From assembly GCA_905178155.1 (NCBI GenBank), contig CAJINV010000003.1:8411444-8475443 (forward strand): a stretch of 64,000 nucleotides of DNA, written 5' to 3'. The DNA comes from Amoebophrya sp. A120 (taxonomy: Eukaryota; Protista; Dinoflagellata). Made by a program: the position numbers and the translations under genes. Numbering within the stretch: position 1 is the stretch's first letter; the number at the start of each line of letters is the position of its first letter. Below are positions 1 through 64,000 of the stretch, piece after piece. The notes under the pieces are model-generated. The model saw only the letters and a list, made by a program, of their open reading frames with translations, searched no databases and had not been told where the DNA came from.

Positions 1-542
1 ACTGATGAGAACAGATCAAAAATCTAAAACTAAAAGGCCGGGCGCAAGAGGCCGCGCGCGAAGACGAAGAGGACGGCGGCGAGCCTGAGGCACATGTTGA
101 CGAGGATGCTGCTCTTGTTGATGAGAAGGGCATGGTGTCTTCGTCGGGGCCGCAAGCGCCCGGGAACCAGAGCGAGACGACGTCGACCAAGGTGGCGCTC
201 TCGCAGAAGTCTAACTCAAGGGATCGAACGTCGGAGCAGCTGGAACTGGTACCAGGTGGAGGCCCTCGTGTAGTACGGAGATTACCACGCGGACGCATTT
301 CGACAGCACAGGTTTCGAGCGTGGATAAGATGGCAGTAGACACGTGGATGGCGCAGAACCATTTTTGGACGGACACCGCTATCCCACAGAAAAGTACTTC
401 CATAGTATGAGACGACCAAAGTTGAAAATGAAGTTGTCGTGCTCGCAAATTGATGGCGCCCCTTAGTAGAGCGCTAACCCTAACTCTGTAGTGCGGGGAG
501 CACGAGGACGCGACCAAGAGAGGAAATGTTCTTTCTTGCAGA

Positions 543-3117
543 GTGCTATTTGTACGCAGAATTGTATATGTGTCTGTGTCTTCAGCGATAATGACTAAAA
601 GTAGTACAAAGTTCTTGCTGTTGGGAGCAGAAGCGCAATTTTATATTATAAAGCTGCAAAACCAACACCAACATCAACACAGAAATTGTATTTTTTCTTG
701 TTTTCTGATGCTATCTAGATGTAGATCCACTGTTGGTGGTGCTATGTGTGTACTACGTCTCTGTAGGATAGCCGCTTACAGGTGCCGTCTTCTGCACTCT
801 ATGGACGTGCGGACCCAGGTTTGCGCTGAAGACGGAGGCGGCGGTGTCGTGCGAGGACCGCGTCCTCCTCTAAAGACGTACTTGGATGCTCACGTGCCCG
901 CTCCGTTCGGATCCGCTTTCTCGTTTAGTTCGTCGAGCGACAGTACGCAAGTGAACAAGCGAGCTTATTCTGAAGAAGCCGTGTCGTCCTTCAGCAGCGG
1001 AAAGAAATACACCAGGAGTCCTCGACCGGTGCTGCAAACATGCGCCGATCTGCAAAGGCAGTGCGCCGAAACATACTGGCGCTTTTGGGACCACGAGGAG
1101 CAGCCTGGCGCTAGAGACATCATGACAACTGCAAGAACCCCCGAGGAAGACCAGCAGACGAGTCGGCAGCGTCAGCCCGACGAGCACGACCATCGGCCTC
1201 CACTTTCTGCCGCAGGACACGACGATCACGCGGGTGGTCCTCGTGACCCGCCGCGCCGGCCTATTCTATTCGACCTGATCATTGACGACGGCTTCCACTC
1301 TCCACGCGCGAACTTAGCCAGTTTGAGTTTCTTGTGGCCCTACCTAGGCGCGGAGCCCCTCGGAAGGTATGTGGTTGAGGATTTGACGATGCCCTTCACG
1401 CACGTCGACGAAAATATATAGAGATGAAAAAGGTGATCTTCCCGCGTGTTCTTATCCCTAAGAAAAATCGCGCCATACCGTCGCGATTCGTGGGGTTTTT
1501 TTATTCTAGGCAAGGCCTGGCGTGTCTGAGGCTAACAAAAGCGCCACCGCCCAGGGCTATCCAAAGCTTTCGCCGCGCATCATCCAGAGGGTCGCGCTTT
1601 CGTGCTTAGCGCAGCCCCAGCTCATGCGCCAGGGAACGCTCTGCGCACTGACAGAATAACCGCCGGCCACTGCGTCCAAGTTCGCGCGCCCGGGCGCGAG
1701 CTGATGCCCCACCCAAAGAGCCCCCCCAAGCCGGGGCTACGCCGGCGGTCGCACCGGGCCGCGGCAGTGTGCGCGCCCACTCGTCTCTCTTTGTGTCAGG
1801 CAGCAGATGATGGCCCCTCCGGTGTTGTCTTTGGTGCCTGCGCCGTGCCGTCGGTCCTAAATTAGGACCGGTGGGGCGCTGGCTCCATAAAATGATATGT
1901 ATATGGCTAGGGGACCACGTCCACGAAGCAAAGATGGTGCTTCAGCTGCGCACGTTCCCGCTCGTGCATAGATAAGAACACTACTGCAGCGACCTGCTGT
2001 GGTGTTTTGGGATGAAGCAGAGCTGTAGCTTCGGCTCCAAATGTTCCCGTTCTCGTTTTCTGTTGCTCTTATCCTCCAACTCCGTGCATAGATAAAGAAG
2101 TTCTCATCTATGCACGGAGATGATTGGACGATCAGAATTGAAGCTTCTCCTCCAGATGTTCCCGTTCTGTCAAAAATGCTGTTCTTATCCCTCCTGTTCG
2201 TGCATAGATAAGAACACCATTTTTAGGTCGTTACAAACATGTTCTTAGAGCGGCGTAACAAACTCCAAAAGAGTAGTTGCAGGCCAACTTCTCATCCTTC
2301 CACCCGGCCGGGTGGATGAGAAGTTGGCCTGTCCGCGTCGCCAGCCCATCCGGCTCCGTCCCGTCGTTGCCCCAGATCCCGGATCCCCCAGAACGGTCGT
2401 GTATCTGCAAATATAAACTCACTCTCCCAGAAAACACTCCCACCACCCCATAAATTTGCATATACAACACAGACACTAGCTCCTATTTTCAAACGCAACA
2501 CAGAAGAGATGCCAGTTTCTATAAATGCAATACATCAGAATCAGTTTCTATAAAAGCAATCGGAAGGTATGTGGTTGAGGATTTGACGATGCCCTTCACG
2601 CACGTCGACGAAAATATCGGCAAGGTCACACTTTTCTTGGAAAACATGGTATCGCAAGAAAAAACTGTTTCACTGTAAACTTGTAATGCAGGAAATGTAT
2701 CTGAGAAGTGTTTGTCTTGCTACACATGCAAGACAGTAGATTTTTGCCTGTGTTTTCCTTTAGGGCTCTCGCATGGCAAATTTTTTCTGTGATGTAGAAC
2801 AAGCTTGTGATGCAACACTTGCAAAATCCTTACAGTGAAACACTTTTTTCATGCGATACATGGTTAAGCGAAATTACCAGCTCTGGGGCTGGCGAAAAGT
2901 AGAGGCGAGGACGCCGCAGGACGAGGCGGAGAATTTCACCTGGGAGGAGCACGAGCAGCCCGAAGAGACTGACAAGTTCGTGTTTCTTTATCCGTCACAT
3001 TCATGGTCGTGGCCGACTCTAACGGCGCTAGAATTGTGCGACGATGTAATGATAATTGCGATGAAATTGCAAATTCATAAGTATCTAATGAGTTTGTATT
3101 TTTTTTTTTTGGAGTAG
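543..3117 (+). CDS. Class I SAM-dependent methyltransferase-like gene, interrupted by a 1.14-kb insertion; 5' structure uncertain
   Basis: Motif FDLIIDDGFHS...LWPYL...GRYVVEDL (~1265-1390) is typical of MycE-like/class I methyltransferases. The coding sequence resumes at the duplicated copy 2560-2624, with a probable exon from 2881. Confidence 0.55.
1418..2559. mobile_element. 1.14-kb insertion flanked by a 58-bp direct duplication of host exon
   Basis: 1360-1417 is identical to 2560-2617. Internal repeats of CGTGCATAGATAA occur at ~1963, ~2083 and ~2200, with an inverted copy at ~2106. Tandem CAGTTTCTATAAA.GCAAT at the right end. Confidence 0.7.
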
Positions 3118-3603
3118 TTAATCATGAAACTGTCTGATATGATGTCAGTGTAACGGAGTAGGGTCTTCCAGTTAGTAGCTCGGCTCTGGAGAAAACAAGA
3201 GAGCGCGCTACGCCTTTCACGAAAAAAGAAAGGGAGTACGCACCACATCGTCGACGTAGGTACTTCTTACGCGCAACTGCTAGCAGCTAGTAAGTCGCGC
3301 CAGCATTGATGATCCCTCAGCAATATCCCCCGCAGAAAACGCCCTTTTTCAGCGTTCTCACCAGCCGGACCAGTGGCGGTTCAGTGTTAATACTAGACAA
3401 GACCAGCGCATCCGAGCAAATGATTCCGTCGGTCGAGTTATTCCCTGAAAATCGACCATCTCCATCTATTAATGTCACCAAAAATATCAATATGAATATG
3501 GAAAAGAGGAAAAGCTTCCCGCGCCTGCTTTTGTTATGCAAAAACTGGATGCGGGTGGCGATGGCATGGTGCATTTCCAGGGAATGCGACAATCTCGACG
3601 AGC

Positions 3604-6600
3604 TTGCGCATGAAATGGAGCTCGACAATATTCTTGACCACAAAAATATCCAAGAAAAAAAAAATCGTAATTCTAGCTTCCTCTGTGTTGCAGACCGACG
3701 ATGTAAACAGAAACACAGAGAAGCCTAGTTTGAGTATGACCGGTTGTGATGTGATTTTTTGTAGTAGGCCTAGAAAAGGCAGAGGGACTGGACTCCCTGC
3801 CCTTGCTGGCCGATGTAGTGCTGTCCGTCCAAAGAAATCATTGCAAGTCACACCTACACGATTTTTTTCTTGGATAAAAAAGCTCGACTCGCGATCAACT
3901 TCGGGTGGATTGAGAGCTTCCTCTTCGACAAGTCGGATTGAAATTGCCGATCACGACGCCATCGCTCCGGCCACGACTGTGAATGTTCCTCTTCCTACCA
4001 CGTCATCAAGTTCTGCGAATGCTGGTACCGCTACAACATCACGGCGGAGCCTCGAAAGTGGATCCACAGGGCGCGCAGGAGTAGATCCAGATATCGAGAA
4101 TCTTCATCAGCAACACAAAAATCTCATCAACCACTCGGAAATGCAAGGAAAACAAGTCGAAGAGAATGTGGATTATCCTGCGCCCGGCGCGCCTGTACTA
4201 GCTGCTGCTGTTCGCAGTCAACATAAGACTCTTTACGCGCCTAGTGAGCAGGCCGTAGTACCTCGCGGCAAGCATGTTGATGTGCTTCCGACAGGAGGGT
4301 TCGCTGAAATCAAGGATGATGACACAGACTTCGCCGGGAGTCCGCTCACCGAAGAACTCGCGCTAGCCGTGCAGCCTGTGGACTACGAAAACTTCTGCTG
4401 GGAGCGGCTGGACGGGGGGCGAGCTTTGCTCGAGGGACCGCTTATGCATTTTTGCAAACATCTCATTCTCACCTGGGTCTGGATTGGTGAACCTTGTGTG
4501 CGACTTCTGATGATACTGTTAGGTGGTCTTTTTATTTACCTCGCAGAAACTTGCTCCATCTCATCTGTCGTGTTGCAGAAACGCAAAAACTTGCCCGCTG
4601 CTCGCTAGTACGCATAGCACGAAAGTTTCGCACGGTATACTTAGGAACTTTCAAGCAGCTTTCGCAGAATCAAAATCTGCTATGCTTTTGTCCGCATTCT
4701 AGACCATCTCATCGATCTGTGTAGAAGTCCAAAAAACGGCTCGTGACAAACGCGCGTGCTCTTCCAGACCCAGACACATTTGCAGTGGATACCGCTGCGC
4801 GCACTGCAAAAGCTGCCGGTGACCAAGGACTATCTGGAAACGAGCGGGTATGCGGCCGGCGTGCTGACCCCGGCCCTGTTGCGGGACCCGGTTATGTTGC
4901 GAAAGCTGCAGCAGGGTCTTTTGACGGCTGTACAAGCGCGCCACGCGATCTACGTGCGGCTCGAAAGACAAAAAGTGGTCCATGACCTCCTCAGAGGCCA
5001 GGAGCACCACACACGCTACGTGCTCGGTTATGCCTTGGACGGTCGTTAGCATACAGGGCGGTGAACAAACTCCCGTGAATTTGTATTGCATGGCCTGCAT
5101 CTACTTACTTGAAAATGAAGTAAGCTCAAAGCTGCAAATTAATTGTGGACATGAGCCTAAGCAGCCCACGCAGCTCGAGGCTGCTGCTCGCCTGGTGGCA
5201 CTTGCAGCACCCGGGGAAGTGGTCTTGCAGGGGGGGCCCGCCGGGCTGTGCAGTGCGTATTTCACCCAGGAAGGTGGATTGTGGCAGTGTGATTGTGCGT
5301 AGTTGCCTCTCCTGCAGTACTTCTCCGGAATCGATAGTAGGTCGAAAGGAAGGCCGACGCCTACGCACAGGGGCACTAGTTCAACACGTACGAGGCTCTC
5401 GCGGATTGCGGTTGGCCCGGCTTGGAGCTGGATACCCGGGGACAGCCTCTGGAACGGGAGCCACGATTCGGCGGGCGCTAGCTTCGCCTGCTGTGGCCCA
5501 CAACTCCCCAGGGATCGGGTCTTCTTTCCCCCAGAGCAAGTCTTTTTCGACGTGACCCGCAGGTCAAGAATTCTCTTGGTGAATTTTGAGGATTTTTCTT
5601 TTTGCGACACTTTTTTGAAGCCCCAAAACACGGAGTTTCCCATGCGCTAGCGAATTTTGAACAGGAGCCGGAGGCCAAAATTCACCGGCGCCCTTTTCAA
5701 AATTCACCCCAAAACTCACCGGGCGCCCCTTTTCGACCGTGATAAGCAAACTTTAGCGCAGAAAAGTGCTGAAAAAAGTCCGCAAATAGGCCCTGGAATG
5801 TGGGGCCGAGGGGAAAAGACAAGCGCCCTCTGTTGCCCTCAGCCCGTCTAGATTCTGCCGAAAAGGCCTGGAGAGTTCACGCGCCTGCCGGATAGACGCG
5901 TCAAAGCTCTCGGCCTGGTCCTTTCGCCCTTGCTTTAGCGCCTTCGTCTTGCCTAAAATGTATGTGCTTCGCGGCCCTTGTTTTTGGCATCTTTGCCGCG
6001 GCTGCTGCAGTGCTTGCTCTTCTGCAAGCACAGGAAGACGAAAAGACATGGCCAAAGAACGACGCCCAGGCCATGTCCAGCTGCCCGCCGCATAACTTGC
6101 GAGTTCTGCGGTGTGCAGAACGCTCTTCCCAGAAGGGCGAGAGGGACAATGGCCCGGCAATCTCCTCTGCTATTTGTCATGCAAAATTCACTAGAGATTC
6201 ATCACGTCTCATGCTAAAGACAAAAAGTGGTCCATGACTTCCTCAGAGGCCAGGAACACCACACACGCTACGTGCTCGGACGAGCACAAGCGGGGAGAGC
6301 GGGATCTTCGCAGGATCGTAATGATCGAGCGAACAAAGGCAATGCGGGCACGCCTAGTACCTCCAGGAAAGATCACCGGGGGAAAATTCACGTTGAAGAT
6401 GATCGCGAGGTGGAGCGCACTGTTTTGCGATCCAGTATTAACGAAATCGCCACTGCGGATGAGCAGCGGGAGAGACAGCGTCAGCGTGCGGCACCGCCAG
6501 AACTAGTAGTAGAGTCGGCTTTTCTCAACAGCACTGAGCTATTGCTTGACCTGCGGCGTCAATCACGATTTGTTGCGAAAAATCGAACCTTTGCCAACTG

Positions 6601-6736
6601 CTGCGGGCGCGAGGGACCTGACTTAGACTGCTTTCGCAGTCAGTACAGTCACAAACTGCCGCAAAACTGGAAGACGGACAGTTGGACATACATATACCGG
6701 CTCGTGGTATCCGATGCAGCTGACAGCACTGTGTGA
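3604..6736 (+). CDS. Hypothetical protein gene with one introner (4443-4791) and a 1.19-kb insertion (5028-6215)
   Basis: Removing 4443-4796 joins ALLEGPL|RALQKLPVTKDY in frame. The exon end HHTRYVLG is duplicated at 6216-6279 and continues in ORF 6227-6736. Start uncertain. Confidence 0.5.
4443..4791. mobile_element. Introner/MITE, family A (TIR containing CTGGGTCTGGA)
   Basis: TSD CCGCT/CCGCT; TAT...ATA termini. Confidence 0.8.
5028..6215. mobile_element. 1.19-kb insertion flanked by a 64-bp direct duplication
   Basis: 4964-5027 matches 6216-6279 with 2 mismatches. Confidence 0.65.
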
Positions 6737-7896
6737 TTTTCAAAATGTTCTTCGAGGAATGGAAATTCGAATTGGTGAGGCGCCACATGAACGCGCAACT
6801 TCAGACCTTCTTAATGGGCACGAAGAGAACTCTCGCTTCTTGTTGTTTACTTATTCTTCATCTTCAAGGCTTGTATGTGCCTGCATGTCTTAATCATTGG
6901 ACACGAGCAGCAGGGCAGATTTGTTGTTTCTCTTTCTAGTGGCGTTTTGCGTGCGCCGTCCTCTCGCCCTATTCCTATCACCAAGTTCGAGCATCCTTCC
7001 CTGGAGGAACCGGCTCTTGCTTTCGTCAAACAGCAATGACCAGTAAGAACAGCTTCGAAGAGTTTGTAGTTTGAAAATCGCAACACGCTTTGCATTTGCA
7101 TATGCAGCCCATTGCTGTATTCCCGAAACGATCAGGAGAACTGCTGAGACTTATGTGTATCCCTATCTGAATATCGATTCATTTAAGAAGTAGTCAACGA
7201 AATTCAAATTATGATGAAGCACCAGGAAAGATGCAACATCTTATCAACGAAGCTCAAGTACTAGTGTGCGTGTACTCAATCGAACGCGAGGACCAAGTTA
7301 GAAAATCTTGTGTTATGCCATAACATGATGGGATTACTCGCATGGTCGAGCAACCGAAGCAGATTTTTGCTCCTACCATACTTCTCACACTGTTGTTAAC
7401 CTAGAGTACTGCTCTACCGCACCTCAACGGAAATTAGTCCAAAGAAACCTCGTCCGTTGTTGCTGATCAAGGTTCATCCTTCTCCATCGAAGAAGCCCAA
7501 CATCGTTTCACACGAAAATATTGATATTCGTGCTTGGTCTTGTGTGTCGTTCATGTTGGTACCTCAATGCAACATCGTGATTCTGATACATACTGATCGT
7601 TTCTAAAAAATAAATTGAATCAATACAGTTCGTGCATCGTCTATCTCTGTCTCGATGATGCTTCAGAAGATTGCAAGCAGCGCAATGTCGCAACCACGCA
7701 GATGTTGATACACGTAGAAATAGATGAACATGACGAGCAGGAGAGTTTTCAACATCCATGTGGCTCCGCTTCAAGCAGCATGAGCGCGAAGTCCGAGCAA
7801 TATCATGTTCAGTGTGACGAATGGTAGAAGCCAGCGGGCAGTCTTCCTCGCCTAAGAACAGCATGGAAGGCGACGTCGAGGAGGAGTAGACGCTTC

Positions 7897-10800
7897 TTGG
7901 AGATGCAGATGGAGCAGGATGAAGGAGCCCGTTGGACTTACGGCGAGCAGCGGGTAGCGGACGACCAGGTCCAGGCGTATAAAGATGATACTATCTTCGA
8001 CTACAAGAGCAATAAAATTATGTTGAACAACCACGAGTCTTTGGACTTCGACTTCGTTGCTCAGGTGGACCGGAGTATCGAAACCAGCCTCCTGGCACCT
8101 GATCCCGTGGCCACGCCGATGATGCTGAATATGATGGCAAAGTCGTTGTCCAAGGAGCAAATCGGAGGAGGTCCGCCAGCTCCTTCGGGCGCACAGCAGC
8201 TGCAACAGCTGTCCGCCCTCAGGATGGGATTCGAGGCGAAGATTAAGGAAGTTGAGTTTCTGGAGGAGCAACTGGAGTTGTCAAAGGACCGCGAGGAGGA
8301 GCTCACTCGGGCTCTCACCGTTACAACCGGCGGGACCAATCACCACGCCGCATCAAGTTCTTCCTCCTCGGGCTCGGCACACCACCACCTGCATACAACT
8401 GGGTCCAAAACTCCGTCCGGGGTCGGTGGCGTTTCTGTGTTCGCTCGGGCGCGGAAGTCGCTCACTTCGAAGGAAACCAGTTTGGCCGAAGCCAACCGGT
8501 TTCACCAGCTGTGGGACAGCGCAGAAAGGGAGTTCCGGAAATTGCACGAAGACTTGGAACAAGTTATGCTCGCCATCACGGACAGCCGAGACGTTTTGCT
8601 CGTCGACCAAGACAACTTGGAACTGGTGCGTCTGGGAAAATGCAGCGCGCAGGCGAAGTTGAAGCAGTACGGTCCGGACGGGCACCTGGTCGTTGATGAT
8701 ACTCGAATGAAGAACTCCAAGCAGTCGTCCGCCGCCGACCCAACGAATTTGATGTGGTTGTTGAAAAAACTCCATTCCACTGCCTCTGATCTGAACGTGT
8801 CGCAGAAAGTGCGTTTACTTTTGAGGCATTATCAGATGTGTTACGAGTTTTCCGTGGACGAAATGGAACGCAAAAGCCTGGCTTTACAGGAGAAAAGCAT
8901 CTGGAAAGAAAAAAGGTTGACGGAGAAGGTGCACAATCTGGAAAAGGTACACGATAACGGTAGCGCTTGTAGTACCAGATTGATTTGTAAGTAGGATAGT
9001 ATCCTTGTTGTAGTTCTAGTTAGGTTACTAATACTAGCTAGAGGTAGGCTTCGGATAAATACTTACAAGTATTTCTCTCTCTCTGAAGTTTTCCAACGCG
9101 CCATTCATTGCCTGGTGCCTGCGTGTGGCCGTGCGACACATATGATTTTTCCACACGGAAATAAAACATACCACAGGTCCTCGCCGAAAAAGACGAGCAA
9201 TTCGCCTTAGTCTACAACGAAAACGACTTTCTGAAGAAGAAGGCCCACCCAACCGCAAAGCAGCGTGAAGAAATGCTGAAGCAGAAGCTGCTGCAGTTGG
9301 AGGAAGCAGAGGAAAGACTCCGCGTCTTGGAAGAGATATGGGAGTGTCAGGATCGAAATCGTCACTGTTGAAATAATTTGTGATGCGCAAAACGGATACC
9401 AGTTGGCGCCTAGTTTTCAAGTGGCGCATGACAAATTTTCCTGGCCTCTAAAGCAAGTCTGTCATGCTGTTTCGGGCAAAAGGGCTCCCCTCTGTCATGC
9501 TAATCAGCAACCCAATTCTCGACCCCTGCCAGCACTACAAGAATCTGCCACCCTTGCGTCCTCTGCTATAGTGCGAGTGCCAGTCCCTGAGCTGCATTCT
9601 ATGCAGGGCAAACCATTGTTTCAACTTTGACGATTTCGATCCTGACGCTTCCATAAGAGAGCCGCCTGAAGCGCGAAAAACAGCTCGCGAGCGATCACAT
9701 TCAGCAGGCGTGGCGTAGCAAAAAAGTCAAGGAAATGAAGGAGGATTTGCAGGCGAAGCTGAACCACGCCGAGGAGCTGATCACGCAATACAGTATTAAC
9801 GGAGAACAAGAACACAACTCCAAACCCGACAAAAATCATGGAATCACAACAGCAAACGGAGCCGGTGCCAGCACGTCGTCCCCAGGCCCGAAAAGCCCCT
9901 CCGGAGCCGGGTTATCTACTTCCTTCGGACGGCCGAACAAGGCGAAGGCATCCACGAGCCGCTTCCTGGGCACCACTTCCGCGAGCAGCAGGCAAATCCG
10001 CGAACAGAACGAAAGGCTGGACCAGGAAAATAGAGACTTGCAGAAGAAAAATCACGAACTGCAGGGAAGATTGAAGGAGCAGAGGGAAAACTTCCGGCTG
10101 CAGCTGGAGCAGAAGGACGAGGCCATGGCCTTTTTGAAGAGCCAGGCGGAAAAACTGGAGCGCGACTTGCTCGTGGCACAGACCGAAAACATGCAAGCTC
10201 TCACCGCGATTCGGGAGGAGGCGCTATCAGCGTCGCAATTCCGGAACGATGTCACGCAGAAGGAAAGGGAGCAGAAGCTGCTCGACGAAGCAAAGGAAAA
10301 GTTGGCACAGATGCACGAAGCCCACGTGAAAGAGCTGGAAGATGCGAGGAAGAAACGCCACACGGCCTTTGACGCGGTCTTGGATAAACTTGCGGGGAAC
10401 ATACCGGGGCGGGGAAGCTACTTCACGGAAGAAAGTTACGGAGGAGTAGAGACCACGCTGGAGGAGGTAGAAGAGCAGATGGAACTGATGCGGGATATTA
10501 ACGAGGCAAAGAAGAGTTTGTCGCGCAGCGGTTCCGCCGCTTTCGCAGCCTCTGCCTCGCTTGCACTTGCGTCCAGTTCCGAGACGTTGGCAGGGGCGTC
10601 GCCTTTAGAGCGGCAAAAGCGGAAGAGGGAACAGGAAGAAATCGAAAATGCGTTTTTGGTAAAAAACTCCTCTTCCTCCTCTTCATCTTCCCCTCGTCCA
10701 CAGCAGCCGGCTTCTGCGGTGTTTCAAAGCTCGGGGACCACATTATCAAACACTGCCGCTGATGGTCCTCGTGCCAACAAGTTTGAGAAGACTGAAAGCA

Positions 10801-13800
10801 ACCCTTTTCTCGTCTCCTCCTCGTCTTCCGCAGCCTCCTCTGCAGACGGAGGTGAGGACACAACGACATTTGAAGGTAAAAATGTCGCAGGAGCAGATGC
10901 AGGACGAGGACCACCAGAAGTACCAAAAGATCAGGAACAGGCTCAGACTCAGAGCCTCCAGCAGCTGTCCCAGCGTCAGTATTCAAAAGAGGAACAGCTG
11001 CAGATACTTGACGACGCGAATCGCGACCCGGAACTTCAGCCGATTATTGCGAAGCTGGAGCAGATGCTCGGTCGCAAGGAACTGATTTGGAAAAAGCGGA
11101 TCGAGAGGCAGAAGATCTCTTACGAGAAGCAAAAGCACGAGCTGCAGGTCCTGCGCGACCAGGACTTTCTGCTGATGGAAAAGGAGAAAGAAGATTTGCG
11201 GCACATGGAGCAGAAGAATTACGAGGCTCTTTTCGCGGAAAAAGAAATGCTTGCGCAGGAAAAGAAAGCGCTGGAGGAAAAACTGAGAAAAGCGGAAGAC
11301 GAAATAAACGTCGAGCTGAAGGACAAGGACAAGCGCGAGGCGCTGGAATTCGAAATGCAGCGGTTGAGGGACGACGTGAAAGTGTTACAGGCAGAGAAAC
11401 AACAAATCTCCAAGGAGAGAGACACCCTGTTGAAGGATGTCGGCGCAATGTCCAGCCAAATCACGAGCAGCAAGACGGAGAAAGACTTGGAGATCGCGAA
11501 GGAGGCCGCGGAAAAGGCGATACTGGAAGAAAGGATCACCACGCTGCAGAAGGAACTCGAGCAGCAGTTCAGCAGGCACTTATCCGAAGTCGAGGACTTC
11601 AAGACTCGACAGAGAGCGGGAGAGACAAAGATCGAAAAGGCGAACATGGTATCAACTGTAAAAATGTCTGGGTCTGGAAGATTCTGACACTTGTCATGCA
11701 CGTTTTGCATGAGCCATGATGTCTGTGATGCATACCCTAGCAATACAGATTCTTGAAGATGCGTATTCCGCATGACAAACGCCTTCTCAGCGTAGCAAAG
11801 ATTGCATTTCCTTTGGTACTCATGCAATACAGATTTTTTTGGAATCCAAATGCAGCATCACAAGTTGCATTCTTCCAGACCCAGACATTTTTACATTTGA
11901 TACATGGAAAAAGCGGACTACGAACAGAGGGTGGAGTCGAAGCTGCAATCTTTTCTCCAACAGCAGAAGGAGGAGATATCCTGTGCAAAAGTGTCGTACT
12001 CGTAGTAATCGCAACCATGCATTACAAATTTTTTTCTTAAGGTAAATCCGCATGACAAATTTTATTTCTCATGCTGAGGAAATTTCAATTTGTCATGCAT
12101 TTATACGAGTGCGATACTTTTGCAGTGCATAGGGGAAGAAAAAACACGAAAAGGAAGTGACGGAGCTCGGGAAAAAACTGGAGTTCGAAAAGCAAGAGAA
12201 CGAAAAGCTCAGAAACCAGATGAAGGATCTGGACGAAAACGTGTCCGTATGACAGTGCACAACTACTCCCCCTTGTTCCCCCTCATTTGTCATGCAAAAT
12301 CCCAAAGCCAGCCGCTGCCTTGTGGCACCGGGAGCGGGTGTCCACTACATGATGATGATGATGATGATGATGGCACTGCTTGCATCACGAAGCCCAACTA
12401 GAAGTACTACACTAAGCGCATAAATTTGTCCTGCACAGGCTCCATGATGTGTGCTGGTGTTTGTATTGCTGTTGATGCCATACAAATGAGGAGGAGGGGG
12501 AGTTCTTGTGCACTCTCATAGTCCGCTACCGTGGAAGCGATGACCGCTGGCGCGTCGGAGATGTCGACCCTGAGCGAGAAGCTCCACGAGCTGGAGCAGG
12601 CGAACCGAAAGCAATATGAGGAGGTGCTGGCGCTGCGCAAGGAGAAAAACGAACTGCAGGAGAAGTTCCACTTTCAGACGTCCAAGCTAGAAAAATCCGG
12701 CAAAGCCGGGTGGCGCGTTTGCGACATCTTGGCGAGAATCGTCTCCGAAGTCACCACTTTCGACGACTTGTCCTATGTGCAGCGCGGCGGCTCGTCCTCG
12801 CTGAAGGACCACAGGAACCCCGCCGCCGGGGCACCGATGCTCTTTTACGCCGACCGGGACGCGGACGAGGAAGAGGGTTCTTTACCACTGCACCCGTCGA
12901 AGGCTCTACTGCGAAAGTTGAAGGAGTGGCACGAAGTGAGCGAGCAGCAGGACGAGCAGGAGCGCGGTGGAGGTGATTCTGATTCGGCGACATTCAATAC
13001 GGTGAAACACGACCACGAAGAGGAGAAAAACGAGCTGCAACGGCAAAGTTCTCTGCTCCACGCAATCGAAGGGCATGCGTCGGAACTGCATAAATCCGAG
13101 GTGGCGGGCGTGATTCGGGCGAAGTTGGCAGAGTTTGAGGAACTGTCGAAGTACATTCGCAGGCAGCAGAAACGGGCACAGGAGATTAGCGTACGCGTAG
13201 CATCTTCGCAGCCGACTGGCGGGTCTTGCTGGGAGGGTCGTCGTGCTCCTTCAGCAGCGCCAGCGAGTGGAAACAAAGAAGGTGCTCCTGAAAGTAACGC
13301 ACTTGGTCTCCTGGAGGAACAGGAAGTAGAGAGAGACAAGGATGTTGGCAGCACCAATCTGAAGAACCGCGACAGAATGGACTCTGCGGAGCAGGAGTTA
13401 GCTCTCGTCGCGTCCCTTTTGGATCGCACACTTAGCCTCGCAGCTGGAGACAACTTCAACTATCTGAATCCGAGAAGCGCGGGGGCGGGCAGTCCCTCAC
13501 GACCACCAGGTGCCTTCCCAGCAACCTCGAGTAGTACAACGACCCACAACGAGGGAATCCAAATTTTGCAGCAGATCTTTGAGAAGTTCCGAACGGAGGT
13601 GCAGCAGTTGGACGAGAAACTGCGAGACCGGGAGTTGGAAAAAGGGTTTCTCGGCACGGAGGCGAGCCAGCTGAAGGTCCAGCTGGAGAACCAAAACCAC
13701 ACGTTTCTCGCGTTCCAGCACAGCTTGAAGGAGGAAAAGGCGCTGCGGCAAGCAGCGGACGACAGAATCTCTGCCGTTTTGGCCGCTCAACAGAAGGTGC

Positions 13801-16800
13801 AGGAGGCCGTGGCAGAGTTCGGAAGCAATGTCGCGGCTGAACTCGAGAAGCAGTCCGACTGCGTTTCAGCGCTCCCAGAAGTTGCGATAGAAGAAATCGA
13901 ACGGGAGCTAGAAGCAGCTGCTAAGAGAACTTCTAGACCAGGAAATAAAGAGCCTGGAAGTAGTACGTCTACGTCTTCGGCAAATAAAGAGAAGCCGAAG
14001 CCGATCGAAGAACTCTACCCCTCGCTCTTTGGTTCGCCACGGAAAAAGACCGCGGACGATCACGATCAACATGACTCGCAGGAGGCGGGAAAGAGCAAAG
14101 CTGCCAAAGCAGGCACAACTACTTCTGCAGCGGGGACGACCGACAAGCTGCCAGTCCAGGATGAAGTTCTTGACGCGCGCGCTCTCATGTCGGAGTCTCT
14201 CGTTGCCGCAGACGGTTTTCTCGCCACGACGCTGCAGCCGATGAAGATAAGCTTCAACACGCTGCGCGATCTGCATCTGCACGAGCGAACAAAGATGACG
14301 CTGATCCTTGAGAAACAGGCAAAGCAGATCGCGGAAAATGAGCAGAAGGAGAGTGACGCGGTGCGAGAGAACACGGAACTCCTCGCGGAGAATCGGAGAC
14401 TCCGCAACGACGCGGAGATGAAAAAGCTGCAGTTTGACCAGGTTTTGGCGGAAAAGGCGAAGGAGGACGAGCAGCAGCAGCTTTTCCAGATCGAGCAACA
14501 GTACACGCTGCGGGGAAACCTCCGCGAGAAGATGTCGGACATCGAGAAGCTGACCCAACGGGTGGCGGTATCGTGAGGAAAAATCTCCCCTCCCCATACC
14601 AAAAGGGGGCACTTCTGAAAATTTGTGATGCTGATTTGTGGCCACAAATCGTCTCTGTATTGCAAGAAGGCAAGTCCAGAGACTCCGCCACCTTTTGCAG
14701 GCGGTTTGTGATGCTGCTAAGCCTACAGGCGGGATCTCTGTCTTGCTAAGTAGAGCCTACATCAGAACACCCCCGCCCGTGCTTTGTATCTGCCTGCATT
14801 CCTCTACTGCAAGACAAAGCTGATATCTGTACACAGTTCCCGCATCACAGATTTCGACTTTGATATGGGGAGGGGGGATTTTTCATTTTGATATGCGGAG
14901 CAGGAGAAGGAGAAGTATCTGTTGCAAACCAAGATCGACGAGTTTGAGGACGAGAAAACGGATTTGGTGCGGTTCCACGAACGGGAAATCCACGCGTGGA
15001 AAGCGGCGAAGGACGATCTGGCGGAGGAGCAGAGGGAGTCCAAGCAGCAGTTGCAGGACATCATCCAGCGGTTAGAAGAAGAGAAACAACAGAACAAAAC
15101 CTTGTTCGACCTGAAGGTGAAGGAGTTCGAAAAGCAGCTAGAGGCAGAGAAGGAGCAGCAGAAGAAGCAGCAGGAGGTGTTTCAGGACCAGCAGAAGGAA
15201 CTGAAGGAACTCTACAACCGAGAAAAGCAATATGGAAGCGTCAGGTTTGAAATCGACAAAGTTGAAATGACTTGTAATGCATAAAGTGCATGACCCGAGG
15301 TACGTGTGTTGCAGAGCAGGCACGTGAGGCCGATTGTAGGCCTCTTTGGGGTTGCAGCTCGAGCTGCTAAAGTAGCATGAGAAAATCGCCCTTCTTTGCC
15401 TAAACAGTATGACAAACTGGATTCAGGGACCACCGAAATTTGTCATGCGCCACTTGGAAACTGGGTTCCAACTGGCATCCATTTTATGCATGACACTTTG
15501 TCGATTTCGATCCTGACGCTTCCATAAGCAAGTCGCAACCACTTCGGTCACGGAAAACAAGAAAATCCTGGACGAGTTGACGAACGAACTGGATTTGCTG
15601 ACCGCGCAGAACACGAGTCTGACGAAGGAACACGAGAAGGAACGCAACCTCTTGCGAGAGGAAATCGCGAAGCTGAAAGCCGACAACCGCATTCTGGCGG
15701 CAAAGTTCGAGGAACTACTGAGCTTCTCCGGTGCGATGGAGAAAAAAAACCGCAACTTGGTGCTGGGGTTGGCGAAAACAGAAAAGGACCACAGCGGGCT
15801 GGTCGAAGACTACTCGGTCTTGTTGCAAGTTGCAGAGCTATTACAATGAAAAATGCCCCCTCCCCATATCAAAACGGAAATCTGTGATGCAGATTTGTGG
15901 TCACAAATCAGCTTTGTGATGCTAGAAGGCAAAAGATGCGGACTGTAGTGCTGTCTAGCGTGGGAAAGCCTTGCAGCTCCAGGATGACAGGAGGCAACTG
16001 GAAGTGGGAAACAGCATGACAGATTACCTGCAATTTAGGCCACAGCTTCGTCTCTTGGCCTTCTAGCAATACAGGTCGATTTGTGTACTCAAATACAGCA
16101 TCACAAGTTCGCGCATCTTCCGTTTCCGATATGGGGTGGGGGCTTTTTTCACTTTGATAAGAGCAGAGCGCGGGCGGGGCGGGGAGAAGGGCTGGAGGAG
16201 GTCGTAGACGCTCCGGTAGCAGTTGTAGACCGTTCTACCCACCTCGCAGTTCCGCGACGCGAAGTGCCTCTGCCTCTGCGCAGGCGCACCAGCACTCCAG
16301 TAATAAGCGCGGCTCCTCAACAACGCCCTCGTCGAGCGCATCGCGTTCGCCGGGGGGCGTGGGCACCAGCAGGAGTACTAGAAGAGTCTTGCCTACTCGT
16401 GGTGGGGCAACTACATCGCTGCATGATCGCGGAAGCGTAAGCTTGACGCCGAGCAGAGCTGCAGCTGCCAGAGGACAGCATCGTGCTCACGACCCTGATG
16501 GAAATCCGCCACGACGTGATGCGCTCTCCCGAGGGCGTGACTTTGTATTCGAAGGTGTGCTGGAGAAGCCGACAAGCGCAGATCCGGAAGTGCAGCGAAT
16601 TCTGGATCGTGTTGACGTATTTCTCACTAACAAAGCACGGGAACGACGCGGATCGCCGCCCGCTGGTGTGGTCGCCACGCTCTCATCTCGAGACAGAATG
16701 TGGCGAGCAGAAAAAGCATCATCCTCAACATCTCCAAGCACGACGCGACGGGTTCTGGTGGACGATTTGCAACCGAGCGGGGCGCCTTTGAGAGCTGCGG

Positions 16801-19769
16801 GTGGTGGGACAAGATCGAGTCCTACCTGCTCGCGAGGACAAAACAAAAAACCGCATCAACCCCGAAGGTGGCAGGATATGCATTGCAAATATTTCTGGGC
16901 CTGGAAGCAAGGATCCAAACTTGTCATGCCAAATCTGAAGCGGGCTAAAATGTGTGTTGCATGACCCGCAAAACTTACCCACTTGCACTTCTTGCAACGG
17001 AAACAAAAGGCAAACTTCCCACGCAGAATAGGCATTAAGAAGCTCTTGCAAAGTTTCAATTTGTGATGCTTTTGGCTGCATTCGAGTTCGAGATCTGATT
17101 CTGATCATCTCTGGGAGTGGTGGGATAGTACACGAGATGCATGACATCAAACCTTGCTGCAGCTCTCTTCCAGACCCAGACCACATATTTGCACTCGATA
17201 CAGGAGCTCGCGAACACAACGCACGACCAGTATTCTATGCATGTTTCCCCGCGAAGCAGCCGTTCGCGGCTCCTTCGGGCAGACAACGACTTCCTCGTCA
17301 ACGATCGAGATTCGCGCCTGAAGTCCGGTCGTTACAACAACAGTCCCAGGCTCGACTTCACCAACAGCAAGGCGTCTTGGAGCAATAGCTTGCGCTCCAC
17401 GTCCGAAGTCCTAGGAGGCTTCGGAAATCTTTCGAAGTTGGAGACCAAGTCACCGACCAATTCCGTCAGAAATGGGCGCACGAGCCACAGTCCCTCGGCA
17501 AGGAGCCGAAAGGAAAGCAACGCCAGCTTCTTCGACGATTTGCTACGAACGCACGATGGAGGTCTGATGTCGAAGGAACGAAGATTCAGTCCACGAAGCG
17601 CTACAGCGGTTCCCCCGGGCGGCGGGATTCTTCGTGGCACAGGTAGTGGCAACTACATGGTCAGCACCTCCCATGATATTTCCCCTCCACGAGGGGACGA
17701 GCAGAGACTTCTCGTGTCCCAACGAGGATCTCCTGGAGGCTCCGGGTCTCCGGCAAGCAAAAAACACGTGGAAATTCTGGAGCAACTGTCGGAATTGGAA
17801 GAGATCTTTCTCGAAAAAGCCACAGAATCCCGGACAAAAGTAGAGAACATGTCAAAGAACTCAGGCGTTTTTTTCTCCTCGTCGCGATCACCCGCCGAAG
17901 ATGATGGGCGGACGACACATCTTCATAGTTCCTCACATGGACCACCAGCCCCTGGACCACGGCCACAACAAAGGCCGCTGGCTTTCTCGGACGGAACATC
18001 AACGAAGCCAGAGGACGTCGACCTGCAGCAGGCTTGGACCCAGCTGATATCGCGAAACTCGTCTCGCCGCGGCAGCTTGTCATCCTTGGAAAGCAGCCGG
18101 AGGCTGAGGTCCCCACGAAACAGGCTGTCCCTGTCCCCGAAATGGTATTCGAGCTCTGCCCGCGGCGTCGTGGCCGCATCCTCATCTTCCTCGTCGCAAC
18201 TGCAGTCTGTCAGAGGTTCCAAAGAAGTGATCACTGGACGATCCTCGTCAAGAACTGGAGCTGCTCCGCAGCAGTTTTACTCGGAGCCGGACGGAGCGCC
18301 AGCAGCTCCCGTTGTACTGGAAGATCCCGTAGCTCTGGCGCCCAGTCCCGCGGCACAAGACAAGGAGCAACTGCATCTCCCACGACCGAGGGGTTGCAGT
18401 GGTCACGAAGTACCGCTTGCGCAAAAGTTGCTGCGGTCGCCTCGTCCTCCGACGGTTTTGGGACAGAACCTGTTTATTGAGTCCTCCTCCTCCGCCTCGG
18501 GGCGAGCGAGGTAAAAAAATAGATAAATGCTATTTTTAGAAGTTGTGAGCTTTTTCGATTTAGTTTCAGCCTAAGCCTTGTTCTTCTAATTCAGTAGCTA
18601 GCATGCTGTTGGGCCCGAGTCACAGACACACACACAGACAAAGAAGGTCACAGACATTGATGGATCATGATCAAATGCTGACTCGCAGTTGTACGTTATC
18701 TTCTAAATCCATTCAAGAAATTTCGCTGAAACTACTGCGACTCATGCTCATGTGCTTCACAGGAGCAGAAGTCCATCAGCGCGAAAGAGGCCAGAATCCG
18801 CAAGGCAAAGCGACCCGAACCCTGCCGCTACTCTGAGTTCGCTGTTGGCAGAAATCGATGCTGGCTCGGGCCAGCAACTTCAGCAGCAGCATCACAACGG
18901 TTCTACGCTCATCTCGCTGGCGAATGCAAACAATAGTCAATTATCGATTATCGAGGACCAGCCGTGGAACAAGTCACACTCTCCGAGGAGTAAATTGTCC
19001 CAGCGGTTGCGCTATGAATTGCAAAAGTATCGCACTCGTATTGCAATCATGCATTGCAAATCTTTTCCCTAAGGTAAATCAGCATCACAAATTTTTATTT
19101 TATTTCTCATGCTGTGAAAATCAAAATGAAAATTTGTAATGCTAATGCATTTATACGAGTACGATACTTTTACAAAGCATATACGCCTGGGGCCGACAAT
19201 TTTATCACACATAAAAGACGAAAATGAAGCGTTACTCCGAAAACAAATGGAATCCTTTAGAGGTATAACATGAGTACAACTTGAATTTTTTTTTTGATGA
19301 TGTCCTCCATCCATCCTCCATGCGCTTGCTTGATGCAGGTCATATGTTTATAGCGATCTTTTGTCATCCTCATCTTTTGGCAAGGATTTCTGTTTGTCAA
19401 GCAGTTATTTGTTCAAACCAAAGTCCATATTAATTTCCGCAAGGCCCTAATATGAAATGAAAAGAAATATTTGTCCTCGCAATGCACCATTACAAATTAA
19501 TAATGAGCTGGAAATTAGCACTAGTAGTAGTACCTCTTGCTTGCGTTCCAGGTACTACTCGAGAGGACCCGTCTTTTCAAGAATTGAACGAGTCAACAAC
19601 GTCGCGGTACGCAGCCCTGGACTCGGTCGCAAAAATTCAGCGGGAAAATATTTTGTTGCTGAAAGCAAAGATCGAGGCTCTCGCGGCGACGCGGCGAGAA
19701 CAGCAAAAGGCCGATACGAAGATTGTCAGCCAGGAAGACCATGCAGATCCCGCCGGCGTTTCCGTTTGA
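7897..19769 (+). CDS. Giant coiled-coil / low-complexity protein, ~2870 aa, 13 exons (9 introners + 3 GT-AG introns); true start uncertain
   Basis: ORFs 7897, 9735, 12531, 14922, 15577, 16359, 17141, 18752 and 19482 join in one frame after removing each element+5 nt and the GT-AG introns 8947-9176, 18511-18762 and 19263-19551. Exon sum is 8622 nt, divisible by 3. Sequence is E/K/Q/L heptad-rich. Confidence 0.85.
9337..9655. mobile_element. Introner family E (TATGGRAGYGTCAGG)
   Basis: TSD AGAGA/AGAGA; ~35-bp TIR. Confidence 0.9.
11650..11902. mobile_element. Introner family A
   Basis: TSD CATGG/CATGG; 31-bp TIR TATCAAnTGTAAAAATGTCTGGGTCTGGAAG. Confidence 0.92.
11977..12131. mobile_element. 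Introner family B (TGCAAAAGTATCGCACTCGTA)
   Basis: TSD GGAGA/GGGGA. Confidence 0.85.
12248..12520. mobile_element. Introner family C (TATGACAGTGCACAAC), internal (GAT)n
   Basis: TSD GTCCG/GTCCG. Confidence 0.9.
14569..14893. mobile_element. Introner family D (AAAAATnCCCCTCCCCATA)
   Basis: TSD GGCGG/TGCGG. Confidence 0.88.
15231..15526. mobile_element. Introner family E
   Basis: TSD AGCAA/AGCAA. Confidence 0.9.
15839..16159. mobile_element. Introner family D
   Basis: TSD AGAGC/AGAGC. Confidence 0.9.
16877..17200. mobile_element. Introner family A
   Basis: TSD CAGGA/CAGGA. Confidence 0.9.
19013..19181. mobile_element. Introner family B
   Basis: TSD TGCGC/TACGC. Confidence 0.85.
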
Positions 19770-22224
19770 TAGGAGCGGCGACTCTTCAAAGTAGAACAGA
19801 CGGGGGAAAATTTGTAAATCATTTTGGTCGTATGTGGGGGCGGGATCCAGATCAGGGACTGTGTCTGTGTGCATTCTATGCGTCTTTGGATCGGCGTTCG
19901 TGGCGAGCGATTTTTCTTTTTCTTCACCAGGAAGCCACTTGGTGGCCGCGATAAAAGAAAAGCTTAAACTATGTATACTATTGCATTTGCACCCCAGCGG
20001 TTGAGTGACAAACAGCCTGACGTGTATACGATACAAAAATCAAAAGAATTCCATGTCGACATTGTTTTTGTTGACCAAAATCAAATTTACTTCGTTAGAC
20101 TCAACACGGCGGAATATTCAAGATGAAAACTTTATACTTTTATTTTCAATGTCGGCGTCTCTATGTCTATTCTTTTTCTTGGTATCGGTATCGGAGTCAA
20201 TCATCAATCAATGCTCTATTTCCTTGACGAAGGTTTTATGGCGCCCAAGTAAGTTATTTCTATTTGTGAGGGAAACAAGAAGCATAGGCATACAGTCTGG
20301 GACGCATGATCGATTTTATTCGAAAGTCGAAACTCTGAAAATCACACAGCGCAGCTAGATTTATTTCTACAGGCCCCCGTTGCTTGTCTGACCGAGGTGC
20401 CGGTCTTGGTCGGGACCGGGAGGAAGAAATCGGCCAAATGGAGCTACTAGTACTAGGCACCTTGCGAGTGTGTTTCGGGCTGCATCGTGGCCAGGCATTG
20501 TTATTCTACCCTCCATGTTGTGTTAGTTGCATCCAACATTTTCAATTTAATCGGTTGTCTAGACGACCACTAGGATCACAGATAATGATAAGATCAAACA
20601 ATGATCCACACGCTGTTATTTGATTCGAAACACATTATTTCTTTTTTTCGTGAAAATCTATCGACATTGAAAATGAAATCTATTTAAATTTTTGATATCC
20701 ATGCATCTTTCTTTCTTGTCATGTCTGGGCATGACTCAAGTTGTCGCTTTGGCCCGGTCCGAGATTGTCTTTCATCGTTCTCATCAATATAGTGCCCTCA
20801 AAAGATGAAGATAAGGATAAAATAAGGTTGAATAAGTAGAGAGATGCTATTTGAAAAGTAAAGATCTTCAGGCTCTAGTTCGAGATTCAGAAAATAATTC
20901 TTTCCATGATGTCTGATCCATCATATGATTGCAATTTATCTCTAATAAATCCGATCTAAACTTATCCTATCATCATCATATCTTTTTATCCCAAAATCTA
21001 TTTCATAAGATAAAAATCCAAATCGAAAAAATTAAAATGATGAATTCATAAATTTTTTTTCCCAATTTATTTTGATTAGGAATTTGAAATGAAGGGATTT
21101 CATTAACATTATCCGGAAAATTCTGGAGTTCATCTGGATGAAATTCAATTGGAGAATTGAGTCTCATGATGAAGTGAGTTTTTGTATTTTCAGAAGATCT
21201 TGTTTTTCTGATTCCATCTTCGTTGATATCCATCGGTTGGTTTCTCGATGGATCCTCATGATCTATGTTTATGTGAATATTTCTCACCTCTATCTTATTC
21301 GATGTAGGATTATGGCCAACTGCACACTGACTGATGTCAGGAGAGTTGTGTGATCACCACAAGAGAGAAGGAACGGGCTAAAACTATCTTGAACGAGAAA
21401 CTTGCAACAAGCTACGAGAGCGAGGGATCTCAAATCACATCTGCTTCACGACGTAAATGCGTGAGCAGGGAGCACGCTGCTCGAGTGTTCGTCTTTCTCT
21501 TTATTTCCTTGCTTCTTCCTATGTTCAAGGTTGAAATCGTGACTCGTTCAAGTTCAACAACGCGGCTGCACGCACGCAATGGATCTCGGTTCACAAACAA
21601 CTCTTTCTCGTTCATCGTTCTTTTCTCATCTTCGTTGTTCGTACTCGCAGAACTCTTTGTGTTGTCAATTGTGACTAGAGCTAAGGTGGCGAACACAGTT
21701 ACAACCACCCCTCGTATATATTTTTTAGAAAAAAAAAAAATCTATTTTTTGAGAAAAAATATGTACTAGTTGTAAGAGAGGTTGTGAGTGAGAATGTCAG
21801 CTGTGCGCTTTTGTTTTGCGACCTATCGTTGTATTTTGAACTCTACGAGACACTAAAGGAGTGCTGATGTTTTTTTGTATTTGGTGACTTTTTATTTTTT
21901 ATGTATAATATGCTATTTTTTTGGCTGCAGGATTCCCTACGGCGGGCAACTCACAAGGGTCGCCACGTTTGGGTCTCTACTACAATTTTTATTTTTTCTT
22001 TCTTTCTACGTTCTCTTGCTACTTCTATGCATTTTTGTCAAAATGACGCATCATGAAGGAGCGGACTTCAACCGAAATAAAGATATAGAAATGAAAACTG
22101 ACAACAAAGAAATCAGATAAGATTTGAAGTTTTGCATTGCAACAGTCACGACGTGCTTGCTGTATACATGAGTAGTCGACTTGTAGTAATAATTGATTAT
22201 AGTTTGTTATAAAAAATAGCATGT

Positions 22225-22899
22225 TTAGTCCTTGAAGTTTTCGCCTACAGCGTACTTCGGGGAGCTATCTTCGCTTTTATCATAAGCGTTCCAGTGGTAG
22301 TACGTGGCCCAGTAGCTGGCGCCTTCACTCCAGTACTGGTCCTGCCACTGCTCGGTAGAATACGTAGAATCCCATTTGGAGCACGCCTTTGCTTTGGCTT
22401 CCTCCCAACTTTCATCCTCGACATCCCACCAAGAACCCTCGTCGAACACAGCGTTTTCGGACATCCGCACGATATCGATTCTCACTACGTGTTCGATCGT
22501 GCAGACCCGGGGCTGGTTCTTGCTCGGTAGGGTTTTCATATGCTCTACATATTCGCGCTGTCGCGTTTGTTCCTCCACCTTGCAGCGCGTGACTGCCTCG
22601 CGGGTGGCTAGGAGCTGCGACATGCTCGTAAGTGGATAGGAAGTAGTGGCTTCTCCAGAGTGAAAAAATTCATCTGAGCAAACCCACACGGTGGGAAGCA
22701 GTCGCATACTCCCTTCCGTCATTTCCATCGAGCATCCTGAAATAAAAGTAGACACGTTTACTGTAAAATTATATGTAGCCAGAAAGTTTTGAATTGACAA
22801 TCTGATAGTTATTTCTATAGCAAAAGGGTATTTCTGAATGAAAAATTTATCTCTGGTTGTTATTTCTAATGCTTTATCTACTGGACACAGGCAGCACAA
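22225..22899 (-). CDS. Hypothetical ORF (W/Y/E-rich C-terminus), probably part of the retroelement 3' region
   Basis: 224-aa ORF co-oriented with and downstream of pol; no recognisable motif. Confidence 0.3.
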   Translation of the reverse strand: MCCLCPVDKALEITTRDKFFIQKYPFAIEITIRLSIQNFLATYNFTVNVSTFISGCSMEMTEGSMRLLPTVWVCSDEFFHSGEATTSYPLTSMSQLLATREAVTRCKVEEQTRQREYVEHMKTLPSKNQPRVCTIEHVVRIDIVRMSENAVFDEGSWWDVEDESWEEAKAKACSKWDSTYSTEQWQDQYWSEGASYWATYYHWNAYDKSEDSSPKYAVGENFKD

Positions 22900-23879
22900 T
22901 GATTTGGCTTTGTCGCTGTTGGAAAGTGCCGTAGAAGCTGTATTCTTTCGTCAGAAATCTCTGGGGGGACGATCTGAAAGAGAATGTAGTTTGAAGTGAG
23001 TGCATTGGTTGATCCGATGTTCGCTGCGAGGAGAAAGTTGCAGTGTCTTTGTCGACAGCAGAGAGGTAGCTTCGACAGGCATGCGTAGATGATTTTGTAG
23101 CAAGCGCGGATCTTTTTGCTTGCGAAAGTGGGGACTTTCTTATTTGTGATGCGTAGCTGTCTTCTGTGATTGGGCAAGAGCGTCCGAATTCAACATAGAA
23201 GTATGAGTTTTTGTATGATTTACTTTATATTTTGATATGAGATTTTACGTATTATTTGTCATATTTTTAGACTCGAAAGAGGTACGCGACCAGCAGTGGA
23301 CTAACTATGAGGTAGAAGCTTTTATTTTCTGACTACGAAGATGCGCGCTGTGTCTAAGCAAAATTGTAGTAGTGGTCGCGTATTCGAAATTGTCGCTGTT
23401 GAGAAAATCAGAAGCAGACAGAAGGAATTATTTTTCGTAGAAACTTGCACCGCATTGAAGATGTAGGTAGTTTTTTTGTCTTACTGGAGCTCGAGGATCA
23501 CGCGCGAAGAAGATGTCGATGATATTGATAGTAGTTCTTGTTTTTGATCGTCGACGTTGTTCTTTATTTTCGTATTTTCGTTTTGAAGTTGTCGAGTTAT
23601 TGCATGACTCCGAGTTTCGTTGTCCCTATGCTCTCTCGCTCATGGAATGAATACGAGGGCCGGACCTGTTGTCGTTTTTTCGTTGTCGACAACGTCTGGG
23701 TCGCCTGCCGCCGGATGATGTATCGGCCGGACAAGAGATTCACACCATAAATCTCGTCCGCCGTCGGCAGGCCGGCGTCGTCGACAATCCGCTTCGGGGA
23801 CGGCAAGATGTGGACCCACGTATCGGCGTAGAATTTGATGAAGTTCTTCGCCGGCGCCCGCAGCGCACGCATTTCGTCC

Positions 23880-26800
23880 TCATCCTCCGCTTTGTACTCG
23901 ACGGCGGAACCGTCGATGAGTACAATCTTCCGCGCGTCGACTAGCTGCAGTGACGTCTCGTCGACGCCAACAACCTGGTAAATTGTGGCGTCGTCCGGCG
24001 GACCGTCCGCATTCTAGTCGACTTTTCGCCTTATTTGCACACCGTCTGATCACCAGGTCCCCCACCGAAGTCTCGGCTTCTCCTACCGCACCGCGGCGCC
24101 CGAGCGCATCTGCAGTCGACTTCAGATTGCGGTCGGCTCGGATCTGTGGCTACAGGGATGTAAGATCAGAACGCTCTCCCTCCGTCAGCCCCGCTGCCTG
24201 GAAAAGAGTTTGCGCTCCCGGAAATGCGAGGGTCTTGCCACACAGCATTTGCGACGGGGATTTTTCGCACAGCTCCGGTCGCTTTAAGTTCCTGTCGAGG
24301 ATCTGCAGCGACGGCACCAGCAGCGGCCAGCTGTTCGGGTTCTCCTTGCAGCACTTGAAAACTCTCGCATTGTCCGGCTTGTTCGGTGCTTCTACTTCTG
24401 CACGACCTGTCGGGTTCACCGGCATGCTGAGGTGCAGGTAGGTGCCCTTTTCTGCGAAGTCCGCTTTGACAGACGCGAAGGCGCGGCCTGCCGTCACTCG
24501 CAGTGGCCATCCGCAACTTGCGGCGACGACAAATGCGAACTGGTTGAAGGCCTCAGAGGGACTGAGGCCCTGGACCGGGATGAGAAACGTCAGCTTGATT
24601 GTTCTCTCCACGACCCGCAAAATCGCCGTGTATGTGATGCTATATCCGTTTTTTGCATCTCCATACGTGATTTTCGCATGCGGTAAGCTGGTTACGTGGT
24701 CTATCGCGAACTCTCCGAAAAGACCACCGGACAGCGGGTTACGCCGGTATCTGAGGAGGTTCTCGCGTTCACCGTGATACAACCTGCAAACCGTGCATCG
24801 TAACACCACCTGCACCGCGTCAGCGGCGAGCCCTGGCCATGAAAAATACAGCTCGACGGTGTCTGCTGTTTTCCCTGCGCGCGAGTGCAGCGCCCAGCGG
24901 TGGTGGATGTGGACGATGATTTTGTAGCGAGTATGAGTCTTCCTATCCTGAAACAGCCCGTCTTCGTCCTCGACCTGCATGTCGGGAGCGGCTTGCTTCG
25001 GTACATAAATTTTGTTTTTGTATAGCAAGATGTCGCCGCACAGCTGAAACCCTGGCACTGCTTCTGCTTGCCGTGTTTCTGCTGCTGACTGTTCCTGTTT
25101 CGCAAGGAGGCGGCACACGTGCCCGCACTCGACGCATGATTTCTGCTTTGCTATCAGCGTCTGCGCGTCGATCCCGTTCAGAAAACACGCCGCGCGGAAA
25201 CCGGAACTCGTCGCGCCCTCGGGGGTGTGTTCTCCTTTGCTGGCGATAAACAAGAGGGATTTTTTCAGGATCCGGGGCGGGATGAGTACTTCTTCCCTGC
25301 CGGCGATAAATCCTCTCAGGTCTGCTACTTTTGTTACTGTTGCTGCTGTGTGCGACAAAGTCCCGACGTCGAAGTAACCGACTGCGGTGCCCCGGTACCC
25401 CGCGGTCAGGAGAGGCCTGACGCACCTGATTTTTCCTACTTGAACAAACTCTGGCACGAACTGCCGGAGAGGCGCCTCCTGCTCCGGTTGCAGCTCGATC
25501 TCGATTTCGCGCTCAACTTCCGGCTCGAAGAGAGCATCGAGCTCTGCGCTTATTTCTTGTTCGTCGTCGCTGTCGAAAGGGTCGCTCAATTCCAACTCGT
25601 TGTCGTCTTCCTTGCGTGCTGCGGCGACTTTTTTCTTTTTTTTCTTGTCCGTCGCGTCCTTGTCTTTTTCTGCGACGTAGTTGTGCCTGTTGAACGCGAT
25701 CGCAAAAGCGTCTTCATCGTGTGAGAAGACGCATGCCACGCCGGCTTTTGCTTTTCGCAGGCACCCAGCAATCTGAGCTCGGGCCATATCGGTTTTGGTG
25801 ACCCGATTCCGCCTCAGCTCTTTACTCGACGATAGCAGCTGGATCATCACCTCCCGGATTTTGTCCTGCTGCCACTCGACTTCGTCGCTCCAGTCGTTCA
25901 CCGCTTCGGTGATCGTCGCTGCTGTTTGCTGGAGCTCTTCTAGAAATTCTGCTGTAGAGGTTGATGCTTTCCCTTCTGGCTGGGTTACTAAAATCATCAT
26001 CCTTGTTTTGTCCTCAAAAAACTGCACGATTACTACTTGCGCAGGCGTGTTGACAAGCTTCAGCAACTGGCATCCCTCGAACTTTGTAATGCGCATTTGC
26101 GGCGCGTTCTTGATGTTCTGCCGCAGCTTGTTCATGTTGCATAATTGTCCTTTGTAGTGCGCCGTAAATTTTGCCCCCAGGCCGTCTGTGCCAACTTGCA
26201 TTCTTGCTGTTGTCGGCAAGACGCCTGCTGCAGTCGCTGCAGTGTTGGGAAAAGTTGGCTTTTCGTCTTTGCGGTTCGGCAGGGCAACATCAAAACGAGT
26301 GTCAGCTTTTTTGATGTTGATACGTTTATTTTCGTCGTTGTCGAAAAATTGCCCCCGCGCCTTCAAATGCTTCGCTCCAGTCGGTTTCGGCAGCTGCTTT
26401 TTCTGCTTCTGCGCCGCTGGTTTATCCTTCTTTTTCTTATCTCCAGCTGCAGGCTGCTGCTGCGCTTCCTGCTGCTTGTCGACTTGTTCTTCCTGCTCCG
26501 GGACAGCTGGAGCGGCCGGCGGTTGATCATCCTGCTTGTCATCCTGCGTCTCCTTGCCCTGCTGCTGCTCGACTTGAAGGAGCGCTGGCTGGGCTGGTGG
26601 CGCTGGAGGACACAGCAACTCATCCTCGGCCGGCGGCAGCAACGCGTCACGCTGCAACTCCGGCTGCAGCAGTACTTCAGCGTCGCTGTCGTCGTTCTCT
26701 GGTAAAAGAATTTGCTTTTCGAATCGGATACTCGTGCACATCTCGTGTAGCTGCGGGATCCTCCTCCATCTTGGTTCGGTGAGAGCGACGCCCGTCTTCG

Positions 26801-28481
26801 TCTGCGCGACCGGAGGCTGTGCAATTATTTTTGCCGCTTCGCCATGCCCGGCGCACTGCGCGATCTGGACCCCGGCACTCGTGGACAATATTTTGTAGCT
26901 GTCGCACCACTCATGCCCTGCAAACATAGCCGCTTTATGATTGCAGTCCGCCGCGGCTGCCTTCAGCTCGCCACCGTTGTTCAGCGGTGGGAGGATCAGG
27001 AACTTATGCTCATGGTCGCCATGATAGCCTTCCTTGAGCAGCGCATGATCCTCGTCACCCCACTTTCGTCCTAGCAGCGAGTACGCGAATTGAATCGCGG
27101 CTCTCTGCGCTTCCTGCACTCCCCCGCGCCTGGCTTCTCCATGCCACTTGGACCTCTTATCGAGCTTGCCGGCCGCGACAATTTCGCAATCAACGACAAA
27201 ATTGTGGTAGGAGTGCCCTGCTGATGTGTTGATATCGTGCCTGCTCCAAATCCGCGCTGGCGTGGCCGCGACTTGCGGATCGGCTAGAAGCTCCTCCAGC
27301 GGCACGCGGAGGCGCGGATTGAATTTTTGCTGTTTTGGTTTATTTACTGCTACTTTGGCGCCCGTGCTGCTGAGGTAGATGACGCTCGGAGTATCGCACA
27401 CCTCTTCCTCTGGTTTCAACACCTTGACTCCGTGCAGCGCGGCACTTTCTTCCGTGATATCTTCTTCGACTGTATCCGGTTCCTCGTCGTCGTGGAAGAA
27501 GTCACGTCGCATTTGATAAAGCTTTTCTTTCCACTCGGGGTCGTCCCTCATTGACGGGCAAAGGAGCCAGCACTGTAACAGCCTGCTGCTTTCTAGTGCC
27601 TCCTTCTCGACCCCGGGAATGCCGTGCTCGATCCGCTCATCACCGTCTTCGTGGCATAGTTGGCCCAGCCGCGACATACCGTCGGAAATCGAGAGGGCGA
27701 CACCGGCAACGTGGTTGAAGTGCAGGACCGGGACACACGGGAGTAGTTTTTCGATATCTCTTTTCGTATTTTCGTCGACGTTCGGCTTCCGTAAAGTGCC
27801 ATAGAAGGAGCGCGGCTGGTTCGACAGGTGGTCGTGCCCGACAATGCATCGGCATCCCTTGAAGGATGGATACACTTCTGCTACTCCGATGGTCATTGCC
27901 CGCAGCTCCCGGCTCTTGCTTGGCCGGTTGTGCTCGTCCGTCCAGGAGCGGCGAATTACCCGGCGCGCCCGACACTGGGGCTTGCCGTGACGGCAATCCG
28001 CTTCCTCGTGCACTCCATGCAGCGAGCACTGGCATCCTTCTTTCGACGAGTCCCCCAACAAGTAGAAGTGCTTGGCGATGTCGTACTCGATTGGGAATAT
28101 GACAAGCTTCTCGTCGATGCCGTGCATGAGCGCATGCCAGTGCTTTGCTGCCTTCAAATCCGCCTCGAACTTTTTCACGTCGAGGAACATCTTGTGTCCT
28201 CGTTTCAGCGTGTAGCGGCGCAAATATGCTGCTACCTCCGCATAGCCGTAGAAGAAGTCGCGCACGCCCTCCCATGCTGTAGAGTTGAGTGCTGCTTCGA
28301 TGCATTCTGCCGTCGGTTTGAAGGTGAAGTTTTTGATTTTTAGAAGCGCTTTTTCACCGCATACCGTGCCGCCGTCGCGTATGCCTTTCCCGAGTCGCTG
28401 CGAAACGAGAAGAGCTACTTGATTTCTCTTCACTGAGAAGCGGGGGCACGATGGGGGACGCCCAGCGTAAATGAGTCGCAA
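23880..28481 (-). mobile_element. Ty3/gypsy-like pol remnant: RT thumb - RNase H - long spacer - HHCC zinc domain - integrase core
   Basis: RT C-terminal/thumb-like KIKNFTFKPT...VRDFFYGYAEVAAYL. RNase H-like GDSSKEG...ELRAM...GHDH. HHCC domain HIHH...LHSRAGKT...FSWPGL...CTVC. Integrase core AIDHV...EVEAPNK. The frame continues past a TAG at 24150 into VGDLVIRR. The RT catalytic YxDD part is absent. Confidence 0.8.
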
Positions 28482-29421
28482 TGACTAAACTACTGCGGCC
28501 TTGCTCCAATAGAGTTAGGAGAAGGCCAATCCGCAGGCTATGGGAAGTAGTTTGTATCTCATACTTGCGCAACAAACGCTCAACATCGATCCCCCGAACC
28601 GCATTAAGGGCCCCCCGGTACGCGTGCAGGCACGACGCACGGCCTCCGGATTCGCAGGAACACTTCACCCGAATCGCCTGCGTGGCATTGCTCTCCAACA
28701 CTACTCCCCGCAAGTCTAGGCCAGTGGAGTGCTGCCCCCACAGGATTTTGATCCCGGCGCCGACTTTCAGCGCTTCCGACTTCCGCAGCCCAAAAAGAAA
28801 AACCAGCAGAAGCTGGGCCCGGTCTATTGTGTTCCCGATCTGCATAATGCGCTCCCGAAAAAGTGGCGTCTTCTGGCTGTGGTTAAACACACCTTTACGC
28901 CGCAAACTACTGAGAAGGGACCAGATGAAACCCTCCTGGACCTCGGTGAGTGAGAGCTGCCCACTTTTCCGCCCCTGTTTCAGCACTAGGCTGGCGCCGT
29001 CGTCAAAAGTCTTGTAGCCCGTGGCTAAAGAAATCGCCACAAAATTCTCCAGACCCCGGTAGGAAACCGGCCAGGGATCGACTCCCTGCGCCCTGGAGAT
29101 TCTTTCGCACTTCACTATTTGGGACTTCGTTGTCGAGGCGGAGGACAACGAAGTCACTTGCCCGAGAAACTGAACGCACTGTGACAAAGCCACTGGATCG
29201 GCCGCGAGCCGGCACGCCATCTTCATTTGCGCTGAGGTGCGAGTCTTGCGAGTCGTGCCACCCGCTGCAGGAACAACAAAATCTTTGCCCACACCTTCTA
29301 AAATCTGCGCAACCCTGTCGCCACGCGGGAGCGGCGCACGCGCATGCTCCTTTTGGCGAGCTTCTTGCTTCTCTTTCAGCCTCTTAAGGACATGAAGCAT
29401 GGTGGAAAGTGGTAGAAACAA
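28354..29421 (-). CDS. Tyrosine recombinase (DIRS/YR-element type), C-terminally truncated
   Basis: FLFGLRKSEAL (catalytic R), SHSLRIG (HxxR), HLRWAS; no catalytic Tyr follows. Confidence 0.8.
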   Translation of the reverse strand: MFLPLSTMLHVLKRLKEKQEARQKEHARAPLPRGDRVAQILEGVGKDFVVPAAGGTTRKTRTSAQMKMACRLAADPVALSQCVQFLGQVTSLSSASTTKSQIVKCERISRAQGVDPWPVSYRGLENFVAISLATGYKTFDDGASLVLKQGRKSGQLSLTEVQEGFIWSLLSSLRRKGVFNHSQKTPLFRERIMQIGNTIDRAQLLLVFLFGLRKSEALKVGAGIKILWGQHSTGLDLRGVVLESNATQAIRVKCSCESGGRASCLHAYRGALNAVRGIDVERLLRKYEIQTTSHSLRIGLLLTLLEQGRSSLVIATHLRWASPIVPPLLSEEKSSSSSRFAATRERHTRRRHGMR

Positions 29422-30349
29422 AGCGGGCAGGTCGGTATTCCAAATCCTACAGGTACTAGTCTAAGCAAAAAAAAAAGAATAGCGGCTACAGAAGGAATCT
29501 ATCCCGGAAAGCAGTGTGCTCAACCCTGAGAAAGAGAGTAATGTAGCCAAATTAAGAGGGACTGGGGCAAGGCCGAACTAAAATCCCCGAAGGAAATGAT
29601 CTCCAACACCGCAGCGTCACTCCACAACGTATTTCTGACCCAAGCACTGCACTACAGCGATCCCATTTCGATCGGAAAGTCTTGGTCTCGCAGAGCGATG
29701 AGAGAAGAGAGGTCAACAGCCACAGTCTAGCGCTCCAGTCAGGGAGAAAGTTCGCAAGGGTAACGGGTTCGAACCGCCAGTGCCAAACGACCCCTCCTCC
29801 CATCGCAAAGCGAGGCCACAAACTAAAACTGTTGCTCCTTCGGGCAAACAGTACCAAAATACCGTCTTCCCACTACGGGAAGGGCACAAAAACCATCCCT
29901 GCCACAACTTCAGCTAGGGGAAACAAAGGACTCGCCTCCTCACATCGAGGAGGGCACCACGCTCCTCCCCCCACAGCAGGAAGAGGAGACTACACACACC
30001 CTTGCTACATCAGCGAAAGGCTCTGACAAGCTCACTCTCTTCACATCAAAGAGAGGAGGACAACACTCCCCTTCCCACAGCGAGAAGGGGGACAGACTAC
30101 TACCACGGCAGGGGCGTAACTCCCTGGAACCTGAGAAAACACAGCAGAGAAAAATCAGCAGACCCAAGGGTCTACCGTCTGCACTAACGTTCTCAGGTTC
30201 TGGATACCGTGCAAGGGCTAGGGCGGGGACCGTATAAAATACCGCCCGACCAGCCTCAGCCTTGGCTCACAAGCTCGCAAGACTCCTGCTGCCCGGGCAT
30301 ACATTTATTTTTGCATTACAAATGTGAGCCAGCTTTTTTCTGTGGGATA

Positions 30350-33300
30350 CAGGTCGATCGCGAAGTCAAATCGCAGCTTGAGTCCGTCGGTAAGGTGGAA
30401 GATGAGTCTTCGCTTGGTCCTCTTGATAGCGACACGCATTGCAAATATCGACTTGGGTCGACAGGAAGGATAAAAGTACCAGGCTCGCAATGCCGAATCC
30501 GTATATTACTTACCCCTGAATGACGACCCTGCGGCGCGTGCATGCCTCGGAGCACTTGGCGCTGATGTCTGTCTCTCATGCGAAAAACGCGAATGAGAGT
30601 GCGGATTATTACACACTAGAACGAAACCGCAGCGGTTTCGTCCTAAATTTCCCATTCATGGCGGAGTACTGGCGTTAGTATTTCGCAATCCTTCACGCAC
30701 GTACTAGCATTACAATATTCATTTTCCCGGACCCACACCTCATATTTGCAACCCATATGCGAACCCTTTTCGAATCACGGCCCCCTCTTCGCACGGCTCG
30801 TCCAGGGCCGCCGACGCCGTGGTCAGGCCATCGATTAGCAGGTCTGGGTCTTCTTCTTCTTCAGGCCTGGCCTTCGACAGCTGCGCACCCGCGCTGGTAT
30901 AACAAGTACTGGAGGCCATGTTTACATCAAAAAGACTACTCGTCACCACCGCGATGCGCACACTGAAACCGCCCCCGGCACGTAGATCAGGCAGCACCGG
31001 ACAACGAAGGTGGAGGCTAGTATTGGTATTCTCTTCCTCATATGATTTGCAAAAGTGTCTGGGTCTGGAAGATTGCAACTTGTGATGCTAAAGCCGAATC
31101 ATGCAAAAATCTGTGTTGCATGACTGCCCAAAGCTGTGCACTTTCGACCAAGTTGGGAGGAGATTTCTCATGCAGGATAGGCATGACAGAGACCTCACAG
31201 ACTCTGTCATGCTAGGTCCCGCATGCCAGACCTCATGGGTCATGGAAAACCTGCATGACAAGTTTACACCCTTCCAGACCAAGACATATTTGCAGTTGAT
31301 ACCTCACCCGCACGGTTTTTACCCACGTCTTCCGTCGTGTTCGTCGCACTGGTTTGTATCCACTTCTTCTTATGCATTGCAAACACTGTCCTCTGAGTTG
31401 TCTGGAAGGATGCAAGCTCGTGACGCGAGCACGGCGGGAAGTTGGCACGGACATAATTTCTCTTGCATGCTGCTGAGCAGCAACGTGCACTTCTGCACTT
31501 GTTGTCGAGAAGATGAAGGGATACATATCTAATATGCAAAATAGGCCTGAGAAAGCATCCTGCGGAAAAAACCTGAGAAAAAGATGCTACCTAGGTGTTG
31601 CATTCCAGATGACAGCGCCTTGGGGTCTCGCTTTAAAAAAGCTGCGCGGCAAACTCCCGCAGTGTTGTTCTTCCAGACCCAGACATGAAATTTGCGTTCA
31701 TTTGATACTTCACACAGGAACACGATATCGCCTGGTCTCGTGCGGCGGTGATAGTACCATCTGCCTTTTCTCCCTCGCTGCCCTCGATGATCAGCTGGCT
31801 CTTCATGCACCTCACCAAATATGGATCGACTTCGTGGTAGCGGGCCGTAAGCTTGTATGACAGTGCACAACTCCCCCTCCCCCTCAGTTGTGTTGCATGA
31901 AGAGCAACACAAGCGCTGGCAAAGATGCAGCTTTTGCATGACAAATTCCTAAGGGATTGTAGTGCTGTTTTGGATTCCGGAATCTGTCATGCAAACAGTA
32001 CTAACAGGCGAAGGGTGGATTTGTCATTTTGCGTGACAAATGAGGGGGAGGGGGAGTTGTGCACTTTCATAGCTTGTTGGACTCCACCAGAATCAGGTGG
32101 GACGGGTATCCTGTGGAAAAGCGTCTCTATGTGCCCCGGAGTCAAGACAATGGGAATTAATATGTCGCCACACCGATGTCAACAAGTTTTATTGGATGAG
32201 CCGCATGACGATTCAGATTCTATGCTTGCAGTGTGTTGACCAAGTGTACCTCGGTAGTGCAGCCGCAAAACAAATGGATCGAATCATCCTCATTCTTGCA
32301 TGAAAAGCTTCCAGATAGCATTAGAAATTACTCAACGAGATGGGACTGCGCATGAGAACCAGTTTGGGTTTGCAGCTTTGCATGACTGAGAAATAAAAGG
32401 CGTGGGCGCCGTTTCTCCACTGGATACGGAGGAAAGCTGCGTCAGCTCCTGGAAATCCGCGTACCCCGGGCCGTCGACGATAGCCCAGTCCTCGTTTGTG
32501 CATTGCAAATATGTCCGAGTCTGGATCTGTCATGCTAAATTTGAAGGAAAACAAAATCTGTAATGCAAGGAAAGAGTTGTGCGCAGCTTTTTTGTCGTGC
32601 TGGAAGGGAGTTATTTGTTACCTTTATCCCATTTCCGGATGCATTTGCAAGATGCCACACAAGTTTTCTACATGCAGCTGCTATGCCGCACATGCAGCCA
32701 CTTTGCAATACAAGTGTCTATCACCAAGACAAATTTATGCCAGACCCAGACAAAAACTCTTGCAGTGGATACCGTTTCATTCTTCCCGGTCGTCCAGACA
32801 GACCCCGTCCCAATAGAGGCAAATTTCCGGCCGCGACCACTTAATGTAGTGGGAACAAGCCGTCTGCTGGTGCTTCGCAGGTACGTTCGCTTCCCCACCA
32901 TGATGCTCGGCCCGGTTCACTCCTGGGGCGCGGCTTTGGGGTACCGCTTGCCCCACGATCAGCCAGTAGACCAAGCGGCCGACGTAGCCCAGCCGGTCCG
33001 TCCGCCCATTGTTGTAGTAGAGCAGACATATCCCATTGAAAAAAGCAGGCAGGGCATCGATACAACCTGTAATGCGAAAACAAATACACAAAATGATCTA
33101 CGTAGCGCATTCTATCTAAACAGCACTCGATGGGCTGGCCCATGGCAGGTTTTTCTGCTAGTCATTTTTTGCATTACAAACATGCCCTGCATGCTATTTT
33201 TCTGTTGTATGATAAGACAGTAAAACCCGTCCGACATCTGAAGCGGGGTGATGGCGCCCCGCGGGTTGCGGATGACGTTGTGGTTTGAGGAAATTTTCAC

Positions 33301-36300
33301 GAACTAGTATCAAACGCGAATAGAGGTCCGGTTCTCTGTGGAACGAGCGTCCAAAGTTTGTTGTTCGTCCATGTAAAAATTAGGCTGAAATGAAGTCTCT
33401 ATGTGTTCCTGATGTCGGTCAAGAATGCCTGTTACTGTTGTGCAATACCAGCGCGGCCCGTCTAGCACCATGCACAAATAACCTGTCTTGCGGGTTAAGC
33501 ACTAGTACAGGTCCTACGTTAGCATGACCACAACTTCTTTCGCAACCCAGATGAGCACTTGCATTTGATAAATACTCCTCCGATTCCAAATACTCGGTGA
33601 CGTTCGCGGCGAAGGAATTCGCGACTCGCTGGCTCAGCCCGTTCAGCGTTTTGTCTGCCAGCAACTGCTCGTTCCGTTGCGAAGTGAAAGAAGTACAATT
33701 TTCAAGCTTAGCTTCCAGCTCCTGGTCGAACACCAGAGGCGAGACACCGCCATTCCCCGCAGAACTTATTTTGGCGTCCCCCTCAAAAATTATATTTTGT
33801 TCCCCCACAAGAACTTCCCCTTGTCCAGCACTCCTGCGATGATCCCACGTGGTCCCGTAGTCTGTCGAAGTGCAGCATCAAAATGAAAAATCCCCCCTCC
33901 CCGTATTGAAACGGAAATTTCTGTTGCTGGATTTGTGAGGCGTGAGGCGTAACATGATCGCACTCGGAAGAGGTGGAACAGTCAGCAGCCCGAACTCATC
34001 GGTTTTGCCAGGTCCACAACCCCCTGGGGGTGAAATACGGGGGTGGCTCCGCGTGGCGGCGATCTAGGATCGCTGCCTGGAAGAAGGAGTGGGAGCCTCT
34101 TTTCAGATGTACTCCGCAAACCTAAGCCAACCACTGCCCCCGCAGTCACAAACTCACACCCGACATCGAGAACCGATGCGAGGGAGACCCCGGCAACCCT
34201 TCTCAGCGACCGAATACCGAGAGGGATAAGTGGAAGTTGCTGGATTTGTGTACACAGCTCTGTCTTGCAATGAGGCACTGCAAGCAAAGCCTCAGCCTTC
34301 GTAGGAGTGTTTTTACGTAGGTGCTTAGCATAGCAGAGGCCCTCGATGTAGTCGTAACAGCATTACAAATTGCCGGCATAGAGCGGCGGACTCTTAGGAT
34401 TTGCCTCCTTGCAAGAGAGACAGGATTTGTGCTCACAAATCGGCATCACAAATTTTTAACAGCATGCCTTTTCTTTATGGGGAGGGGGGATTTTTGCTCA
34501 CAATATGCAGCTGTCCAAAAAGCCGAGCTCGGTACGCCAGAAGATCAGCAGCTCGCTTCCCCGGATTTGCAGCACGTGTGCTTCCTCGCCCAGGAGCAAC
34601 CCCCGCGGGGTTTGGAGACCGGAAGTGGTGGTCTGGGGACTACACAGTTGATGTTCCGCAGTGGTCGTCGCCGACGGCGAAGTAGGTATTACTTTCGTTG
34701 TACCATCCTCGCCCACCGCTGCCGCCACACCCGCTGGCTCTGCGCTCTCGTCGCTCCTTCCGGGAAGCAATTGGAACACCGCGTTCCGAGTCTGGTTGTT
34801 CTGGTGGAGGTGCAGAAAATTTTCGCACCGCAACACGAAGGCCTCGCTTCCATAGGATTCCCCGTTCCCGTCGCGCGTTTTTTGAAACGCGAAGAAGCAC
34901 TGGCCGTCCAGCAGCTGCGGCTTGTCGCAGCAGAGCGCGCCAATGGTCGGCTTACCCTGCCACGGGTTCGCGGCGTCAATCGCCGTGCGGGGTAGGGGGA
35001 TTGCCACGCGCTCGCCGGGGATCCCGGGGCAGTCGAAGGTTTCCCCGAAATTGTCGCTCCACTTCATCCAGTATGCATTACAAATATGAAAACGCCTTGG
35101 TCGTCTGGATTAGGGATCACGCGAACTACGGGTAAGTGCACTTTCTCTGCCATGCAGGAAACGACTTTTTGACGCAATTTACGAATCTATCCATCCGAAG
35201 CAACAGGCGCCCTAAAAAAAAATATTGTATATCATCCGTCCTTATTTCTGTGCACGCTGTCACCCAAGAAGAGTCAGCATCATTGCAGTAATTTTCGTGC
35301 TTTTAATATCCAGCCCCCGTCGAATTATTTCAGCTTGATATCCAAAAGCCTTGGTCTGCTTGCATGTCCGTCCGCGAGAGTTTTGTCGTGAAGGTGTCCG
35401 CTTCCTGTGCTCGCTATGGACTGTAAAAGCAATTTCATTCCACTCTAGTGGGATTTTTGCATTACTGAGTTTTTCGAGTTTTTCCAAAATCGGCCGTGGT
35501 CCTAATTTTCCTTGGACCCAGCAGGTTTTCTCACACATTATGCTCCTTGCACCGAGTAGTACAATTCCCATCAGACTATACTTTTGCACAGGATAGCACT
35601 TCCTGTTGCTGCACAGGCCGGGGTGGTGGTTGGCTCCCCGGGTTCCAGCCATAGAAGAGGTAAATGCGGTTCCCAGCGAGGAGCTGGCACCCGTCGTGGG
35701 ACTGCGTCTCATTGTCTTCCACCGGCTTCTATCAATCGCAAATATGTCTGGGTCTGGAAGGTGGCAACTTGTCATGGTAAATCTGAAGCATGCAAAAATC
35801 TGTGTTGCAGCATGAGTGCCAAAAGCTGTCCACTTTTGACCAAGATGGAAGGGAGTTTCTCATGCAGGATAGGCATCATAGGGATCTCACAAAATCTGTC
35901 ATGCTATGTCCTGCATTCCAGACGACATGGATCATAAAAAAATCCGCATGACAAGCTTACAGTTTTCCAGACCCAGACATTTTTGCACTTGGTAGCTTCA
36001 GTGCCGACCAGGTCTTCCCTCCGTCCTCGCTCCGCGTCGAGCACAATGTCAAGCCCGCGCCACCCTCGTGGTTCGCGCTGTGGTGCAGGATGCAGCTCAA
36101 AACGTGGCCGGACGTGGTTCCGCTCTGGAGGTGTTCTGGCCTTACTGCAGTGATGTTCTGGCCTGTATGCAGGGAAAGCGCTGCGTCAATCACGGTGGAA
36201 ACTAAGTAAGCCTGTGTGTTGTGGTCGAAACGGTTCTACTTGCAAAAGTGGTTGCATTGCGTCCAAGCAGAAGTACTCGTCGGGCGGCGCTACTTCCGAG

Positions 36301-37520
36301 TACAGCGATTGCTTTGCGTAAGCAGTGCTTCGCCTAAGCAGTGCTTCGGTTCAGTAGTGCCTCGCCTAAGTCGTGCCTCGGCTACGTAGTGCCTCGGTTA
36401 AGTAGTGCGCCGCTTCAGTAATGCTTTGCCTACGTACTCCCTCGGCTAAGTCTTTCCTCGGCTAAGTAGTGCGTCGCCTAAGTAGTGCTGCGCTTAGCTA
36501 GTGCCTCGCCTAAGTAGTGCCTCACCTAAGTAGTGCCTCGGCTACGTATTAATTGCCTCGGCTAAGTCGTGCCTCGCCTAAGTAGTGCTGCGCTTAGCTA
36601 GTGCCTCGCCTAAGTAGTGCGTCGCTCAAGTAATGCTTCGCCTACGTAGTGCCTCGGCTACGTCTTGCCTCGCCTAAGTAGTGCGTCGCCGGCGTACTGC
36701 CTCGCCTAAGTAGTGCTGCGCTTAGCTAGTGCCTCGCCTAAGTAGTGCATCGCCTAAGTAGTGCTGCGCTTGACTAGTGCATCGCCTAAGTAGTGCCTCG
36801 CCTAAGTAGTGCCTCGCCTAAGTCGTGCCTCGCCTAAGTAGTGCGTCACTTAAGTCGCGCCTCGCCTAGGTTGTGCCTCGCCTAGGTAGTGCCTCGCCTA
36901 AGTAGTGGCTCGCTTAATTAGTGCTTCGCTTAAGTAGTGCTTCCCTTAAGTCGTGCTTCGCTTGAGTGCTTGGCTTGAGTGCTTCGCGTAAGCGTTTCGC
37001 GTAAGCGTTTCGCGTAAGCGTTTCGCGTAAGCGTTTCGCCTAAGTGTTTCGCGTAAGCGTTTCGCTTAAGCTTAAGTGCTTCGCAGCTCCACTCAACAAA
37101 AATTTTTGCGGTTGAGGCTTCGCAGCTCCACGTCTCGACGCAGCATTTTGCTTGCCTACGAATCATAGTAGCCGTTGAGGTCCGAGACCACGGAGCCAGC
37201 TTTCAAATCTCTGGAATCCCGTATTAGCGTGCGCAACTCCCCTCCCCCTCAATTGTCATGCAAAAGGAAACACACCTCCGCATACTGCCTTTGAGCACTA
37301 TTTTCATTCTGCATGACAACTTTCAGCAACCTAATACTCCGCACTGCAGTCGCCCCCATGCGTGGATTTATTGTCACGCAGGCGCTACATTTTGCAAGTC
37401 GTGGTCTGTGATGCTGCTCATGCCCACCTTCAAATGAGAGAATAAATTGGGGTTGTGCACTCTCATATCCAGCCGCCCGGCCCTCCTTCCGCCGGGTCCA
37501 TCAGCCGAGAAAAAAGCCAT
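30350..37520 (-). CDS. BNR/Asp-box (sialidase-like beta-propeller) protein gene, 14 complete + 1 truncated introner; one in-frame TGA at 32777-32779; 3' end lost
   Basis: Spliced product MAFFSADGPGGRRAGRLDSRDLKAGSVVSDLNGYYDSQAYLV...RSEDGGKTW...NRIYLFYGWN...KWSDNFGETF...CTSTDYGTTW...RNPRGAITPLQMSDGFYCLLYYNNG...GPGYADF contains three Asp-boxes. Frame is kept at all junctions. Confidence 0.75.
30433..30757. mobile_element. Introner (A-like, diverged)
   Basis: TSD AGCGA/TGCGA. Confidence 0.7.
31041..31301. mobile_element. Introner family A
   Basis: TSD CCTCA/CCTCA. Confidence 0.9.
31371..31707. mobile_element. Introner family A
   Basis: TSD CTTCT/CTTCA. Confidence 0.82.
31856..32071. mobile_element. 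Introner family C
   Basis: TSD GCTTG/GCTTG. Confidence 0.9.
32107..32426. mobile_element. Introner family F-like
   Basis: TIR TATCCnGTGGA; TSD decayed but element+5 keeps frame. Confidence 0.75.
32497..32771. mobile_element. Introner family A (TGT terminus variant)
   Basis: TSD TCGTT/CCGTT. Confidence 0.8.
33029..33214. mobile_element. Introner family I (TATCCCAnnGAAAAAAGC)
   Basis: TSD AGACA/AGACA. Confidence 0.85.
33308..33570. mobile_element. Introner (diverged)
   Basis: TATCAAA...TTTGATA; TSD ACTAG/AATAC; frame kept. Confidence 0.7.
33876..34505. mobile_element. Introner family D with nested ~300-bp insertion
   Basis: TSD TGCAG/TGCAG. Confidence 0.85.
33938..34235 (-). mobile_element. 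Nested insertion, probably a 5'-truncated non-LTR element
   Basis: 15-bp direct repeat GTTGCTGGATTTGTG at 33923-33937 and 34236-34250; short tandem (GTGAGGC)2 tail at one end. Confidence 0.6.
35072..35340. mobile_element. Introner (diverged)
   Basis: TSD TCCAG/TCCAA; frame kept. Confidence 0.7.
35415..35595. mobile_element. Introner family B-like (diverged)
   Basis: TAT...ATA termini; TSD decayed; frame kept. Confidence 0.65.
35730..35994. mobile_element. Introner family A
   Basis: TSD GCTTC/GCTTC. Confidence 0.9.
36310..37075. repeat. 16-bp minisatellite (GCCTCGCCTAAGTAGT)n grading into a 13-bp unit (GCGTAAGCGTTTC)n, inside a putative intron 36215-37153
   Basis: ~40 degenerate units seen directly; flanking 5-mers GCCTG/GCCTA. 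Confidence 0.9.
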
Positions 37521-39580
37521 CTTGTTCTTCACATAAACATAAGGCGCGAACTGCTTCTACCCTTTCACACGAGCCTGACTTTGATTTGTTTAGTGATTCC
37601 CTGTCGCTGCACAGTGAATGCCGAAACAGGAATTGTAATCATGTAAAATTCTTCTCTGCGATAGACTTCCCGGCTCTCCGCGCGCCCCTCTCGACACGTC
37701 TTCCACCACGCTGGTGTTGTAGGAGAGCTCAACAATGACGCCGTTCCTGCTGGGAACTTCGGCGCGGGGCCGCAAACAGGCGACCCAACAGTACGCCGGT
37801 GAAAAGTGCGAGAAAGTCTTGTTCGCGGTGTGCACATAAAATTGTAATTCTCAGTAGAGCTGCTCATCCTGGTAGTAGTATGCATGAACGAGCATTCTTT
37901 TCTTCGCCACATCCTAGAAGTGCTCGCAAAAAATGATACTTTTTGTACGTATCTATTCTTTCTCCCTACCAGATTCACACTACCACCACCTCGAGCGCGG
38001 CGAGGGAGAAAACCACAGCGGCCAGGCAACTGACGGCGGCTCGCTTGTCGTGCGCAATTTCCTCGAAACTTACCGGAGACCAGTGGTTCGTGTAGGGCAA
38101 ACACCCCATGCCCGCTCCCACCAGCAACCGCAAAAGCCCACGCGTCTTATTCGAAGAAAGAACGCGTGTTACCCACCGCAAACTCGATCTGAAGCGCCGC
38201 GAGGTTCTTGTCGCTAGTACAGCCGTGGGTCGTCCAGCTTCGGTAGGTGTTCGGGTCCTGCTTTGTGGCTCCAATGCATCGCGGTCGCGTGCAGCTATCA
38301 GTTGCGGTTTTGGCTCCTGCTTCCCTAAAAGGGTTTCGGTTAAGTGCTTCGCCTAAATTAGTCGCCTAAATGCTTCGCTTAAGCTTAACTGCTTCGCAGC
38401 TCAACCCAGCCAAAATCTAAGCGTTTGGGGCCTCGCAGCTCCACGTCTCGACGCAGCATTTTGCTTGCCTACGAATCATAGTAGCCGTTGAGGTCCGAGA
38501 CCACGGAGCCAGCTTTCAAATCTCTGGAATCCCGTATTAGCGTGCGCAACTCCCCTCCCCCTCAATTGTCGCGCAAAAGGAAACACGCCTCCGCATACTG
38601 CCTTTGAGCACTATTTTCATTCTGCATGACAACTTTCAGCAACCTAATACTTCGCACTGCAGTCGCCCCCATGCGTGGATTTATTGTCACGCAGGCGCTA
38701 CATTTTGCAAGTCGTGGGCTGTGATGCTGCTCATGCCCACCTTCAAATGAGAGAATAAATTGGGGATTGTGCACTCTCATATCCAGCCTCCCGGCCCGCC
38801 TTCCGCCGGGTTTACCAGCCGAGAAAAAAGCCATCTTGTTCGTCACATAGACATAAGGTCCGAACTGCGTCTACCCTTTCACACGAGCCTGCCTTTGATT
38901 TGTTTGATGTTTCCCTGTTGCTGCACAGAACAATGAATGCCGAAACAGGAGCTGTGATGTAAAATTCTTCTCTGCGATAGACATGCCGGCTCTCCGCGCG
39001 CCCCTCTCGACACGTCCTCCTCTACGCTGGTGTTGTAGTAGCACATCATGTAGAGAGCTCAACAATGACGCCGCTCCTGCTGGGAACGTCGGCGCGGGGC
39101 CGCAAACAGGCGACCCAGTAGTACGCCGGTGAAAAGTGCGAGAAAGTCTTGTTCGCGGTGTACGCATAAAATTGCAATTCTCAGTAGAGCTGCTCATCCT
39201 GGTAGTAGTATGCATGAACGAACATTCTTTTCTTCGCTACAACATTCTTTTCTTCGATGCAAATGATACTGTTTCTACGTATTCACTCTCCCTACAAGAT
39301 TCACACTACCGCCACCTCGACTGCGGCCAGCGAGAAAACCACAACGGCCAGGCAACTGGCGGCGGCTCGCTTGTCGTGCGAAATTTCCTCGAAACTTACC
39401 GGAGACCAATGGTTCGTGTAGGGCAAACACCCCATGCCCGCTCCCACCAGCAACCGCACAAGCCCGCGCGTCTTATTCGAAGAAAAAACGCGTTTTACCC
39501 ACCGCAAACTCGATCTGAAGCGCCGTGGGGTTCTCGTCGCTAGTACAACCGTGGGTCGTCGTGCACCAGCTTCGGTAGGC
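37060..39580. repeat. Tandem ~1.3-kb segmental duplication (LtrA-like 3' end + BNR gene 5' end)
   Basis: ~37060-38255 matches ~38370-39580, offset 1313 bp at the left end. Confidence 0.9.
37222..37467. mobile_element. Introner family C (second copy at 38535-38781 in the duplication)
   Basis: TSD TCCCG/TCCAG. Confidence 0.85.
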
Positions 39581-42500
39581 GTTCTGGTCCTGCGTGACAA
39601 ACTGGCCTCCTGGCCAAGAAGGTGCGTGGCCATCCACCTTCGCAGCGGGGCATCCTTTCTATTCCCTGCATGACAAACTCGCCTCCTGGCCAAGAAGGTA
39701 TGCGGAAAGCCGAATCTCCGCCGACCCTTCCGGGTCACCAAAATCGGGCATTTCAGACGCGGCGGAGGTGCAGGATTTGTGCCCACAAACCAGGGCAAAT
39801 TGGGATTTTGTGACATCCCTCCGCCCGCTTCTAGTGCGTTTTTTTTTTCACAATCCCGACGGTATGGCGCGACCACGCGCCCGCCGGACCGCCCTTGGCG
39901 GCCAGTTTGTAAGCCTGCCGAGGGTTCTCGACTTTCGCCCATTTCCCCTTTTTTTTCAAGTTTCTAGGTGGCCGAAGGGCTCTGGACATTTTCACCGCCC
40001 GCAGCTGACTGGCAATTTTGGAGCCTGGAGAGGGACTGCGGTTTTGCGCAATTTTTCACTTTTTTCTGGTTTTCAAGTGGCCCGGGCGATCTGCACATTT
40101 TCACCGCCCCCACCTGGGTGGCAGTTTTGAAGCCTGGGGAGGGACTGCGGTTTTGCGCAATTTTTCAATTTTTTCTGGTTTCCAAGTGGCCCGGGCGACC
40201 TGGACATTTTTACCGCCCGCATCTGACTGGCAGTTTTGAAGCCTGCGGAAGGATTGCGCTTTTGCGCAATTTCTCATCTTTTTTCATTTTCCAAGTGGCC
40301 CGGGTGATCTGCACAAAATCCGACGATTGCTTCCCCCCACGTTATAAAGCAACTTTTCGCCATTTTTTTCCAACTTTTTCCAGTTACGAAGCGGCCCAAG
40401 GCTTCCGAACAGGTCGCGGGCCTGCTGCTCCAACGCAGCTGGCCAGCGGGCGGAGCAAAAAATAGTCCGCCTCTTTTTCAGATACTAAGTGGGCCAGACC
40501 GCAAAAATGCTCTTTTTCCACCTTCTCCCGCTTGGTTTCTGCCGTTTTTGCGTCATTTTTGACCTCCCGGCCATTTTCCCATCTGGTCCGCTTTTTTTCC
40601 CTTCTCCCGCTTCATTTCTGGCCATTTCCCTGACCTTCACGCCTCCCGGCTTGGTTCTCGTCGCTAGTACAACCGTGGGTCGTCGTGCACCAGCTTCGGT
40701 TTTGATTTTGTACGTGACAAGAAAATTTGATGTATTGCATAGAAGGATGTGCCTGCTCACGTTCTTTTTCGAGGTAACCACAGGGAAAGCAAGCGCAAGT
40801 CTGGAGTTTTTTGGCACAGCGGGGTGGTAGACGAGAGATGTTGTGGTCGCTTGCTGGACGTCTTTTTGTTCCTTAGCCACGTTAGCGCTGTTTCCTCCAC
40901 CGAGCAGATTATCCACTTCCTTCTCGATTTCCTCCTGTTCACTGCTTTCCGGTGGCGTGAAGAAGGGCTGGTCCGGAGAAGGGGTGGCTGCATTATTTGC
41001 AGTGGCACCTCCTGCAGGTGGCGCACCGCCCTGTCCGCGTACTAGCAAAAAACGCATTCCCTTTGCTGCTCATGCAATACAGATTTTTTTGGAATCCAAA
41101 TACAGCATCACAAGTAGCATTCTTCTTCCAGACCCAGACATTTTTGCATTTGATACGTCCGCGAGCGTTTCCGTGATGTTCAGCCCAATTTGGTCCTGGC
41201 AGCTCAATTCGCTTTTGACAATTTCGATCCTGGCAGCTCCATACATAATGAGCTGCTCGTAGTCCGACTTGGGTTCTTCGTTCATCAGGGGGTATGGTGG
41301 AAAAAATAGTTGTTGTCCCTGCTACCCGAACAGCACGACGGAGTTGTCATCATGGACTCCGCGATATGAGCATAGAAATAGATCTAGATGAAATAGAAAC
41401 TGCCCACAAATGTTATGCACTTACTTGATTCAGTTTCACTTTCAGAGAAGTCAGTCCCATTTCAGCGTCAGCCTGGTGGGTGCGGCAGGTGCGTGCGTGT
41501 GTTTGGCGCGACGGGTGCGCGCTTCATTGCGTAGTGTGTTCCTAACTATTTCAATGGATAAACATCACCGAACTGGGTGCGCTGGTTCTGAGGTGCGTGG
41601 GTGCGTGATTCAGGTGCGTGATTCTTGGGCTGGGTGCGTGATTCGGAAACGTACCCGAGTACAACCGTGGGTCGTCGTGCACCAGCTTCGGTAGGTGTTC
41701 GGGTCCTGCTTTGTGGCTCCAATGCATCGCGGTCGCGTGCAGCTATCAGTTGCGGTTTTGGCTCCTGCTTCCCTAAAAGGGTTATAAACCCGGAACCGGT
41801 CAGGAAAAGGGCGGTGGAGAGGAAGAGAAGCGTCACCGACTGCAATATGCATCCGACAAAAATGATGTCTGGGTCGTGTGGAAGATGATTGCGAAAGTGG
41901 TCACGCGTGTCTGGCATGACTCTGAGCTTTGCGACGCATCGGGAAGATGAAAAGATCTATTCTCCTGTGGGTAGCGTCGTTCTGGGATGAACAGACGCAG
42001 TTTTTCACATGGAATTATCCGCAGCACATAGCAGGTCCAGATCTTGTCATGCTTCTTCTCGGCTGCATATTGTAATGCACACGCCCACAAAACTAGCTGA
42101 CCGACTTTTGCATCGCAACTTTCCAGAACCTGACAAATTTGCTTTTCCTATGCAAGTTTTTCATCTCATCGTCGCCGCAATTGCGGTCCTCCGCAGGCGG
42201 ACCTTCTTTTCGTCCCCAACTGCCTTTTCCTTCGCCACCTTCCAACAACCGCGCGAAGGCCGCCCCCATCGCGGCCAATCCACAGGTTATGACGACCGTC
42301 AAGAAAGCCTCCACGCCGAACAGGAGGAACCTCCGTTCGCCCGGGGGCACCCAGTGTTCGGGGCTCGTAGCGAAGTGCAGCAGGAAACACGCATATCCGG
42401 AGGAAAAACGGGGGAGACACGTCCCAGACTCAAAGTGGGGATATTCTTGTATGTCGTGCACAAACCACATAATTATTTTATTGTGTGACTTGCGCATGAC

Positions 42501-44279
42501 AGCATTGGGCTCGTAGTGTCCTCGTCGTCTTTAGCTAGTGCAGCTGCATGAGAAATCGAGCAGCTTATCCTGCTTCTAGCATGAAAAATAATGCCACAAT
42601 ACCACTAGAGTACTTTGCCTCTCGAAGTGGCTGCGCATGTGCAACATTTCAACCATGCGGATTTGCATGACAAGTATGGGATGGGGACGCTTTTCCCCAG
42701 GATAACGCAATTGCCATCACGATGGCGGAGAACGAGATCGTGTTGAAAGTGGAAAAAGACGACAGTAGCCAGAACGAATCCTCGCCGCGGTGCGGATGTC
42801 CGTTTTTCTGCAGTGGTAGAATTGGTTGGTCGTCTTCAGCTTCTTCCCCTACTCCCACGTTGGAATGAGCTTGACTGTTGCAGGCGGAGGCGATGACCTC
42901 GCCCAGGCAGATCAACACCACGAGCTGAAAGCGCTCCTGCCAAATTTTCAGCGTCGCCCGGAACTGGTTCAGGCAGATGTCCAAGCTCGGATACACGTTT
43001 TCCAGCGCAAAGTTCGCGAACAGCACCCACAGCACTTTCGCCACCGTTTGCATGCTCCAAATCGCGAGACCCAGGTGAGCGCGGGGGTTGCGTTCGAGAG
43101 ACGAGAACGGGGACCCTCCATTTTCGTCGTCCTGCGCGGCTCGTCGTCCCGGCGTGAAGACACGCTTTGTAAAAGGCGAAAGTTGTTCATGCGTCAATTT
43201 CGAAAAACTTCGCTTCTCTCCCGCCCCGAAGAAGGAGCCACCAGTTGCTCCCGCGACAATTTCATCAAGCTGCGACGCGACGCTGTCTAGCAACAATGCA
43301 ACCGGGAGCAGAAGCGCGGCGTCGAGCGCGGCGAGCACCGCGTACGCGAAAGTCGACTTTTTTAGCGTGTCCTCGGTGAGCGCGGCAATGCTACCGCCGT
43401 CCTGAAAGAAGGATAAACTTACCAAAAAGCGTCTCGCTTCTGGCGACGTTGTTATTTTGCTATCGGAAAACAAATTTTCAGCAAAAAAAATAGCAAACCC
43501 GACATCGCACAGCGACATTTTGCAAGTCACAACTTGTAATTAGATACCCCTTCCACCGCGATAAACTGCCGTTTGCAGGTGACAAAGCCGTAGGCCGAGA
43601 TGGTGATGACCTGCCCAACGAGGTACCACCCCACGAAGGCCACCAGGTTTTCCGCGCTCGCCCGGGCCATCAGCGCCGAGCAGACCATCGCGAGCAGGAT
43701 CACGCCTTCGGCCGCCCAGTCGAAACTGGGTTTGCTTGACGAACAAACCTCGGTGCTCGTTGGCGAAGTGCTTGTTTCAGAGATACCAGTGGCGCCACCG
43801 TCAAGGACCACTCCTTCGGCCGCGGCCGTCGCGGGGTCCGTTCGTTTCCCGCGCCGTCGGTACGACCGCACCAGGATGGCGTAGTCGGAAACCAGGCTCC
43901 ACAAAAACCACATCGTGGTGGTCTGGAGAATGACGTGCAACCAGGGCAGGCCGACGACGGCCCCTTCCGCTTTCTCCAGGGGTTTGGTCACGATGTGGAT
44001 CATCACCACGTAAACCAGATCAAAAAACAGCTCGCAGTTCGACACGGTCCAGTGCGCTGCACCATGGGCCGGGAGCGTACTCACCGGGTCCGCGGGGGGA
44101 AGAAGCGGGCTCGCGCCACCGACGTCCTGTTCGTGCACAAGCTGCACAAGATCCCGCGCGGAGTCGATCGGCCGCGAGAATTGCGGCGGGGACCGGTGGT
44201 CCGCTCTTCCGCGGTCAGGTGGCGCCGTCTCGTCGGATTCGCCGCGCGCCCGGTGTAGGCGGCGCTCGTGCGCGGACAT
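37975..44279 (-). CDS. LtrA (low-temperature requirement A) family multi-pass membrane protein; last exon split by a ~3.3-kb insertion/rearrangement
   Basis: ELFFDLVYV and ERFQLVVLICLGEVI motifs. GT-AG intron 43547-43402, introners 42394-42704 and 41846-42150. The C-terminal TM segment is found at 38335-37975 and again at 39580-39301. Confidence 0.75.
39940..40320. repeat. 109-bp tandem repeat, ~3.5 copies
   Basis: AGTGGCCCGGG at 40076, 40185 and 40294. Confidence 0.85.
40700..41285 (-). pseudogene. Captured gene fragments: first exon + half family-A introner (ends 41155) + MSP/VAP-like domain fragment
   Basis: LAFPVVTSKKNVSRHILLCNTSNFLVTYKIKT resembles the N-terminal half of an MSP domain; it is truncated by a copy of LtrA exon sequence. 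Confidence 0.45.
41846..42150. mobile_element. Introner family A (diverged)
   Basis: TSD TGCAA/TGCAA. Confidence 0.8.
42394..42704. mobile_element. Introner family F (AAAAACGTCCCCACCCC)
   Basis: TSD ACGCA/ACGCA. Confidence 0.85.
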
Positions 44280-45094
44280 GCTTAAAACAGGGGGGTGGCT
44301 GCTTAGTCAGCGGGGTGGCGCATGGCGAGCGCCAAAGCCACGCTGCGCAGCAATGAGGCGGGCTTGCCGCTGGCACCTCCGGGGCGTTCGAGCTTCGCGC
44401 GAGCGGGATGGCGCGGAACACACGGCAACACACCGCACAAGCAGGGCGACAAAGGCTCGCGCCGTCTAGGGGCGGGGGGAGCGCAAAAACGTCACACGCA
44501 AAGCCGGGAATCCAGGGCGGCGCCTCGCGGCGGCCATCGGCGCACGCCAACCCGGATCGGGGTTTGGAATGCGCGCGGCCGGGCCGCCCGCAAGTATCAC
44601 CGAACTCCGGGGCGTGGTCAAACAGGCCCGCGGGGGCCACCGCTTTGCATTTTTCTATAATGTGCGAAGGGCCGCGGCGGCGGAGTTGAGCGACTCCGGC
44701 AAAGGGGAAAGGGTCGCAAGACCCTAGGCAGGGCGCGTTGTGTCATTGCTTTCTGCAGATTGCAGAGCCTTGCCGAGGCCCCCCTATGGTATTGTGGGGA
44801 ATGCGCCCGGCGCTCCTGTTATAGGGTGGCGAAAACCGCCCGTACTAGGGCGGCTCGGACGGGCGGCGGCAAAAGCGTGCGCATTTATGGCGCTTCAAAC
44901 CAGCAGGGCCTTTCCGGGGCTCGTATCGGCCGCCCGCCGCGATTCCGCAAACGCAGAGCCCCGCGCAGTTCAGGAATGGCCGGCGCGATCACGATTCTTT
45001 TACGTGCTATAACGTGGCAACTTTCGGCAACAAACGAGGCAGGGCATACGATTATGGGGCATTTAGAGGCCAGCCCGCACCCTATATCTGGCTG

Positions 45095-47030
45095 ACGCGG
45101 GATGTTTTGTAATTTTGGCGTTGCCAACGCACCAGATTCTGGCGAAAATAGTAAAATCCTGCACAATGGCTGACCAAAATCGCAAAATTGCGCGCGTTCA
45201 CCCCTCAAAATCACAAAATCTTGCGTGTTGGCTCGTCACCGTCGCAAAATCTTACGTGTCAACGGGTGAACGCGCAAGATTTTGCGATTTTGGCCGGCCA
45301 CCGCGCGAGATTTTGCAAATTTGGCCGACCACCGCGCGGGATGTTGCGATTTTGGTTCGCCACAACGCGAGATTTTGCAATTTTGGCCGGCCACCGCGCG
45401 GGATTTCCCGATTTTGGCCGGCCAGTGCCCATGATTCTGCGACTTTGGCCGGCCAATGCGCCAGATTTTACAACTCTTTTCCCTCTTCCGTCTTCTTACT
45501 TTTCCTTTACCGTGAGCCTGCAGCTGCTCGTGGCTAAACAAACCCCGTGGTAACTCCTTCGACTCTGCTAACAACTTCATCGGGATTTTGCCGCCTTCTG
45601 CCGCGCACTTTTTCAGCGCTACTTCCGCCGTTTTCGCCCCGAACGCTTTTTTCATGTTTTCAAACGAAGACAGATTTTCATCTGCCTGCTGCTTCAGCTC
45701 ACCTTGGAGCTCGGACCAAAAGTCCTGCTCCTCCTCGTCACTCAGCATAGGCGTGGGAGGGTGGGAAGAAAAAAGCAACGCGAGGTCGCGATTTCCGAGT
45801 CCCAGCTACCCGCTTTTTTCTTTTTCTACGAGCGCATTTGGCGCAACAGCATATTTTGACATGATGACGGCGTAGGCGTGCGTCGCGGCAAAAGAACCGC
45901 TGGACTCGTCCCTCGCCAGTCATTCTTTTCCCTCTTCCGTCTTCTTACTTTTCCTTTACCGTGGTGAACACAAGACCGTCTGGCCCCAAACGCGATCGCC
46001 GAGCGCCAACGCGGAAGCTGCTCTTCACCGACGAGCACAGCAGACGCAGGTATCGACCTGGCGATACCGAGGGCAGGTGGGGCCCCTTTTTCCAACGACG
46101 CTCTCCGAGGAGAGGGTGCCGACTTGAGGCACGAGACCACCACCCACCGACGCTCGACGACGAGACGCAAATCTCGACCCGCGATGCCAACTCCTACTGC
46201 ACTGACTCCGCCGACTTCTACTGCAGACCACTGGCCACCGGCGTCTGTAGGCGACTGAGCCTAGACAGATCAAACGCGGCGAAGCACTGCTGCTCAGGCG
46301 GGCCTGAAACAGCAGCGCTCCGGAACACCGCGGTCTACCACGCAAGCATGGAGACCGCGGCGCCCGCTCAAACAAGAGAACACGGAGCGCACTACCGGCG
46401 GGGTAGCGAGTGCCTGGACACAAGCCGACCGACCCACCGAGCAGCAGCGCCGACGCCTAAACGGTGGCGAAACTGGAGGGCACCTTGGCCTCCTTCAGAA
46501 CGTCTACTTCCTACGGCCAACGAGCGCGCCAGCGCTTCAACCTCAGACCTGGAACTCACACCTGCACACGTCCAACGAGGGCCACTTGGCCTCAAGCCCG
46601 CTCCTCCCTTTCCACCTGCATACTGCACACTGAGCAACACAGGGGAGGAACGACATCTGCTGTGGGCACGGACGATGAGACCGCGAGGACAAGAAAAAAG
46701 CAACGCGAGGTCGCGATTTCCGAGTCCCAGCTGCCCGCTTTTTTCTTTTTCTACGAGCGCATTTGGCGCAACAGCATACTGCGACATGATGACGGCGTAG
46801 GCGTGCGTCGCGGCAAAAGAACCGCTGGACTCGTCCCTCGCCAGTCATTTTGGCCCAACGTGCCAGATTTTGCAACTTCGGCCGGTCGACGCGTAATATT
46901 TTGCAATTTTGGCCGGCCACCGGGCAAGATTTTGCAATTTTGGCCAGCCAAGGTGCGAAATTTTGCGATTTTCGCCGGGCAGTGCGCTAGATTCGCTGGC
47001 CAGCGTGTGAGATTTTGCGATTTTGGCCAG
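45095..47030. repeat. Two blocks of a ~32-bp tandem repeat (GATTTTGCAATTTTGGCCGGCCACCGCGCGA; 45095-45472, 46848-47030) enclosing a patchwork with internal duplications
   Basis: ~45767-45923 matches ~46692-46848; 45477-45513 matches 45926-45962. Confidence 0.8.
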
Positions 47031-49043
47031 TATTAAATCCTAGGTAGGATCTCAGCAATATCGCAGAACACGCTCCGACGATAGGAGCCAGACAGGTAGG
47101 ACCCTGGTCGATTCGCTCGACCAAACTCATAGCACGAACCTACCAAAGAAAAGCGCTCCAGAATTGTCCCGCTTCAACACATTGAGCGAATTCCTTTGAT
47201 TCCTCCGATCGACTACCATCGACCCTCTGACTTTTCTCAAGTAGTTCCTCTCTTCCTCTCTCCTCCTGGTGCCCTCTGTTTCTACTTTCTAACGCTAGCA
47301 CGCTACAGAGCCCGCAAGAACGATGCGTCAGAAGAATTCACCACAGATTGTGGCGCATGCTTCTGACCACCATTGTTAATTGTGGCGCATGCTGTTTGTT
47401 TCAGTGATGCGCACCGGTATCGCTACCAGTGTAGCGATTCCGGTTTTTGCATCGTTTTTTTTTGTTTATTTTTTCCAGTTTGCGGCTCGCGTGCCATCCG
47501 AATTTTTAAAAAAAAGGAAATCGCCGGCCGTCCGGAATGCGGGAAGCTGTGGTTTTTGAAGCAGGGCCACAGGATGATCCAGCATTACGTCAAGCTACAT
47601 CTTCTGCCGCGTTTTATGCAATTTCGCAAGACACACACCACAGCACACCTCGTGCTGCTGCTCGACCTATCCCGATGATCTATTCCTTTACCGTACGCGA
47701 TGACGTGACGTAGTCCCTAGGTTGCAGCCAATAGCCTGCTGGGCTGCCGGTAGGTCGCAGAATCTGTTCACAACCTGCCTCCTGCGCGCTTGTTTTTTGA
47801 CTGCCGCCACCCTGCCGCCAGGCATGCCGCCAGGGGGGTTGGCGGCAGTTTACCAGGATGGTATGGCGATGTTCGCCAGGTGCCGCCGAGCAAATTTGTA
47901 AAAAGAAGAATATTAGATAATCAAGTTTTTTTTATATTTTCTGTGTTCGGTGACGGCGGCCATCGCCATACCATCCTGGTAAAGTGCCGCCAACCCCCTT
48001 GGCGGCATGACTGGCGGCATGAGGGGGGCCCGCAGTTATTTTTATAAGCTGCGGGGGGCGGGGGTCCCCGGGGGTCTGCGGGGGTCTGCGGGGCTCGATT
48101 CATTCTAAAGGAGAAAAAAACAAAAGATGTATTATGTTTGTCAATCACGGTGGGACTCTAGCGTTTTGCAAGCGCCATGGAACTGCCCATAGTGCCACCG
48201 CCGTGCTCTTTGTGCGGCGCCCTTGTGGCGTATTTGTAACTGCTCGGTGCAGTTTTTGGGATGGCGGATGCCACCGCCAGGTGGCATCTAGGGGGCCAAA
48301 AATTCCTGCATGCGTGTCCTCCACGCGGGCGGCCCCTGGGTGCGTCGTTGTGGTTGTTAATTGTGACAATCGCAGCCCGCAGCTAACGGCTCAGAGCTTC
48401 TCCGGACGGCTGAGCCGATGCATGCAGGTGCCAGAAAAGTGAAGCAAAGTCTTGCTGTTTCTGGGCGGGCGGGGAGAAGAAATGTTTAAAGTTGGGAACA
48501 CTGAAGAAGGACATGTGGTGTGAGTTACTTTCGGTATAGACAAACCCCCGTAAGATTATTTCAATTACATTGAAGCTGCAACTGTGCTTTGCGCATGGCA
48601 AGTCGGTGAGTTGTTTTTTCGTTTGGGCGTATGAGCAGGCACCTTATTTAGTTTCGACTTCATGCACTACGTATGCATGAGTATGAGATGAGCAGAAGTT
48701 TGCGAATTTTTTATTTTACGCACGGCAAATCATGACTTTTTTATTGTACTCAGGGTCTGAGTCGGTTGCTCCTGTTTCTTTTGGTTGGTAGCTTTACAAT
48801 CGCGAAGTCCATGTTTTTTTTCCTTTTTTTTGTGAATTCGGTGTCGTTTTCTCGTGGTGTGTATCTCTATCTTGCTTGGAATCTCTACTGCTACTGTTGC
48901 TATTCCTTGTCCTTATATACATTCAGTTCTCAGCCCGCCCGGCTACAGTGCTCTACTCAAGCTTCCATTTAGGATTTTGCTTTCTACTCCGACTTTAGGA
49001 CTTTCCTTTCTACTCAGACTTTACCACTACTTCGCTGGCAATC

Positions 49044-52020
49044 ATGAAAAGGAGCGGCAGCAGCCCCGCGGCGATTGTCAGCACGGCCGTCGGGAGGAGC
49101 GGGAGCACGCCGGTGGAGCCGACGCGCCGCCCGGCCCGCCAGCTCCGCCCCAGCTTCGCCCCAGCCTCGCCCCCGCCGTCTTTGACGTCGCGCATGAAAC
49201 AGGAACACGCGGCGGCGGCGGTATCCTTTGCAAAAACACCCCGCCCCATTCCTGCCGTGCGTATTTGCATGCCCGGGCCAAACTATTTGGCCTGCCGCCC
49301 GCGTATAGGCTTTTTTGATGCTGTTTGTAACTTTCGCAACGAGGAGCAGGGCAGCAATTTGTCATGCGCAAGGGCCAGAATTTCTTTGCAGTTGTGATAG
49401 AGGTGCAGTCTTGGCTGTGGGGTGGGGGGTTTTGTCCAAAGGATGGCAGGCAGAGCCGTTATCTATTGCAAAAGAATCAAACTAGTACGAATTGCTTTTG
49501 CATCTGCATCACATCAAAGGTCCGCAGCATTGGTAGCGGAATTTGTGATGCGGGTTTGCCTTCAGAAAATAAAAACTTATATTTGTAACGCGTGACAACT
49601 GCAATCACTATGAGTGCGATACTTTTGCACAGGATGCCCGCTGAGTTGCGACGATTTCAGCACCTCGTCTGACGACGGACGGTATCAGGTGCAAAAGTGT
49701 CTGGGTCTGGAAGCGCCAAACTTGTGATGCGCATTTCAGAATACAGAAAAATCTCTCATGCATAGGTCGCAAAAGCTGCACACTTTCTGTCACCAAAATG
49801 AGGAATTTGTCATGCGGATTCGGCAGTGCGGAAGCTTGTCGAGACCTGTGACGCTAGAGCTTCCATGCCACACCTTCTGCGCCATGAAAGCCAGCATGTT
49901 TTTCCAGACCCAGACCCTTTTACCTTTGATATGCTCGCCGCGAGCTCGATGTCAATCATCAGAACTATCCTGTGTAAAAACGTCCCCACCCCATAGTCAA
50001 GTTAGTAAATCTGGAACACAAATTTCCAAGTTTTGGGAGTTTTGCATGACAAGTTTCCATCTGTATTGTCGTGCTGTTTAGCAAGGACAGCCGCATGAGA
50101 AAACAAGCCTCTCATCCTGTTCACAGCATTACAAAGTCCAAAACAAGATTGGAAATGCCTCTCATGCTCATCCGCATTACAAATGTTCTTGTCATTGCAC
50201 ATTTGCATGACAACTCTGGGGTGGGGACGTTTTTACACAGGATAAGAACGGCCAAAAAGTCATCCCGGGCAAAACCGCTGAAAAGACCCGCCTCCCCGGG
50301 CGAGTTGCAGTCCCTGTGGACGATTCTCGCGGGCCATGGTATGGATGTGTCAGAGTTGAAATCAGCAGAGTTGAAGTAGAGATAACTTGTAATGCATAAA
50401 ATCGATGCCAGTTGCAAGCCCAATGTCTACGCGGCGCATGACAAAGCTGAGTATTTAGAGTCAGAATGCAGTTTGTAACTCTCTTAGGGCAAGGAGGACG
50501 CCTGTTGTCATGCTGCTTGAGCAGCTCTTTTTCTACCCCGAAACAGGCTCACAATCTGCCTCCCTTGCCTACTCAGCAAGACAGGCATTTTATGCATAGC
50601 AAACTACTTCAACTTTGACGATTTCAAACCTGACAGCTCCATGCGTGGCTTTGTGCGCCCTTCCTCGCCCCTGGCGGGGAAGGGGTGCATTTGCCGCCAC
50701 TGCGGGTGTATGCAATGCAAAAGCATCGCACTCGTATACTAAATGCATTACAAATTTCCTCTGCGTGAGACATAAGATTTGTAATGCGGATTTACCTTGT
50801 TTATAAAAAAAACCTCTCGCGCGATGTTGCTACACAATCGACGGGGTTAATAAACAAACTGCATTGCTCGTGGAAATAGGTCATTTTTGAAAGTTCGAGT
50901 TGCAATTTTACATACGATGCTAGCTGTTTCTTCTAAAAACTATCGCTCGTTACTACACTAGTTCTAATTTACTACATCAAGGAAATTTGTAATGCATGAT
51001 TGCAATTACTACGGGTGCGATATTTTTGCGCAGGATAGGGTTTGCGGCGACCACCAACACGGGAGTTGCAAAACTAAGCTACAGCGAGAACGATAAGCGG
51101 CACACCTTTACCGGGGCAACGGACGGCCGGAAGGTTTTGGTGTACGATTGGCAGCTCCCCTATGAAAGTGCCCAGCGCCCCCGAGCCCGCATTTGTCAAG
51201 CAAAAGGCAACGCATGATAATGATGATGATGATGAAGGCACTACTTGCGTGACAGATTCCCGAATCCAAAACAGCACTACGCTACGTAGTGCTATTCGTA
51301 GAAAGTTGTAGCGCAGTCTGCTTGGAATTTGACACACAGAAGCTGCATCTTTGCCAGCGCTTGTTTTGCTGTTCATGCAACCAACACAAACGAGGGGGAG
51401 GGGGTGTGTGCACTCTGATACCCACGAAGAAGAGCGGGGCGGGTTTATCCTGAGTAAAAGCGTCCCCATCCATGAGCTGTAATTGACTTTATTTTGGTCT
51501 CTGGCAGTACACGAACACGAACACCCCAGAGCTCCTGTCATGCAAATTTGCAACGACAGGAACATTTTTGTTTGTAATGCTGTAAACAGGACGAGAGAGT
51601 GGCTTTCTCATGCGGCCTCTCTTGCCAGGCAGCACTACACTGCACGGGAAAACTTGTCATGCACAGCTTCCAAAACTTGGAGATTTGTGTTGCTAGATTC
51701 CCTACTTGACGATCATGGGGCGGGGACGTTTTTGCTCAGGATAGGACTGGGGGAAGGGCCTATGGCGTTCTCAAATGTTACATTCTCCTCTGTTGCATGA
51801 TTTGTCATGCAAAAGCGCCATGTATGATCATCTACACGATCAAGCTGTTCTGCATGACAAATCCTGGAAGGGCCAAACAGGATGATAATCTGTGCCAAAT
51901 CTGTCATGCAAGACGCGTAATGCCCCCCCTTTCACTTTTCCCACTCTTGCATCACAAGTCCATGTAACAGTTGAGAATGTAACAGTTGAGAACGCCATAG
52001 GGCCGAAGCACAGGTTTTGA
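49044..52020 (+). CDS. 190-aa hypothetical protein in 10 exons separated by 9 introners
   Basis: Elements 49222-49445, 49460-49636, 49683-49931, 49966-50244, 50340-50643, 50709-51037, 51161-51420, 51446-51743 and 51761-51999. Exon sum is 573 nt, open from ATG to TGA. Contains CICRHC. Confidence 0.75.
49966..50244. mobile_element. Introner family F, 279 bp
   Basis: TSD AGAAC/AGAAC; 27-bp TIR. Confidence 0.92.
50340..50643. mobile_element. Introner family E
   Basis: TSD CATGG/CGTGG. Confidence 0.85.
50709..51037. mobile_element. Introner family B
   Basis: TSD GGGTG/GGGTT. Confidence 0.85.
51761..51999. mobile_element. Introner family G (TATGGCnTTCTCAA)
   Basis: TSD GGGCC/GGGCC. Confidence 0.9.
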
Positions 52021-52104
52021 GTAGGTAGAGATTTTATACAGCGTTAGAAAGACTACATTACTTTTGTAGAAATAATAAAAATAATGTAGTGTAGAAATAA
52101 TAAA

Positions 52105-53590
52105 TCCTCAGCGTTAGAAAGGGTGTCTGTAGTCACTACAGACACCCTTTCTACATCCGCATTACAGATTCCGTATTACAGCCATCCGCATTACAGATTC
52201 CATTTCTGCAAGCGTTGGAAATGGAATCTGTGATGCGGATTTTCCTCAAGAAGTTCTTGAGGCAAATCCGCATTACAGATTCCATTCCTAATGCTGAGAC
52301 TTCTTGGGGGATTTGTCTCAAGAAGACTTCTTGAAGCAAATCCGCATTACAGATTCCATTTCTAATGCTCCTGAGGTGCTAAAGTTATTTCTTGAGGCAA
52401 GTCCGCAAATGGAAATCCTCAGCATTAGAAAGGGTGTCTGTAGTCACTACAGACACCCTTTCTACATCCGCATTACAGATTCCGTATTACAGACATCCGC
52501 ACTACAGATTCCATTTCTGCAAGCGTTGGAAATGGAATCTGTGATGCGGATTTTCCTCAAGAAGGTCTTGAGGCAAATCCGCATTACAGATTCCATTTCT
52601 GCAATTCGGCTTGTGCAAAATGTTGAAATGGCCATTTCAACAATTCGGGTTCTGCGAATTGTTGAAATGGCCATTTCAACATTTTGCACAAGCCGAATTG
52701 TTGAAATGGCCATTTCAACAATTCGCAGATCTCGAATTGTTGAAATGGCCACTTCAACAATTGAGTGATGTGTTTTGCATGACATATTCCCAAAATTAGA
52801 ATCAAAAACTTGATGCGTTTTGCATGACAAATTCCCAAATGCGGAAATTTGTCATGCAGTTTCAATTTGATGCGTTTTCCATGACAAATGTCCAATCCAA
52901 AACGGAAATTTGCCATGCGCTTTTGTATTGCCGTCTCTACGGCAATAGCAATACAAAGTCCCTCAGCCTCAGCATTAGAAATGGAATCTGTAATGCGGAT
53001 TTGCCTCAAAAAAAAGCTTATGCCTTCAGCATTTATTTGCAATGCAATCTGCGGATTTGCCTCAAGAAGAGTCTCCTATTCTTTCTTGAGGCAAATCCAC
53101 CAAGCTACAGACTCCATTTCCAATGCATTACAGATCCTGTTTCTATTGCTGATGAATTTCATTTGCGGACTTGCCTCAAGAAAGAACTTGAGGACTTCAG
53201 CACTAGAAACGGAATCTGTAATGCGGATTTGCCTCAGAGAGTCTTCTAGACATAAATCCCTCAAGAAGTCTTCTTGAGACAAATCCGCATTACAGATTCG
53301 CTTTGCAATGCTGAGGAATTCCATTTGCGGACTTGCCTCCAAAAAAAGCTTTAGAGCTTCAGCATTAGGAATGGAATCTGTAATGCGGATTTGCCTCAAG
53401 AACTTCTTGAGGAAAATCCGCATCACAGATTCCATTTCCAATGCTTGTAGAAATGTAATCTGTAATGCGGATTTGCCTCAGGAACAGGAACTTCTTGAGG
53501 AAAATCCGCATCACAGATTCCATTTCCAATGCTTGCAGAGATTGAATCTGTAATGCGGATTTGCCTCAAGAACTAGCATCACAAATTCGC
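52105..53590. repeat. Complex direct/inverted array of ATCCGCATTACAGATTCC units with hairpins and a central 39-bp-period palindrome array
   Basis: >20 GCATNACA/TGTNATGC motifs. Hairpin AGAAAGGGTGTCTGTAGTCACTACAGACACCCTTTCT occurs twice. Palindrome TGTTGAAATGGCCATTTCAACA occurs 4 times (52621-52760). Confidence 0.9.
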
Positions 53591-55024
53591 AAGCTCATGA
53601 TAAAAAGTTTACTTGAATCGACTCCAGTTCTTGAAAAATAACCAGCTGTCAACTTCAAAATAGCAGTACGTGGAAAATAGAACAACCGGTAAGCGCTTTA
53701 CAGTTTTGACTTTTTACAATTTCAATTGCAACAGAGGTCCGCCACAAATTAGAATTTCAGATTTTACAATACTAGACTGCTTACTTCTGGATTTAACACA
53801 AACAACTTCAGAATTTACAACTTTCGACTCACCTACTTGGATAGGATGTGTACAGAAATTTTACTTCCCCGATCCACAGATACGCAGCGACTGTATCCAT
53901 TTGTGAAAGTGGAAAAGATGCTGCTGTTCTGTTTTTGGGGTCGTAGCTACGTCAGCTCCATCTCGTAGAAAAACTTTTTTGGATTTCTCGTATGTAGCAG
54001 CTCGCTAGCGTCAGAAAGAGCAAAGTTCTCGCTCATTGGGATAAAAACAATTCGTAGTCAGACCAATATTTCTATTCGTCGCACTACGTACAAAATGCAT
54101 TACAAATTACCACAGAAAAGCACACGAAAACTTCACACCGAGAAGAACCCTGAACCGAAGCCAATTGCTGCCTCGACGAGAAAACAGGAATTTTGTTTTT
54201 TGTTACCTCTATAGTGTGAAAGCAATAAGAGGACGCCAAGAAGGGCGGGAGCAGAAGTATTAACTTGCGGGAAGCAAGTGTTTTCTACGATTGTTCGGAG
54301 ATATCGGCTAAAAGAGATTTGTATGGAATTTTCAAAAATAAGTCTCAAGTTCCGGTATAGTGTCGCCTACCTCAGTTCGGTGCAGCTCTTTTCTGTTTTT
54401 TTGAAGTCGTAAAAGACCACAGTGACTCTAGCAAAGAAGATACTCTGTCGCTTTCGTCTTTCATCATTTTGGTTTATTCTTTAACGATTTTCGACACCGC
54501 CAGCGCTGGATGGTATCTTGTTTGTTAAAGAGTAACTCCTTTTTTTTCTTCAAGTCGTGTAGTCGTTCTTCGTGTCGAGCCAAGCTCTTCAAGAAAGACT
54601 ATTGCCGCGCTCGTATGTCTTCATCGTCGGGGATTTTTTTTGGGAAATAGAAAGCATTTTTTCACAAAAGTAAAATGCTCTATGCCTGTTGCTTCGGTGT
54701 TGATCCTTGCTCTCTGATCGTTGCCTCCAGGCGCCCTATGGTCGTTGCGATCGGTGTATTCTTCTACCCCTCAATACTCTCCCCGCGCCGAAGTTTCTAA
54801 TGCACAGCTTTCACCGAGTTCAGTTTGTTGCTTTACTACTACTACTACTACTAACTCCTACGTAGATCCCCCTGTTGTTAATTACTACTAGTACTACTTT
54901 AGATTCATTTCCCGCGTTATATTTATTTACTAGAATTAGAACCCTCAGCGCTAATACTGTATGTAAGTAGAGCAGCCCTCCCGCCACTCCCGCATATCGC
55001 TTTGATTGCGTAGCATCCCAAGAA

Positions 55025-58000
55025 ATGGCCGCGGCCGCGAAGGGCAAGTCGGCCGCGAAGATGAACACGTCGCGCGTATCAAAAGGAAGCGGCCCCCTTC
55101 CCCATATCGAAAACGACATTTGTGATGCGTTATTTGAGTACACTAATAAATAGACTTGTAGTGCTAGAAGGCCAAGAGCCGCAGTTGTGGCCTCGCTTGC
55201 AGGCCATTTGTCATGCTGTTTCCTGCTTCCAGCTGCCTCCTGTCATGCTGAAGATGCAAGGCTTCCCCACGCCACCCAGCACTACAGTCCCCATCTTTTA
55301 CCTTCTAGCGTGAAGCTGCATCACAGATTTCCGTTTTGATATGGGGAGGGGGGCGCTTTCTTTGTGATACAGCGAGCCGGGCGATACGCTCCTGCCGACA
55401 CTATCGCAGGAGGCGCAGATGAAGAAGAGTAACGCAGGCAAGAAGACTATCCTATGTAAAAACGTCCCCACCCCATAGCTGTCATGCAAATGTGCAGTGA
55501 CAGGAAGATTTGTAATGCGCATCTCCATGAGAGGCACTTCCAGTCGTGTTTTGGAATTTGTAATGCTGTAAACAGGATGAGAAGCTCGCTTTCTCATGCG
55601 GCTGCCCTTGCTAAACAGCACTACGCTACAGATAGAATCTTGTCATGCAAAACTCCCAAAACTTAGAAATTTGTGTTGCAGATTTACCAATTTCACTATG
55701 GGGTGGGGACGTTTTTACACAGGATAAAGATGAACAAGAAAGATGAAGATATCAATCTGGACCTGGACGTATACGACAGCGACTTCGGGCTATACGACTC
55801 GGCTCCGGGCGACGATGGCGGCAAGGCTAGCGGTGGAAGATCGGCGCCGAAGAACAAAAAGCCGGCAATACGCAAGGCAAAAGTATCGCACTAGTACTAG
55901 TATGCGCCGCATATACAAAGACTCACTTCGCTCGGCATGACAAATGGACTTTGTGATGCTGCTTTAGCTTTGGACTCGGGGGAACGTTGCGACTTGTGAT
56001 GCATATCGCTATCAGCAAGAACGAGCGCGCGTGCCCACGCGATACTTTTCCAAGGCATAGACAAAGAAGAAAAACCAATCCTCCACATCATCTCACAAGA
56101 GCTTTAACGGAAGACAGCAAGCCATGAAGATGGTGAAGGGGCGGTCACAGGAAAGCTCGAGGAAGAAACAACTCCGGACGGAGCCCCTCGTTTTCCTGTC
56201 GGAGCAGCTGTACTGCGAGGAGGTCTCCGACGAGGAGGAGGAGGGCGTGGGCATCGAGTTTCAGTATGTTGGGCAAAAGTATCGTGCTCTTATTGCAGTC
56301 ATACACTACAGAAAATTTCGTTCTATATATAAGGTCTTAATCCGCATTACAAATCGTGTTTCGTCTCATGCTGAGAGAATTTGTAATGCAGTTATGCGAG
56401 TGCGATACTTTTACACAGGATATTCAGACGTCGGAGGCAATGTCCCGCATGGTCGACCGCTTCGTCGGCGGTAAGGACAAGGGCCGAAAGGCGATCGATA
56501 TCTTGCAGCAGAGCGACCGCGGCGAGAAGTGCGCGGACTGGTTCATGAATCTGTTCACCAACAAGGAAAACCGAACTATTGCAAACCCGACCTTGCTAGA
56601 GTGGTGCCAGTGGGATGTTTTCAACGTGAACAACGACCCACACCAGAACCGGCCGCTGAACATCGTGCTGTCCTGTAAGTACTGTGACGCAGGAACCGCA
56701 CACGACAAAAGGCTGAGAAACTTGCAAAAGCGCAACGCGGCCTCAAGCTTCGGCAACGGGACGTTTGTAGCGCTGCAGGAGGCCCGGGACTTCCAGCGGA
56801 AGTCTGCTTGCTTGTCTATCCTGAGTAAAAACGTCCCCACACCAGAGGCAAGTTGGCGACTTAGCAACACAAATCCAGAAGTTTTGGGAGCCACGCATGA
56901 CAAGTTGCAGTCCGTAGTGTAGTGCATGTTAGCAAGGAAAACTGCATCACAAATCCATCTTCTCATCCTGTTTGCAGCGTTACAAATTTCAAAACGCGAC
57001 TGGTAATGCCTCTCATGGAGATGCGCATTACAAGTCTTCCTGTCATCGCAAATCTGCATGACAACTCTGGGGTGGGGACATTTTTCCTCAGGATATTTTC
57101 CAAGATGCTGGAGTATCAAGTGTAAAAATGTCTGGGTCTGGAAGTAGAATGCAGCTTGTGATGCTGCATTTGGATTCCAGAAAAATCTGTATTGCGTGAG
57201 TACCAAAAGGAATGCAAGTTTTTCTACGCGAAGAGGGCATTTGTCATGCGGAATAGGCATCAAGAAGGTCTCAAAAAATCTGTGAATCACGGACATCAGG
57301 GCTCATGCAAAACGTGCATGACAAGTGTCAGAATCTTTCAGACCCAGACACTTTTACAATCCATATGGAGCACGAGGGGCCTGTGCACCAGAAAGCAAAG
57401 GCGAACATCCAGAACAAGAACAAGATTCCAACCTTCAAACGTCCAGTCGTCGAGGACAAAAAGCGCGCGAAAGCGCGCATTATGGCCCGGCACGCCTTGA
57501 TCAACCTGAAACAGGCGGGGTCGCATCCTTCCTGGAAAATGCATGTCGAGGCGACCTTATCCTATGGAAAAACGTCCCCACACCCCAGGACTGTCATGCG
57601 AATCTACACGCCCCGAGTGTTTCTCATGCGCAGTCCCCTGCGAAGCATTTCTAGCTGCCGTCTTGCACTCTGTCATGCTACAATTGGGGAGCGGGGTGGG
57701 TGCCTACGTTTTTCCTCCTCATAGACCTTCGACGAAGCTGTGGGCAAGGACCTGTACGGCACGTCAGTCGGCTGGAGCGAGTATAGTGCCTTGAAATCTT
57801 ATGACAACGAAACTCCGCGCCGGAGTCACGTCCGAGGCTTTTTGTGAGGCCTGTGGGATCTGTAATGCGGATTTGCCTCAAGAAGACCTCTTGAGGGATT
57901 TGTCTCAAGAAAACTTGTTGAGGCAAATCCGCATTACAGATTCCATTTCTAATGCTGAAGTGCCAAAGTTCTTTCTTGAGACAATCCGCAAATGGAATTC

Positions 58001-61000
58001 CTCAGCATTAGAAAGAGGATCTGTAGTGCGGATTTGCCTCGAGAAAAGTGCCGAGCTCTTAATTTTTTTATTTTTGGAGGCAAGTCCGCAAATGGAATTG
58101 CTCAGCATTGCAAATGGAGTCTGTAGTTCGAAGTTGCCTCAAGAAGACTTCTTGAGGGATTTGTTACAAAGAAATCCCTCAAGCACAGACGTTTTGTGAG
58201 GCTACAATGTAGCCTCGCAAAACGTCTGTGCTGCGACTGTGGCGCGAGAGTTCGTTTTCATAAAACCACGGCGTGCGCAGTGTGCCGAGACGAGGTCTAT
58301 GGCATTCTCAACCGTTACACTCTCAGCTGTTGCTCGGATTTGTGACGCAAGAAGCGAAACAGTAAAAGGGGCAAGCTTGCAGCTTTTGCATCACAAACTC
58401 GGCAAAAACTTTTTTTGATAGGCGCCGTTTAGCCCTTTGGGATTTGTCATGCGAGATAGGTTGATCGCCTGGTGGCCCATGGCAATTCTGCATGACAAAT
58501 CCAAGTAACAGCTGAGAGAGTAACGGTTGAGAATGCCATAAGGCCGACGCGGCAATTGCAGGCACCGCGGCGCTATCCTGTGCAAAAGCATCGTGCTCGT
58601 AGTAAATGCAAACATGCATTACAAATCTTGCTCTTTAGGTAAATCCGCATTACAAATTTCATTTCTCATGCTGAGGACATATGTAATGCATTTTTACGAG
58701 TGCGCGTGCGATGCTTTTGCATTCCATGGGCGCCGTATCTGCTGCAGGCGGACGGCAAAAATGGGAAGTTGTCCGCCTTCCTGTTTCTCGACGTCAGGTA
58801 CCAAGTGCAAATGTGTTAGTCTGGGTCTGGAACATTGCGGCCATGTTGCTCCTGGGTCGTGCAAAAGTGAGAATATTTGCAGTATGGATGTCAATAGATG
58901 CCCACCCTTGGCCAAGTTGGCAGGATGTTTCTCATGCAGGAGAGGCGTGATAGATAGGAGCATCAGCGTCACAGAATCTGTCATGCTCGGCGACGGGGGT
59001 CATGGAGCATCTGCGTGACAAGTCTCGTAATCTTCCAGACATATTTGCATTTGATATGAGGGGGAAAAGCCAGTGGGTCCACATTGGATCCGCCACTCTA
59101 GCGAAGACAAAGAGTGCCTACGACACGTATGAAGCCATCTACATATCGATTGCAAAAGTGTCTGGGTCTGGAAGGATCAAACTTGTAATGCTATTTCCGG
59201 ACTCTAAAAAATGTGTTGCGTGACAGGCAATAGGAGTCCAGTTTTTGCCACGTGGAGAGGGCATTTCTGATGCAGGATATGCATCAAGAAGCACTCAGAA
59301 AATCAAAAGTGTAATGCTAGGGCATGCATCACACACAGCCGCAAGGGGTCACGTCAGATGTGCATGACAAATCTTCCAATCTTCCAGACCCAGACACTTT
59401 CGCAATTCACACTACAAGATCCTCTACGACTGCGGCATCTCATGCGAAGAGATCGGCTGCCTCATCATGGACGGCGCTGCCGAGCTCGGCCTGGCGCATG
59501 CCGACAAGAAGATTACCATCAACACGAAGGCGCTGAGAAAGCTCGGGTTTTCTGTCGGGGCGAACGACGATCCGAACTCGAAGAGTTACGTTTTGCCGGT
59601 AATTAGGGCGATAGAAGACAAGGAGAACGACCCGGAGGATAAGGCGGTCGTCCCCCCAATTTCGGAGAAAGACTCGGAGCACCTGAAGAGCCTGTTGGAG
59701 TTTTTTCAGAAGCACAACCCGCACGTCATTGGTATCTATTGCAACTGCCACAAGTTGGACAGAATACTCGAGCCGGTGCTCCGGAAGTCCGAATTGGTGC
59801 AGGCGGTGCAGAAGGAGATGATGTCGCTGAACGGTCTCTGTAAAGGCGGAAAGGGGTCCAAAACATTATCCGCAGCGGGGAAGCTGGTCGTGGCGATGTC
59901 CACCTTCGTGGATGGCCCAATGGCCACGGTGTCGCAGCTACCATGTGCAAAAATGTCTGAATCTGGAAAAAATGGAATTTGTGATGCTGACTGTCGGCGA
60001 TGCAAACTCGCAAAGTCCTGTATTGCATGACCAACAAACGGAGCTCAGTTTTTTGCTATTCTGAGAAGGCATTTCTCATGCAGTATAGGCATGGGAAAGC
60101 CTTCACAAAATCTGTATTGCTACAGCATGCATCTTTACCGACATTGAAGGTCATGTAAAATTTGCATGACAAACTCCCCCAAAGGGGGAGGCAAAGTGTG
60201 CTGCACTTCTGTTTAGCATGACAAACTCCCCCAGACCCAGACATATTTGCAGTTGGTACCAGTTCGAGGTGATTTTCATGCGGTGGCTGTACCTCTTGAC
60301 GCCCATCAAGTCCGTGCGCACCCATTTGGCGAGCATCCTCCTCGCCGCGACCCGGATTGCAAACCCCGCGTACACCGGCAACGCTACAACTTCGCAACAA
60401 TGGGAGGAGAAACTGAATTTCTTCGGGCAGGTCCACATAATGGCTTTCATCAGCAGTCTCGCGGACTTCCTGGGGCAGTACCGAAAGATCACGGCGGTGG
60501 CAGAGTCGGAGGAACTGAGCCTGCAGGAGTCGGAAAGCAAGGCCAAGCAGCTGGCCGACAAAATACCAAGCTTCCTCCGGGACATGACGGCCCATTGGGC
60601 GGATTTGGAAGCAAAATTTATCCCGGAGAACAAACGGAAACTGAAGCCGAAAGCGCGGAAGATGGTCAAAGAGCACAAGCACGTCGTAGATCTGGAGATA
60701 GAGGCCAACCCTAACCAAACGGCCGGCGTCCTCCATGTCCGGGATAACGAGGGCGAAAGAGATACCTTCTGGAAAAACGTCTCCACCCCACCCCATCTTC
60801 CTTTTCTGAAGAACGCCTCTTTGTGTTTTATTTAATATGTATAATGGAAACTTGTCATGCGCTATGCATACACAGAAATGTGGTTAGTATGGGTACTAGC
60901 ACTACACACACTGCAGACGAAAACTTGTCATGCGCAGATCGCTTTTTAATGCGCATCATACATATTGGGATACCAAGAGAGCGCCTCAGTATCTATGGGT

Positions 61001-63865
61001 TGGGGATCGACGTTTTTACTCAGAATAAAGGACGACGCGAAGCGCGTGCACGTGAAGTGGTCCCATAAAGAGTTCCTGTCGGCGCACGAGGATCTGACGG
61101 AGCTCATCAGCAGCATGCGGACCGGTATCAACAAGCGGTACGGTGGAAGCTCATTCTTCCAAGTGATGGCAAACGTCCAGGCGCAGCTGCACAAACTGGC
61201 GGCCGCGGACGATGACGAAACGAAAACCGCCCTCGACCACCTGGCGGTGCATGTGCTGGGCGCCGCGAGGGACGCGGGAAACAAGATGAGCAAAAAGTAC
61301 AAGTCGTGCCGCGAGGACTTGGAAGATGACTACAAACTGTTACTCCAGCAGCTCGACGACGCGGGGAGCAAACCGGCGAACCGGTCTTCCCTGGTATCAA
61401 ATACAAAAGTGTCTGGGTCTGGAAGGTGGGGTTTTGTAATGCCAGCTTTGAACTCATCTAACAAAACCTGTATTGCATCACCAGCGAGAGAGGTATATTT
61501 TGCGCCACGCGGGGCGGGCATTTGTCATGCGGAGTAGGCATCGGGAAGCCCTGCAGAAATCTTTGATGCTAGGCCGTGCATTACAGACGTTCTGGACCAT
61601 GCAAAATAGGCATGACAGACCCGCTCTCGATCCGCTTGCACTTGGCGAACTTGGCCAGCTCCGCCAGGTATCAAGTGCAAAAGCGTCTGGGTCTGACCAG
61701 ACGCTTTTGCACTTGATACCTGGCGGAGCTGGTCAAGTTCGCCGAGTACAAGCGGATCGAGAACACGTTCGTGAACTTCTTCTACATCGCGACAAGGGCG
61801 GTGGTATCCTGTGCAAAAGTATCGCGCTCGTGCAAATGCAAGTTTAGCATTACAAATCTTGTTTCCAAGGCAAAGCTGCGCTACAAATTTTATTTCTCAT
61901 GCTGAGGAAATTTGTAATGCATTTCCACGGGTGCGATACTTTTGCAATGCATAGGTGGCTTCGTCTGCAACGGCGGAGAGGTACCAGAAGTACCTCGGAC
62001 AGGTGCGGAATCACATCGAAAAACGCCCCCACCCCCTGCCCCTTGGGCCCAGCCCAACCCTGCCCCTTGGGCCCAGCCCCACCCCGCCCCTTGGGCCCAG
62101 CCCCACCCTGCCCCTTGGGCCAAGCCCTACCCTGCCCCTTGGGCCCAGCCCCACCCCGCCCCTTGGGCCCAGCCCCACCCTGCCCCTTGGGCCCACCCAG
62201 GCCCCGCCCCTCCCCTTCGGCCCAGCCCCTGCCCATGGGGCCCAGTGGCGCGGGGTTTTGTCGTGCCCCAATCAGCGTGGCGCCCTCCCTAGGGTTGTGA
62301 CTTTGCTGGGTTTGCTTCCCAAGCAGGATCGCACTACCATACGGGGCCAAACTGGTCACGCGCATGCCACGGCCAGAGTTTAGGCCGGTTCATAGATAGA
62401 TTTGTCTAGCAAATTCCCCATCGTGGCTATGGGGCGGGGGCGTTTTTGCTCAGGATATGCGCAATCGGTACACTGAGAAGGAGATCGAGGCGCACTTCGT
62501 CGCCTCGTATATCGGCAAGGGCGACCGCGAAACGCTGCAGCGGCTCACGGTCAAGGTCGCCGAGGCATATGTGGCCGAGAGGCCCCGGCGGCTCGTCAGG
62601 ACGAGGCAGCGGCCGTCCGGGCTGACGTACGTGGTACGAGTTTCTTTGTTTTTCGAAGCTATGCGTAGTATGATAAATTGCGGTCTAGCACTACCATAGG
62701 TTGGCTCTTTCTGCGTATCTAGGTTTCGGAATATATTGAAGCGCACACTGGTACATAGGCCCACTCCTGGCGTAAAAAAATGCGAATGTTATTGCGTCTA
62801 CTCGCGGCCAGCCCCTCACTGAGCCTCAACCGCCCTCAAAAATACGTCTCTCGCAGGCCCGAATGGGAAAGGACGAGAAATTTCGCAAAACCTACGGAAT
62901 TGCCGCGAAGGAGGTGATACGCATTGCAAATATTTCTGGGCCTGGAAATTTGTCATGCCGGGTAGCGTGTCATCAGGGGGCCACAACAAGTGCTGGCTCA
63001 GCATGACAAGTTTTTGTGTTGCCTATTCCGCATTACAGGGCTTCTAGTTGTTGCCTATTCTGCATGGAAAGCTGCGCTTCTGCGTGGCAGAAAAGTGGGG
63101 CTCTTGGGTAACGTGCATGACAGATTTGCATGACAAACATGCATTCTTCCAGACCCAGACATATTTGCATTGGATAGGTGATTAAGATGTCGAGCTCGCT
63201 GCAGTTGGAGGAGCTCCCCAACGACAACGCGCCGGTGCCGCTGGGTGAATATGGTTCCAAGGACAAGCAGAGCGATCCGGGGGTGGAGGATAGTGACGTG
63301 CAGGTGATCTCTAGCAAGAAAGAGGAAGACAACAGGGACCAGAAAGTACCGGGGCAGCGGGAGACGGGGGCGTCCGCGGACGTTTTATCAAGTGCAAATG
63401 TGCCTGAGTCTGGATGAAAGCGAGATTCGAACTTGTCATGCCATTTTTCCAAGGTCCTGCTCCAAAAGGCCTGGGGTGCCGGGGCCACTTTGTGCTGCTT
63501 ATTCTGCTTCCAGACTTAGACACCTTCGCATCCCATACGCTGACATGCAGGACGTGGAGGACGAGGATGAGATAATGGAGGACGCGCATTCCCAGCCAGT
63601 ACAGCACGAGGCCGAGGAAGGCTCTTCGAGCTCGTCGTCCGTGGACGAAAAGTTTGTGGACGCGATGGAGACGCTGATGGAAAAATACTCTGAGGAAAAA
63701 CAGCAGCATGACACGCACACCACAGAGACCACGTTGGCGTGGGAGGGGGATTTGTACACGAGCCAGATGCGCGAAATCCTGGACAGGGTTGGTATGTACG
63801 ACCACTGTGGGCCGGATCGTATCAAGTTCGTCGTCAGGAAGAGGAAGAACAAGAACAAGGCGTGA
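55025..63865 (+). CDS. hAT-superfamily DDE transposase (TTF/BED-like zinc finger, ZMYM1/ZNF862-like architecture), 1199 aa, 21 exons
   Basis: Spliced CDS is 3600 nt with no internal stop. Zn finger CKYC...HEGPVH; D1 in YLLQADG (58751); D2 in [12 protein letters not shown] (59470); YCNCHKL (CxxH); MRWL; C-terminal [10 protein letters not shown]...VRNRY (E at 61976). Introns: 19 TIR elements + GT-AG 62634-62856. Confidence 0.85.
55077..55369. mobile_element. Introner family D
   Basis: TSD GCGCG/CAGCG; frame kept. Confidence 0.85.
55448..55726. mobile_element. Introner family F, 279 bp, opposite orientation to 49966 and 56817
   Basis: TSD AAGAC/AAGAT. Confidence 0.92.
55869..56059. mobile_element. 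Introner family B
   Basis: TSD GGCAA/GACAA. Confidence 0.8.
56265..56422. mobile_element. Introner family B
   Basis: TSD TTCAG/TTCAG. Confidence 0.9.
56817..57095. mobile_element. Introner family F, 279 bp
   Basis: TSD TTGTC/TTTTC. Confidence 0.9.
57114..57365. mobile_element. Introner family A, reverse orientation of 11650-11902
   Basis: TSD TGGAG/TGGAG. Confidence 0.92.
57558..57723. mobile_element. Introner family F (short)
   Basis: TSD GACCT/GACCT. Confidence 0.88.
57800..58262. mobile_element. Introner family H (TATGAnAACGAA), interior homologous to the 52.1-53.6 kb array
   Basis: TIR TATGACAACGAAACTCCGCGCC / GGCGCGAGAGTTCGTTTTCATA; frame kept. Confidence 0.8.
58298..58540. mobile_element. 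Introner family G
   Basis: TSD AGGTC/AGGCC; 20-bp TIR. Confidence 0.9.
58574..58728. mobile_element. Introner family B
   Basis: TSD GGCGC/GGCGC. Confidence 0.88.
58799..59056. mobile_element. Introner family A
   Basis: TSD TCAGG/TGAGG. Confidence 0.85.
59144..59411. mobile_element. Introner family A
   Basis: TSD CTACA/CTACA. Confidence 0.88.
59939..60258. mobile_element. Introner family A (TAC...GTA termini)
   Basis: TSD GCAGC/CCAGT. Confidence 0.82.
60763..61027. mobile_element. Introner family F (diverged)
   Basis: TSD AGAGA/AAGGA; frame kept. Confidence 0.78.
61395..61718. mobile_element. Introner family A with internal fold-back duplication
   Basis: TSD CCTGG/CCTGG. Confidence 0.88.
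61805..61953. mobile_element. Introner family B
   Basis: TSD GGTGG/GGTGG. Confidence 0.92.
62009..62457. mobile_element. Introner family F expanded by a 24-bp C-rich tandem repeat (62030-62245)
   Basis: TSD TGCGG/TGCGC; unit CCCTGCCCCTTGGGCCCAGCCCCA, ~7 copies. Confidence 0.85.
62918..63176. mobile_element. Introner family A
   Basis: TSD GGTGA/GGTGA. Confidence 0.88.
63386..63537. mobile_element. Introner family A (short)
   Basis: TSD CGTTT/CGCTG; frame kept. Confidence 0.8.
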
Positions 63866-64000
63866 GAGCAAATAGGTGCACTACCATCGTGATTGGCATT
63901 TTTGTCCTAGATAAGACTGAAAGTAGAAAAACAACCACCAACGACCTAAGGCTGAAAGTAGCAAAGCACGAAAGTAGAAAACGGACCATCACCCACCGCC

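What the first reader, a model, noticed from the sequence alone, without database searches (positions are those of the whole stretch)
9337..63537. Shared internal octamer GCATNACA / TGTNATGC in nearly all introner families, scarce in exons and GT-AG introns
Seen: regardless of TIR family, interiors carry several copies in both orientations, plus the variant GCAATACA/TGTATTGC. Example in element 11650: TGTCATGC 11692, TGTGATGC 11724, GCAATACA 11740, GCATGACA 11770, GCAATACA 11824, GCATCACA 11855. A copy usually lies just inside each TIR, and the motif stays conserved while the surrounding sequence diverges. The canonical introns (8947-9176, 18511-18762, 19263-19551, 62634-62856) appear to lack it. 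Inference: it is a protein-binding code, either hAT-type subterminal sites for the transposase zinc finger or a mark that recruits the non-canonical splicing machinery. Its loss in the most decayed yet frame-preserving introns (35072, 35415) slightly favours a transposition role.
Basis: partly seen in the sequence, partly recalled or inferred. Interest (0 to 1): 0.8.

Follow-up and report, generated by a model that had tools for sequence, protein, structure and literature searches.

The report
Helically spaced code inside transposon introns
The many unrelated-looking transposon-derived introns of this marine parasite (Amoebophrya) all carry the same short motif in copies spaced by whole and half turns of the DNA helix, which likely makes it a docking code for the transposase that spreads them, and a candidate hAT-like transposase gene, reported as absent from this strain, lies in the same window.

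Summary
Observation confirmed and extended. The window is Amoebophrya A120 DNA. GCATNACA occurs 162 times against 7.9 expected. Density is 10.7/kb in TIR introns, 0.16/kb in exons, and 0 in 4 GT-AG introns. In 351 elements from a second assembly, 338 carry it.

The elements are one superfamily: TAT-N7-AAA ends, 5-bp target duplication, removed from RNA as element plus 5 nt. The site is about AAAYY-TGT[CGA]ATGC, not just inside the TIR but 30-50 bp in. It is conserved (core rate 0.16x on internal branches, free position neutral), strand-symmetric in transcripts, and shows no RNA covariation. It is helically phased: direct pairs at 31-33 bp in 14 of 18 clusters (null 1.3), best period 10.4-10.6 bp. 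That points to a double-stranded-DNA protein site.

Best reading (0.6): subterminal transposase-binding repeats. A spliced hAT-like gene with a DDE-like triad (55025-63866) is a candidate, binding untested. One element without an exact site is still cut out precisely. Against: all 144 confident coding-region introns keep at least one site, so a host DNA-level splicing mark stays open (0.22). I found no description in print, and the scan had not reported it before.

The parts
55025..63866 (+). Spliced gene for a hAT-like transposase candidate (P0002): 19 TAT...ATA introners and one GT-AG intron; putative zinc finger W213/W216, C237/C240, H289/H294; D400, D461, C551xxH554, W624, E937
   Evidence: Removing each element plus 5 nt gives an open 1,199-codon frame matching P0002 at all but 3 junction residues and the C-terminal end; RNA contigs; atlas neighbours are hAT/DUF4371 families; positions; motif equivalence recalled
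7909..19770 (+). Host gene with 9 introners and 3 GT-AG introns
49044..52020 (+). Short host gene with 9 introners
   Evidence: Open frame after element+5 nt removal
11650..11902 (.).
9337..9655 (.). Introner F6, 4 strict sites
11977..12131 (.). Introner F3, 3 strict sites
12248..12520 (.). Introner F4, 1 strict site
14569..14893 (.). Introner F5, 3 strict sites
15231..15526 (.). Introner F6, 3 strict sites
15839..16159 (.). Introner F5, 4 strict sites
16877..17200 (.). Introner F1, 3 strict sites
19013..19181 (.). Introner F3, 2 strict sites
55077..55369 (.). Introner, 4 strict sites; RNA joint skips length+5
55448..55726 (.). Introner F2, six sites all in the TGT..GC orientation
   Evidence: frame only, no joint shown
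55869..56059 (.). Introner F3, 3 strict sites
   Evidence: frame only
56265..56422 (.). Introner F3, 2 strict sites
   Evidence: frame only
56817..57095 (.). Introner F2 in the opposite orientation, strict sites all GC..ACA; removed from RNA
57114..57365 (.). Introner F1, 3 strict sites; removed from RNA
57558..57723 (.). Introner F2, sites TGT..GC only; RNA joint skips length+5
57800..58262 (.). Introner whose interior is the 52100-53600 array unit; RNA joint skips length+5
58298..58540 (.). Introner F7, 3 strict sites; RNA joint
58574..58728 (.). Introner F3, 3 strict sites; RNA joint
58799..59056 (.). Introner F1, 1 strict site; removal shown by RNA contig length
59144..59411 (.). Introner F1, 4 strict sites; removal shown by RNA contig length
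59939..60258 (.). Introner F1, 3 strict sites; removed from RNA
60763..61027 (.). Introner F2, 2 strict sites; removed from RNA
61395..61718 (.). Introner F1, 4 strict sites; orthologous copy in L048 differs at 3 places, the only one inside a site being the free position
61805..61953 (.). Introner F3, 2 strict sites
62009..62457 (.). Introner with F2-like TIRs, interior largely a 24-bp tandem repeat, no exact site (two 1-mismatch remnants); precisely removed from RNA
   Evidence: 362 nt predicted, 362 nt seen
62918..63176 (.). Introner F1, 5 strict sites; RNA joint
63386..63537 (.). Introner, 1 strict site; RNA joint
49222..51999 (.). Nine introners: 49222-49445 (1 strict site), 49460-49636 (2), 49683-49931 (2), 49966-50244 (4), 50340-50643 (3), 50709-51037 (3), 51161-51420 (0), 51446-51743 (3), 51761-51999 (4)
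31041..35994 (.). Introners in a minus-strand gene region: 31041-31301 (4 strict sites), 31856-32071 (2), 32107-32426 (0), 33029-33214 (2), 33876-34505 (2), 35730-35994 (2), plus decayed 32497-32772 (2), 35072-35340 and 35415-35595 (no exact internal site)
   Evidence: no RNA cover
2650..2858 (.). Introner, 2 strict sites
37222..38781 (.). Two introner copies (37222-37467, 3 sites; 38535-38781, 2 sites) inside a 1.27-kb duplication; one site is lost in the second copy
42394..42704 (.). Introner F2-like, 2 strict sites
52100..53600 (.). Intergenic foldback and tandem array with 21 strict sites; opposite-orientation neighbours mostly 41 bp apart, off the element rule
   Evidence: little RNA cover
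8947..9176 (+). GT-AG intron, no site
18511..18762 (+). GT-AG intron, no site
19263..19551 (+). GT-AG intron, no site
62634..62856 (+). GT-AG intron, no site; RNA joint

Best explanation
The octamer is the conserved core of a roughly 13-bp site that recurs in helical phase inside one superfamily of short TIR elements with 5-bp target duplications, and it is likely a subterminal binding repeat read on double-stranded DNA by the zinc fingers of a multimeric transposase, possibly the hAT-like protein encoded at 55025-63866. Shown: enrichment, conservation, an empty zone up to about 30 bp from each end, 31-33-bp direct pairs, half-turn offset of opposite-orientation sites, strand symmetry, 5-bp duplication, removal of element plus 5 nt from RNA. 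Inferred: that a protein binds it on DNA (about 0.85); that the protein is the mobilising transposase, so that only copies with a well-phased array found new families (about 0.7 given binding); that this transposase is hAT-type and not integrase/Ginger-type (about 0.65 given that); that P0002 itself is the active enzyme (about 0.35). Splicing would then depend on the ends of the element and not on the octamer.
For: Phasing: 14 of 18 informative whole-element clusters have a same-orientation pair at 31-33 bp (null mean 1.3; best window anywhere, null maximum 8); 57 of 94 interior clusters (null 9.0); best period 10.4-10.6 bp; phase score 0.45 against 0.00 +/- 0.08, and 0.38 without the 30-34-bp pairs. 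Spacers of different TIR classes are 0.32 identical against 0.26 shuffled (examples). In the largest family 16 of 120 copies shift the end-to-site distance by 9-10 bp, one turn. Core changes run at 0.16 of the interior rate on internal branches but 0.40-0.57 on terminal branches, with the free position near neutral; this is not a CpG effect. Terminal rate is the same in coding-region introns (0.45) and other copies (0.40), and family-matched site counts do not differ (-0.09, p = 0.63). Indels after insertion are not avoided inside the pairs. No strand bias: 310 against 279 sites, 15 against 17 one-orientation introns. 62009-62457 has no exact site and is removed precisely. A 319-bp TIR element of another kind (GG ends, 9-bp duplication, L058:2013-2331) interrupts a long open frame and has no site. 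5-bp duplication in 104 of 116 elements picked by TIR alone. hAT families with 5-bp duplications exist (hAT5; PMC12730594). Hermes zinc fingers bind phased subterminal repeats (PMC10368747). P0002 has hAT/DUF4371 neighbours at 0.91-0.93. Many private insertions have the form 5-mer, one base, 5-mer (23 of 32 six-base insertions, 0.2 expected), as excision scars of 5-bp-duplication elements would.
Against: All 144 confident coding-region introns of the second assembly keep at least one strict site, while 13 of 207 other elements have none (Fisher p = 0.001). Terminal-branch conservation is still substantial (0.43 overall; the G of TGC only 0.14), which selection after insertion would also give. 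Copies with a mutated duplication show an excess at core sites of 0.013 against 0.017 elsewhere, too noisy to decide. Phasing to the terminus beyond the first site was not significant (p = 0.83 and 0.058), and the intergenic array uses 41 bp for opposite sites. P0002 matches no Pfam family at E < 5 and no solved structure by sequence; its only real homologue is one partial paralogue, and no TIRs were found around it. An 8-13-bp site is long for one hAT zinc finger (Hermes reads 4 bp). One A120 family with TA termini and a 5-bp duplication was labelled Ginger in Gozashti 2025, so a non-hAT enzyme is possible. The middle base of the scars is random, not the complement of its neighbour as hairpin opening would give (expectation recalled).
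Confidence: 0.6

Rival explanations
1. The site is read on DNA by a host factor, possibly a domesticated hAT-derived protein, that marks these introns in chromatin and recruits the U1-less splicing machinery during transcription. Elements keep the array because only spliceable insertions survive.
For: 0 of 144 confident coding-region introns lack a strict site against 13 of 207 others (p = 0.001). Terminal-branch rate is 0.43, and 0.14 at one position. Phasing and strand symmetry fit any double-stranded-DNA binder. P0002 is single-copy-like, full of introns, and 6 of 7 differences from its orthologue are synonymous, as for a host gene. U1 snRNA was not found in A120 (PMC7789003).
Against: 62009-62457 is removed without an exact site. 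No difference in core rate or family-matched site count between coding-region and other copies. Spacing is not protected from indels in individual copies. Dense sites also occur in an intergenic array. A motif-free TIR element of another kind interrupts a long frame (no RNA evidence).
Confidence: 0.22
2. The octamer is an RNA signal: a single-stranded binding site for a splicing protein, or complementary copies that pair to fold the intron and bring its ends together.
For: Predicted pairing probability is higher at site bases (0.77 against 0.59), and 39% of site bases pair with another site in 60 folded introns. Outermost opposite sites matched at the free position in 0.64 against 0.34 expected, on about 3.5 weighted clusters. 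The largest family is mildly orientation-biased (36 against 19, p = 0.03).
Against: No compensation at the free position across 62 opposite-site pairs: 12 joint changes against 14.2 expected, 517 Watson-Crick cells against 499, while TIR position 13 does covary (10 against 4.3). Introns with only one orientation, of either kind, are spliced in the same gene (57558 and 56817). A 10.4-10.6-bp period has no meaning for a single strand.
Confidence: 0.07
3. The motif and its spacing are leftovers of one ancestral element with internal repeats, or a by-product of DNA bending or nucleosome preference, without a sequence-specific reader.
For: All classes share TAT-N7-AAA ends, so common descent is plausible. 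Spacers keep a weak shared bias (0.32 against 0.26; CA at +16/17). A-rich flanks repeat in phase.
Against: Position-specific conservation with a neutral base in the middle. Interiors fall into 121 non-matching clusters once sites are masked, with sites at different offsets.
Confidence: 0.06

Closest known systems
Introner elements / non-canonical introns of Amoebophrya A120 (Farhat et al. 2021, PMC7789003; Gozashti et al. 2025, PMC12130899)
   Same: Same elements: inverted repeats starting TAT, seven variable bases, then AAA; direct repeats at the borders; many families; TIR DNA class
   Different: The text I read describes no shared internal motif or spacing. It gives direct repeats of 3-5 nt, reports no transposase in A120 and rules out general transposase-mediated mobilisation. 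Here the duplication is uniformly 5 bp and a hAT-like gene is present. Most of the 40 A120 rows read in Gozashti's table are TIR DNA of unknown superfamily.
Subterminal repeats of hAT transposons (Hermes, Ac, Tol2; Lannes et al. 2023, PMC10368747)
   Same: Short repeats in both orientations inside the TIRs, asymmetric between the ends, exact phasing important, read by N-terminal zinc fingers of a multimeric transposase
   Different: Hermes repeats are 4 bp and start directly behind the TIR; here the site is 8-13 bp, starts 30-50 bp in, pairs at three helical turns, and is shared by at least eight TIR classes. Binding is not shown, and the elements are also introns.
hAT5 (hAT families with 5-bp duplications, inside the Blackjack lineage; PMC12730594)
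   Same: 5-bp target duplication; P0002's nearest atlas clusters are DUF4371/FAM200/C17orf113-type hAT proteins
   Different: No autonomous element with TIRs found; no alignment or tree placing P0002 in hAT5; termini of hAT5 not compared
MITE-derived non-canonical introns of Fritillaria and Polarella/Symbiodinium introners (review PMC11282704, passages)
   Same: TIR elements turned into introns with non-GT-AG borders
   Different: No shared phased internal code was mentioned in the passages read; primary papers not read

Membership tests
Amoebophrya A120 introner elements | Inverted repeats beginning TAT, seven variable bases, then at least three A | tested here: met
   Terminal consensus of 351 elements against PMC7789003
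Amoebophrya A120 introner elements | Removed from mRNA although borders are non-canonical | tested here: met
   16 of 19 elements of the 55025-63866 gene absent from RNA contigs that also lack the GT-AG intron (one sample)
Non-autonomous TIR transposon (MITE) | TIRs, fixed-length target duplication, no coding capacity, many copies | tested here: met
   5-bp duplication in 104 of 116; median 261 bp; families of up to 127 copies
Transposase-binding subterminal repeat (hAT type) | Short repeats in both orientations inside the TIRs at non-random positions | tested here: met
Transposase-binding subterminal repeat (hAT type) | Bound by the transposase's N-terminal zinc finger | not testable with these tools
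   Needs EMSA, SELEX or ChIP
Transposase-binding subterminal repeat (hAT type) | Required for transposition, dispensable for the host | tested here: inconclusive
   Internal 0.16 against terminal 0.43; site-free spliced intron; but 0 of 144 coding-region introns lack it
Transposase-binding subterminal repeat (hAT type) | Present at the ends of the autonomous element | tested here: inconclusive
   No TIR pair found around the hAT-like gene within the window; the window ends 134 bp after its stop
hAT transposase (P0002) | Detectable homology to hAT families | tested here: inconclusive
   Atlas 0.91-0.93 to Dimer_Tnp_hAT/DUF4371 clusters, 9 of 10 named hits in one clan (one source); no Pfam hit; no PDB sequence hit
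hAT transposase (P0002) | DDE triad with CxxH and conserved W in the insertion domain | tested here: inconclusive
   D400, D461, C551xxH554, W624, E937 in the expected order; equivalence judged by eye from recalled motifs, no alignment
hAT transposase (P0002) | N-terminal BED zinc finger | tested here: not met
   No zf-BED match; a W..W-CxxC-H..H finger is present and the atlas points to the C17orf113 type
hAT transposase (P0002) | RNase H-like fold with helical insertion | tested here: inconclusive
   Single-sequence model, pLDDT 36; no Foldseek match at E < 0.001
hAT superfamily elements | 8-bp target duplication (5 bp in hAT5) | tested here: met
   5 bp, fitting hAT5 only; 5 bp is not unique to hAT
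RNA structural or single-strand splicing signal | Strand preference in the transcript, or compensatory base changes | tested here: not met
   no Rfam match in the window

The most novel reading that the evidence does not exclude
The phased octamer array is a DNA-level intron-definition code: a hAT-derived protein captured by the host binds it on the double helix and directs removal of tens of thousands of orientation-independent, non-GT-AG introns in an organism that seems to lack U1 snRNA, so that one code serves both the spread and the splicing of the elements.
Probability: 0.2. Interest if true: 0.93.

Novelty: new variant of a known kind. Interest (0 to 1): 0.68.

Why it matters
About 29,850 introners in 1,954 families were counted in A120, and the genome paper left both their mobilisation and their splicing unexplained, arguing that no transposase exists in this strain (PMC7789003). 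One shared, conserved, helically phased site collapses these families into a single system with one likely reader. A spliced hAT-like gene offers a protein to test, and duplication-plus-one-base scars suggest that excision happens. Both open questions become directly testable: bind the site, mutate the site. If the host reads the site for splicing, it would be a new way of defining introns.

Tried and rejected
No whole genome is held for the window, and the second assembly's records are not held for genome search, so orthologous copies could not be collected at scale: only L048 and L014/L015 overlapped the window, too few changes for statistics. The TIR pattern found nothing in viral contigs. 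RNA laid on 29501-44500 gave no spliced cover, so 35072, 35415 and 32107 are frame-only. Raw-read runs X8 and X9 matched almost nothing but one TIR. A first strand assignment by open frame alone did not separate real from frameshifted joins and was replaced by a codon model (178 real against 6-7 control at the threshold used). Phasing to the terminus, suggested by the raw histogram, failed beyond the first site once families were weighted; only site-to-site phasing is claimed. The structure prediction was uninformative (pLDDT 36); Hermes chains appeared only among insignificant Foldseek rows, which I do not count. Homology searches returned only P0002, one partial paralogue and a low-complexity false hit. 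Pfam found nothing for the single exons of the gene. RNA stems between opposite sites were rejected for lack of covariation. The 52100-53600 array as the end of an autonomous element was considered; no TIR was found. No complex prediction was run. Earlier scan notes: nothing on this genome or sequence; five notes on TIR introns of other genomes did not mention the motif.
Full report
Setting. A protein search with one exon returned a 100% match to an annotated protein of Amoebophrya sp. A120, P0002. Farhat et al. 2021 (PMC7789003; I saw the abstract, passages, sections 12 and 16 and a text search of the supplement, but no figures) describe tens of thousands of non-canonical introns in this strain with inverted repeats starting TAT. 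The second organism is a close relative: L048 matches 61118-61710 at 98.3%. Class F1 is over-represented by design (187 of 398 elements), so tests were weighted or resampled by cluster.

The observation. GCATNACA occurs 162 times against 7.9 expected and GCAATACA 17 times against 1.6. In two fully resolved genes the density is 79 sites in 7,358 bp of TIR introns, 2 in 12,215 bp of exons and 0 in 994 bp of GT-AG introns. In the second assembly 351 elements were called (1 call in shuffled against 118 in real sequence for the 25 longest loci). Of these, 338 carry the octamer, at 15.4/kb, against 0.28/kb in DNA not homologous to elements and 1.1/kb in 37 predicted GT-AG introns. All eight TIR classes have it. 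Of 31 whole-element clusters, 27 have a site (25 plus two long elements seen). The full site is about AAAYY-TGT[C/G/A]ATGC-W, with variants TGT[A/G]TTGC and TCTCATGC.

What the elements are. They share ends of the form TAT-N7-AAA and a 5-bp target duplication (104 of 116 elements picked on TIR alone; no target sequence preference). Removing element plus 5 nt opens the frame for 19 of 19 elements in the gene at 55025-63866, 9 of 9 at 7909-19770 and 9 of 9 at 49044-52020. Across all 398 elements, 178 joins pass a codon-model threshold that 6-7 frameshifted controls pass. RNA contigs, which also lack the GT-AG intron, show precise removal of 16 of the 19 elements in the first gene. All seven joints examined skip length plus 5 and are compatible with one register, the cut one base before TAT and four bases after ATA.

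Geometry. Only 2 of 796 ends have a site 14-29 nt from the terminus, and 582 have the first site at 30-50 nt. For spacing, 388 of 398 elements (350 bp or shorter) were used. Same-orientation pairs fall at 31-33 bp in 223 of 388 elements and in 14 of 18 informative clusters (null mean 1.3; best 3-bp window anywhere, null maximum 8). Same-orientation pairs closer than 27 bp are depleted (0.12 against 0.56 per element). Opposite-orientation pairs sit half a turn off. The best period over all pairs is 10.4-10.6 bp, with or without the 30-34-bp pairs. Spacers between paired sites are nearly unrelated across classes (0.32 against 0.26). Against a simple picture: phasing to the terminus beyond the first site is not significant, and the intergenic array at 52100-53600 mostly uses 41 bp for opposite sites.

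Selection. Fifteen families (256 of 398 elements; clusters with at least five members near the median length) were aligned and changes mapped by parsimony. Core positions change at 0.16 of the interior rate on internal branches and 0.40-0.57 on terminal branches, while the free position runs at 0.74-0.94 on terminal and 1.41 on internal branches. CpG context does not explain this. The G of TGC is the most fixed base (0 internal changes, terminal rate 0.14 against 0.96). Stronger constraint on lineages that left descendants is what selection on mobility predicts, but terminal branches include unsampled history, so the test does not exclude selection after insertion. Coding-region and other copies have the same core ratio (0.45 and 0.40) and the same family-matched site count (p = 0.63). 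Yet none of 144 confident coding-region introns lacks a strict site while 13 of 207 other elements do (p = 0.001; some of the 13 may be false calls or unrecognised introns). This is the main result against my reading.

DNA or RNA. In transcript orientation there are 310 TGT..GC and 279 GC..ACA sites (p = 0.22), and 15 against 17 introns with one orientation only. Both kinds are spliced in one gene (57558 and 56817). Folding predicts more pairing at sites (0.77 against 0.59), as any inverted copies would give, but the free position shows no compensation in 62 opposite pairs (12 joint changes, 14.2 expected), whereas a TIR position does. Element 62009-62457 has no exact site and only two one-mismatch remnants, and the RNA contig has exactly the 362 nt expected if it is removed. 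Of three other clear TIR elements with different ends, none has a site; one, with a 9-bp duplication, interrupts frames of 238 and 228 codons (no RNA evidence).

A candidate reader. P0002 has, in order, a W..W-CxxC-H..H finger, D400, D461, CxxH at 551-554, RW at 623-624 and E937. Their equivalence to hAT motifs is recalled, not aligned. The atlas places it next to Dimer_Tnp_hAT, DUF4371, FAM200 and C17orf113 clusters (0.91-0.93, one source). Pfam, PDB sequence search and a low-confidence fold gave nothing significant. It has one partial paralogue in A120 (47% over 90 aa), and 6 of 7 differences from its orthologue are synonymous. hAT families with 5-bp duplications are known (PMC12730594, passages), and Hermes zinc fingers read subterminal repeats whose exact phasing matters (PMC10368747, passages). 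Gozashti et al. 2025 (PMC12130899; passages and rows 1-40 of 58 A120 rows of supplementary file 8; files 13-14 not searched) leave most families as TIR DNA of unknown kind and label one with TA termini and a 5-bp duplication as Ginger, so an integrase-like enzyme is a live alternative. Insertions inside element copies are dominated by a duplicated 2-, 3- or 5-mer around one random base (82 of 104 three-base, 17 of 26 four-base, 23 of 32 six-base events; 20.7, 1.4 and 0.2 expected), which I read as likely excision or break-repair scars.

Mechanism and verdict. Most likely (0.6) a multimeric transposase holds the two TAT ends in its catalytic core while its zinc fingers dock on sites that face the same side of the helix, so that new families arise only from templates with a phased array; splicing would use the ends. 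A host DNA-binding factor marking introns (0.22), an RNA signal (0.07) and functionless inheritance (0.06) are the rivals. Subterminal repeats and Amoebophrya introners are both known. A single phased site shared across the families was not found in print by searches for Amoebophrya with introner and inverted repeats, with non-canonical introns and splicing, with transposase and hAT (no paper), introner with subterminal or transposase binding, non-canonical introns with MITE and internal motif, or GCATGACA with transposon (no paper). Roy et al. 2023 and Henriet et al. 2019 were seen only as references, the review PMC11282704 as passages, and supplementary figures such as Farhat's S19-S25 could not be seen and may bear on this. 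Novelty: new variant of a known kind. Interest 0.68.

Noticed in passing
Element families in L001-L157 and window; example L014:1138-1490 against window 51673-52020: Insertions in individual copies are mostly +3, +4 and +6 with the form X-one base-X (X = 2, 3 or 5 nt), far above chance; the middle base is random. Possible excision or staggered-break scars. The +3 and +6 forms would keep reading frames in exons and could feed the fast protein evolution reported for this genus.
   Followed up: partly
window 55077-63537 RNA joints: All seven joints examined fit one register: the intron starts one base before TAT and ends four bases after ATA, so a G at that position gives a GTAT donor. Many predicted GT-AG introns of the second assembly also start GTAT and a few carry the octamer, so some may be old introners.
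   Followed up: partly
window 55025-63866: Expressed, spliced hAT-like transposase gene with a DDE-like triad in a strain reported to have no transposase; a partial paralogue (P0003) is annotated elsewhere in the same assembly.
   Followed up: partly
L058:2013-2331: 319-bp TIR element with GG ends and a 9-bp duplication (Mutator-like by recalled criteria) inside a long open frame, without the octamer; probably a second kind of non-canonical intron.
   Followed up: partly
L028:10531-11384 and L066:9640-9912: Two further TIR elements without the octamer and without a clear 5-bp duplication.
   Followed up: no
window 24150-29460 (-), flanks to about 30300: Long ORFs of 1,444 and 368 aa with an integrase zinc-binding domain: an LTR retrotransposon-like element.
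   Followed up: no
window 30350-36140 (-): Gene with Asp-box-like repeats (label recalled) interrupted by about 12 introners, several decayed; frame open from 36140 to 33575, no RNA cover in the runs laid.
   Followed up: partly
window 42649-44306 (-): ORFs with weak LtrA (low temperature requirement A) matches, below the Pfam cut-off.
   Followed up: no
window 36319-37071, 39981-40315, 45271-46993, 52593-52762: Tandem arrays with periods 16, 13, 109, 31 and 39 bp. The two 31-bp arrays are not made of the octamer but share the three-turn period.
   Followed up: no
window 61625-61762: The right TIR of element 61395 forms a long palindrome with a duplicated piece of the next exon, as if the end had been inverted and copied into the intron.
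   Followed up: no
window 37016-39593: 1.27-kb tandem duplication (89.7% identical) that carries an introner in each copy.
   Followed up: partly
window 57101-57113: 13-nt micro-exon between two introners, confirmed by RNA contigs.
   Followed up: yes

Follow-up and report, generated by a model that had tools for sequence, protein, structure and literature searches.

We found that a gene starting at position 55025 of the window (the whole 64,000-nt stretch of Amoebophrya sp. A120 DNA that was analyzed) is real, transcribed and single-copy, and that all but the last of its 22 exons fall within the window. Its protein is likely hAT-like, and the gene is located at an internal point of a copy of an 8.4-kb repeat, R, which is a low-copy, recently copied cut-and-paste element in the style of hAT elements. 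Read together, these observations describe a divergent hAT-superfamily transposase gene, split by introners, in a transposase-bearing R locus, an account to which we give about an even chance of being correct. What is probably new here is an introner host gene that resembles a transposase, in a strain from which none has been reported.

An expressed gene of 22 exons split by introners

The initial annotation had joined 21 exons into a stop-free coding sequence of 3600 nt and 1199 aa, and recomputing the frame by script agreed with this model, giving 1199 codons and a terminal stop over the 3600 nt, with 0 internal stops. That annotation had also called the gene cryptic, yet it is already part of the public annotation, though unnamed, as the 1205-aa "unnamed protein product" P0001 of Amoebophrya sp. 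A120. P0001 matches the 1199-aa model except for T42M, L617F and Y1093D and a C-terminal extension of six residues. These three substitutions fall at junctions where the two direct-repeat copies differ, and there the base kept in the RNA is the final one of the downstream repeat. The joined exon model was used for the frame check and for the comparison with P0001 only, and all whole-protein searches were run with P0001. The gene and its features are as follows.

55025–63862, plus strand: coding exons 1–21 of the likely hAT-like gene, P0001 residues 1–1199, with the exon coordinates of the initial annotation
Exons 1–11, plus strand: 55025–55076, 55375–55447, 55732–55868, 56065–56264, 56428–56816, 57101–57113, 57371–57557, 57729–57799, 58268–58297, 58546–58573, 58734–58798
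Exons 12–21, plus strand, ends as in the initial annotation: 59062–59143, 59417–59938, 60264–60762, 61033–61394, 61724–61804, 61959–62008, 62463–62633, 62857–62917, 63182–63385, 63543–63865
61395–61723, plus strand: intron 15, an example introner, with TATC...GATA ends and a perfect CCTGG repeat
62634–62856, plus strand: intron 18, the sole plain GT-AG intron, without inverted ends
63863–64000, plus strand: start of the last intron, with its donor at the TGA formerly read as the stop; the window ends at an N gap

The end of the model had to be revised. The TGA at 63863–63865, taken as the stop codon, sits at a splice donor, and RNA contigs stop matching at 63862 and continue for another 830–885 nt. 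An N gap of 1355 bases begins immediately after the window end, and on its far side, some 3.3 kb downstream, is the last exon of the public annotation, which encodes HSRFYI and the stop.

Of the 20 introns in the 21-exon model, 19 are TAT...ATA elements that have both inverted ends and direct repeats of 5 bp, their first bases being TAT or TAC (AAT in one) and the bases before the 5-nt repeat being mostly ATA. The inverted ends of these 19 introners agree at 18–29 of their 30 terminal bases, compared with 10 of 30 in the GT-AG intron 18. When the 5 nt before the element were scored against the last 5 nt of the intron, the direct repeat was perfect in 9 introners, agreed at 4/5 positions in 5 and at 3/5 in another 5. 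Across the 5241 nt of intron there are 52 copies of the octamer TGTNATGC, where 0.64 would be expected, compared with one copy in the 3600 nt of exon. For the family of intron 15, at least 813 candidate copies were found, and those that were scored match intron 15 at 81–84%. Amoebophrya non-canonical introns, or introner elements, are described as bearing 8–20 nt inverted repeats and 3–5 nt direct repeats (Farhat et al. 2021, PMC7789003), and those of A120 have been assigned to diverse transposon classes, with tens in a single gene (Gozashti et al. 2025, PMC12130899). A split gene as such is ordinary for the A120 genome.

Comparison of reads over 57870–63869 (6000 letters, covering introns 9–20) revealed Logan contigs from two runs, X1 and X2, that skip introns 9–20 by exactly 248, 160, 263, 273, 325, 270, 329, 154, 454, 223, 264 and 157 nt. 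Both runs are probably RNA, containing 0.35–0.36 of the stretch's words compared with an exon share of 0.41. Two RNA runs of raw reads gave no alignments to this stretch. The RNA evidence that the initial annotation had proposed for its junctions was thus found for 12 of the 12 testable introns, all skipped at the predicted lengths with the frame kept, and for introns 1–8 the support is the public annotation. The earlier rule that removal takes the element plus 5 nt gave exact lengths for introns 9–20 but misplaced the cut in the informative introns 2, 13, 17 and 20, where the real cut lies 1–2 nt further upstream, within the direct repeat, with the length unchanged. These introners accordingly carry inverted repeats at both ends and direct repeats across their boundaries and are removed precisely from RNA, and the split structure and intact frame of a real, expressed gene are supported.

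Each exon is present once in the A120 genome, which settles the copy number that had been put forward for measurement. A metagenome scan gave one contig, L024, that is 98.3% identical to 61118–61710 (593 nt, intron 15 included) and differs from exon 15 by 6 synonymous changes and 1 non-synonymous change, as under constraint. Judging from its alignment, this contig is probably chimeric, with the remainder mapping to another locus (C10, 90%).

Resemblance of the protein to hAT transposases

Conserved features of hAT transposases include the DDE triad, a CxxH motif, a Trp in the insertion domain and, beyond the Glu, basic residues (PMC4763223). P0001 presents candidates in the same order as in hAT (D400, D461, C551–H554, W624 and E937), placed without an alignment or a fold, and these are distributed over separate exons.

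58751–58753, plus strand: candidate first catalytic Asp, D400, exon 11, placed by motif context (YLLQAD) and its 61-residue spacing to D461, without alignment
59470–59472, plus strand: candidate second catalytic Asp, D461, exon 13
59740–59751, plus strand: CxxH motif, C551–H554, exon 13
60281–60286, plus strand: RW motif, R623 W624, exon 14, in an MRW context
61961–61981, plus strand: SSATAER with the candidate catalytic Glu, E937, exon 17, with basic residues at +10 and +12

The ordered set D[GN][AG]...CxxH...RW...S[SA]xx[SCA]ER with hAT-like spacing arose in 1 of 300,000 shuffles of P0001, a rough figure given that the pattern comprises four loose motifs picked post hoc. Feature searches of the ESM Atlas pointed the same way: residues 400–1010 had only hAT neighbors (PF05699, DUF4371 and FAM200-ZBED5 RNase-like) with a score of 0.91, and residues 370–700, from which the C-terminal motif is excluded, returned hAT RNase-like families with a score of 0.89, although scores of about 0.9 are also reached by 4–10% of shuffled proteins and serve as leads rather than proof. 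The C-terminal motif, a candidate for the hAT dimerization region, is present in P0001 and kept in a partial paralog on C2, and for it the Atlas gives PF05699 clusters while the Pfam model stays unmatched. This paralog covers residues ~704–1013, with 39% identity over 840–985, is uninterrupted at the sites of introns 15–17 and has SSGGAERAQKFLRGVRTKY at the SSATAER position; a 701-bp piece of it is duplicated at C3:3.05 Mb, and no R-like ends were found at the C2 locus.

Sequence and profile searches were silent. Pfam returned 0 families at E<=1 for the whole of P0001, so the hAT hit that the initial annotation had expected from a profile search of the spliced protein did not appear, and it returned no family for ten single exons searched separately or for the uninterrupted C-terminal piece of the C2 paralog. 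A six-frame search of the genome with PF05699 and PF14291 gave no match in the window and one weak, unconvincing match elsewhere. Exon 13 searched with phmmer against 1.84 billion proteins matched only P0001 itself and a low-complexity protein, P0002, and word-based homolog searches with residues 400–1010 and 895–1000 recovered only the protein itself. A PHF8 match from phmmer against PDB was rejected as spurious, and that search gave nothing else of relevance.

Two earlier claims about the protein were therefore upheld in part. For the hAT signature with its D/D/E residues, the candidates do follow hAT order and the Atlas neighbors are hAT, but profile searches do not respond; and the idea that searches based on open reading frames miss the gene through its exon splitting fits the motifs on separate exons but leaves out that the spliced P0001 also escapes Pfam, which means that divergence as well as splitting hides the gene. 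The CxxC..HxxxxH zinc finger did not survive, in that Pfam gave no zf-BED match in P0001, no BED finger was found, and the half-motifs CxxC (237) and HxxxxH (289) are 49 residues apart, a spacing wider than usual for BED fingers. From its motifs and neighbors, this protein of about 1200 aa is probably a very divergent one, nearest the Buster/ZBED5/FAM200 type within the hAT superfamily, and we infer that it belongs to that superfamily and may be catalytically competent.

The repeated element R and the site of the gene

The left part of R lies directly upstream of the gene, with the following features.

48033–48048, plus strand: left TIR of R, CAGTTATTTTTATAAG, at which the three large copies and a 190-bp MITE all start
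48058–48093: GCGGGGGTCT subterminal repeats of the left end
48033–54993, plus strand: left part of R (region A, array, region B), with 99–100% identity to both the C13 copy and the C3:8.81 Mb copy
52105–53590, no strand assigned: array of palindromic modules bearing TGTNATGC, within R; the other R copies have assembly gaps at the same place

R ends on its right in CTTATAAAAAAGGCTG, which reads CAGCCTTTTTTATAAG on the opposite strand, so that the TIR is 16 bp with 13/16 matching positions and CAG...CTG tips, and GCGGGGGTCT decamers stand near both ends in inverted orientation. Two solo copies, 99–100% identical, are present on C13 and at C3:8.81 Mb, and the gene is closely followed by a further, partial copy. 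A perfect 6-bp TSD, ATATAG, flanks one of the solo copies, and the one on C13 lacks a clean duplication. The 190-bp MITE, on C1, consists of the two ends of R at 100% identity and is flanked on both sides by TTATCC, again 6 bp, such that the TSD is perfect in 2/3 testable insertions. At the DNA level a hAT element is marked by short TIRs, subterminal repeats and an 8-bp TSD, or a TSD of 5 or 6 bp in the hAT5 and hAT6 groups (PMC12730594), and R fits this description. A palindromic module of the R array is also present inside intron 8.

Similarity to the other R copies ends at 54993, 31 nt before the ATG (55025), and the gene's own sequence starts at 54994, whereas the other copies continue past 54993 with a shared 1071 bp. 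After the gene and the N gap comes a duplicate (B') of 53175–54993 (B) and then this 1071 bp. A single base and an indel of 3 bp separate B' from B, and B' matches the C13 copy exactly; the annotated last coding exon lies in this downstream duplicate, at the internal B'|C join of R. A single left R end and a single right R end were found at the locus, the latter beyond 64000, where the initial annotation had suggested looking for flanking TIRs. The composite R at the gene locus has no matching TSD, its right tip is GGCGT compared with GGCTG in other copies, and the N gap separates the gene from the downstream part of R. As B and B' are nearly identical, the arrangement is young, whereas the introners of the gene look old.

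This is the sole transposase-like gene seen in any R copy, and the simplest account is that the locus is, or recently was, a gene-bearing R. The locus would then most likely be, or recently have been, a transposase-bearing version of R, the gene would be a part of R and its protein would move R. Like Ds elements in relation to Ac, both the solo copies of 8.4 kb and the 190-bp MITE would be derivatives without autonomy; the former could arise when the two duplicated parts recombine, and the latter via internal deletion.

Alternative readings, meaning and known systems

Another possible arrangement is a host gene between two truncated copies of R, which would fit the N gap, the missing TSD and the altered right tip. 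The missing TSD and the altered tip of the composite R would also suit a domesticated, hAT-derived host gene that has a cellular role and no longer moves elements, its adjacency to R being secondary. Such a gene would be expected to be single-copy, expressed and precisely spliced, as this one is, and the 6 synonymous differences compared with 1 non-synonymous difference, the length of ~1200 aa with long charged extensions (above most hAT transposases) and the 19 introners all agree with it, the one intron family checked, that of intron 15, having diverged to an extent that suggests long residence as a gene. Near-identical R copies and an identical MITE nevertheless call for a recent transposase source, this gene is the only one of transposase-like character seen inside R, and the lack of an ortholog in very large protein sets would be unusual for a conserved host gene, so that we regard domestication as unlikely. 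More doubtful still is that the protein is no transposase at all and is instead a fast-evolving, lineage-specific product with hAT-like motifs by chance. The silence of Pfam, PDB and 1.84 billion proteins would be expected of such a protein, as would Atlas scores that some shuffled proteins also attain, but chance accounts poorly for the rarity of the ordered motif set among shuffles, for two Atlas queries that each give fitting hAT sub-domains for their part, for a C-terminal motif kept in a paralog at 39% identity and for a site within a hAT-style TIR element.

The initial annotation had proposed the gene as the master enzyme of the introner system, mobilizing the TAT...ATA introners with their 5-bp TSDs, with its own expression depending on their removal. 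A hAT group with 5-bp TSDs does exist (PMC12730594), the introner octamer recurs in an array of 1.45 kb that lies 1.4 kb upstream of the gene, and no transposase was detected in A120 by published work (PMC7789003). That array, though, belongs to the repeated element R and not to the gene's own flank, and the ends and TSDs are not shared between the two kinds of element, R having CAG...CTG ends, GCGGGGGTCT and 6-bp TSDs and the introners having TAT...ATA ends and 5-bp repeats. Relatives of intron 15, the one family checked, are also only 81–84% similar, as opposed to 99–100% among R copies. We found nothing to support the role of master enzyme and consider it very unlikely; the gene is more likely the transposase of R than the mobilizer of the introners. 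A broader version, in which A120 hides working hAT-type transposases that are extremely divergent and introner-split, with this or an unrelated one spreading the TIR/TSD introners, also strikes us as improbable.

Putative transposases have been reported only in strain A25 and not in A120, and Farhat et al. took this absence as excluding a general, transposase-mediated movement of introners (PMC7789003). If the expressed gene described here is a hAT-type transposase and lies in a TIR element that was copied recently, the argument loses force, since transposases may then exist in A120 yet escape standard searches; were a hidden transposase to drive the introners, the published exclusion would be overturned. 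The interest of the locus is that it reopens whether A120 has transposases, and that it offers a concrete, testable pair, the protein and the DNA ends of R, in an organism that has gained introns on a massive scale.

Compared with the Buster/ZBED5/FAM200 branch of hAT, for which Hermes is the reference structure, P0001 is alike in the order and spacing of its candidate motifs (first Asp, DGA, NP..HC..H, RW, SSxxAER plus basic residues) and shares the long insert between the second Asp and the Glu. It departs from that branch in an insertion of ~85 aa between the second Asp and CxxH, in having no Trp at +2 after the first Asp as Hermes does, in the absence of a Pfam or PDB sequence match and of a recognizable BED finger, and in its long charged N- and C-terminal extensions, which bring it to ~1200 aa, bigger than most hAT transposases. 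Domesticated hATs (Kat1, ZBED and GTF2IRD2 types) are single-copy, expressed and constrained, as is this gene, which in contrast to them is embedded in a TIR element that was copied recently and has no detected ortholog of its own.

For the DNA, the nearest likeness is to the hAT6 group and Ac/Ds-type families, with which R shares CAG...CTG ends, subterminal repeats, 6-bp TSDs, near-identical shorter copies and a MITE, here of 190 bp. Unlike in those families, at least 1.8 kb is duplicated internally in the gene-bearing R copy, which also has an assembly gap, no TSD and an altered tip, and a link between this protein and the ends of R is presumed. The introns, for their part, behave as known Amoebophrya introner elements do, with inverted and direct repeats, tens per gene and precise removal; the introns themselves are nothing new, and the novelty lies in a host gene that looks like a transposase.

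Cut sites of the introner introns

Within the split hAT-like gene, introns whose two 5-nt repeat copies differ are informative on the cut site, and other introns can be read with canonical ends.

Window 55447/55732, 59938/60264, 62008/62463 and 63385/63543: introns 2, 13, 17 and 20, with informative cuts
Window 58798/59062, 61804/61959 and 62917/63182: introns 11, 16 and 19, readable as GT..AG

At introns 2, 13, 17 and 20, the RNA retains early bases of the upstream repeat copy together with the final base of the downstream one, and these mixed bases place the cut inside the direct repeat, after its third or fourth base. Introner introns 11, 16 and 19 become GT..AG once the cut is shifted 1-2 nt inside the repeat, and therefore some of them may be ordinary spliceosomal substrates.

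Element R, its copies and its derivative

The gene is held at an internal point of R, a TIR element that is present in further copies and as a short derivative.

Window 48033-54993 plus L003:3316-4386 (downstream stretch): R, 8.4-kb TIR element with CAG...CTG ends
G000:C13:2871185-2877933: R copy
G000:C3:8806239-8814633: R copy
L031:140-330 = G000:C1:16317939-16318128: R-derived MITE, 190 bp
Window 57850-57970 (intron 8) and 53366-53573 (array): shared palindromic module

These copies share 99-100% identity, with GCGGGGGTCT as subterminal repeats and 6-bp TSDs, and R contains a "gene that is 80% introner" (window 49044-52020) as well as the octamer array. The palindromic module GGAATCTGTAATGCGGATTTGCCTCA... 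is common to intron 8 and the 88-bp repeats of this upstream array. An N gap begins at the first base past window position 64000 (L003:145-1499), and the C13 copy (8 kb; L025), flanked on both sides by what looks like open coding sequence, also has a gap at the array position (L025:7073-7772); the array was evidently not crossable by the assembler. The C13 insertion may lie within an exon, in which case the copy would need to be excised as an intron of very large size.

The C1 MITE joins 96 bp of the left end of R to 93 bp of its right end at 100% identity, with a perfect TTATCC duplication on both sides. It adjoins coding-looking sequence.

Partial paralog and metagenome match

L019:2330-3004 = G000:C2:4716329-4717003, and L020:3661-4038: partial paralog of the C-terminal half of the gene

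The C2 paralog is without introns 15-17, and a 701-bp segment of it is duplicated on C3 at 3.05 Mb (99.1%). A metagenome contig (L024, JACKZZ010005079.1) matches exon 15 and intron 15 over its first 593 nt at 98.3% identity, and its remainder matches G000:C10:1109731-1111570 at 90%. Either the contig is a chimera joined via an introner, or the gene differs far less between strains than the C10 locus does.
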